Shown: positions 1 to 64,000, counted from the first letter of the stretch. The stretch: DNA of 64,000 nt from Nemertoderma westbladi (GCA_032718475.1 JAUCBJ010007253.1:124001-188000), one strand, 5' to 3'. Notes: generated by a model not told the origin, from the letters alone. Program-made: numbers and translations.

Positions 1-3000
1 GATATCCTTTTGATTTGGATAGTTTTTTGTATTAATATAAACTAAACTTCTTCTGAGTTGGCTATTTTGTTGTAGTAATAAAAACTAACCTGATATCTTT
101 TGATTTGGATAGTTTTTTGTAGTAATATAAACTAAACTTCTTCTGAGTTGGCTATTTTGTTGTAGTAATAAAAACTAACCTGGTATCCTTTTGATTTGGA
201 TAGTTTTTTGTATTAATATAAACTAAACTTCTTCTGAGTTGGCTATTTTATTGTAGTAATAAAAACTAACCTGATATCCTTTTGATTTGGATAGTTTTTT
301 GTATTAATATAAACTAAACTTCTTCTGAGTTGGTTATTTTGTTGTAGTAATAAAAACTAACCTGATATCTTTTGATTTGGATAGTTTTTTGTATTAATAT
401 AAACTAAACTTCTTCTGAGTTGGCTATTTTATTGTAGTAATAAAAACTAACCTGATATCCTTTTGATTTGGATAGTTTTTTGTATTAATATAAACTAAAC
501 TTCTTCTGAGTTGGTTATTTTGTTGTAGTAATAAAAACTAACCTGATATCTTTTGATTTGGATAGTTTTTTGTATTAATATAAACTAAACTTCTTCTGAG
601 TTGGTTATTTTGTTGTAGTAATAAAAACTAACCTGATATCTTTTGATTTGGATAGTTTTTTGTATTAATATAAACTAAACTTCTTCTGAGTTGGTTATTT
701 TGTTGTAGTAATAAAAACTAACCTGATATCTTTTGATTTGGATAGTTTTTTGTATTAATATAAACTAAACTTCTTCTGAGTTGGTTATTTTGTTGTAGTA
801 ATAAAAACTAACCTGATATCTTTTGATTTGGATAGTTTTTTGTATTAATATAAACTAAACTTCTTCTGAGTTGGTTATTTTGTTGTAGTAATAAAAACTA
901 ACCTGATATCTTTTGATTTGGATAGTTTTTTGTATTAATATAAACTAAACTTCTTCTGAGTTGGCTATTTCGTTGTAGTAATAAAAACTAACCTGATATC
1001 TTTTTGATTTGAATAGTTTTTTGTATTAATATAAACTAAACTTCTTCTGAGTTGGTTATTTTGTTGTAGTAATAAAAACTAACCTGATATCTTTTGATTT
1101 GGATAGTTTTTTGTATTAATATAAACTAAACTTCTTCTGAGTTGGTTATTTTGTTGTAGTAATAAAAACTAACCTGATATCTTTTGATTTGGATAGTTTT
1201 TTGTATTAATATAAACTAAACTTCTTCTGAGTTGGCTATTTCGTTGTAGTAATAAAAACTAACCTGATATCTTTTTGATTTGAATAGTTTTTTGTATTAA
1301 TATAAACTAAACTTCTTCTGAGTTGGCTATTTTATTGTAGTAATAAAAACTAACCTGGTATCCTTTTGATTTGGATAGTTTTTTGTATTAATATAAACTA
1401 AACTTCTTCTGAGTTGGCTATTTTATTGTAGTAATAAAAACTAACCTGATATCCTTTTGATTTGGATAGTTTTTTGTATTAATATAAACTAAACTTCTTC
1501 TGAGTTGGCTATTTTATTGTAGTAATAAAAACTAACCTGGTATCTTTTGATTTGGATAGTTTTTTGTATTAATATAAACTAAACTTCTTCTGAGTTGGCT
1601 ATTTCGTTGTAGTAATAAAAACTAACCTGGTATCTTTTGATTTGGATAGTTTTTTGTATTAATATAAACTAAACTTCTTCTGAGTTGGCTATTTTATTGT
1701 AGTAATAAAAACTAACCTGGTATCCTTTTGATTTGGATAGTTTTTTGTATTAATATAAACTAAACTTCTTCTGAGTTGGCTATTTTGTTGTAGTAATAAA
1801 AACTAACCTGATATCTTTTGATTTGGATAGTTTTTTGTAGTAATATAAACTAAACTTCTTTTGAGTTGGCTATTTTGTTGTAGTAATAAAAACTAACCTG
1901 GTATCCTTTTGATTTGGATAGTTTTTTGTATTAATATAAACTAAACTTCTTCTGAGTTGGCTATTTTATTGTAGTAATAAAAACTAACCTGGTATCCTTT
2001 TGATTTGGATAGTTTTTTGTATTAATATAAACTAAACTTCTTCTGAGTTGGCTATTTTATTGTAGTAATAAAAACTAACCTGGTATCCTTTTGATTTGGA
2101 TAGTTTTTTGTATTAATATAAACTAAACTTCTTCTGAGTTGGCTATTTTATTGTAGTAATAAAAACTAACCTGATATCCTTTTGATTTGGATAGTTTTTT
2201 GTATTAATATAAACTAAACTTCTTCTGAGTTGGCTATTTTATTGTAGTAATAAAAACTAACCTGGTATCCTTTTGATTTGGATAGTTTTTTGTATTAATA
2301 TAAACTAAACTTCTTCTGAGTTGGCTATTTCGTTGTAGTAATAAAAACTAACCTGGTATCTTTTGATTTGGATAGTTTTTTGTATTAATATAAACTAAAC
2401 TTCTTCTGAGTTGGCTATTTTATTGTAGTAATAAAAACTAACCTGATATCCTTTTGATTTGGATAGTTTTTTGTATTAATATAAACTAAACTTCTTCTGA
2501 GTTGGCTAATTTGTTGTAGTAATAAAAACTAACCTGGTATCTTTTGATTTGGATAGTTTTTTGTAGTAATATAAACTAAACTTCTTCTGAGTTGGTTATT
2601 TTGTTGTAGTAATAAAAACTAACCTGATATCTTTTGATTTGGATAGTTTTTTGTATTAATATAAACTAAACTTCTTTTGAGTTGGTTATTTCGTTGTAGT
2701 AATAAAAACTAACCTGATATCCTTTTGATTTGGATAGTTTTTTGTATTAATATAAACTAAACTTCTTCTGAGTTGGCTAATTTATTGTAGTAATAAAAAC
2801 TAACCTGATATCCTTTTGATTTGGATAGTTTTTTGTATTAATATAAACTAAACTTCTTTTGAGTTGGTTATTTTGTTGTAGTAATAAAAACTAACCTGGT
2901 ATCTTTTGATTTGGATAGTTTTTTGTATTAATATAAACTAAACTTCTTCTGAGTTGGCTATTTCGTTGTAGTAATAAAAACTAACCTGATATCCTTTTGA

Positions 3001-6000
3001 TTTGGATAGTTTTTTGTATTAATATAAACTAAACTTCTTCTGAGTTGGCTATTTTGTTGTAGTAATAAAAACTAACCTGATATCTTTTGATTTGGATAGT
3101 TTTTTGTAGTAATATAAACTAAACTTCTTTTGAGTTGGCTAATTTATTGTAGTAATAAAAACTAACCTGATATCCTTTTGATTTGGATAGTTTTTTGTAT
3201 TAATATAAACTAAACTTCTTTTGAGTTGGCTATTTCGTTGTAGTAATAAAAACTAACCTGATATCCTTTTGATTTGGATAGTTTTTTGTATTAATATAAA
3301 CTAAACTTCTTCTGAGTTGGCTATTTTGTTGTAGTAATAAAAACTAACCTGATATCTTTTGATTTGGATAGTTTTTTGTAGTAATATAAACTAAACTTCT
3401 TTTGAGTTGGCTAATTTATTGTAGTAATAAAAACTAACCTGATATCCTTTTGATTTGGATAGTTTTTTGTATTAATATAAACTAAACTTCTTCTGAGTTG
3501 GCTATTTTGTTGTAGTAATAAAAACTAACCTGATATCTTTTGATTTGGATAGTTTTTTGTATTAATATAAACTAAACTTCTTCTGAGTTGGCTATTTTGT
3601 TGTAGTAATAAAAACTAACCTGATATCTTTTGATTTGGATAGTTTTTTGTAGTAATATAAACTAAACTTCTTTTGAGTTGGCTATTTCGTTGTAGTAATA
3701 AAAACTAACCTGATATCTTTTGATTTGGATAGTTTTTTGTATTAATATAAACTAAACTTCTTCTGAGTTGGCTATTTTGTTGTAGTAATAAAAACTAACC
3801 TGGTATCCTTTTGATTTGGATAGTTTTTTGTATTAATATAAACTAAACTTCTTCTGAGTTGGCTATTTTATTGTAGTAATAAAAACTAACCTGATATCCT
3901 TTTGATTTGGATAGTTTTTTGTATTAATATAAACTAAACTTCTTCTGAGTTGGCTATTTTGTTGTAGTAATAAAAACTAACCTGATATCTTTTGATTTGG
4001 ATAGTTTTTTGTAGTAATATAAACTAAACTTCTTTTGAGTTGGCTATTTCGTTGTAGTAATAAAAACTAACCTGATATCTTTTGATTTGGATAGTTTTTT
4101 GTAGTAATATAAACTAAACTTCTTCTGAGTTGGCTATTTTGTTGTAGTAATAAAAACTAACCTGATATCTTTTGATTTGGATAGTTTTTTGTAGTAATAT
4201 AAACTAAACTTCTTTTGAGTTGGCTATTTCGTTGTAGTAATAAAAACTAACCTGATATCTTTTGATTTGGATAGTTTTTTGTAGTAATATAAACTAAACT
4301 TCTTTTGAGTTGGCTATTTCGTTGTAGTAATAAAAACTAACCTGGTATCTTTTGATTTGGATAGTTTTTTGTATTAATATAAACTAAACTTCTTCTGAGT
4401 TGGCTATTTTGTTGTAGTAATAAAAACTAACCTGGTATCCTTTTGATTTGGATAGTTTTTTGTATTAATATAAACTAAACTTCTTCTGAGTTGGCTATTT
4501 TATTGTAGTAATAAAAACTAACCTGATATCCTTTTGATTTGGATAGTTTTTTGTATTAATATAAACTAAACTTCTTCTGAGTTGGCTATTTTGTTGTAGT
4601 AATAAAAACTAACCTGATATCTTTTGATTTGGATAGTTTTTTGTAGTAATATAAACTAAACTTCTTTTGAGTTGGCTATTTCGTTGTAGTAATAAAAACT
4701 AACCTGATATCTTTTGATTTGGATAGTTTTTTGTATTAATATAAACTAAACTTCTTCTGAGTTGGCTATTTTGTTGTAGTAATAAAAACTAACCTGGTAT
4801 CCTTTTGATTTGGATAGTTTTTTGTAGTAATATAAACTAAACTTCTTCTGAGTTGGCTATTTTATTGTAGTAATAAAAACTAACCTGATATCCTTTTGAT
4901 TTGGATAGTTTTTTGTATTAATATAAACTAAACTTCTTCTGAGTTGGTTATTTTGTTGTAGTAATAAAAACTAACCTGATATCTTTTGATTTGGATAGTT
5001 TTTTGTATTAATATAAACTAAACTTCTTCTGAGTTGGTTATTTTGTTGTAGTAATAAAAACTAACCTGATATCTTTTGATTTGGATAGTTTTTTGTATTA
5101 ATATAAACTAAACTTCTTCTGAGTTGGTTATTTTGTTGTAGTAATAAAAACTAACCTGATATCTTTTTGATTTGAATAGTTTTTTGTATTAATATAAACT
5201 AAACTTCTTCTGAGTTGGCTATTTTATTGTAGTAATAAAAACTAACCTGGTATCCTTTTGATTTGGATAGTGTTTTGTATTAATATAAACTAAACTTCTT
5301 CTGAGTTGGCTATTTTATTGTAGTAATAAAAACTAACCTGGTATCCTTTTGATTTGGATAGTTTTTTGTATTAATATAAACTAAACTTCTTCTGAGTTGG
5401 CTATTTTGTTGTAGTAATAAAAACTAACCTGATATCTTTTGATTTGGATAGTTTTTTGTATTAATATAAACTAAACTTCTTCTGAGTTGGCTATTTTGTT
5501 GTAGTAATAAAAACTAACCTGGTATCCTTTTGATTTGGATAGTTTTTTGTATTAATATAAACTAAACTTCTTCTGAGTTGGCTATTTTATTGTAGTAATA
5601 AAAACTAACCTGATATCCTTTTGATTTGGATAGTTTTTTGTATTAATATAAACTAAACTTCTTTTGAGTTGGCTATTTTATTGTAGTAATAAAAACTAAC
5701 CTGATATCCTTTTGATTTGGATAGTTTTTTGTATTAATATAAACTAAACTTCTTCTGAGTTGGCTATTTTGTTGTAGTAATAAAAACTAACCTGATATCT
5801 TTTGATTTGGATAGTTTTTTGTATTAATATAAACTAAACTTCTTCTGAGTTGGCTATTTTATTGTAGTAATAAAAACTAACCTGGTATCCTTTTGATTTG
5901 GATAGTTTTTTGTATTAATATAAACTAAACTTCTTCTGAGTTGGCTATTTCGTTGTAGTAATAAAAACTAACCTGGTATCTTTTGATTTGGATAGTTTTT

Positions 6001-9000
6001 TGTATTAATATAAACTAAACTTCTTCTGAGTTGGCTATTTCGTTGTAGTAATAAAAACTAACCTGATATCTTTTGATTTGGATAGTTTTTTGTAGTAATA
6101 TAAACTAAACTTCTTCTGAGTTGGCTATTTTGTTGTAGTAATAAAAACTAACCTGATATCCTTTTGATTTGGATAGTTTTTTGTATTAATATAAACTAAA
6201 CTTCTTCTGAGTTGGCTATTTCGTTGTAGTAATAAAAACTAACCTGATATCCTTTTGATTTGGATAGTTTTTTGTATTAATATAAACTAAACTTCTTCTG
6301 AGTTGGCTATTTTGTTGTAGTAATAAAAACTAACCTGATATCCTTTTGATTTGGATAGTTTTTTGTATTAATATAAACTAAACTTCTTCTGAGTTGGCTA
6401 TTTTGTTGTAGTAATAAAAACTAACCTGATATCTTTTGATTTGGATAGTTTTTTGTAGTAATATAAACTAAACTTCTTTTGAGTTGGCTATTTCGTTGTA
6501 GTAATAAAAACTAACCTGATATCTTTTGATTTGGATAGTTTTTTGTATTAATATAAACTAAACTTCTTCTGAGTTGGCTATTTCGTTGTAGTAATAAAAA
6601 CTAACCTGATATCCTTTTGATTTGGATAGTTTTTTGTATTAATATAAACTAAACTTCTTCTGAGTTGGCTATTTTATTGTAGTAATAAAAACTAACCTGA
6701 TATCCTTTTGATTTGGATAGTTTTTTGTATTAATATAAACTAAACTTCTTCTGAGTTGGCTATTTTGTTGTAGTAATAAAAACTAACCTGATATCTTTTG
6801 ATTTGGATAGTTTTTTGTAGTAATATAAACTAAACTTCTTTTGAGTTGGCTATTTCGTTGTAGTAATAAAAACTAACCTGATATCTTTTGATTTGGATAG
6901 TTTTTTGTATTAATATAAACTAAACTTCTTCTGAGTTGGCTATTTTATTGTAGTAATAAAAACTAACCTGATATCTTTTGATTTGGATAGTTTTTTGTAG
7001 TAATATAAACTAAACTTCTTTTGAGTTGGCTATTTCGTTGTAGTAATAAAAACTAACCTGATATCTTTTGATTTGGATAGTTTTTTGTATTAATATAAAC
7101 TAAACTTCTTCTGAGTTGGCTATTTTGTTGTAGTAATAAAAACTAACCTGATATCCTTTTGATTTGGATAGTTTTTTGTATTAATATAAACTAAACTTCT
7201 TCTGAGTTGGCTATTTTGTTGTAGTAATAAAAACTAACCTGATATCTTTTGATTTGGATAGTTTTTTGTAGTAATATAAACTAAACTTCTTTTGAGTTGG
7301 CTATTTCGTTGTAGTAATAAAAACTAACCTGATATCTTTTGATTTGGATAGTTTTTTGTATTAATATAAACTAAACTTCTTCTGAGTTGGCTATTTTATT
7401 GTAGTAATAAAAACTAACCTGATATCCTTTTGATTTGGATAGTTTTTTGTAGTAATATAAACTAAACTTCTTCTGAGTTGGCTATTTTGTTATAGTAATA
7501 AAAACTAACCTGATATCTTTTGATTTGGATAGTTTTTTGTAGTAATATAAACTAAACTTCTTCTGAGTTGGCTATTTTGTTATAGTAATAAAAACTAACC
7601 TGATATCTTTTGATTTGGATAGTTTTTTGTAGTAATATAAACTAAACTTCTTCTGAGTTGGCTATTTTGTTATAGTAATAAAAACTAACCTGATATCTTT
7701 TGATTTGGATAGTTTTTTGTATTAATATAAACTAAACTTCTTCTGAGTTGGCTATTTTGTTGTAGTAATAAAAACTAACCTGATATCTTTTGATTTGGAT
7801 AGTTTTTTGTAGTAATATAAACTAAACTTCTTCTGAGTTGGCTATTTTGTTATAGTAATAAAAACTAACCTGATATCTTTTGATTTGGATAGTTTTTTGT
7901 AGTAATATAAACTAAACTTCTTCTGAGTTGGCTATTTTGTTATAGTAATAAAAACTAACCTGATATCTTTTGATTTGGATAGTTTTTTGTAGTAATATAA
8001 ACTAAACTTCTTCTGAGTTGGCTATTTTGTTATAGTAATAAAAACTAACCTGATATCTTTTGATTTGGATAGTTTTTTGTAGTAATATAAACTAAACTTC
8101 TTCTGAGTTGGCTATTTTGTTATAGTAATAAAAACTAACCTGATATCTTTTGATTTGGATAGTTTTTTGTATTAATATAAACTAAACTTCTTCTGAGTTG
8201 GTTATTTTGTTGTAGTAATAAAAACTAACCTGATATCCTTTTGATTTGGATAGTTTTTTGTAGTAATATAAACTAAACTTCTTCTGAGTTGGCTATTTTG
8301 TTATAGTAATAAAAACTAACCTGATATCTTTTGATTTGGATAGTTTTTTGTAGTAATATAAACTAAACTTCTTCTGAGTTGGCTATTTTGTTATAGTAAT
8401 AAAAACTAACCTGATATCTTTTGATTTGGATAGTTTTTTGTATTAATATAAACTAAACTTCTTCTGAGTTGGTTATTTTGTTGTAGTAATAAAAACTAAC
8501 CTGATATCCTTTTGATTTGGATAGTTTTTTGTATTAATATAAACTAAACTTCTTCTGAGTTGGTTATTTTGTTGTAGTAATAAAAACTAACCTGATATCC
8601 TTTTGATTTGGATAGTTTTTTGTAGTAATATAAACTAAACTTCTTCTGAGTTGGCTATTTTGTTATAGTAATAAAAACTAACCTGATATCTTTTGATTTG
8701 GATAGTTTTTTGTATTAATATAAACTAAACTTCTTCTGAGTTGGCTAATTTGTTGTAGTAATAAAAACTAACCTGGTATCCTTTTGATTTGGATAGTTTT
8801 TTGTATTAATATAAACTAAACTTCTTCTGAGTTGGTTATTTTGTTGTAGTAATAAAAACTAACCTGATATCCTTTTGATTTGGATAGTTTTTTGTATTAA
8901 TATAAACTAAACTTCTTCTGAGTTGGTTATTTTGTTGTAGTAATAAAAACTAACCTGGTATCCTTTTGATTTGGATAGTTTTTTGTATTAATATAAACTA

Positions 9001-12000
9001 AACTTCTTCTGAGTTGGTTATTTTGTTGTAGTAATAAAAACTAACCTGGTATCCTTTTGATTTGGATAGTTTTTTGTAGTAATATAAACTAAACTTCTTC
9101 TGAGTTGGCTATTTTGTTATAGTAATAAAAACTAACCTGATATCTTTTGATTTGGATAGTTTTTTGTATTAATATAAACTAAACTTCTTTTGAGTTGGTT
9201 ATTTCGTTGTAGTAATAAAAACTAACCTGATATCTTTTGATTTGTATAGTTTTTTGTATTAATATAAACTAAACTTCTTTTGAGTTGGCTATTTTGTTGT
9301 AGTAATAAAAACTAACCTGATATCCTTTTGATTTGGATAGTTTTTTGTATTAATATAAACTAAACTTCTTTTGAGTTGGCTATTTTGTTGTAGTAATAAA
9401 AACTAACCTGGTATCCTTTTGATTTGGATAGTTTTTTGTATTAATATAAACTAAACTTCTTCTGAGTTGGCTATTTTGTTGTAGTAATAAAAACTAACCT
9501 GGTATCCTTTTGATTTGGATAGTTTTTTGTATTAATATAAACTAAACTTCTTCTGAGTTGGCTATTTTGTTGTAGTAATAAAAACTAACCTGGTATCCTT
9601 TTGATTTGGATAGTTTTTTGTATTAATATAAACTAAACTTCTTCTGAGTTGGCTATTTTATTTTAGTAATAAAAACTAACCTGATATCCTTTTGATTTGT
9701 ATAGTTTTTTGTATTAATATAAACTAAACTTCTTCTGAGTTGGCTATTTTGTTGTAGTAATAAAAACTAACCTGGTATCCTTTTGATTTGGATAGTTTTT
9801 TGTATTAATATAAACTAAACTTCTTCTGAGTTGGCTATTTTGTTGTAGTAATAAAAACTAACCTGGTATCCTTTTGATTTGGATAGTTTTTTGTATTAAT
9901 ATAAACTAAACTTCTTCTGAGTTGGCTATTTTGTTGTAGTAATAAAAACTAACCTGGTATCCTTTTGATTTGGATAGTTTTTTGTATTAATATAAACTAA
10001 ACTTCTTCTGAGTTGGCTATTTTGTTGTAGTAATAAAAACTAACCTGGTATCCTTTTGATTTGGATAGTTTTTTGTATTAATATAAACTAAACTTCTTCT
10101 GAGTTGGCTATTTTATTTTAGTAATAAAAACTAACCTGATATCCTTTTGATTTGTATAGTTTTTTGTATTAATATAAACTAAACTTCTTCTGAGTTGGCT
10201 ATTTTGTTGTAGTAATAAAAACTAACCTGGTATCCTTTTGATTTGGATAGTTTTTTGTATTAATATAAACTAAACTTCTTCTGAGTTGGCTATTTTGTTG
10301 TAGTAATAAAAACTAACCTGGTATCCTTTTGATTTGGATAGTTTTTTGTATTAATATAAACTAAACTTCTTCTGAGTTGGCTATTTTGTTGTAGTAATAA
10401 AAACTAACCTGGTATCCTTTTGATTTGGATAGTTTTTTGTATTAATATAAACTAAACTTCTTCTGAGTTGGCTATTTTGTTGTAGTAATAAAAACTAACC
10501 TGGTATCCTTTTGATTTGGATAGTTTTTTGTATTAATATAAACTAAACTTCTTCTGAGTTGGCTATTTTGTTGTAGTAATAAAAACTAACCTGGTATCCT
10601 TTTGATTTGGATAGTTTTTTGTATTAATATAAACTAAACTTCTTCTGAGTTGGCTATTTTGTTGTAGTAATAAAAACTAACCTGGTATCCTTTTGATTTG
10701 GATAGTTTTTTGTATTAATATAAACTAAACTTCTTCTGAGTTGGCTATTTTATTTTAGTAATAAAAACTAACCTGATATCCTTTTGATTTGTATAGTTTT
10801 TTGTATTAATATAAACTAAACTTCTTCTGAGTTGGCTATTTTGTTGTAGTAATAAAAACTAACCTGGTATCCTTTTGATTTGGATAGTTTTTTGTATTAA
10901 TATAAACTAAACTTCTTCTGAGTTGGCTATTTTGTTGTAGTAATAAAAACTAACCTGGTATCCTTTTGATTTGGATAGTTTTTTGTATTAATATAAACTA
11001 AACTTCTTCTGAGTTGGCTATTTTGTTGTAGTAATAAAAACTAACCTGGTATCCTTTTGATTTGGATAGTTTTTTGTATTAATATAAACTAAACTTCTTT
11101 TGAGTTGGTTATTTTATTGTAGTAATAAAAACTAACCTGATATCTTTTGATTTGGATAGTTTTTTGTAGTAATATAAACTAAACTTCTTCTGAGTTGGCT
11201 ATTTTGTTATAGTAATAAAAACTAACCTGATATCTTTTGATTTGGATAGTTTTTTGTATTAATATAAACTAAACTTCTTCTGAGTTGGCTAATTTGTTGT
11301 AGTAATAAAAACTAACCTGGTATCCTTTTGATTTGGATAGTTTTTTGTATTAATATAAACTAAACTTCTTCTGAGTTGGTTATTTTGTTGTAGTAATAAA
11401 AACTAACCTGATATCCTTTTGATTTGGATAGTTTTTTGTATTAATATAAACTAAACTTCTTCTGAGTTGGTTATTTTGTTGTAGTAATAAAAACTAACCT
11501 GGTATCCTTTTGATTTGGATAGTTTTTTGTATTAATATAAACTAAACTTCTTCTGAGTTGGTTATTTTGTTGTAGTAATAAAAACTAACCTGGTATCCTT
11601 TTGATTTGGATAGTTTTTTGTAGTAATATAAACTAAACTTCTTCTGAGTTGGCTATTTTGTTATAGTAATAAAAACTAACCTGATATCTTTTGATTTGGA
11701 TAGTTTTTTGTATTAATATAAACTAAACTTCTTTTGAGTTGGTTATTTCGTTGTAGTAATAAAAACTAACCTGATATCTTTTGATTTGTATAGTTTTTTG
11801 TATTAATATAAACTAAACTTCTTTTGAGTTGGCTATTTTGTTGTAGTAATAAAAACTAACCTGATATCCTTTTGATTTGGATAGTTTTTTGTATTAATAT
11901 AAACTAAACTTCTTTTGAGTTGGCTATTTTGTTGTAGTAATAAAAACTAACCTGGTATCCTTTTGATTTGGATAGTTTTTTGTATTAATATAAACTAAAC

Positions 12001-15000
12001 TTCTTCTGAGTTGGCTATTTTGTTGTAGTAATAAAAACTAACCTGGTATCCTTTTGATTTGGATAGTTTTTTGTATTAATATAAACTAAACTTCTTCTGA
12101 GTTGGCTATTTTGTTGTAGTAATAAAAACTAACCTGGTATCCTTTTGATTTGGATAGTTTTTTGTATTAATATAAACTAAACTTCTTCTGAGTTGGCTAT
12201 TTTATTGTAGTAATAAAAACTAACCTGATATCCTTTTGATTTGGATAGTTTTTTGTATTAATATAAACTAAACTTCTTCTGAGTTGGCTATTTTGTTGTA
12301 GTAATAAAAACTAACCTGGTATCCTTTTGATTTGGATAGTTTTTTGTATTAATATAAACTAAACTTCTTCTGAGTTGGCTATTTTGTTGTAGTAATAAAA
12401 ACTAACCTGGTATCCTTTTGATTTGGATAGTTTTTTGTATTAATATAAACTAAACTTCTTCTGAGTTGGCTATTTTGTTGTAGTAATAAAAACTAACCTG
12501 GTATCCTTTTGATTTGGATAGTTTTTTGTATTAATATAAACTAAACTTCTTTTGAGTTGGTTATTTTATTGTAGTAATAAAAACTAACCTGATATCTTTT
12601 GATTTGGATAGTTTTTTGTAGTAATATAAACTAAACTTCTTCTGAGTTGGCTATTTTGTTATAGTAATAAAAACTAACCTGATATCTTTTGATTTGGATA
12701 GTTTTTTGTAGTAATATAAACTAAACTTCTTCTGAGTTGGCTATTTTGTTATAGTAATAAAAACTAACCTGATATCTTTTGATTTGGATAGTTTTTTGTA
12801 GTAATATAAACTAAACTTCTTCTGAGTTGGCTATTTTGTTATAGTAATAAAAACTAACCTGATATCTTTTGATTTGGATAGTTTTTTGTAGTAATATAAA
12901 CTAAACTTCTTCTGAGTTGGCTATTTTGTTATAGTAATAAAAACTAACCTGATATCTTTTGATTTGGATAGTTTTTTGTAGTAATATAAACTAAACTTCT
13001 TCTGAGTTGGCTATTTTGTTATAGTAATAAAAACTAACCTGATATCTTTTGATTTGGATAGTTTTTTGTATTAATATAAACTAAACTTCTTCTGAGTTGG
13101 CTATTTTGTTGTAGTAATAAAAACTAACCTGGTATCTTTTGATTTGGATAGTTTTTTGTATTAATATAAACTAAACTTCTTCTGAGTTGGCTATTTTGTT
13201 GTAGTAATAAAAACTAACCTGGTATCCTTTTGATTTGGATAGTTTTTTGTATTAATATAAACTAAACTTCTTCTGAGTTGGCTATTTTGTTGTAGTAATA
13301 AAAACTAACCTGGTATCCTTTTGATTTGGATAGTTTTTTGTATTAATATAAACTAAACTTCTTCTGAGTTGGCTATTTTGTTGTAGTAATAAAAACTAAC
13401 CTGGTATCCTTTTGATTTGGATAGTTTTTTGTATTAATATAAACTAAACTTCTTTTGAGTTGGTTATTTTATTGTAGTAATAAAAACTAACCTGGTATCC
13501 TTTTGATTTGGATAGTTTTTTGTAGTAATATAAACTAAACTTCTTCTGAGTTGGCTATTTTGTTATAGTAATAAAAACTAACCTGATATCTTTTGATTTG
13601 GATAGTTTTTTGTAGTAATATAAACTAAACTTCTTCTGAGTTGGCTATTTTGTTATAGTAATAAAAACTAACCTGATATCTTTTGATTTGGATAGTTTTT
13701 TGTAGTAATATAAACTAAACTTCTTCTGAGTTGGCTATTTTGTTATAGTAATAAAAACTAACCTGATATCTTTTGATTTGGATAGTTTTTTGTATTAATA
13801 TAAACTAAACTTCTTCTGAGTTGGCTATTTTATTGTAGTAATAAAAACTAACCTGGTATCCTTTTGATTTGGATAGTTTTTTGTATTAATATAAACTAAA
13901 CTTCTTCTGAGTTGGTTATTTTGTTGTAGTAATAAAAACTAACCTGGTATCCTTTTGATTTGGATAGTTTTTTGTATTAATATAAACTAAACTTCTTCTG
14001 AGTTGGCTATTTTGTTGTAGTAATAAAAACTAACCTGATATCTTTTGATTTGTATAGTTTTTTGTATTAATATAAACTAAACTTCTTCTGAGTTGGCTAT
14101 TTTATTGTAGTAATAAAAACTAACCTGATATCTTTTGATTTGTATAGTTTTTTGTATTAATATAAACTAAACTTCTTCTGAGTTGGCTATTTTATTGTAG
14201 TAATAAAAACTAACCTGGTATCCTTTTGATTTGGATAGTTTTTTGTATTAATATAAACTAAACTTCTTTTGAGTTGGCTATTTTGTTGTAGTAATAAAAA
14301 CTAACCTGGTATCCTTTTGATTTGGATAGTTTTTTGTATTAATATAAACTAAACTTCTTTTGAGTTGGCTATTTTGTTGTAGTAATAAAAACTAACCTGA
14401 TATCTTTTGATTTGGATAGTTTTTTGTAGTAATATAAACTAAACTTCTTCTGAGTTGGCTATTTTGTTGTAGTAATAAAAACTAACCTGATATCTTTTGA
14501 TTTGGATAGTTTTTTGTAGTAATATAAACTAAACTTCTTTTGAGTTGGCTATTTTGTTGTAGTAATAAAAACTAACCTGATATCTTTTGATTTGGATAGT
14601 TTTTTGTAGTAATATAAACTAAACTTCTTTTGAGTTGGCTATTTTGTTGTAGTAATAAAAACTAACCTGATATCTTTTGATTTGGATAGTTTTTTGTAGT
14701 AATATAAACTAAACTTCTTTTGAGTTGGCTATTTTGTTGTAGTAATAAAAACTAACCTGATATCTTTTGATTTGGATAGTTTTTTGTAGTAATATAAACT
14801 AAACTTCTTCTGAGTTGGCTATTTTATTGTAGTAATAAAAACTAACCTGATATCTTTTGATTTGTATAGTTTTTTGTATTAATATAAACTAAACTTCTTC
14901 TGAGTTGGCTATTTTATTGTAGTAATAAAAACTAACCTGGTATCCTTTTGATTTGGATAGTTTTTTGTATTAATATAAACTAAACTTCTTTTGAGTTGGC

Positions 15001-18000
15001 TATTTTGTTGTAGTAATAAAAACTAACCTGGTATCCTTTTGATTTGGATAGTTTTTTGTATTAATATAAACTAAACTTCTTTTGAGTTGGCTATTTTGTT
15101 GTAGTAATAAAAACTAACCTGATATCTTTTGATTTGGATAGTTTTTTGTAGTAATATAAACTAAACTTCTTCTGAGTTGGCTATTTTGTTATAGTAATAA
15201 AAACTAACCTGATATCTTTTGATTTGGATAGTTTTTTGTAGTAATATAAACTAAACTTCTTCTGAGTTGGCTATTTTGTTATAGTAATAAAAACTAACCT
15301 GATATCTTTTGATTTGGATAGTTTTTTGTAGTAATATAAACTAAACTTCTTCTGAGTTGGCTATTTTGTTATAGTAATAAAAACTAACCTGATATCTTTT
15401 GATTTGGATAGTTTTTTGTAGTAATATAAACTAAACTTCTTCTGAGTTGGCTATTTTGTTATAGTAATAAAAACTAACCTGATATCTTTTGATTTGGATA
15501 GTTTTTTGTAGTAATATAAACTAAACTTCTTCTGAGTTGGCTATTTTGTTATAGTAATAAAAACTAACCTGATATCCTTTTGATTTGTATAGTTTTTTGT
15601 ATTAATATAAACTAAACTTCTTCTGAGTTGGCTATTTTATTGTAGTAATAAAAACTAACCTGATGTCTTTTGATTTGAATAGTTTTTTGTAGTAATATAA
15701 ACTAAACTTCTTCTGAGTTGGTTATTTCGTTGTAGTAATAAAAACTAACCTGGTATCTTTTGATTTGGATAGTTTTTTGTAGTAATATAAACTAAACTTC
15801 TTCTGAGTTGGTTATTTCGTTGTAGTAATAAAAACTAACCTGGTATCTTTTGATTTGGATAGTTTTTTGTAGTAATATAAACTAAACTTCTTCTGAGTTG
15901 GTTATTTCGTTGTAGTAATAAAAACTAACCTGGTATCTTTTGATTTGAATAGTTTTTTGTAGTAATATAAACTAAACTTCTTCTGAGTTGGCTATTTTGT
16001 TGTAGTAATAAAAACTAACCTGATATCCTTTTGATTTGGATAGTTTTTTGTAGTAATATAAACTAAACTTCTTCTGAGTTGGTTATTTCGTTGTAGTAAT
16101 AAAAACTAACCTGGTATCTTTTGATTTGGATAGTTTTTTGTAGTAATATAAACTAAACTTCTTCTGAGTTGGTTATTTCGTTGTAGTAATAAAAACTAAC
16201 CTGGTATCTTTTGATTTGGATAGTTTTTTGTATTAATATAAACTAAACTTCTTCTGAGTTGGTTATTTTGTTGTAGTAATAAAAACTAACCTGGTATCCT
16301 TTTGATTTGTATAGTTTTTTGTATTAATATAAACTAAACTTCTTCTGAGTTGGTTATTTCGTTGTAGTAATAAAAACTAACCTGGTATCTTTTGATTTGG
16401 ATAGTTTTTTGTAGTAATATAAACTAAACTTCTTCTGAGTTGGTTATTTCGTTGTAGTAATAAAAACTAACCTGGTATCTTTTGATTTGAATAGTTTTTT
16501 GTAGTAATATAAACTAAACTTCTTCTGAGTTGGCTATTTTGTTGTAGTAATAAAAACTAACCTGATATCCTTTTGATTTGGATAGTTTTTTGTAGTAATA
16601 TAAACTAAACTTCTTCTGAGTTGGTTATTTCGTTGTAGTAATAAAAACTAACCTGGTATCTTTTGATTTGGATAGTTTTTTGTAGTAATATAAACTAAAC
16701 TTCTTCTGAGTTGGTTATTTCGTTGTAGTAATAAAAACTAACCTGGTATCTTTTGATTTGGATAGTTTTTTGTATTAATATAAACTAAACTTCTTCTGAG
16801 TTGGTTATTTTGTTGTAGTAATAAAAACTAACCTGGTATCCTTTTGATTTGTATAGTTTTTTGTATTAATATAAACTAAACTTCTTCTGAGTTGGTTATT
16901 TTGTTGTAGTAATAAAAACTAACCTGATATCTTTTGATTTGGATAGTTTTTTGTATTAATATAAACTAAACTTCTTCTGAGTTGGTTATTTTGTTGTAGT
17001 AATAAAAACTAACCTGGTATCCTTTTGATTTGGATAGTTTTTTGTATTAATATAAACTAAACTTCTTCTGAGTTGGTTATTTTGTTGTAGTAATAAAAAC
17101 TAACCTGGTATCCTTTTGATTTGAATAGTTTTTTGTAGTAACATAAACTAAACTTCTTCTGAGTTGGCTATTTTGTTGTAGTAATAAAAACTAACCTGGT
17201 ATCTTTTGATTTGTATAGTTTTTTGTATTAATATAAACTAAACTTCTTCTGAGTTGGCTATTTTGTTGTAGTAATAAAAACTAACCTGGTATCTTTTGAT
17301 TTGTATAGTTTTTTGTATTAATATAAACTAAACTTCTTCTGAGTTGGCTATTTTGTTGTAGTAATAAAAACTAACCTGGTATCCTTTTGATTTGGATAGT
17401 TTTTTGTATTAATATAAACTAAACTTCTTCTGAGTTGGTTATTTTGTTGTAGTAATAAAAACTAACCTGGTATCTTTTGATTTGTATAGTTTTTTGTATT
17501 AATATAAACTAAACTTCTTCTGAGTTGGCTATTTTGTTGTAGTAATAAAAACTAACCTGGTATCTTTTGATTTGTATAGTTTTTTGTATTAATATAAACT
17601 AAACTTCTTCTGAGTTGGCTATTTTGTTGTAGTAATAAAAACTAACCTGGTATCTTTTGATTTGTATAGTTTTTTGTATTAATATAAACTAAACTTCTTC
17701 TGAGTTGGTTATTTCGTTGTAGTAATAAAAACTAACCTGGTATCTTTTGATTTGGATAGTTTTTTGTAGTAATATAAACTAAACTTCTTCTGAGTTGGTT
17801 ATTTCGTTGTAGTAATAAAAACTAACCTGGTATCTTTTGATTTGAATAGTTTTTTGTAGTAATATAAACTAAACTTCTTCTGAGTTGGCTATTTTGTTGT
17901 AGTAATAAAAACTAACCTGATATCCTTTTGATTTGGATAGTTTTTTGTAGTAATATAAACTAAACTTCTTCTGAGTTGGTTATTTCGTTGTAGTAATAAA

Positions 18001-21000
18001 AACTAACCTGGTATCTTTTGATTTGGATAGTTTTTTGTAGTAATATAAACTAAACTTCTTCTGAGTTGGTTATTTCGTTGTAGTAATAAAAACTAACCTG
18101 GTATCTTTTGATTTGGATAGTTTTTTGTATTAATATAAACTAAACTTCTTCTGAGTTGGTTATTTTGTTGTAGTAATAAAAACTAACCTGGTATCCTTTT
18201 GATTTGTATAGTTTTTTGTATTAATATAAACTAAACTTCTTCTGAGTTGGTTATTTTGTTGTAGTAATAAAAACTAACCTGATATCTTTTGATTTGGATA
18301 GTTTTTTGTATTAATATAAACTAAACTTCTTCTGAGTTGGTTATTTTGTTGTAGTAATAAAAACTAACCTGGTATCCTTTTGATTTGGATAGTTTTTTGT
18401 ATTAATATAAACTAAACTTCTTCTGAGTTGGTTATTTTGTTGTAGTAATAAAAACTAACCTGGTATCCTTTTGATTTGAATAGTTTTTTGTAGTAACATA
18501 AACTAAACTTCTTCTGAGTTGGCTATTTTGTTGTAGTAATAAAAACTAACCTGGTATCTTTTGATTTGTATAGTTTTTTGTATTAATATAAACTAAACTT
18601 CTTCTGAGTTGGCTATTTTGTTGTAGTAATAAAAACTAACCTGGTATCTTTTGATTTGTATAGTTTTTTGTATTAATATAAACTAAACTTCTTCTGAGTT
18701 GGCTATTTTGTTGTAGTAATAAAAACTAACCTGGTATCCTTTTGATTTGGATAGTTTTTTGTATTAATATAAACTAAACTTCTTCTGAGTTGGTTATTTT
18801 GTTGTAGTAATAAAAACTAACCTGGTATCTTTTGATTTGTATAGTTTTTTGTATTAATATAAACTAAACTTCTTCTGAGTTGGCTATTTTGTTGTAGTAA
18901 TAAAAACTAACCTGGTATCTTTTGATTTGTATAGTTTTTTGTATTAATATAAACTAAACTTCTTCTGAGTTGGCTATTTTGTTGTAGTAATAAAAACTAA
19001 CCTGGTATCTTTTGATTTGTATAGTTTTTTGTATTAATATAAACTAAACTTCTTCTGAGTTGGCTATTTTGTTGTAGTAATAAAAACTAACCTGGTATCT
19101 TTTGATTTGTATAGTTTTTTGTATTAATATAAACTAAACTTCTTCTGAGTTGGTTATTTTGTTGTAGTAATAAAAACTAACCTGGTATCCTTTTGATTTG
19201 GATAGTTTTTTGTATTAATATAAACTAAACTTCTTCTGAGTTGGTTATTTTGTTGTAGTAATAAAAACTAACCTGGTATCCTTTTGATTTGAATAGTTTT
19301 TTGTAGTAACATAAACTAAACTTCTTCTGAGTTGGCTATTTTGTTGTAGTAATAAAAACTAACCTGGTATCTTTTGATTTGTATAGTTTTTTGTATTAAT
19401 ATAAACTAAACTTCTTCTGAGTTGGCTATTTTGTTGTAGTAATAAAAACTAACCTGGTATCTTTTGATTTGTATAGTTTTTTGTATTAATATAAACTAAA
19501 CTTCTTCTGAGTTGGCTATTTTGTTGTAGTAATAAAAACTAACCTGGTATCCTTTTGATTTGGATAGTTTTTTGTATTAATATAAACTAAACTTCTTCTG
19601 AGTTGGTTATTTTGTTGTAGTAATAAAAACTAACCTGGTATCTTTTGATTTGGATAGTTTTTTGTATTAATATAAACTAAACTTCTTCTGAGTTGGCTAT
19701 TTTGTTGTAGTAATAAAAACTAACCTGGTATCTTTTGATTTGTATAGTTTTTTGTATTAATATAAACTAAACTTCTTCTGAGTTGGCTATTTTGTTGTAG
19801 TAATAAAAACTAACCTGGTATCTTTTGATTTGTATAGTTTTTTGTATTAATATAAACTAAACTTCTTCTGAGTTGGCTATTTTGTTGTAGTAATAAAAAC
19901 TAACCTGGTATCCTTTTGATTTGGATAGTTTTTTGTATTAATATAAACTAAACTTCTTCTGAGTTGGTTATTTTGTTGTAGTAATAAAAACTAACCTGGT
20001 ATCTTTTGATTTGGATAGTTTTTTGTATTAATATAAACTAAACTTCTTCTGAGTTGGTTATTTTGTTGTAGTAATAAAAACTAACCTGGTATCTTTTGAT
20101 TTGGATAGTTTTTTGTATTAATATAAACTAAACTTCTTCTGAGTTGGTTATTTTGTTGTAGTAATAAAAACTAACCTGGTATCCTTTTGATTTGGATAGT
20201 TTTTTGTATTAATATAAACTAAACTTCTTCTGAGTTGGTTATTTTGTTGTAGTAATAAAAACTAACCTGGTATCTTTTGATTTGGATAGTTTTTTGTATT
20301 AATATAAACTAAACTTCTTCTGAGTTGGTTATTTTGTTGTAGTAATAAAAACTAACCTGGTATCTTTTGATTTGGATAGTTTTTTGTATTAATATAAACT
20401 AAACTTCTTCTGAGTTGGTTATTTTGTTGTAGTAATAAAAACTAACCTGGTATCCTTTTGATTTGGATAGTTTTTTGTATTAATATAAACTAAACTTCTT
20501 CTGAGTTGGTTATTTTGTTGTAGTAATAAAAACTAACCTGATATCCTTTTGATTTGTATAGTTTTTTGTATTAATATAAACTAAACTTCTTCTGAGTTGG
20601 CTATTTTGTTGTAGTAATAAAAACTAACCTGATATCTTTTGATTTGTATAGTTTTTTGTATTAATATAAACTAAACTTCTTCTGAGTTGGCTATTTTATT
20701 GTAGTAATAAAAACTAACCTGATATCTTTTGATTTGGATAGTTTTTTGTAGTAATATAAACTAAACTTCTTCTGAGTTGGCTATTTTGTTGTAGTAATAA
20801 AAACTAACCTGATATCTTTTGATTTGTATAGTTTTTTGTATTAATATAAACTAAACTTCTTTTGAGTTGGCTATTTTGTTGTAGTAATAAAAACTAACCT
20901 GATATCTTTTGATTTGTATAGTTTTTTGTATTAATATAAACTAAACTTCTTCTGAGTTGGCTATTTTGTTGTAGTAATAAAAACTAACCTGGTATCCTTT

Positions 21001-24000
21001 TGATTTGGATAGTTTTTTGTATTAATATAAACTAAACTTCTTCTGAGTTGGTTATTTTGTTGTAGTAATAAAAACTAACCTGGTATCTTTTGATTTGGAT
21101 AGTTTTTTGTATTAATATAAACTAAACTTCTTCTGAGTTGGTTATTTTGTTGTAGTAATAAAAACTAACCTGGTATCTTTTGATTTGGATAGTTTTTTGT
21201 ATTAATATAAACTAAACTTCTTCTGAGTTGGTTATTTTGTTGTAGTAATAAAAACTAACCTGGTATCCTTTTGATTTGGATAGTTTTTTGTATTAATATA
21301 AACTAAACTTCTTCTGAGTTGGTTATTTTGTTGTAGTAATAAAAACTAACCTGGTATCTTTTGATTTGGATAGTTTTTTGTATTAATATAAACTAAACTT
21401 CTTCTGAGTTGGTTATTTTGTTGTAGTAATAAAAACTAACCTGGTATCTTTTGATTTGGATAGTTTTTTGTATTAATATAAACTAAACTTCTTCTGAGTT
21501 GGTTATTTTGTTGTAGTAATAAAAACTAACCTGGTATCCTTTTGATTTGGATAGTTTTTTGTATTAATATAAACTAAACTTCTTCTGAGTTGGTTATTTT
21601 GTTGTAGTAATAAAAACTAACCTGGTATCCTTTTGATTTGGATAGTTTTTTGTATTAATATAAACTAAACTTCTTCTGAGTTGGTTATTTTGTTGTAGTA
21701 ATAAAAACTAACCTGGTATCCTTTTGATTTGGATAGTTTTTTGTATTAATATAAACTAAACTTCTTTTGAGTTGGTTATTTTGTTGTAGTAATAAAAACT
21801 AACCTGGTATCTTTTGATTTGGATAGTTTTTTGTATTAATATAAACTAAACTTCTTCTGAGTTGGTTATTTTGTTGTAGTAATAAAAACTAACCTGATAT
21901 CTTTTGATTTGGATAGTTTTTTGTATTAATATAAACTAAACTTCTTCTGAGTTGGTTATTTTGTTGTAGTAATAAAAACTAACCTGGTATCTTTTGATTT
22001 GGATAGTTTTTTGTATTAATATAAACTAAACTTCTTCTGAGTTGGTTATTTTGTTGTAGTAATAAAAACTAACCTGATATCTTTTGATTTGTATAGTTTT
22101 TTGTATTAATATAAACTAAACTTCTTCTGAGTTGGCTATTTTGTTGTAGTAATAAAAACTAACCTGGTATCCTTTTGATTTGGATAGTTTTTTGTATTAA
22201 TATAAACTAAACTTCTTTTGAGTTGGTTATTTTGTTGTAGTAATAAAAACTAACCTGGTATCTTTTGATTTGGATAGTTTTTTGTATTAATATAAACTAA
22301 ACTTCTTCTGAGTTGGCTATTTTGTTGTAGTAATAAAAACTAACCTGGTATCCTTTTGATTTGGATAGTTTTTTGTATTAATATAAACTAAACTTCTTTT
22401 GAGTTGGCTATTTTGTTGTAGTAATAAAAACTAACCTGATATCTTTTGATTTGTATAGTTTTTTGTATTAATATAAACTAAACTTCTTCTGAGTTGGCTA
22501 TTTTGTTGTAGTAATAAAAACTAACCTGGTATCCTTTTGATTTGGATAGTTTTTTGTATTAATATAAACTAAACTTCTTTTGAGTTGGTTATTTTGTTGT
22601 AGTAATAAAAACTAACCTGGTATCTTTTGATTTGGATAGTTTTTTGTATTAATATAAACTAAACTTCTTCTGAGTTGGTTATTTTGTTGTAGTAATAAAA
22701 ACTAACCTGGTATCTTTTGATTTGGATAGTTTTTTGTAGTAATATAAACTAAACTTCTTCTGAGTTGGCTATTTTATTGTAGTAATAAAAACTAACCTGG
22801 TATCCTTTTGATTTGGATAGTTTTTTGTATTAATATAAACTAAACTTCTTCTGAGTTGGCTATTTTGTTGTAGTAATAAAAACTAACCTGGTATCCTTTT
22901 GATTTGGATAGTTTTTTGTATTAATATAAACTAAACTTCTTTTGAGTTGGCTATTTTGTTGTAGTAATAAAAACTAACCTGGTATCCTTTTGATTTGGAT
23001 AGTTTTTTGTATTAATATAAACTAAACTTCTTTTGAGTTGGTTATTTTATTGTAGTAATAAAAACTAACCTGGTATCCTTTTGATTTGGATAGTTTTTTG
23101 TATTAATATAAACTAAACTTCTTCTGAGTTGGCTATTTTATTGTAGTAATAAAAACTAACCTGGTATCCTTTTGATTTGGATAGTTTTTTGTATTAATAT
23201 AAACTAAACTTCTTCTGAGTTGGCTATTTTATTGTAGTAATAAAAACTAACCTGGTATCCTTTTGATTTGGATAGTTTTTTGTATTAATATAAACTAAAC
23301 TTCTTCTGAGTTGGCTATTTTGTTGTAGTAATAAAAACTAACCTGGTATCCTTTTGATTTGGATAGTTTTTTGTATTAATATAAACTAAACTTCTTTTGA
23401 GTTGGCTAATTTGTTGTAGTAATAAAAACTAACCTGATATCCTTTTGATTTGGATAGTTTTTTGTATTAATATAAACTAAACTTCTTCTGAGTTGGCTAT
23501 TTTATTGTAGTAATAAAAACTAACCTGATATCCTTTTGATTTGGATAGTTTTTTGTATTAATATAAACTAAACTTCTTCTGAGTTGGCTATTTTATTGTA
23601 GTAATAAAAACTAACCTGGTATCCTTTTGATTTGGATAGTTTTTTGTATTAATATAAACTAAACTTCTTCTGAGTTGGCTATTTTATTGTAGTAATAAAA
23701 ACTAACCTGGTATCCTTTTGATTTGGATAGTTTTTTGTATTAATATAAACTAAACTTCTTCTGAGTTGGCTATTTTGTTGTAGTAATAAAAACTAACCTG
23801 ATATCTTTTGATTTGGATAGTTTTTTGTAGTAATATAAACTAAACTTCTTCTGAGTTGGCTATTTTATTGTAGTAATAAAAACTAACCTGGTATCCTTTT
23901 GATTTGGATAGTTTTTTGTATTAATATAAACTAAACTTCTTCTGAGTTGGCTATTTTGTTGTAGTAATAAAAACTAACCTGATATCTTTTGATTTGGATA

Positions 24001-27000
24001 GTTTTTTGTAGTAATATAAACTAAACTTCTTCTGAGTTGGCTATTTTATTGTAGTAATAAAAACTAACCTGGTATCTTTTGATTTGGATAGTTTTTTGTA
24101 TTAATATAAACTAAACTTCTTCTGAGTTGGTTATTTTGTTGTAGTAATAAAAACTAACCTGATATCTTTTGATTTGGATAGTTTTTTGTAGTAATATAAA
24201 CTAAACTTCTTCTGAGTTGGCTATTTTGTTGTAGTAATAAAAACTAACCTGGTATCCTTTTGATTTGGATAGTTTTTTGTATTAATATAAACTAAACTTC
24301 TTCTGAGTTGGCTATTTTGTTGTAGTAATAAAAACTAACCTGATATCTTTTGATTTGGATAGTTTTTTGTAGTAATATAAACTAAACTTCTTCTGAGTTG
24401 GCTATTTTGTTGTAGTAATAAAAACTAACCTGGTATCCTTTTGATTTGGATAGTTTTTTGTATTAATATAAACTAAACTTCTTCTGAGTTGGCTATTTTA
24501 TTGTAGTAATAAAAACTAACCTGATATCCTTTTGATTTGGATAGTTTTTTGTATTAATATAAACTAAACTTATTTTGAGTTGGCTATTTCGTTGTAGTAA
24601 TAAAAACTAACCTGGTATCTTTTGATTTGGATAGTTTTTTGTATTAATATAAACTAAACTTATTTTGAGTTGGCTATTTCGTTGTAGTAATAAAAACTAA
24701 CCTGATATCTTTTGATTTGGATAGTTTTTTGTATTAATATAAACTAAACTTCTTCTGAGTTGGCTAATTTGTTGTAGTAATAAAAACTAACCTGGTATCT
24801 TTTGATTTGGATAGTTTTTTGTATTAATATAAACTAAACTTCTTCTGAGTTGGCTATTTCGTTGTAGTAATAAAAACTAACCTGGTATCTTTTGATTTGG
24901 ATAGTTTTTTGTATTAATATAAACTAAACTTCTTCTGAGTTGGCTATTTCGTTGTAGTAATAAAAACCAACCTGGTATCTTTTGATTTGGATAGTTTTTT
25001 GTATTAATATAAACTAAACTTCTTCTGAGTTGGCTATTTCGTTGTAGTAATAAAAACTAACCTGGTATCTTTTGATTTGGATAGTTTTTTGTATTAATAT
25101 AAACTAAACTTCTTCTGAGTTGGCTATTTCGTTGTAGTAATAAAAACTAACCTGGTATCTTTTGATTTGGATAGTTTTTTGTATTAATATAAACTAAACT
25201 TCTTCTGAGTTGGCTATTTCGTTGTAGTAATAAAAACTAACCTGGTATCTTTTGATTTGGATAGTTTTTTGTATTAATATAAACTAAACTTCTTCTGAGT
25301 TGGCTATTTCGTTGTAGTAATAAAAACTAACCTGATATCTTTTGATTTGGATAGTTTTTTGTATTAATATAAACTAAACTTCTTCTGAGTTGGCTATTTC
25401 GTTGTAGTAATAAAAACTAACCTGGTATCTTTTGATTTGGATAGTTTTTTGTATTAATATAAACTAAACTTCTTCTGAGTTGGCTATTTCGTTGTAGTAA
25501 TAAAAACCAACCTGATATCCTTTTGATTTGGATAGTTTTTTGTATTAATATAAACTAAACTTCTTCTGAGTTGGTTATTTTGTTGTAGTAATAAAAACTA
25601 ACCTGATATCTTTTGATTTGGATAGTTTTTTGTATTAATATAAACTAAACTTCTTCTGAGTTGGCTATTTTGTTGTAGTAATAAAAACTAACCTGATATC
25701 TTTTGATTTGGATAGTTTTTTGTATTAATATAAACTAAACTTCTTCTGAGTTGGTTATTTTGTTGTAGTAATAAAAACTAACCTGATATCTTTTGATTTG
25801 GATAGTTTTTTGTATTAATATAAACTAAACTTCTTCTGAGTTGGCTATTTCGTTGTAGTAATAAAAACTAACCTGATATCTTTTTGATTTGAATAGTTTT
25901 TTGTATTAATATAAACTAAACTTCTTCTGAGTTGGCTATTTTATTGTAGTAATAAAAACTAACCTGATATCCTTTTGATTTGGATAGTTTTTTGTATTAA
26001 TATAAACTAAACTTCTTCTGAGTTGGCTATTTTATTGTAGTAATAAAAACTTACCTGATATCCTTTTGATTTGGATAGTTTTTTGTATTAATATAAACTA
26101 AACTTCTTCTGAGTTGGCTATTTTATTGTAGTAATAAAAACTAACCTGATATCCTTTTGATTTGGATAGTTTTTTGTATTAATATAAACTAAACTTCTTC
26201 TGAGTTGGCTATTTCGTTGTAGTAATAAAAACTAACCTGGTATCTTTTGATTTGGATAGTTTTTTGTATTAATATAAACTAAACTTCTTCTGAGTTGGCT
26301 ATTTCGTTGTAGTAATAAAAACTAACCTGGTATCTTTTGATTTGGATAGTTTTTTGTATTAATATAAACTAAACTTCTTCTGAGTTGGCTATTTTATTGT
26401 AGTAATAAAAACTAACCTGGTATCCTTTTGATTTGGATAGTTTTTTGTATTAATATAAACTAAACTTCTTCTGAGTTGGCTATTTCGTTGTAGTAATAAA
26501 AACTAACCTGGTATCCTTTTGATTTGGATAGTTTTTTGTATTAATATAAACTAAACTTCTTCTGAGTTGGCTATTTTATTGTAGTAATAAAAACTAACCT
26601 GATATCCTTTTGATTTGGATAGTTTTTTGTATTAATATAAACTAAACTTCTTCTGAGTTGGCTATTTTGTTGTAGTAATAAAAACTAACCTGATATCTTT
26701 TGATTTGAATAGTTTTTTGTAGTAATATAAACTAAACTTCTTCTGAGTTGGCTATTTTGTTGTAGTAATAAAAACTAACCTGATATCTTTTGATTTGGAT
26801 AGTTTTTTGTAGTAATATAAACTAAACTTCTTTTGAGTTGGCTATTTCGTTGTAGTAATAAAAACTAACCTGATATCTTTTGATTTGGATAGTTTTTTGT
26901 ATTAATATAAACTAAACTTCTTCTGAGTTGGCTATTTTGTTGTAGTAATAAAAACTAACCTGGTATCCTTTTGATTTGGATAGTTTTTTGTATTAATATA

Positions 27001-30000
27001 AACTAAACTTCTTCTGAGTTGGCTATTTTATTGTAGTAATAAAAACTAACCTGATATCCTTTTGATTTGGATAGTTTTTTGTATTAATATAAACTAAACT
27101 TCTTCTGAGTTGGCTATTTTATTGTAGTAATAAAAACTAACCTGGTATCCTTTTGATTTGGATAGTTTTTTGTAGTAATATAAACTAAACTTCTTTTGAG
27201 TTGGCTATTTTGTTGTAGTAATAAAAACTAACCTGATATCCTTTTGATTTGTATAGTTTTTTGTATTAATATAAACTAAACTTCTTCTGAGTTGGCTATT
27301 TTATTGTAGTAATAAAAACTAACCTGGTATCCTTTTGATTTGGATAGTTTTTTGTATTAATATAAACTAAACTTCTTCTGAGTTGGCTATTTTGTTGTAG
27401 TAATAAAAACTAACCTGATATCTTTTGATTTGGATAGTTTTTTGTAGTAATATAAACTAAACTTCTTTTGAGTTGGCTATTTTGTTGTAGTAATAAAAAC
27501 TAACCTGATATCTTTTGATTTGGATAGTTTTTTGTAGTAATATAAACTAAACTTCTTCTGAGTTGGCTATTTTGTTGTAGTAATAAAAACTAACCTGATA
27601 TCCTTTTGATTTGTATAGTTTTTTGTATTAATATAAACTAAACTTCTTCTGAGTTGGCTATTTTGTTGTAGTAATAAAAACTAACCTGGTATCCTTTTGA
27701 TTTGGATAGTTTTTTGTATTAATATAAACTAAACTTCTTCTGAGTTGGCTATTTTGTTGTAGTAATAAAAACTAACCTGATATCTTTTGATTTGGATAGT
27801 TTTTTGTAGTAATATAAACTAAACTTCTTTTGAGTTGGCTATTTTGTTGTAGTAATAAAAACTAACCTGATATCTTTTGATTTGGATAGTTTTTTGTAGT
27901 AATATAAACTAAACTTCTTTTGAGTTGGCTATTTTGTTGTAGTAATAAAAACTAACCTGATATCTTTTGATTTGGATAGTTTTTTGTAGTAATATAAACT
28001 AAACTTCTTTTGAGTTGGCTATTTTGTTGTAGTAATAAAAACTAACCTGATATCTTTTGATTTGGATAGTTTTTTGTAGTAATATAAACTAAACTTCTTT
28101 TGAGTTGGCTATTTTGTTGTAGTAATAAAAACTAACCTGATATCTTTTGATTTGGATAGTTTTTTGTAGTAATATAAACTAAACTTCTTTTGAGTTGGCT
28201 ATTTTGTTGTAGTAATAAAAACTAACCTGATATCTTTTGATTTGGATAGTTTTTTGTAGTAATATAAACTAAACTTCTTTTGAGTTGGCTATTTTGTTGT
28301 AGTAATAAAAACTAACCTGATATCTTTTGATTTGGATAGTTTTTTGTAGTAATATAAACTAAACTTCTTTTGAGTTGGCTATTTTGTTGTAGTAATAAAA
28401 ACTAACCTGATATCTTTTGATTTGGATAGTTTTTTGTAGTAATATAAACTAAACTTCTTTTGAGTTGGCTATTTTGTTGTAGTAATAAAAACTAACCTGA
28501 TATCTTTTGATTTGGATAGTTTTTTGTAGTAATATAAACTAAACTTCTTTTGAGTTGGCTATTTTATTGTAGTAATAAAAACTAACCTGGTATCCTTTTG
28601 ATTTGGATAGTTTTTTGTATTAATATAAACTAAACTTCTTCTGAGTTGGCTATTTTGTTGTAGTAATAAAAACTAACCTGATATCTTTTGATTTGGATAG
28701 TTTTTTGTAGTAATATAAACTAAACTTCTTTTGAGTTGGCTATTTTGTTGTAGTAATAAAAACTAACCTGATATCTTTTGATTTGGATAGTTTTTTGTAG
28801 TAATATAAACTAAACTTCTTTTGAGTTGGCTATTTTGTTGTAGTAATAAAAACTAACCTGATATCCTTTTGATTTGTATAGTTTTTTGTATTAATATAAA
28901 CTAAACTTCTTCTGAGTTGGCTATTTTATTGTAGTAATAAAAACTAACCTGGTATCCTTTTGATTTGGATAGTTTTTTGTATTAATATAAACTAAACTTC
29001 TTCTGAGTTGGCTATTTTGTTGTAGTAATAAAAACTAACCTGATATCTTTTGATTTGGATAGTTTTTTGTAGTAATATAAACTAAACTTCTTTTGAGTTG
29101 GCTATTTTGTTGTAGTAATAAAAACTAACCTGATATCTTTTGATTTGGATAGTTTTTTGTATTAATATAAACTAAACTTCTTTTGAGTTGGCTAATTTGT
29201 TGTAGTAATAAAAACTAACCTGATATCCTTTTGATTTGTATAGTTTTTTGTATTAATATAAACTAAACTTCTTCTGAGTTGGCTATTTTATTGTAGTAAT
29301 AAAAACTAACCTGGTATCCTTTTGATTTGGATAGTTTTTTGTATTAATATAAACTAAACTTCTTCTGAGTTGGCTATTTTGTTGTAGTAATAAAAACTAA
29401 CCTGATATCTTTTGATTTGGATAGTTTTTTGTAGTAATATAAACTAAACTTCTTTTGAGTTGGCTATTTTGTTGTAGTAATAAAAACTAACCTGATATCT
29501 TTTGATTTGGATAGTTTTTTGTATTAATATAAACTAAACTTCTTTTGAGTTGGCTAATTTGTTGTAGTAATAAAAACTAACCTGATATCCTTTTGATTTG
29601 TATAGTTTTTTGTATTAATATAAACTAAACTTCTTCTGAGTTGGCTATTTTATTGTAGTAATAAAAACTAACCTGGTATCCTTTTGATTTGGATAGTTTT
29701 TTGTATTAATATAAACTAAACTTCTTCTGAGTTGGCTATTTTATTGTAGTAATAAAAACTAACCTGGTATCCTTTTGATTTGTATAGTTTTTTGTATTAA
29801 TATAAACTAAACTTCTTCTGAGTTGGCTATTTTATTGTAGTAATAAAAACTAACCTGGTATCCTTTTGATTTGTATAGTTTTTTGTATTAATATAAACTA
29901 AACTTCTTCTGAGTTGGCTATTTTATTGTAGTAATAAAAACTAACCTGGTATCCTTTTGATTTGGATAGTTTTTTGTATTAATATAAACTAAACTTCTTC

Positions 30001-33000
30001 TGAGTTGGCTATTTTATTGTAGTAATAAAAACTAACCTGGTATCCTTTTGATTTGTATAGTTTTTTGTATTAATATAAACTAAACTTCTTCTGAGTTGGC
30101 TATTTTATTGTAGTAATAAAAACTAACCTGGTATCCTTTTGATTTGGATAGTTTTTTGTATTAATATAAACTAAACTTCTTCTGAGTTGGCTATTTTATT
30201 GTAGTAATAAAAACTAACCTGGTATCCTTTTGATTTGGATAGTTTTTTGTATTAATATAAACTAAACTTCTTCTGAGTTGGCTAATTTGTTGTAGTAATA
30301 AAAACTAACCTGATATCCTTTTGATTTGTATAGTTTTTTGTATTAATATAAACTAAACTTCTTCTGAGTTGGCTATTTTATTGTAGTAATAAAAACTAAC
30401 CTGATATCTTTTGATTTGGATAGTTTTTTGTAGTAATATAAACTAAACTTCTTTTGAGTTGGCTATTTTATTGTAGTAATAAAAACTAACCTGGTATCCT
30501 TTTGATTTGGATAGTTTTTTGTATTAATATAAACTAAACTTCTTCTGAGTTGGCTATTTTGTTGTAGTAATAAAAACTAACCTGATATCTTTTGATTTGG
30601 ATAGTTTTTTGTATTAATATAAACTAAACTTCTTCTGAGTTGGCTATTTTATTGTAGTAATAAAAACTAACCTGGTATCCTTTTGATTTGGATAGTTTTT
30701 TGTATTAATATAAACTAAACTTCTTCTGAGTTGGCTATTTTGTTGTAGTAATAAAAACTAACCTGATATCTTTTGATTTGGATAGTTTTTTGTAGTAATA
30801 TAAACTAAACTTCTTCTGAGTTGGCTATTTCGTTGTAGTAATAAAAACTAACCTGGTATCCTTTTGATTTGGATAGTTTTTTGTATTAATATAAACTAAA
30901 CTTCTTCTGAGTTGGCTATTTTGTTGTAGTAATAAAAACTAACCTGATATCTTTTGATTTGAATAGTTTTTTGTATTAATATAAACTAAACTTCTTCTGA
31001 GTTGGCTATTTCGTTGTAGTAATAAAAACTAACCTGATATCTTTTGATTTGGATAGTTTTTTGTATTAATATAAACTAAACTTCTTCTGAGTTGGCTATT
31101 TTGTTGTAGTAATAAAAACTAACCTGATATCTTTTGATTTGAATAGTTTTTTGTATTAATATAAACTAAACTTCTTCTGAGTTGGCTATTTTGTTGTAGT
31201 AATAAAAACTAACCTGATATCCTTTTGATTTGTATAGTTTTTTGTATTAATATAAACTAAACTTCTTCTGAGTTGGCTATTTTATTGTAGTAATAAAAAC
31301 TAACCTGGTATCCTTTTGATTTGGATAGTTTTTTGTATTAATATAAACTAAACTTCTTCTGAGTTGGCTATTTCGTTGTAGTAATAAAAACTAACCTGGT
31401 ATCCTTTTGATTTGGATAGTTTTTTGTATTAATATAAACTAAACTTCTTCTGAGTTGGCTATTTTGTTGTAGTAATAAAAACTAACCTGATATCTTTTGA
31501 TTTGAATAGTTTTTTGTATTAATATAAACTAAACTTCTTCTGAGTTGGCTATTTTATTGTAGTAATAAAAACTAACCTGATATCCTTTTGATTTGTATAG
31601 TTTTTTGTAGTAATATAAACTAAACTTCTTTTGAGTTGGCTATTTTGTTGTAGTAATAAAAACTAACCTGGTATCCTTTTGATTTGGATAGTTTTTTGTA
31701 TTAATATAAACTAAACTTCTTCTGAGTTGGCTATTTTATTGTAGTAATAAAAACTAACCTGGTATCCTTTTGATTTGGATAGTTTTTTGTATTAATATAA
31801 ACTAAACTTCTTCTGAGTTGGCTATTTTGTTGTAGTAATAAAAACTAACCTGGTATCCTTTTGATTTGGATAGTTTTTTGTATTAATATAAACTAAACTT
31901 CTTCTGAGTTGGCTATTTTATTGTAGTAATAAAAACTAACCTGGTATCCTTTTGATTTGTATAGTTTTTTGTATTAATATAAACTAAACTTCTTCTGAGT
32001 TGGCTATTTTGTTGTAGTAATAAAAACTAACCTGGTATCCTTTTGATTTGGATAGTTTTTTGTATTAATATAAACTAAACTTCTTCTGAGTTGGCTATTT
32101 TATTGTAGTAATAAAAACTAACCTGGTATCCTTTTGATTTGGATAGTTTTTTGTATTAATATAAACTAAACTTCTTCTGAGTTGGCTATTTTATTGTAGT
32201 AATAAAAACTAACCTGGTATCCTTTTGATTTGGATAGTTTTTTGTATTAATATAAACTAAACTTCTTTTGAGTTGGCTATTTTGTTGTAGTAATAAAAAC
32301 TAACCTGATATCTTTTGATTTGGATAGTTTTTTGTAGTAATATAAACTAAACTTCTTCTGAGTTGGCTATTTTGTTGTAGTAATAAAAACTAACCTGATA
32401 TCCTTTTGATTTGTATAGTTTTTTGTATTAATATAAACTAAACTTCTTCTGAGTTGGTTATTTCGTTGTAGTAATAAAAACTAACCTGGTATCCTTTTGA
32501 TTTGGATAGTTTTTTGTATTAATATAAACTAAACTTCTTCTGAGTTGGCTATTTTATTGTAGTAATAAAAACTAACCTGATATCCTTTTGATTTGGATAG
32601 TTTTTTGTATTAATATAAACTAAACTTCTTCTGAGTTGGCTATTTTGTTGTAGTAATAAAAACTAACCTGATATCCTTTTGATTTGGATAGTTTTTTGTA
32701 TTAATATAAACTAAACTTCTTCTGAGTTGGCTATTTTGTTGTAGTAATAAAAACTAACCTGATATCCTTTTGATTTGGATAGTTTTTTGTAGTAATATAA
32801 ACTAAACTTCTTCTGAGTTGGCTATTTTATTGTAGTAATAAAAACTAACCTGGTATCCTTTTGATTTGGATAGTTTTTTGTAGTAATATAAACTAAACTT
32901 CTTCTGAGTTGGTTATTTTGTTGTAGTAATAAAAACTAACCTGATATCTTTTGATTTGGATAGTTTTTTGTAGTAATATAAACTAAACTTCTTTTGAGTT

Positions 33001-36000
33001 GGCTATTTTGTTGTAGTAATAAAAACTAACCTGGTATCTTTTGATTTGGATAGTTTTTTGTAGTAATATAAACTAAACTTCTTTTGAGTTGGCTATTTTG
33101 TTGTAGTAATAAAAACTAACCTGGTATCTTTTGATTTGGATAGTTTTTTGTAGTAATATAAACTAAACTTCTTTTGAGTTGGCTATTTTGTTGTAGTAAT
33201 AAAAACTAACCTGGTATCTTTTGATTTGGATAGTTTTTTGTAGTAATATAAACTAAACTTCTTTTGAGTTGGCTATTTTGTTGTAGTAATAAAAACTAAC
33301 CTGGTATCTTTTGATTTGGATAGTTTTTTGTAGTAATATAAACTAAACTTCTTTTGAGTTGGCTATTTTGTTGTAGTAATAAAAACTAACCTGATATCTT
33401 TTGATTTGGATAGTTTTTTGTAGTAATATAAACTAAACTTCTTTTGAGTTGGCTATTTTGTTGTAGTAATAAAAACTAACCTGGTATCTTTTGATTTGGA
33501 TAGTTTTTTGTAGTAATATAAACTAAACTTCTTTTGAGTTGGCTATTTTGTTGTAGTAATAAAAACTAACCTGGTATCCTTTTGATTTGGATAGTTTTTT
33601 GTAGTAATATAAACTAAACTTCTTTTGAGTTGGCTATTTTGTTGTAGTAATAAAAACTAACCTGATATCTTTTGATTTGGATAGTTTTTTGTAGTAATAT
33701 AAACTAAACTTCTTCTGAGTTGGCTATTTTATTGTAGTAATAAAAACTAACCTGATATCCTTTTGATTTGGATAGTTTTTTGTATTAATATAAACTAAAC
33801 TTCTTCTGAGTTGGCTATTTTATTGTAGTAATAAAAACTAACCTGATATCTTTTGATTTGAATAGTTTTTTGTATTAATATAAACTAAACTTCTTCTGAG
33901 TTGGCTATTTTATTGTAGTAATAAAAACTAACCTGGTATCCTTTTGATTTGGATAGTTTTTTGTATTAATATAAACTAAACTTCTTCTGAGTTGGCTATT
34001 TCGTTGTAGTAATAAAAACTAACCTGGTATCCTTTTGATTTGGATAGTTTTTTGTATTAATATAAACTAAACTTCTTCTGAGTTGGCTATTTTATTGTAG
34101 TAATAAAAACTAACCTGGTATCCTTTTGATTTGGATAGTTTTTTGTATTAATATAAACTAAACTTCTTCTGAGTTGGCTATTTTGTTGTAGTAATAAAAA
34201 CTAACCTGGTATCCTTTTGATTTGGATAGTTTTTTGTATTAATATAAACTAAACTTCTTCTGAGTTGGCTATTTTATTGTAGTAATAAAAACTAACCTGG
34301 TATCCTTTTGATTTGGATAGTTTTTTGTATTAATATAAACTAAACTTCTTCTGAGTTGGCTATTTTATTGTAGTAATAAAAACTAACCTGATATCCTTTT
34401 GATTTGGATAGTTTTTTGTATTAATATAAACTAAACTTCTTTTGAGTTGGCTATTTTGTTGTAGTAATAAAAACTAACCTGATATCTTTTGATTTGGATA
34501 GTTTTTTGTAGTAATATAAACTAAACTTCTTTTGAGTTGGCTATTTTGTTGTAGTAATAAAAACTAACCTGGTATCCTTTTGATTTGGATAGTTTTTTGT
34601 AGTAATATAAACTAAACTTCTTTTGAGTTGGCTATTTTGTTGTAGTAATAAAAACTAACCTGATATCTTTTGATTTGGATAGTTTTTTGTAGTAATATAA
34701 ACTAAACTTCTTCTGAGTTGGCTATTTTATTGTAGTAATAAAAACTAACCTGATATCCTTTTGATTTGGATAGTTTTTTGTATTAATATAAACTAAACTT
34801 CTTCTGAGTTGGCTATTTTATTGTAGTAATAAAAACTAACCTGATATCTTTTGATTTGAATAGTTTTTTGTATTAATATAAACTAAACTTCTTCTGAGTT
34901 GGCTATTTTATTGTAGTAATAAAAACTAACCTGGTATCCTTTTGATTTGGATAGTTTTTTGTATTAATATAAACTAAACTTCTTCTGAGTTGGCTATTTC
35001 GTTGTAGTAATAAAAACTAACCTGGTATCTTTTGATTTGGATAGTTTTTTGTATTAATATAAACTAAACTTCTTCTGAGTTGGCTATTTTATTGTAGTAA
35101 TAAAAACTAACCTGGTATCCTTTTGATTTGGATAGTTTTTTGTATTAATATAAACTAAACTTCTTCTGAGTTGGCTAATTTGTTGTAGTAATAAAAACTA
35201 ACCTGGTATCTTTTGATTTGGATAGTTTTTTGTAGTAATATAAACTAAACTTCTTCTGAGTTGGTTATTTTGTTGTAGTAATAAAAACTAACCTGATATC
35301 TTTTGATTTGGATAGTTTTTTGTAGTTATATAAACTAAACTTCTTCTGAGTTGGCTATTTTATTGTAGTAATAAAAACTAACCTGGTATCTTTTGATTTG
35401 GATAGTTTTTTGTAGTAATATAAACTAAACTTCTTCTGAGTTGGTTATTTTGTTGTAGTAATAAAAACTAACCTGATATCTTTTGATTTGGATAGTTTTT
35501 TGTAGTTATATAAACTAAACTTCTTCTGAGTTGGTTATTTTGTTGTAGTAATAAAAACTAACCTGATATCTTTTGATTTGGATAGTTTTTTGTAGTAATA
35601 TAAACTAAACTTCTTCTGAGTTGGTTATTTTGTTGTAGTAATAAAAACTAACCTGATATCTTTTGATTTGGATAGTTTTTTGTAGTAATATAAACTAAAC
35701 TTCTTCTGAGTTGGCTATTTTATTGTAGTAATAAAAACTAACCTGGTATCTTTTGATTTGGATAGTTTTTTGTAGTAATATAAACTAAACTTCTTCTGAG
35801 TTGGTTATTTTGTTGTAGTAATAAAAACTAACCTGATATCTTTTGATTTGGATAGTTTTTTGTAGTTATATAAACTAAACTTCTTCTGAGTTGGTTATTT
35901 TGTTGTAGTAATAAAAACTAACCTGATATCTTTTGATTTGGATAGTTTTTTGTAGTAATATAAACTAAACTTCTTCTGAGTTGGTTATTTTGTTGTAGTA

Positions 36001-39000
36001 ATAAAAACTAACCTGATATCTTTTGATTTGGATAGTTTTTTGTAGTTATATAAACTAAACTTCTTCTGGGTTGGCTATTTTGTTGTAGTAATAAAAACTA
36101 ACCTGATATCTTTTGATTTGGATAGTTTTTTGTATTAATATAAACTAAACTTCTTTTGAGTTGGCTAATTTATTGTAGTAATAAAAACTAACCTGATATC
36201 CTTTTGATTTGGATAGTTTTTTGTATTAATATAAACTAAACTTCTTCTGAGTTGGCTATTTTGTTGTAGTAATAAAAACTAACCTGATATCTTTTGATTT
36301 GGATAGTTTTTTGTAGTAATATAAACTAAACTTCTTTTGAGTTGGCTAATTTATTGTAGTAATAAAAACTAACCTGATATCCTTTTGATTTGGATAGTTT
36401 TTTGTATTAATATAAACTAAACTTCTTCTGAGTTGGCTATTTTGTTGTAGTAATAAAAACTAACCTGATATCTTTTGATTTGGATAGTTTTTTGTAGTAA
36501 TATAAACTAAACTTCTTTTGAGTTGGCTATTTCGTTGTAGTAATAAAAACTAACCTGATATCTTTTGATTTGGATAGTTTTTTGTATTAATATAAACTAA
36601 ACTTCTTCTGAGTTGGCTATTTTGTTGTAGTAATAAAAACTAACCTGGTATCCTTTTGATTTGGATAGTTTTTTGTATTAATATAAACTAAACTTCTTCT
36701 GAGTTGGCTATTTTATTGTAGTAATAAAAACTAACCTGATATCCTTTTGATTTGGATAGTTTTTTGTATTAATATAAACTAAACTTCTTCTGAGTTGGCT
36801 ATTTTGTTGTAGTAATAAAAACTAACCTGATATCTTTTGATTTGGATAGTTTTTTGTAGTAATATAAACTAAACTTCTTTTGAGTTGGCTATTTCGTTGT
36901 AGTAATAAAAACTAACCTGATATCTTTTGATTTGGATAGTTTTTTGTATTAATATAAACTAAACTTCTTCTGAGTTGGCTATTTTGTTGTAGTAATAAAA
37001 ACTAACCTGGTATCCTTTTGATTTGGATAGTTTTTTGTATTAATATAAACTAAACTTCTTCTGAGTTGGCTATTTTATTGTAGTAATAAAAACTAACCTG
37101 ATATCCTTTTGATTTGGATAGTTTTTTGTATTAATATAAACTAAACTTCTTCTGAGTTGGTTATTTTGTTGTAGTAATAAAAACTAACCTGATATCTTTT
37201 GATTTGGATAGTTTTTTGTATTAATATAAACTAAACTTCTTCTGAGTTGGTTATTTTGTTGTAGTAATAAAAACTAACCTGATATCTTTTGATTTGGATA
37301 GTTTTTTGTATTAATATAAACTAAACTTCTTCTGAGTTGGTTATTTTGTTGTAGTAATAAAAACTAACCTGATATCTTTTGATTTGGATAGTTTTTTGTA
37401 TTAATATAAACTAAACTTCTTCTGAGTTGGTTATTTTGTTATAGTAATAAAAACTAACCTGATATCTTTTGATTTGGATAGTTTTTTGTATTAATATAAA
37501 CTAAACTTCTTCTGAGTTGGCTATTTCGTTGTAGTAATAAAAACTAACCTGATATCTTTTTGATTTGAATAGTTTTTTGTATTAATATAAACTAAACTTC
37601 TTCTGAGTTGGCTATTTCGTTGTAGTAATAAAAACTAACCTGATATCTTTTGATTTGGATAGTTTTTTGTATTAATATAAACTAAACTTCTTCTGAGTTG
37701 GCTATTTTATTGTAGTAATAAAAACTAACCTGATATCCTTTTGATTTGGATAGTTTTTTGTATTAATATAAACTAAACTTCTTCTGAGTTGGCTATTTTA
37801 TTGTAGTAATAAAAACTAACCTGGTATCCTTTTGATTTGGATAGTGTTTTGTATTAATATAAACTAAACTTCTTCTGAGTTGGCTATTTTATTGTAGTAA
37901 TAAAAACTAACCTGGTATCCTTTTGATTTGGATAGTTTTTTGTATTAATATAAACTAAACTTCTTTTGAGTTGGCTATTTTGTTGTAGTAATAAAAACTA
38001 ACCTGGTATCCTTTTGATTTGGATAGTTTTTTGTATTAATATAAACTAAACTTCTTCTGAGTTGGCTATTTTATTGTAGTAATAAAAACTAACCTGATAT
38101 CCTTTTGATTTGGATAGTTTTTTGTATTAATATAAACTAAACTTCTTCTGAGTTGGCTATTTTATTGTAGTAATAAAAACTAACCTGATATCCTTTTGAT
38201 TTGGATAGTTTTTTGTATTAATATAAACTAAACTTCTTCTGAGTTGGCTATTTTGTTGTAGTAATAAAAACTAACCTGATATCTTTTGATTTGGATAGTT
38301 TTTTGTATTAATATAAACTAAACTTCTTCTGAGTTGGCTATTTTATTGTAGTAATAAAAACTAACCTGGTATCCTTTTGATTTGGATAGTTTTTTGTATT
38401 AATATAAACTAAACTTCTTCTGAGTTGGCTATTTCGTTGTAGTAATAAAAACTAACCTGGTATCTTTTGATTTGGATAGTTTTTTGTATTAATATAAACT
38501 AAACTTCTTCTGAGTTGGCTATTTTGTTGTAGTAATAAAAACTAACCTGATATCCTTTTGATTTGGATAGTTTTTTGTATTAATATAAACTAAACTTCTT
38601 CTGAGTTGGCTATTTTGTTGTAGTAATAAAAACTAACCTGATATCTTTTGATTTGGATAGTTTTTTGTAGTAATATAAACTAAACTTCTTTTGAGTTGGC
38701 TATTTCGTTGTAGTAATAAAAACTAACCTGATATCTTTTGATTTGGATAGTTTTTTGTATTAATATAAACTAAACTTCTTCTGAGTTGGCTATTTTATTG
38801 TAGTAATAAAAACTAACCTGATATCCTTTTGATTTGGATAGTTTTTTGTATTAATATAAACTAAACTTCTTCTGAGTTGGCTATTTTGTTGTAGTAATAA
38901 AAACTAACCTGATATCTTTTGATTTGGATAGTTTTTTGTAGTAATATAAACTAAACTTCTTTTGAGTTGGCTATTTCGTTGTAGTAATAAAAACTAACCT

Positions 39001-42000
39001 GATATCTTTTGATTTGGATAGTTTTTTGTATTAATATAAACTAAACTTCTTCTGAGTTGGCTATTTTATTGTAGTAATAAAAACTAACCTGATATCCTTT
39101 TGATTTGGATAGTTTTTTGTATTAATATAAACTAAACTTCTTCTGAGTTGGCTATTTTGTTGTAGTAATAAAAACTAACCTGATATCTTTTGATTTGGAT
39201 AGTTTTTTGTAGTAATATAAACTAAACTTCTTTTGAGTTGGCTATTTCGTTGTAGTAATAAAAACTAACCTGATATCTTTTGATTTGGATAGTTTTTTGT
39301 ATTAATATAAACTAAACTTCTTCTGAGTTGGCTATTTTATTGTAGTAATAAAAACTAACCTGGTATCCTTTTGATTTGGATAGTTTTTTGTATTAATATA
39401 AACTAAACTTCTTCTGAGTTGGCTATTTTATTGTAGTAATAAAAACTAACCTGATATCTTTTGATTTGGATAGTTTTTTGTAGTAATATAAACTAAACTT
39501 CTTTTGAGTTGGCTATTTCGTTGTAGTAATATAAACTAAACTTCTTCTGAGTTGGCTATTTTGTTGTAGTAATAAAAACTAACCTGATATCCTTTTGATT
39601 TGGATAGTTTTTTGTATTAATATAAACTAAACTTCTTCTGAGTTGGCTATTTTGTTGTAGTAATAAAAACTAACCTGATATCTTTTGATTTGGATAGTTT
39701 TTTGTAGTAATATAAACTAAACTTCTTTTGAGTTGGCTATTTCGTTGTAGTAATAAAAACTAACCTGATATCTTTTGATTTGGATAGTTTTTTGTATTAA
39801 TATAAACTAAACTTCTTCTGAGTTGGCTATTTTGTTGTAGTAATAAAAACTAACCTGGTATCTTTTGATTTGAATAGTTTTTTGTATTAATATAAACTAA
39901 ACTTCTTCTGAGTTGGCTATTTTGTTGTAGTAATATAAACTAAACTTCTTCTGAGTTGGCTAATTTGTTGTAGTAATAAAAACTAACCTGGTATCTTTTG
40001 ATTTGGATAGTTTTTTGTATTAATATAAACTAAACTTCTTCTGAGTTGGCTATTTTGTTGTAGTAATAAAAACTAACCTGGTATCTTTTGATTTGTATAG
40101 TTTTTTGTAGTAATATAAACTAAACTTCTTCTGAGTTGGCTATTTTGTTGTAGTAATAAAAACTAACCTGGTATCTTTTGATTTGGATAGTTTTTTGTAG
40201 TAATATAAACTAAACTTCTTCTGAGTTGGTTATTTCGTTGTAGTAATAAAAACTAACCTGGTATCTTTTGATTTGGATAGTTTTTTGTAGTAATATAAAC
40301 TAAACTTCTTCTGAGTTGGTTATTTCGTTGTAGTAATAAAAACTAACCTGGTATCTTTTGATTTGGATAGTTTTTTGTATTAATATAAACTAAACTTCTT
40401 CTGAGTTGGTTATTTCGTTGTAGTAATAAAAACTAACCTGGTATCTTTTGATTTGGATAGTTTTTTGTAGTAATATAAACTAAACTTCTTCTGAGTTGGT
40501 TATTTCGTTGTAGTAATAAAAACTAACCTGGTATCTTTTGATTTGGATAGTTTTTTGTATTAATATAAACTAAACTTCTTCTGAGTTGGCTATTTTGTTG
40601 TAGTAATAAAAACTAACCTGATATCTTTTGATTTGTATAGTTTTTTGTATTAATATAAACTAAACTTCTTCTGAGTTGGCTATTTTGTTGTAGTAATAAA
40701 AACTAACCTGATATCTTTTGATTTGGATAGTTTTTTGTATTAATATAAACTAAACTTCTTCTGAGTTGGCTATTTTGTTGTAGTAATAAAAACTAACCTG
40801 ATATCTTTTGATTTGGATAGTTTTTTGTAGTAATATAAACTAAACTTCTTTTGAGTTGGCTATTTCGTTGTAGTAATAAAAACTAACCTGATATCTTTTG
40901 ATTTGGATAGTTTTTTGTATTAATATAAACTAAACTTCTTCTGAGTTGGCTATTTTATTGTAGTAATAAAAACTAACCTGATATCCTTTTGATTTGGATA
41001 GTTTTTTGTATTAATATAAACTAAACTTCTTCTGAGTTGGCTATTTTGTTGTAGTAATAAAAACTAACCTGATATCTTTTGATTTGGATAGTTTTTTGTA
41101 GTAATATAAACTAAACTTCTTTTGAGTTGGCTATTTCGTTGTAGTAATAAAAACTAACCTGATATCTTTTGATTTGGATAGTTTTTTGTATTAATATAAA
41201 CTAAACTTCTTCTGAGTTGGCTATTTTATTGTAGTAATAAAAACTAACCTGGTATCCTTTTGATTTGGATAGTTTTTTGTATTAATATAAACTAAACTTC
41301 TTCTGAGTTGGCTATTTTGTTGTAGTAATAAAAACTAACCTGATATCCTTTTGATTTGGATAGTTTTTTGTATTAATATAAACTAAACTTCTTCTGAGTT
41401 GGCTATTTTGTTGTAGTAATAAAAACTAACCTGATATCTTTTGATTTGGATAGTTTTTTGTAGTAATATAAACTAACCTGGTATCCTTTTGATTTGGATA
41501 GTTTTTTGTATTAATATAAACTAAACTTCTTTTGAGTTGGCTATTTTATTGTAGTAATAAAAACTAACCTGGTATCCTTTTGATTTGGATAGTTTTTTGT
41601 ATTAATATAAACTAAACTTCTTCTGAGTTGGCTATTTTGTTGTAGTAATAAAAACTAACCTGATATCCTTTTGATTTGGATAGTTTTTTGTATTAATATA
41701 AACTAAACTTCTTCTGAGTTGGCTATTTTGTTGTAGTAATAAAAACTAACCTGATATCTTTTGATTTGGATAGTTTTTTGTAGTAATATAAACTAACCTG
41801 GTATCCTTTTGATTTGGATAGTTTTTTGTATTAATATAAACTAAACTTCTTTTGAGTTGGCTATTTTATTGTAGTAATAAAAACTAACCTGGTATCCTTT
41901 TGATTTGGATAGTTTTTTGTATTAATATAAACTAAACTTCTTTTGAGTTGGCTATTTTGTTGTAGTAATAAAAACTAACCTGATATCCTTTTGATTTGGA

Positions 42001-45000
42001 TAGTTTTTTGTATTAATATAAACTAAACTTCTTCTGAGTTGGCTATTTTGTTGTAGTAATAAAAACTAACCTGATATCTTTTGATTTGGATAGTTTTTTG
42101 TAGTAATATAAACTAAACTTCTTTTGAGTTGGCTATTTCGTTGTAGTAATAAAAACTAACCTGATATCTTTTGATTTGGATAGTTTTTTGTATTAATATA
42201 AACTAAACTTCTTCTGAGTTGGCTATTTTGTTGTAGTAATAAAAACTAACCTGGTATCTTTTGATTTGAATAGTTTTTTGTATTAATATAAACTAAACTT
42301 CTTCTGAGTTGGCTATTTTGTTGTAGTAATATAAACTAAACTTCTTCTGAGTTGGCTAATTTGTTGTAGTAATAAAAACTAACCTGGTATCTTTTGATTT
42401 GGATAGTTTTTTGTATTAATATAAACTAAACTTCTTCTGAGTTGGCTATTTTGTTGTAGTAATAAAAACTAACCTGGTATCTTTTGATTTGTATAGTTTT
42501 TTGTAGTAATATAAACTAAACTTCTTCTGAGTTGGCTATTTTGTTGTAGTAATAAAAACTAACCTGGTATCTTTTGATTTGGATAGTTTTTTGTAGTAAT
42601 ATAAACTAAACTTCTTCTGAGTTGGTTATTTCGTTGTAGTAATAAAAACTAACCTGGTATCTTTTGATTTGGATAGTTTTTTGTAGTAATATAAACTAAA
42701 CTTCTTCTGAGTTGGTTATTTCGTTGTAGTAATAAAAACTAACCTGGTATCTTTTGATTTGGATAGTTTTTTGTATTAATATAAACTAAACTTCTTCTGA
42801 GTTGGTTATTTCGTTGTAGTAATAAAAACTAACCTGGTATCTTTTGATTTGGATAGTTTTTTGTAGTAATATAAACTAAACTTCTTCTGAGTTGGTTATT
42901 TCGTTGTAGTAATAAAAACTAACCTGGTATCTTTTGATTTGGATAGTTTTTTGTATTAATATAAACTAAACTTCTTCTGAGTTGGCTATTTTGTTGTAGT
43001 AATAAAAACTAACCTGATATCTTTTGATTTGTATAGTTTTTTGTATTAATATAAACTAAACTTCTTCTGAGTTGGCTATTTTGTTGTAGTAATAAAAACT
43101 AACCTGATATCTTTTGATTTGTATAGTTTTTTGTATTAATATAAACTAAACTTCTTCTGAGTTGGCTATTTTGTTGTAGTAATAAAAACTAACCTGATAT
43201 CCTTTTGATTTGGATAGTTTTTTGTATTAATATAAACTAAACTTCTTCTGAGTTGGCTATTTTGTTGTAGTAATAAAAACTAACCTGATATCTTTTGATT
43301 TGTATAGTTTTTTGTATTAATATAAACTAAACTTCTTCTGAGTTGGCTATTTTGTTGTAGTAATAAAAACTAACCTGATATCTTTTGATTTGTATAGTTT
43401 TTTGTATTAATATAAACTAAACTTCTTCTGAGTTGGTTATTTCGTTGTAGTAATAAAAACTAACCTGGTATCTTTTGATTTGGATAGTTTTTTGTATTAA
43501 TATAAACTAAACTTCTTCTGAGTTGGCTATTTTGTTGTAGTAATAAAAACTAACCTGATATCCTTTTGATTTGGATAGTTTTTTGTATTAATATAAACTA
43601 AACTTCTTCTGAGTTGGCTATTTCGTTGTAGTAATAAAAACTAACCTGATATCTTTTGATTTGGATAGTTTTTTGTATTAATATAAACTAAACTTCTTCT
43701 GAGTTGGCTATTTTATTGTAGTAATAAAAACTAACCTGATATCCTTTTGATTTGGATAGTTTTTTGTATTAATATAAACTAAACTTCTTCTGAGTTGGTT
43801 ATTTTGTTGTAGTAATAAAAACTAACCTGATATCTTTTGATTTGGATAGTTTTTTGTATTAATATAAACTAAACTTCTTCTGAGTTGGCTATTTTGTTGT
43901 AGTAATAAAAACTAACCTGATATCCTTTTGATTTGGATAGTTTTTTGTATTAATATAAACTAAACTTCTTCTGAGTTGGCTATTTTGTTGTAGTAATAAA
44001 AACTAACCTGATATCTTTTGATTTGGATAGTTTTTTGTATTAATATAAACTAAACTTCTTCTGAGTTGGCTATTTTGTTGTAGTAATAAAAACTAACCTG
44101 ATATCCTTTTGATTTGGATAGTTTTTTGTATTAATATAAACTAAACTTCTTCTGAGTTGGCTATTTTGTTGTAGTAATAAAAACTAACCTGATATCTTTT
44201 GATTTGTATAGTTTTTTGTATTAATATAAACTAAACTTCTTCTGAGTTGGCTATTTTGTTGTAGTAATAAAAACTAACCTGATGTCTTTTGATTTGAATA
44301 GTTTTTTGTAGTAATATAAACTAAACTTCTTTTGAGTTGGCTATTTCGTTGTAGTAATAAAAACTAACCTGATATCTTTTGATTTGGATAGTTTTTTGTA
44401 GTAATATAAACTAAACTTCTTCTGAGTTGGCTATTTTATTGTAGTAATAAAAACGAACCTGATATCTTTTGATTTGGATAGTTTTTTGTAGTAATATAAA
44501 CTAAACTTCTTCTGAGTTGGCTATTTTGTTGTAGTAATAAAAACTAACCTGATGTCTTTTGATTTGAATAGTTTTTTGTAGTAATATAAACTAAACTTCT
44601 TTTGAGTTGGCTATTTCGTTGTAGTAATAAAAACTAACCTGATATCTTTTGATTTGAATAGTTTTTTGTAGTAATATAAACTAAACTTCTTCTGAGTTGG
44701 CTATTTTGTTGTAGTAATAAAAACTAACCTGATATCTTTTGATTTGGATAGTTTTTTGTAGTAATATAAACTAAACTTCTTTTGAGTTGGCTATTTCGTT
44801 GTAGTAATAAAAACTAACCTGATATCTTTTGATTTGAATAGTTTTTTGTAGTAATATAAACTAAACTTCTTCTGAGTTGGTTATTTCGTTGTAGTAATAA
44901 AAACTAACCTGATATCTTTTGATTTGGATAGTTTTTTGTATTAATATAAACTAAACTTCTTTTGAGTTGGCTATTTTGTTGTAGTAATAAAAACTAACCT

Positions 45001-45751
45001 GATATCTTTTGATTTGGATAGTTTTTTGTAGTAATATAAACTAAACTTCTTCTGAGTTGGCTATTTTGTTGTAGTAATAAAAACTAACCTGATATCTTTT
45101 GATTTGGATAGTTTTTTGTAGTAATATAAACTAAACTTCTTTTGAGTTGGCTATTTCGTTGTAGTAATAAAAACTAACCTGATATCTTTTGATTTGAATA
45201 GTTTTTTGTAGTAATATAAACTAAACTTCTTCTGAGTTGGTTATTTCGTTGTAGTAATAAAAACTAACCTGATATCTTTTGATTTGGATAGTTTTTTGTA
45301 TTAATATAAACTAAACTTCTTCTGAGTTGGCTATTTTGTTGTAGTAATAAAAACTAACCTGATATCTTTTGATTTGAATAGTTTTTTGTAGTAATATAAA
45401 CTAAACTTCTTCTGAGTTGGTTATTTCGTTGTAGTAATAAAAACTAACCTGATATCTTTTGATTTGGATAGTTTTTTGTATTAATATAAACTAAACTTCT
45501 TTTGAGTTGGCTATTTTGTTGTAGTAATAAAAACTAACCTGATATCTTTTGATTTGGATAGTTTTTTGTAGTAATATAAACTAAACTTCTTCTGAGTTGG
45601 CTATTTTGTTGTAGTAATAAAAACTAACCTGATATCTTTTGATTTGGATAGTTTTTTGTATTAATATAAACTAAACTTCTTTTGAGTTGGCTATTTCGTT
45701 GTAGTAATAAAAACTAACCTGATATCTTTTGATTTGATTAGTTTTTTGTAG

Positions 45752-45890
45752 TAATATAAACTAACTTGTATCTTGGGAGTTTGGTAGTGTTTTGTAGTAA
45801 TATAAACCAACCTTATATCTTCTGAGTTCGGTAGTGTTTTGTATTAATATAAACTAACTTGTATCTTGAGAGTTTGGTAGTGTTTTGTAG
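45752..45890. repeat. Isolated internal copy of the edge-type C-D-E monomers (46+47+46 bp) inside the AB array
   Basis: taatataaactaacttgtatcttgggagtttggtagtgttttgtag, then ...accaaccttatatcttctgagttcggtagtg..., then ...cttgagagtttggtagtg...; matches the block starting at 48820. Confidence 0.95.
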
Positions 45891-48772
45891 TAATAAAAAC
45901 TAACCTGATATCTTTTGATTTGATTAGTTTTTTGTAGTAATATAAACTAAACTTCTTCTGAGTTGGTTATTTTGTTGTAGTAATAAAAACTAACCTGGTA
46001 TCTTTTGATTTGGATAGTTTTTTGTATTAATATAAACTAAACTTCTTCTGAGTTGGCTATTTTGTTGTAGTAATAAAAACTAACCTGATGTCTTTTGATT
46101 TGAATAGTTTTTTGTAGTAATATAAACTAAACTTCTTTTGAGTTGGCTATTTCGTTGTAGTAATAAAAACTAACCTGATATCTTTTGATTTGAATAGTTT
46201 TTTGTAGTAATATAAACTAAACTTCTTCTGAGTTGGCTATTTTGTTGTAGTAATAAAAACTAACCTGATATCTTTTGATTTGGATAGTTTTTTGTAGTAA
46301 TATAAACTAAACTTCTTTTGAGTTGGCTATTTCGTTGTAGTAATAAAAACTAACCTGATATCTTTTGATTTGAATAGTTTTTTGTATTAATATAAACTAA
46401 ACTTCTTCTGAGTTGGCTATTTTGTTGTAGTAATAAAAACTAACCTGATGTCTTTTGATTTGAATAGTTTTTTGTAGTAATATAAACTAAACTTCTTTTG
46501 AGTTGGCTATTTCGTTGTAGTAATAAAAACTAACCTGATATCTTTTGATTTGAATAGTTTTTTGTAGTAATATAAACTAAACTTCTTCTGAGTTGGTTAT
46601 TTTGTTGTAGTAATAAAAACTAACCTGGTATCTTTTGATTTGGATAGTTTTTTGTATTAATATAAACTAAACTTCTTCTGAGTTGGCTATTTTATTGTAG
46701 TAATAAAAACTAACCTGATATCTTTTGATTTGAATAGTTTTTTGTAGTAATATAAACTAAACTTCTTCTGAGTTGGTTATTTTGTTGTAGTAATAAAAAC
46801 TAACCTGGTATCTTTTGATTTGGATAGTTTTTTGTATTAATATAAACTAAACTTCTTCTGAGTTGGCTATTTTGTTGTAGTAATAAAAACTAACCTGATG
46901 TCTTTTGATTTGAATAGTTTTTTGTAGTAATATAAACTAAACTTCTTCTGAGTTGGCTATTTTGTTGTAGTAATAAAAACTAACCTGATGTCTTTTGATT
47001 TGAATAGTTTTTTGTAGTAATATAAACTAAACTTCTTTTGAGTTGGCTATTTCGTTGTAGTAATAAAAACTAACCTGATATCTTTTGATTTGAATAGTTT
47101 TTTGTAGTAATATAAACTAAACTTCTTCTGAGTTGGTTATTTTGTTGTAGTAATAAAAACTAACCTGGTATCTTTTGATTTGGATAGTTTTTTGTATTAA
47201 TATAAACTAAACTTCTTCTGAGTTGGCTATTTTATTGTAGTAATAAAAACTAACCTGATATCTTTTGATTTGAATAGTTTTTTGTAGTAATATAAACTAA
47301 ACTTCTTCTGAGTTGGTTATTTTGTTGTAGTAATAAAAACTAACCTGGTATCTTTTGATTTGGATAGTTTTTTGTATTAATATAAACTAAACTTCTTTTG
47401 AGTTGGCTATTTCGTTGTAGTAATAAAAACTAACCTGATATCTTTTGATTTGAATAGTTTTTTGTAGTAATATAAACTAAACTTCTTCTGAGTTGGTTAT
47501 TTTGTTGTAGTAATAAAAACTAACCTGGTATCTTTTGATTTGGATAGTTTTTTGTATTAATATAAACTAAACTTCTTCTGAGTTGGCTATTTTGTTGTAG
47601 TAATAAAAACTAACCTGATGTCTTTTGATTTGAATAGTTTTTTGTAGTAATATAAACTAAACTTCTTTTGAGTTGGCTATTTCGTTGTAGTAATAAAAAC
47701 TAACCTGATATCTTTTGATTTGAATAGTTTTTTGTAGTAATATAAACTAAACTTCTTCTGAGTTGGCTATTTTGTTGTAGTAATAAAATCTAACCTGATA
47801 TCTTTTGATTTGGATAGTTTTTTGTAGTAATATAAACTAAACTTCTTTTGAGTTGGCTATTTCGTTGTAGTAATAAAAACTAACCTGATATCTTTTGATT
47901 TGAATAGTTTTTTGTATTAATATAAACTAAACTTCTTCTGAGTTGGCTATTTCGTTGTAGTAATAAAAACTAACCTGATATCTTTTGATTTGGATAGTTT
48001 TTTGTATTAATATAAACTAAACTTCTTCTGAGTTGGCTATTTTATTGTAGTAATAAAAACTAACCTGATATCCTTTTGATTTGGATAGTTTTTTGTATTA
48101 ATATAAACTAAACTTCTTCTGAGTTGGTTATTTTGTTGTAGTAATAAAAACTAACCTGATATCTTTTGATTTGGATAGTTTTTTGTATTAATATAAACTA
48201 AACTTCTTCTGAGTTGGCTATTTTGTTGTAGTAATAAAAACTAACCTGATATCCTTTTGATTTGGATAGTTTTTTGTATTAATATAAACTAAACTTCTTC
48301 TGAGTTGGCTATTTTGTTGTAGTAATAAAAACTAACCTGATATCTTTTGATTTGGATAGTTTTTTGTATTAATATAAACTAAACTTCTTCTGAGTTGGCT
48401 ATTTTGTTGTAGTAATAAAAACTAACCTGATATCTTTTGATTTGAATAGTTTTTTGTAGTAATATAAACTAAACTTCTTCTGAGTTGGTTATTTCGTTGT
48501 AGTAATAAAAACTAACCTGATATCTTTTGATTTGGATAGTTTTTTGTATTAATATAAACTAAACTTCTTTTGAGTTGGCTATTTTGTTGTAGTAATAAAA
48601 ACTAACCTGATATCTTTTGATTTGGATAGTTTTTTGTAGTAATATAAACTAAACTTCTTCTGAGTTGGCTATTTTGTTGTAGTAATAAAAACTAACCTGA
48701 TATCTTTTGATTTGGATAGTTTTTTGTATTAATATAAACTAAACTTCTTTTGAGTTGGCTATTTCGTTGTAG

Positions 48773-49289
48773 TAATAAAAACTAACCTGATATCTTTTGA
48801 TTTGATTAGTTTTTTGTAGTAATATAAACTAACTTGTATCTTGGGAGTTTGGTAGTGTTTTGTAGTAATATAAACCAACCTTATATCTTCTGAGTTCGGT
48901 AGTGTTTTGTATTAATATAAACTAACTTGTATCTTGAGAGTTTGGTAGTGTTTTGTAGTAATAAAAACTAACCTGATATCTTTTGATTTGATTAGTTTTT
49001 TGTAGTAATATAAACTAACTTGTATCTTGGGAGTTTGGTAGTGTTTTGTAGTAATATAAACCAACCTTATATCTTCTGAGTTCGGTAGTGTTTTGTATTA
49101 ATATAAACTAACTTGTATCTTGAGAGTTTGGTAGTGTTTTGTAGTAATAAAAACTAACCTGATATCTTTTGATTTGATTAGTTTTTTGTAGTAATATAAA
49201 CTAACTTGTATCTTGGGAGTTTGGTAGTGTTTTGTAGTAATAAAAACCAACCTTATATCTTCTGAGTTTGGTAGTGTTTTGTAGTAATA
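48773..49289. repeat. Edge domain of the satellite: 186-bp tetramer (A47-C46-D47-E46), about 2.75 copies, the last monomer overlapping the FOXRED2-A exon
   Basis: The marker gattag recurs at 48804, 48990 and 49176 (186-bp spacing). Monomers C, D and E are absent from the bulk array except at 45752. Confidence 0.93.
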
Positions 49290-49453
49290 GAATACTGGGT
49301 GTAGAAAATTAGAATCGTGAGCGAACTCAGGTCCAGCAACGACGGGTGTTCCTGCTTGTAACAGATCTATCATTTTGCTTGCTTCTCCAGTAAAGTTGGC
49401 TCCGTATTCGAAAGATACGAGAAATACTGGTTGTTCGCTCGTTACAGAATAAC
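49252..49453 (-). CDS. FOXRED2: FOXRED2-like paralog A, coding exon 3 (GYSVTSEQPVFLVSFEYGANFTG...AHDSNFLHPVFYYYKTLPNSEDIR)
   Basis: Acceptor ttatgttattag| ends at 49454 and donor AAG|gttggt starts at 49251. The 202-bp exon is in frame with exon 2 (phase-1 join). Motifs EYG.NF.G and SNFLHPV.YYY..LP match my recollection of vertebrate FOXRED2 (MEYGRNFSG...[15 protein letters not shown]). Confidence 0.9.
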
Positions 49454-49879
49454 CTAATAACATAAGATATATTTAATATGTTAATTGATACAGGTTGTCA
49501 AATTCCGTTCTCACAATCCTCACTTTGTAACTCACAATCGATGCGTATTTACTCTATGTAGATTTTGTGGGAGCTGCAGTGCAGACACAACTGCCTGACA
49601 GTGGCGCAGCCAGAGTTTGTTACCTGTAGTAGTTTGCGACTATTTCTCGTCGAGTTATATAAAATAATTTAATAAGACTACATCTATATAAGACATCGAA
49701 TCGCGGGCAGCTAATCATCTCGGGCTAATATATTAATTAGGGTTCTATGTCTGATTTGGTTCTTTTGAGGTAGTTTTTTCTCCAATATCGGTCAGCCCAT
49801 TTGGCTGCTAATTTAGTATCCTATTTAGTTTATATTATATTATAAAATAAAAATAAAATATTACTTGACTTCATTATAT

Positions 49880-50115
49880 AATTATTTATATATTATCTAT
49901 AATTATTCTCAATCTGCTTCTATTTATAGCTATTCTACCCGATCGGCAGCCCGAGGTGACTACTATATCCAAACTGTAAGACTCTCTTCATCTCAACGCT
50001 CTTTGAGCTTCCAGGGCCCTCAAATTTGGAATATCATCCCTTCGGACATTAGGTCTTCAAAAACAAAAACAATCTTTTCTAAAAAATTTTAACAATATCT
50101 GTTAGCCTCTATCTG
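49880..50115 (+). mobile_element. Decayed 3' end of a CR1/L2-type LINE ORF2 (in intron 2 of paralog A)
   Basis: Translation YSYSTRSAARGDYYIQTVRLSSSQRSLSFQGPQIWNIIPSDIRSSKTKTIFSKKF*QYLL resembles the typical C-terminus of invertebrate CR1/L2 ORF2 (xSTR...FxGPxIWNxLPxxIR...FKKxLKxYLL). It contains an in-frame stop. Confidence 0.7.
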
Positions 50116-50390
50116 ATTAACTCTATTTTATTTTTATTTGTTTTTTTTTTTGTTAATTTTTTTTCCCTGAAATTAAAATGTAATTAATTATTAATAATTA
50201 ATTAATTAAATTATAATCCACAAAATGTAAAATTTATCAATATTGTATGTGTTAGTTTGCCTGCGTTGGTGCATGGACCTGACCCCTCGTGTGTTATCGG
50301 TTGCTTGTGTGATGAGAATCTGCCTCCCAATAATAAAAAACGTCAGCAAGTTCTAAATTGGCAAAATTCCGAATCTAGTATAAACTGAAC

Positions 50391-50815
50391 CCCATAGAGG
50401 AGTACTGGAACTACTGCTGCTCTAAATAATCGGTCCTTAATTTCCTGACGTATTATGTGTGACTTCCAAATCCTGGAAAGCCCATTCAATGCTGCCCATG
50501 CATTTCCCTTACGTATTCTGAGGTTCTCACCTGACTTCCAGATCCATGATCTCAGGTAGTAGAAGTCATCCACATGCTCTAAGCAAGCACACCATCCTTT
50601 GAGCTAATGCTCATACGATCAGACATTTCATGACAAAATGTTAGTCTTATTGGAGTTAACAAAAGACCAACACTAGAAGCAGCCTGTCCTAATGAGCCGA
50701 ATAGCCATTGGGCTCCTTCTAGTGATTCTGAGAGTACTCCTAACTCATCAGCAAAGTCTAGATCAGTTAGGTACTTGGGTGGGATTCCTCGACTTCTGGA
50801 GCCAGTGGGATGTGT
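50391..50815 (-). mobile_element. Decayed RTE-like non-LTR retrotransposon reverse-transcriptase fragment (in intron 2 of paralog A)
   Basis: The minus strand reads SRSRGIPPKYLTDLDFADELGVLSESLEGAQ...AASSVGL, frameshift, VNSNKT..., frameshift, LEHVDDFYYLRSWI...LRIRKGNAWAALNGLSRIWKS...IKDRLFRAAVVPVLLYG. This is the RT catalytic motif (FADD decayed to FADE) plus the downstream region typical of RTE-clade LINEs, with at least two frameshifts. Confidence 0.85.
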
Positions 50816-50872
50816 TACTATACCACCCCAAACAAACGCCGAGTTAATTATATCAGTTCATCTCATACTAAC

Positions 50873-50982
50873 CTGTTACTTCAGCCAATCTGTCGATAAG
50901 TTTCAAAGGGAATTCTTGTATATGTTTCACGGTTATACTATCAGGATTTGCGTTCTCCACAATGAAAATATCTCCTAATGTG
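50873..50982 (-). CDS. FOXRED2: FOXRED2-like paralog A, coding exon 2 (STLGDIFIVENANPDSITVKHIQEFPLKLIDRLAEVTG)
   Basis: Acceptor attttcag| and donor ACAG|gttagt. The 110-bp exon joins in phase to both neighbours and is homologous to paralog B exon 3 (TLGDILIV...ENFPVKLLHRLEEITG). It is not in the ORF track and was found by reading the minus strand. Confidence 0.9.
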
Positions 50983-51139
50983 CTGAAAATTATTAAGGGA
51001 TGTAGTTAATTCAAATATAAATTGTTAACTATATTATAATGGTCTTTAAATAAATACAACGTCAGATGAATATAATATACGTTTAATATAGATATAGATA
51101 AACTTTCATGGATTTATGTAACATATCGTCGGCTTTTAC

Positions 51140-52440
51140 CTGAACATTTGATAAGGAGCTGCCATTTCGTTAATCCTTTTTATAATAACCGTTTCTAATG
51201 AAAACAATGGTATACTGACAGCAGGCCATGTGTTGCCGTGGTAACGCCGTTCCAGAATGTTATGCAAACTTTTTACAGTGTAGCGAAATCCGTGAATAAA
51301 ACCTCCCGCGGCCAGTTTAAAATCATGAGAATGCGTCAATGTACCCATGACGTAGACATCTTGGATGACGTCACCGTCGCGATTGATGGCCTGGTAATCG
51401 TAGTCAATCTGTGGGAACTTTCCACGAACTATACCAGCTGGTTTAGTTTCATTAGAGAATATATCGAAATCCATTTTGAATCCGAGACATCGTAATACAT
51501 AATCGTAGGTCTCTCCCCCTTCATACATCCCATCTCCATGACAGGCGACTTTTATCTGATCACCTTCTTTAGTAAACACCAACTCTTCCATATTGATAAT
51601 GCCAGACTGCTGACAGCGAGTTTTAATATGTATGTTATCCAAGGGGAATACATTAATACCTCTAAGGTCTCCTATGTAGTGACTATCCCATGCCAGAAGG
51701 AAGCTTTCTCTGCTCGTCATGTGAATACGTGACGTCACGTCTTGGATGTGACTCGCCGTTTCAAATCCGCTGTTTCCGGCTCCCAGAATTAGAACCGCTT
51801 TGTTCCGATATTCAGAAACGTTTAATGACATTTCTTCGTAGCCGGTTAATAAACTGTTTCCTTGGTTACCGATATCGTCGTTGGGTTTAACCCAACCAGT
51901 AGAAACCAACAGAATATCGCAAACAAACATATCTCTGTCTGCGCTTTGTAGTATAATTTTACTTTCAGTTTCAATCGGGTCAGATTTCCCACGGTTCACA
52001 CTCACAATGTCTGTATTGTATCGAATATTTAAATCGAATTTAACGGCGAAATCCTTTAGATATTTAACCATGAGATCAGCGTGTGGGAACATTTCGTCTG
52101 AGTAATGAGTGAAAAGCATCGATTCATCGTCTGATAGTAAACTATTCCAATCGTGGCGTTCGTTGAACATCTTGTTTGTTTGTCCGGTGAACTTTTTATT
52201 TATAGAAATCAGAGTGCGATGTCTCGGAAAAGTTTCGAAATAAGAACCACTTATTGAGTTTCTTTCCAATATAATGTAGTCGCGTTGAGATTTTTCCAGG
52301 AAATATCCCATCTGGAGACCCCCTGGCCCAGCACCGATGATGCAATACTGATGACGGACAGGTGGGTTATTCCCTGTATCATCACCATTGCAGTTACTAA
52401 CGTAAAGCAAGACAAATAAACTCCATATGTATTCCTTCAT
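51140..52440 (-). CDS. FOXRED2: FOXRED2-like FAD-dependent oxidoreductase paralog A, coding exon 1
   Basis: Signal-peptide-like N-terminus, FAD motif YCIIGAGPGGLQ, family motifs FPRHRTLISINK, ERHDWNSLLSD, HYIGDLR and GGFIHGFRYT, and second Rossmann motif ILGAGNSG. The apparent ORF stop lies within the donor AG|gtaaaa at 51139. Confidence 0.93.
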
Positions 52441-52756
52441 AATACTTTAAAGTTTATTACAGGCGGCTAATAAATTAGTAACTTTCATCAAATACACACA
52501 AGAAATGGTACACTGGAACAAAATTTCAAGTTTTTACTTTGATTAATTAAATCAACACAATAAATGTACAAACAACTGCTAATATAAAATATTTAAATTA
52601 CACCACTAATTAGAATAATTATTAACTTAGATAATCTTGAAACTAAAATATTAATACGTTTCCAATTTTATACTACTCACAAAGAAATCAAGAAATTCAT
52701 GAAGCTTTAAAACCGGGGTATCAGGTAGCTAACTAATACTCAGTACCTCGAAAATA

Positions 52757-55122
52757 TAGTACCGTAGTACCTGGTGCCGCGGCACTCAGTACTACCGTAG
52801 TACCTGGTGCCTCGGCACTCAGTACTACCGCAGTACCTGGTGCCGCGGCACTCAGTACTACCGTAGTACCTGGTTTCGCGACACTCAGTACTACCGCAGT
52901 ACCTGGTGCCGCGGCACTCAGTACTACCGCAGTAACTGGTGCCGCGGCACTCAGTACTACCGTAGTACCTGGTGCCGCGGCACTCAGTACTACCGTAGTA
53001 CCTGGTTTCGCGGCACTCAGTACTACCGTAGTATGTGGTGCCGCGGCACTCAGTACTACCGTAGTACCTGGTGCCGCGGCACTCAGTACTACCGCAGTAC
53101 CTGGTGCCTCGGCACTCAGTACTACCGTAGTACCTGGTGCCTCGGCACTCAGTACTACCGTAGTACCTGGTGCCTCGGCACTCAGTACTACCGTAGTACC
53201 CGGTGCCTTGGCACTCAGTACTACCGTAGTACCTGGTGCCTCGGCACTCAGTACTACCACAGTACCTGGTGCCGCGGCACTCAGTACTACCATTGTACCT
53301 GGTTTCGCGACACTCAGTACTACCGCAGTAACTGGTGCCGCGGCACTCAGTACTACCGTAGTACCTGGTGCCTTGGCACTCAGTACTACCGTAATACCTG
53401 GTGCCTCGGCACTCAGTACTACCATTGTACCTGGTTTCGCGGCACTCAGTACTACCGTAGTACCTGGTGCCTCGGCACTCAGTACTACCGTAGTACCTGG
53501 TGCCGCGGCACTCAGTACTACCGTGGTACCTGGTGCCGCGGCACTCAGTACTACCGTAGTACCTGGTTTCGCGACACTCAGTACTACCGTAGTACCTGGT
53601 GCCGCGGCACTCAGTACTACCGCAGTAACTGGTGCCGCGGCACTCAGTACTACCGTAGTACCTGGTGCCGCGGCACTCAGTACTACCGTAGTACCTGGTG
53701 CCTCAGCACTCAGTACTACCGGAGTACCTGGTGCCTCGGCACTCAGTACTACCGTAGTACCCGGTGCCTTGGCACTCAGTACTACCGTAGTACCTGGTGC
53801 CTCGGCACTCAGTACTACCATTGTACCTGGTTTCGCGGCACTCAGTACTACCGCAGTAACTGGTGCCTCGGCACTCAGTACTACCGTAGTACCTGGTGCC
53901 TTGGCACTCAGTACTACCGTAATACCTGGGGCCTCGGCACTCAGTACTACCATTGTACCTGGTTTCGCGGCACTCAGTACTACCGTAGTACCTGGTGCCT
54001 CGGCACTCAGTACTACCGTAGTACCTGTTGCCGCGGCACTCAGTACTACCGTGGTACCTGGTGCCGCGGCACTCAGTACTACCGTAGTACCTGGTTTCGC
54101 GACACTCAGTACTACCGCAGTACCTGGTGCCGCGGCACTCAGTACTACCGCAGTAACTTGTGCCGCGGCACTCAGTACTACCGTAGTACCTGGTGCCGCG
54201 GCACTCAGTACTACCGTAGTACCTGGTGCCTCGGCACTCAGTACTACCGTAGTACCTGGTGCCTCGGCACTCAGTACTACCGTAGTACCTGGTGCCTTGG
54301 CACTCAGTACTACCGTAGTACCTGGTGCCTTGGCACTCAGTACTACCATTGTACCTGGTTTCGCGGCACTCAGTACTACCGTAGTACCTGGTGCCGCGGC
54401 ACTCAGTACTACCGCAGTAACTGGTGCCGCGGCACTCAGTACTACCGTAGTACCTGGTGCCGCGGCACTCAGTACTACCGTAGTACCTGGTGACTCGGCA
54501 CTCAGTAATACCGTAGTACCTGGTGCCGCGGCACTCAGTACTACCGTGGTACCTGGTGCCGCGGCACTCAGTACTACCGTAGTACCCGGTTTCGCGGCAC
54601 TCAGTACTACCGTAGTACCTGGTGTCGCGGCACTCAGTACTACCGTAGTACCTGGTGCCTCGGCACTCAGTACTACCGTAGTACCTGGTGCCGCGGCACT
54701 CAGTACTACTGTGGTACCTGGTGCCGCGGCACTCAGTACTACCGTAGTACCTGGTGTCGCGGCACTCAGTACTACCGTAGTACCTGGTTCCGCGGCACTC
54801 AGTACTACCGTAGTACCTGGTGCCGCGGCACTCAGTACTACCGTAGTACCGGGTGCCGCGGCACTCAGTACTACCGTAGTACCTGGTTCCGCGGCACTCA
54901 GTACTACCGTAGTACCTGGTGCCTCGGCACTCAGTACTACCGTAGTACCTGGTGCCTCGGCACTCAGTACTACCGTAGTACCTGGTGCCGCGGCACTCAG
55001 TACTACCGTAGTACCTGGTGCCGCGGCACTCAGTACTACCGTAGTACCTGGTGTCGCGGCACTCAGTACTACCGTAGTACCTGGTTCCGCGGCACTCAGT
55101 ACAACCGTCGTACCTGGTGCCT
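52757..55122. repeat. GC/CpG-rich 33-bp minisatellite (accgtagtacctggtgccgcggcactcagtact), about 70 copies, between the divergent paralogs; degenerate tail to about 55240
   Basis: Direct 33-bp periodicity. The unit contains the 12-bp palindrome gtgccgcggcac and agtact. Confidence 0.97.
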
Positions 55123-57284
55123 CTACAGTAGTACCTGGTACTACTGTAGTATTATCCGCCTCGGCAACTGGTACTAACTAGCTTCATCCCATTTATACCT
55201 TCGTATACTACGGTAGTATCTGGTGCCTACTGTAGGCACTTAGTATTCGGTATTACATGATGCCGAGTCTGAGTAGAACTGAGTATGGATATATCCAATA
55301 TATCCAACTATATAACCTAATCCAATATTATATGTATAACTGCTTCAGCTTTGTTGTTGACATTGACCTTAAAGTAAGTTGTATAAGCATATTGAAATAA
55401 AAGCATTTAACTAAATAATACTGTTACAAATTTATCCAAATTCTTGAAATTAGTTTATTAGTTTTTAAACATTGGTATTAGATAGTTTTAATACTCATAA
55501 ATTATGATCCCTTATAATAGTTGTACAACATCACTTGTACAAGTCATCTTAACATATGGCATCTCAATAAAATGCAAAACTTCTACCAAACTTAAGGGCG
55601 GTATATTCTGAACACCCGTGCCTTAGGGCCGGTCACCATGGTAAAATGGAACAACGTGAGAGAGAGAACATTTAATGCAGTTTAATTGAGTAATGAGTGC
55701 AGTAATAGTTATTGGTAGATGACATTAACAACATTACACTAGAATTATCTATATACGTTTATTTATTCTACTTTTGAACATATAAATAATGTTTAATATT
55801 GATGTCTCTATCTATCTTAAGGGTAATAAAAAAAATACAATAAATCGTTAGTTTATTATTATTATTTTTTTCACTGGAATTCTGACGTACAAGATTCATG
55901 AATTTAATTAACTAATTAACTATTAATGCGTTACATAATTTAAAACTACAAAATAATATGATTTGTAAATAAAAAAAAGTTGTTGGTTATTGTTGTACGT
56001 ACACTGTTGTTAGTAGCGTTAAAAGACCGCGTTACTGCGTTTCTCACCGTTATCTTATACAGTTTAGGCCTACAACAGTGTGCAGTCATTCCTGGTGGCA
56101 GAAGATAATTATCCTGGTTGTTGGTGTCATTAGTTGTCATTAGTTGTTGGTTGCCGTTTAAAATTATGTTGATCGCAGTCGTATAAAAGCATCTGTCATT
56201 ATCTAGCGTAAATTGCCTTTAATTACATTGCCAAACTACATAGATGCCTTAGTTTGTGTTGCTTTTAATGCTAATAATACTGCCCTATTACCAAATGCGT
56301 ACATTTAAGGCTACCGATAATAAATGAAGCAAGCGAGTTAATAATCTATTAGATACATCACCGCGAACCAACCCTTCATCAAATCTACAGTATAACAGAA
56401 CATTATCGCGGCGTATATCACATAGTGGCCGGATGTTTGGGAAACATTCAGTTTCTATGTAATTTTGAAATATTCACTTTTGTACCACAAGCTGGTATTT
56501 TTTATATAAGTTTCAGTTTGCCATTTCTCAGTAGTGTATTTGGTTGAATATAAATGGTAGTAAATTCATTTTTATTTTAATATAATAATTGAATGAAATT
56601 TTTTATGAAACAATCATTTTTCAATAATTGAATTATTTGACCTACATTTATGGTGTCTATTACACTTTGCACGTCACCATGTATATATTTTTTATATTTT
56701 TAACTCTCAATATTTAAATGTCATTATATAAATTCAACATTACTGAATGAACGTACATTATGGAGCTTGGTATACCAATTTATATCACATATATTACGGA
56801 ATAAAAAAGATCACTGCGTAATTTATCATAACAAGTCCGGTTATCAGTTTAATACTTGGAATATTAGTTACCACTTATTAGCAGACTGTACGGGAACCGC
56901 TCATTTTCTATATACAATTTTTATGCATTTTTAAAATTTCTAAAAATCTGATGCGATTTAAAAAAATCGCTAAAATTTTCCATAAATTCTGAGAGGATGT
57001 GGGAAATTTTCTAATATTAAGTGCAAATCTTTACTTCTTTTATGATCTCTTATAATCGCTTTTATTAAAATTGAGAAATTCTACCAAAAATGTACATTTT
57101 ACCCGCATTTTTCCATCTGCTATAGCGCTTCGCTATGTTAGTTGGCCCTATTGTAAGTAGCTATTAACATAAGAATTATCTGGTACTCGTGTATTTATTT
57201 GTTCTCACTCATTACGATCATTCATTTAACAGACCAATCGGACGGTAATTTTTAATTAGCGTCCTTAATTATTAATGAATAAGG

Positions 57285-57303
57285 CCTCTGATTCCTTCTT
57301 TAG
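57285..57303 (+). other. Probable splice acceptor 23 nt upstream of the paralog B ATG (implies a non-coding 5' exon)
   Basis: Pyrimidine tract plus AG: cctctgattccttctttag|ataaggcc...aaacATG. Confidence 0.5.
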
Positions 57304-57326
57304 ATAAGGCCAATAGTTAATTAAAC

Positions 57327-58183
57327 ATGGGTATTTTATTGAATTATTTATTGTTGTGGTTTCTATGCCTACTGGCTCCCTATTTTCCGGGAATCTTGGC
57401 CGGATCATCAGCTGACCCTATCCGTCATCAGTATTGCATCATCGGTGCCGGGCCAGGGGGTCTCCAGATGGGATATTTCCTGGAAAAATCTCAACGCGAC
57501 TACATTATATTGGAAAGAAACTCAATAAGTGGTTCTTATTTCGAAACTTTTCCGAGACATCGCACTTTGATTTCTATAAATAAAAAGTTCACCGGACAAA
57601 CAAACAAGATGTTCAACGAACGCCACGATTGGAATAGTTTACTATCAGACGATGAATCGATGCTTTTCACTCATTACTCAGACGAAATGTTCCCACACGC
57701 TGATCTCATGGTTAAATATCTAAAGGATTTCGCCGTTAAATTCGATTTAAATATTCGATACAATACAGACATTGTGAGTGTGAACCGTGGGAAATCATAT
57801 ATTACTAAACTTATTACACTAGAAAGCGCAGACAGAGATATGTTTATTTGCGATATTCTGTTGGTTTCTACTGGTTGGTCAAAACCCAACAACGATATCG
57901 GTAACCAAGGAAACAGTTTATTAATCGGCTACGAAGAAATGTCATTAAACGTTTCTGAATATCGGGACAAAGCGGTTCTAATTCTGGGAGCCGGAAACAG
58001 CGGATTCGAGACTGCCAATCACCTACGTTCCGAAGTCGCCTTCATTCACATGTCAGCCCAGAACGACGTGAGATTCTCTGGTCTTACGGGGTATCCTAGC
58101 GACCTGAGATCGCGGAACGCAGAGTTTATTGATCTGTTTCAGTTGAAGTCGTTGTCCGGCGTTGAAACTATACCGATAGCAAA
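57327..58183 (+). CDS. FOXRED2: FOXRED2-like paralog B, coding exon 1
   Basis: Signal peptide MGILLNYLLLWFLCLLAPYFPGILAG and the same FAD/NAD(P) motifs as paralog A. The phase-2 donor GCA AA|gttcgt at 58184 is required to match the acceptor at 61373; the nearby TTC|gtaaga at 58188 would be out of frame. The rest of the ORF-track protein is read-through into repeat. Confidence 0.88.
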
Positions 58184-58217
58184 GTTCGTAAGATTGCATC
58201 TTTATATAAACAATAGT

Positions 58218-61137
58218 GGCCTTACACTGTACAGTACAGTAGGGTGTAGGCCTAAACTGTACAGTACAGTAGGATGTAGGCCTACACTGTACAGTACAGT
58301 AGGATGTAGGCCTACACTGTACAGTACAGTAGGATGTAGGCCCACAATGTACAGTACAGTAGGATGTAGGCCTACACTGTACAGTACAGTAGGATGTAGG
58401 CCTACACTGTACGTGTACAGTACATTAGGATGTAGGCCTACACTGTACAGTACATTAGGATGTAGGCCTACACTGTACAGTACAGTAAGATGTAGGCCTA
58501 CACTGTACAGTACAGTAGGATGTAGGCCTACACTGTACAGTACAGTAGGATATAGGCCCACAATGTACAGTACAGTAGGATGTAGGCCTACACTGTACAG
58601 TAGGATGTATGCCTACACTGTACAGTACAGTAGGATGTAGGCTTACACTGTACAGTACAGTAGGATGTAGGCCCACAATTTACAGTACAGTAGGATGTAG
58701 GCCTACACCGTACAGAACAGTAGGATGTAGGCCTATACTGTACAGTGCAGTAGGATGTAGGCCTACACTGTACAGTACAGTAAGATGTAGGCCTAAACTG
58801 TACAGTACAGTAGGATGTAGGCCTACACTGTACAGTAGGATGTAGGCCTACACTGTACAGTACAGTAGGATGTAGGCCCACAATGTACAGTACAGTAGGA
58901 TGTAGGCCTACACTGTACATTACAGTAGCATGTAGGCCTACACTGTACAGTACAGTAGGATGCAGGCCTACACTGTACAGTACAGTAGGATGTAGGCCTA
59001 CACTGTACAGTACAGTAGGATGTGGGCCTAAACTGTACAGTACAGTAGGATGTAGGCCTACACTGTACAGTAGGATGTAGGCCTACACTGTACAGTACAG
59101 TAGGATGTAGGCCCACAATGTACAGTTAGGATGTAGGCCTACACTGTACAATACAGTAGGATGTAGGCCTACACTGTACAATACAGTAGGATGTAGGCCT
59201 ACACTGTACAGTACAGTAGGATGTAGGTCTAAACTGTACAGTACAGTAGGATGTAGGCCTACACTGTACAGTACAGTAGGATGTAGGCCTACACTATACA
59301 TTACAGTAGGATGTAGGCCTACACTGTACAGTACAGTAGGATGTAGGCCTAAACTGTACAGTACAGTATGATGTAGGCCTACACTGTACAGTAGGATGTA
59401 GGCCTACACTGTATAGTACAGTAGGATGTAGGCCTACACTGTACAGTACAGTAGGATGTAGGCCTACACTGTACAGTAGGATGTAGGCCTACACTGTACA
59501 GTACAGTAGGTTGTAGGAATACACTGTACAGTACATTAGGATGTAGGCCTACACTGTACAGTACAGTAGGATGTAGGCCTACACTGTACAGTAGGATGTA
59601 GGCCTACACTGTACAGTACAGTAGGATGTAGGCCTACTCTGTACAGTACAGTACAGTAGGATGTAGGCCTACACTGTACATTAGGATGTACGCCTACACT
59701 GTACAGTACAGTAGGTTGTAGGCCTACACTCTACAGTACAGTAGGCCTACACTGTACAGTACAGTAGGCCTACACTGTACAATACAGTAGGATGTAGGCC
59801 TACACTGTACAGTACAGTAGGGTGTTGGCCTACACAGTACAGTAGGATGTAGACCTACACTGTACAGTACAGTAGGATATAGGCCTACACTGTACAGTAT
59901 AGTAGGATGTAGGCCTACACTGTAAAGTACAGTAGGATGTAGGCCTACACTGTACAGTACAGTAGGATGTAGGCCTACACTGTACAGTATAGTAGGATGT
60001 AGGCCTACACTGTAAAGTACAGTAGGATGTAGGCCTACACTGTACAGTACAGTAGGTTGTAGGCCTACACTGTACAGTACAGTAGGATGTAGGCCTACAC
60101 TGTACAGTACATTAGGATGTAGGCCTACACTTTACAGTACAGTAGGATGTAGGCCTAAACTGTACAGTACAGTAGGATGTAGGCCTACACTGTACAGTAT
60201 AGTAGGATGTAGGCCTACACTGTAAAGTACAGTAGGATGTAGGCCTACACTGTACAGTACAGTAGGTTGTAGGCCTACACTGTACAGTACAGTAGGATGT
60301 AGGCCTACACTGCACAGTACATTAGGATGTAGGCCTACACTTTACAGTACAGTAGGATGTAGGCCTAAACTGTACAGTACAGTAGGATGTAGGCCTACAC
60401 TGTACAGTATAGTAGGATGTAGGCCTACACTGTAAAGTACAGTAGGATGTAGGCCTACACTGTACAGTACAGTAGGTTGTAGGCCTACACTGTACAGTAC
60501 AGTAGGATGTAGGCCTACACTGTACAGTACATTAGGATGTAGGCCTACACTTTACAGTACAGTAGGATGTAGGCCTACACTGTACAGTACAGTAGGATGT
60601 AGGCCTACACTGTACAGTACAGTAGGATGTAGGCCTACACTGTACAGTATAGTAGGATGTAGGCCTACACTGTACAGCACAGTAGGTTGTAGGCCTACAC
60701 TATACAGTACAGTAGGATGTAGGCCTACACTGTACAGTACATTAGGATGTAGACCTACACTGTACAGTACAGTAGGATGTAGGCCTACACTGTACAGTAC
60801 AGTAGGATGTAGGCCTACACTGTACAGTACAGTAGGATGTAGGCCTACACTGTACAGTACAGTAGGATGTAGGCCTACACTGTACAGTACAGTAGGATGT
60901 AGGCCTACACTGTACAGTACAGTAGGATGTAGGCCTACACTGTACAGTACAGTAGGATGTAGGCCTACACTGTACAGTACAGTAGGATGTAGGCCTACAC
61001 TGTACAGTACAGTAGGATGTAGGCCTACACTGTACAGTACAGTAGGATGTAGGCCTACACTGTACAGTACAGTAGGATGTAGGCCTACACTGTACAGTAC
61101 AGTAGGATGTAAGCCTACGCTGTACAGTACAGTAGGA
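58218..61137. repeat. 30-bp minisatellite (aggcctacactgtacagtacagtaggatgt), about 100 copies with some 25-bp deletion variants, filling intron 1 of paralog B
   Basis: Direct periodicity. The unit is built from the palindromes tgtaggcctaca and actgtacagt. Confidence 0.97.
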
Positions 61138-61373
61138 TTTGCCCTAAATGTAACCCAATGAGGTCTTAGATTCCTACTGTAGACCAAAATCATTCCATAA
61201 ATTATTATCTAAATGACATGGATTTAGATATTAGAAAACAATTTGAATAAATTGTAATATTGATAGAAACAATAAAGTATTTAGTGCATCGTATTTACAC
61301 TGATATTCTGAATTTACACAAAAATAATTGTTGGAAGGTGTACTTATTAATTATACTCAATAAATTCCCATAG

Positions 61374-61820
61374 ATTTAACTTCGTGAAGGACAAAAAAGG
61401 CATGATAGCTATAGTAAATCGTCCGGAACGTAACAAAGCTCTGGTTCCTCCTTACGATTACGTGTTTCGATGTCTCGGTTTCCGAATGGACTTCGATATA
61501 TTTTCCAACGAGACTAAACCCGGCCCTATAAAACGTAACAAGTTCCCTCACATTGACCAGGACTACCAGGCTATCGACCAGACAGGAGATCTCATCGAAG
61601 ATCTCTACGTCATGGGTTCTCTCGCTCATTCTCTCGACTATAAACGAAGCGCGGGGGAGTTCATAGCCGGGTTCCGCTACACAACAAAGGCGTTGCATAG
61701 AATTCTGGAACACCGTTACCATGGTGTCCTGTGGCCATCTACAACGTATAAACTTGACGGTTATTTAACACAACTGGTAAAACGAATAAATGAAATGGCC
61801 GGACCTAACCTTATGTCCGG
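61374..61820 (+). CDS. FOXRED2: FOXRED2-like paralog B, coding exon 2 (FNFVKDKKG...PYDYVFRCLGFRMDFDIF...SAGEFIAGFRYT...RINEMAGPNLMSG)
   Basis: Acceptor ttcccatag| and donor GG|gtaagt. Collinear with the 3' part of paralog A exon 1 and ending at the same position and phase. Confidence 0.92.
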
Positions 61821-62067
61821 GTAAGTGAAATAATAAATTACAGTAGTTTGTTATATAAATAAATATTCGTTTTAATAGTAACATTTACAAAATCAGATGG
61901 TCGAAGTTGCAGATTTGATATTCTTTGGGGTGTGTCCGGTTAATTCGTGTCCGGACATCTCTTCATCGGAATCCGGTCTGTAAATCTGTAATCACCTTAC
62001 TTGAGTTATAGGGCCTAGCTTATTGTTTTGGTTAGAAACTTCCGTCACTGTAACCTGCCCCTTAACC

Positions 62068-62104
62068 GGCCTAACTAAATACTACAGTAGTATTTAGCTA
62101 GGCC
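62068..62104. other. 37-bp near-perfect palindrome in intron 2 of paralog B
   Basis: ggcctaactaaatactac-a-gtagtatttagctaggcc: 18-bp arms with one mismatch. Confidence 0.8.
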
Positions 62105-62303
62105 CTTTAGTGAGTTTTACTATTAATTCTATTTACAGTTAATTCACTGAAGATGTCCACTACATGGATATAATATATCTGGTCGAAATATATCTGGTAG
62201 CGCTTATCTCACTTTTATAAGTAGTTGGGTTATATTACTTTCTAGCATCCCGGTAATTACTGTGTTTCGCGTTGGAATTGTTATCTATTTGTTTTCTTTG
62301 TAG

Positions 62304-62434
62304 AACATTGGGAGATATATTGATAGTAAATGACGACGATTCGCTCAGTAATAATGGAAATAATGGATGGCCCTCAATAACTCATTTGGAAAATTTTCCT
62401 GTCAAATTACTTCATAGATTGGAGGAAATCACAG
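62304..62434 (+). CDS. FOXRED2: FOXRED2-like paralog B, coding exon 3 (GTLGDILIVNDDD...HLENFPVKLLHRLEEITG); gene probably continues beyond the window
   Basis: Acceptor ttttctttgtag| and donor ACAG|gtgata. 131 bp, with the same intron positions and phases as paralog A exon 2. Confidence 0.88.
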
Positions 62435-62483
62435 GTGATAAACATGCTGGTGTACAAAGCGGAGATAACTCCCACTAGAAATG

Positions 62484-62706
62484 ACTCCCCAGTTATCTCA
62501 GCATATGCTGAGAACACTCCCCAGTTATCTCAGCCTAGGCTGAGAACACTCCCCAGTTATCTCAGCCTAGGCTGAGAACACTCCCCAGTTATCTCAGCAT
62601 AGGCTGAGAACACTCCCCAGTTATCTCAGCCTAGGCTGAGAACACTCCCAGTTATCTCAGCATAGGCTGAGAACACTCCACAGTTATCTCAGCCTAGGCT
62701 GAGAAC
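62484..62706. repeat. 32-bp minisatellite, 7 copies (actccccagttatctcagcctaggctgagaac)
   Basis: Copies start at 62484, 62516, 62548, 62580, 62612, 62644 and 62675. The core is the 18-bp palindrome tctcagcctaggctgaga. Confidence 0.95.
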
Positions 62707-62715
62707 GGTAATGGT

Positions 62716-63190
62716 AAAAAATATTGAGAGTAAAAATAACGAGAGTAAAAATATCGAGAGTAAAAATAACGAGAGTAAAAATAACGAGAGTAAAAATATC
62801 GAGAGTAAAAATAACGAGTGTTGAAAATTAACGTGATTAAAAAATATCGAGAGTAAAAATAACGCGAGATGAAAAATATCGAAAATAACGAGTGTTGAAA
62901 AATAACGAGTGTTGAAAAATATCGAGAGTAAAAATATCGAGTGTTGAAAAATATCGAGAGTAAAAATATCGAGAGGAAAAATATCGAGTGTTGAAAAATA
63001 TCGAGAGTAAAAATATCGAGTGTTGAAAAATATCGAGAGTAAAAATATCGAGAGTAAAAATATCGAGAGCAAAAATATCGAGTGTTGAAAAATATCGAGA
63101 ATAAAAATATCGAGAGTAAAAATATCGAGTGTTGAAAAATATCGAGAGTAAAAATATCGAGAGTAAAAATATCGAGTGTTGATCGAGTGT
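62716..63190. repeat. Mixed 15/17-bp tandem repeat (aaaaatatcgagagt / aaaaatatcgagtgttg)
   Basis: Direct reading: two interleaved unit types, more degenerate toward the left end. Confidence 0.93.
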
Positions 63191-63876
63191 TTTAATCTGC
63201 ACCCCAACCCAAAGGCGTACATAAGATTGATGGCAGAGAGGTGTTGGTTGGAAATGGTTGGACTGGTTCCCAGTTAGGCAATCCAATAGCAAGCACACCT
63301 GTGGAATGAGGGAGCTGGAAGTATAGGGTGTGGAGAGGCAGGGAATTTTAATAAGTTAATTACGTTTAGATCAATTAAAAACTTAAAGCAAATCACTTGA
63401 TCCAATTAGAAACTATAATGGAGTGGGGTATGGGGATTATAGTTTTTGAGAATAATTGTTTAACTCTTATACTAGAAAATAATTAATTTCCATTAAAAGG
63501 GCAAACAGAAAATGCTGTTTTTCACCGTAATCAACTTAATTATCTCATTTACTGCTTCTCCTCGAAGGCCACACGTAAATTCTATTTTGAAAATTTCTAA
63601 ACATTCGCCACTACTACTACTACTACTATTACAATAATCGGCCTGCTGCATTGAAACTGAACATTGAGCTAAGCTGAACATTGCCGGCTTAACAAAAATA
63701 TTTTGTCACTACTATGCAATCCACAATTAGTAAGCCCAATGCAGCCTGCATTAAGAATGCTATGCCGGCTATTAAACAAAGTTGCACCGCCACAACTCCC
63801 TATACCCCCATGACTTTCCCGAGATTATCCACATCTTCAGGGCCAGTGTCCTTTATGAGGCGTCTTAAGAAAGTCA

Positions 63877-64000
63877 TAATAATAATAATATTGGTTATTT
63901 ATATAGCGCTTTTCTACGCTCAGCATACTCAAAGCGCTTTAATTATCATTACCCCAGCAAAGCCAGTCAAGCGGTATAATGTTCCCAATATACCGCTGGG
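63877..64000 (-). mobile_element. Probable 3' end of a SINE or L2/CR1-type LINE (stem-loop plus (TAT)n tail)
   Basis: The minus strand reads ...aaagcgctttgagtatgctgagcgtagaaaagcgctatataaataaccaatattattattattat. The aagcgct...aagcgctatataaat hairpin followed by a short tandem tail is characteristic of L2-clade and related SINE 3' ends. Confidence 0.55.

Follow-up and report, generated by a model that had tools for sequence, protein, structure and literature searches.

Gene A, its paralog and the surrounding repeats

The window analysed here, a 64,000-nt stretch of the Nemertoderma westbladi genome, contains a FOXRED2-like gene on the minus strand (gene A), its paralog on the plus strand (paralog B) and five tandem arrays. 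Eight sequencing runs were listed, none of them recorded as RNA, and contigs of four (X1-X4) were aligned to a stretch that took in 150 nt of the array adjoining gene A. X4 (sample S3) is labelled 'DNA?' and was read as RNA from its spliced joints and empty introns alone. The features of gene A, of the adjoining array and of paralog B, with the evidence used for them, are as follows.

51140..52440, minus strand: gene A exon 1, 1301 nt, ATG at 52440, FOXRED2-like flavoprotein (open frame, homology, X4 contigs)
50983..51139, minus strand: gene A intron 1, 157 nt, phase 2 (X4 joint 50982-51140; ends CT..AC on the plus strand)
50873..50982, minus strand: gene A exon 2, 110 nt, donor nine-mer CAG|GTTAGT (gene model, X4)
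49454..50872, minus strand: gene A intron 2, 1419 nt, phase 1 (X4 joint omitting 1419 nt; depth)
49252..49453, minus strand: gene A exon 3, 202 nt, ending in ...SNFLHPVFYYYKTLPNSEDI plus AG, phase 2 (X4 record 24, 49250-49449, no differences)
49246..49254, minus strand: used splice donor AAG|GTTGGT, cut between 49252 and 49251 (the sole GT where X4 record 24 exits the window)
49243..49289, minus strand: monomer 0, E type, the last 38 nt of exon 3 and the first 9 nt of intron 3, from which the array derives (alignment)
48778..49289, minus strand: edge block of 11 monomers, a 186-bp four-unit repeat (E, C, A-variant, C) with the most exon-like units (monomer list)
45710..45942, minus strand: isolated relic of the edge block within the array (A-variant, C, E, C, A-variant; monomer list)
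1..48777, minus strand: bulk satellite, alternating A and B units forming a 90/91-bp dimer
57327..62434, plus strand: paralog B, 478 open codons, exons 57327-58183, 61374-61820 and 62304-62434 (open frame)

The three-exon model of gene A comprises 537 open codons and ends in phase 2. The joints in the X4 contigs agreed exactly with introns 1 and 2, and the X4 depth was 200-1000 on the exons but dropped to 0 over the array bin and the greater part of intron 2. Exon 1 was 39-48% identical to FOXRED2-like proteins of molluscs, echinoderms, cnidarians, vertebrates and others among the matches listed. The homolog set used throughout consisted of the 120 listed of 2830 matches to exon 1 (E about 1e-116 to 1e-102). 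The homology covers the FAD-binding region, and the columns of the SNFLHPV motif were kept in 111-118 of the 120 listed homologs. The best full-length match among those listed reached 48% identity and the best representatives 44-52%; no close relative was found in the protein searches, in which exon 3 alone gave 1 match among 16 candidates. No FOXRED2 exon map was found in print. A tree of 70 of the 120 homologs, in which the paralog B row was misframed, placed gene A on a long branch (1.1) beside divergent oyster proteins; this placement is likely an artefact and was not used.

Two further observations concern intron 2. At about 50390-50850 it holds a dispersed repeat whose summed contig depth was 2-8 x 10^5 in the DNA runs and in the thousands in X4, and of which there was no second copy within the window. 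At about 49473-49583, near exon 3, one X3 contig was devoid of about 110 nt of the intron, which probably represents a deletion allele.

At the protein level paralog B is 66% identical to gene A, and the positions of introns 1 and 2 are common to both genes; the paralog B exon that matches exon 3 of gene A lies beyond the window. The two genes are arranged head to head and are 95% identical over 615 nt of 5' coding sequence (52362-51748 on the minus strand and 57416-58021 on the plus strand) and 73% identical over a later 273-nt stretch, a pattern that suggests recent gene conversion between the inverted copies. In the open-frame model paralog B has an additional phase-2 intron (58184-61373), absent from gene A, with a weak-looking donor (AA|GTTCGT), and this intron consists mostly of a 30-bp array. 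Unrelated 30-bp, 32-bp and 15/47-bp arrays occupy 58218-61138 and 62484-63182 in the paralog B introns, two of these arrays beginning 35 and 50 nt after a donor. A GC-rich 33-bp array (71.6 copies, 52760-55121) separates the divergent genes, about 320 nt upstream of the gene A start. None of these four other arrays in the window matched exon sequence. The region is prone to local repeats: 86% of the window is taken up by the five arrays, of which two in paralog B lie near donors.

Structure and coding origin of the array

Tandem Repeats Finder (TRF) reported positions 1-49254 as a single array with a period of 90, 544.5 copies and 96% matches, and splitting the minus strand of 1-49289 from position 49289 yielded 1089 whole monomers with 54 distinct sequences. 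These counts bear out the initial annotation, which had described 1..49289 as a satellite array of more than 49 kb amplified about 1000-fold. The array is open at the left end of the window, continuing at base 1, so that its total length is a lower bound (>49 kb). With this length, the regular period of 90 and 96% matches it qualifies as a satellite with a higher-order repeat; its GC content is ~25%. The monomers comprise 540 A-type (47/48 bp), 538 B-type (43 bp), 7 C-type (46 bp) and 4 junction-like E-type (47 bp) units. The E and C types were confined to 49289-48825 and 45895-45757, that is, to the first ten units and one relic block. The mean distance to the type reference was 1.8 differences for A units and 0.9 for B units.

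No strong long higher-order period was detected in the array, the top autocorrelation being 0.30 at lag 8. The longest exact repeat at any lag was 30 monomers, and the frequencies of the 54 distinct monomers changed along the array. Outside the array, no match to its unit longer than 10 nt was present within the window. A coding role of the array was rejected, as the longest frame in all six frames was 63 codons despite the 90-bp dimer. The array contains no GATC site, which could lead to its under-sampling in a restriction-based library.

The first monomer (49289-49243) is composed, as initially quoted, of the last 38 nt of exon 3 and the first 9 nt of the intron. The A unit quoted alongside it indeed differs from it at 7 of 47 positions: in an ungapped comparison 40 of 47 bases matched, whereas 5000 shuffles gave a mean of 14.7 and a maximum of 26. 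This unit is a real variant, but its designation as the bulk unit has to be corrected, because it represents just 92 of the 1089 monomers, and A-type units differ from the first monomer at 8.7 positions on average (range 7-11). B-type units show 12.4 differences from it on average with gaps counted (8 mismatches and 4 gaps between B and monomer 0; 7 mismatches and 4 gaps between A and B), and the monomer comparison agrees with the earlier statement that the B unit keeps AACTCAGAAGA. Every non-E type carries GTTAG or a similar sequence at the position of the GTTGG of the E type. A and B share changes against monomer 0, and A and C have GTTAG in place of its GTTGG, so that monomer 0 does not represent the ancestral unit in each of its bases.

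The initial annotation had considered the coding sequence ancestral and the satellite derived, on the basis of the human FOXRED2 motif. In place of that motif we judged conservation on the 120 listed database homologs. In the columns of monomer 0, Tyr526 was found in 115, Tyr527 in 82, Tyr528 in 112, Lys in 45, Thr in 25, Leu531 in 78 and Pro532 in 109 of these proteins, and the first 21 nt of the unit thus encode residues conserved across animals. Codons 8-12 (NSEDI) are poorly conserved (Asn in 4, Ser in 2, Glu in 25, Asp in 33 and Ile in 4 of the 120), and the polarity therefore rests on the first 7 codons. With a profile built from 118 of the 120 homologs, these 7 codons scored 24.1 bits in monomer 0, 14.7 or 2.9 bits in the common A units and 9.3 bits in the B units; shuffling the 38 nt 200,000 times never yielded as much as 24.1 bits. 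The Pro codon was retained in 11 of the 1089 monomers, all of them of the E and C types. The conservation of YYY..LP, the retention of Pro by the edge types alone and the location of the exon-like units at the edge identify the exon as the source. Judged from these sequence comparisons, the polarity is from exon to satellite, with the coding sequence as the source, in line with the original proposal.

Transcripts and the position of intron 3

X4 record 24 (1457 nt) aligned from its own base 490 at window position 49250 through exons 3 and 2 and part of exon 1, with 2 differences from the window in all. This one contig of one run exits the window at the first donor and continues with 489 unaligned nt. 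Such a spliced contig supports the giant intron that had been postulated for the array. The listed homologs have a median of 98 residues after the donor point, so that 489 nt can hold a FOXRED2-like C-terminus, and we infer that these nucleotides contain the downstream exon, located beyond the array.

CAG|GTTAGT, the nine-mer of the real intron 2 donor, occurs 535 times in the array. No use of these pseudo-donors was seen among the X4 contigs, which drop rare forms; in this one contig set of one run the authentic first donor is the main one. The 20 nt preceding the 543 AGGTT sites of the array contained 42% pyrimidines on average and 45% at most, compared with 60-80% for the four real acceptors in the window. 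Judging by this composition, the array units would be poor acceptors.

The summed contig depth on the array bin, which is not a copy number, was 50,219 in X1 and 48,382 in X2, a run from another sample, with values in the tens on the exons. In X3, which comes from the same sample as X2, it was 808 on the array bin and about 12 on the exons. The 60-fold gap between two runs of one sample indicates that the depth is library-dependent and no measure of array length. At the same time, the values for X1 and X2 support the presence of the array at high copy in two DNA samples. Among the DNA contigs listed, none bridges the unique exon and the array by 31 letters on each side, and two end at 49254. 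The RNA sample and the assembly sample probably differ.

To place intron 3 relative to the introns of related genes, we used a set of 113 short proteins, mostly from unnamed sources, 112 of them obtained in one search and the remaining one, P0121, in another. The HP motif is present in 87, whereas the other 26, which mostly cover the following exon by itself, lack it. Among the 87, 29 proteins reach the HH..ED motif and 58 break off. The residue two after the Pro position was Gly (51), Ser (5) or Cys (2) in all 58 broken-off proteins, compared with 4 of 118 full-length proteins having one of these residues there. Since Gly, Ser and Cys are the residues of N+GT codons, the 58 proteins look like single exons read into an intron. 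This looks like a widespread phase-1 intron, situated 13 nt upstream of the phase-2 donor of gene A, and by the same indirect comparison the position of intron 3 looks lineage-specific and unused in the related genes examined. The intron 2 position was read through in 49 of 50 short proteins (loose pattern). For intron 1, 20 short proteins were long enough: 1 was continuous and 17 started, by eye, about 8-10 residues before EE(F/V/Y)P; the inspection covered 18 of these 20, and none started at the intron 1 position. Gaps in the full-length homologs gave no information on where exons end. From the short proteins, each of the three introns of gene A would lie at a position of its own, and the lineage of the gene seems to have replaced common introns by new ones. 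The ends of introns 1 and 2 share 5 and 6 bases, respectively.

Origin of the array and comparison with known systems

In the explanation that we consider likely, each of the more than 1000 units of the array is a diverged copy of the 47-bp junction between exon 3 and intron 3 in an expressed FOXRED2-like gene; the array probably arose by tandem duplication and unequal exchange and would be spliced out as one intron of more than 49 kb from the first donor. Intron 3 would have been gained before the repeat began, and the first step would have been a local 47-bp tandem duplication of the junction, via slippage or unequal exchange. The monomer may then have diverged into the four-unit repeat, followed by a take-over by the A+B dimer. 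The dimer would have been homogenised recently with the edge being spared, as described for amphioxus mirages (PMC3087553). The silence of the 535 downstream donors could reflect both a preference for the most upstream donor, which has been tested for human F7 (PMC1557585), and units that would offer no good acceptor. No function of the array was indicated, and it may be a tolerated passenger without a function of its own.

Alternatively, the duplication itself could have created the intron: a coding segment holding AG|GT would have been duplicated in an intron-less stretch, the first copy becoming the donor and the last copy the acceptor, and the new intron would have grown as a satellite. 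We regard this as possible but improbable. The position of intron 3 looks new, given the 58 of 58 broken-off short proteins and a phase-2 donor 13 nt further on, and X4 record 24 matches the window for two bases past the donor, so that the next exon likely starts with GT. The seven bases that follow GT in the A units also bear a faint resemblance to the seven bases of exon just ahead of monomer 0. Natural cases of the tandem genomic duplication model have been described that likewise combine AG|GT within a duplicated coding segment with a new-looking intron position; the known cases have 2-4 copies, and the model needs an acceptor from the last copy (PMC4974935, PMC3443670). However, introns 1 and 2 also appear to occupy new positions, are common to paralog B and are not tandem repeats, which implies that the gene has acquired introns in other ways as well. 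GT likewise opens the exon following intron 2 (4 shared bases), the transcript agrees with just 2 of the 9 post-donor bases while AGGT itself is present in the segment, and the array units appear to be poor acceptors. Any likeness between the A units and the exon sequence upstream is weak. There is a similarly small chance that the same 47 bases gave rise, at this one locus, to both a lineage-specific intron and a satellite, with splicing still proceeding cleanly across more than 500 donors that could be used.

It is unlikely that the coding origin is right and the giant intron is nevertheless unreal or not tolerated, the assembly being over-long or the long allele broken, with the RNA derived from animals with short arrays. 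The RNA and the assembly probably come from different samples, the array depth in X3 is far below that in X2 from the same sample, the far end of the array lies outside the window, and unspliced read-through of exon 3 would stop 50 codons past the donor. On the other hand, 54 distinct monomers of varying frequency and a longest exact repeat of 30 monomers are unlike a collapsed or duplicated assembly, the array depth is very high in two DNA samples and all three exons of gene A are intact. Finally, the arrival of a satellite from elsewhere, resembling the exon end by chance or partly exonized, is close to refuted, for although unrelated tandem arrays abound at the locus (the window has four others) and YYYKKL is still legible in the common A units, a foreign unit would need to encode YYY..LP in frame directly after SNFLHPV (0 of 200,000 shuffles), the conserved Pro is lost from the bulk units and the gradient of likeness runs outward from the exon.

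The array, taken as a derivative of the exon 3/intron 3 junction, appears by its tested features to work like the junction-spanning minisatellites: its first unit spans the exon-intron border and includes part of the exon, tandem copies lie in the adjacent intron, and the source is coding. The initial annotation understated the precedents in finding them only for parts of the phenomenon, since donor-spanning repeats form a class that has a name and in which hundreds of cases are known (PMC1557585, PMC3087553, PMC12954441). A donor-spanning repeat is a known kind of element; what is unusual here is the scale, the legible history and the new-looking intron position. In the part of the literature that was covered, there was no junction-derived array of such size with a coding source, and the scale exceeds the published maxima that we found (427 units; 23.6 kb). 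The satellites in the introns of Drosophila Y genes are simple repeats and are not known to derive from the exons of the gene itself. The gigantic introns of these genes are alike in being large, satellite-made introns of expressed genes, and they reach megabases (PMC6508621, PMC11207136).

In the exon stuttering described for chicken dot chromosomes (Hron et al. 2026, PMC12954441), 236 introns carry 1-44 exon copies over 112-23,555 bp, and length variation between animals is a main feature. As in gene A, copies of the exon edge with the splice site run into the next intron, the source lies at the exon border, the exon part is of similar length (median 36 bp vs 38 here) and further local arrays occur in neighbouring introns (PMC12954441). 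In contrast to those arrays of GC-rich bird chromosomes (PMC12954441), the array described here has at least 1089 units, more than 49 kb, 25% GC and a regular two-unit higher-order repeat. Human donor-spanning units are known from F7 intron 7 (37 bp x 5-9), CBS intron 13 (15-20 units), 6-16 (25 pseudo-sites), LMNB2 (100 bp x 10-15) and PDGF (81 bp x 16-18) (PMC1557585). In these genes (5-26 units; PMC1557585) the donor likewise recurs downstream while splicing takes the most upstream copy; however, they have 40- to 200-fold fewer copies, and most pseudo-donors of the present array differ from the used donor and equal the real intron 2 donor of the gene. The VNTR in ABCA7 intron 18 resembles the array in having a donor in every unit and long alleles, but its unit starts at GT without coding bases, and its largest allele is 10,678 bp (about 427 units); long alleles are associated with lower expression and more exon skipping (PMC5954066). 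The amphioxus mirages in Adh3, BflGb6 and BflGb9 are likewise invertebrate tandem copies of an exon-intron boundary with normal splicing, and their edge units escape homogenisation; the BflGb6 mirage has 3-6 units vs more than 1000 here, and mirages were proposed by the authors as a route to new intron positions (PMC3087553).

The origins of satellites are rarely traceable, as the source is usually lost, whereas in gene A selection on the protein has kept the source in place. Since the edge of the array keeps older unit types, the passage from unique sequence through monomer and four-unit repeat to the homogeneous dimer becomes readable and datable. The array extends exon stuttering from GC-rich bird chromosomes to an AT-rich genome and to the scale of a satellite, and the finding of a junction repeat in an AT-rich genome argues against high GC as a requirement. 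The locus also offers a natural test of first-donor choice, in which 535 copies of a donor used elsewhere in the gene appear to be skipped. Should the far end of intron 3 also prove to consist of repeat sequence, the locus would provide one of the rare direct examples of an intron gained through tandem duplication.
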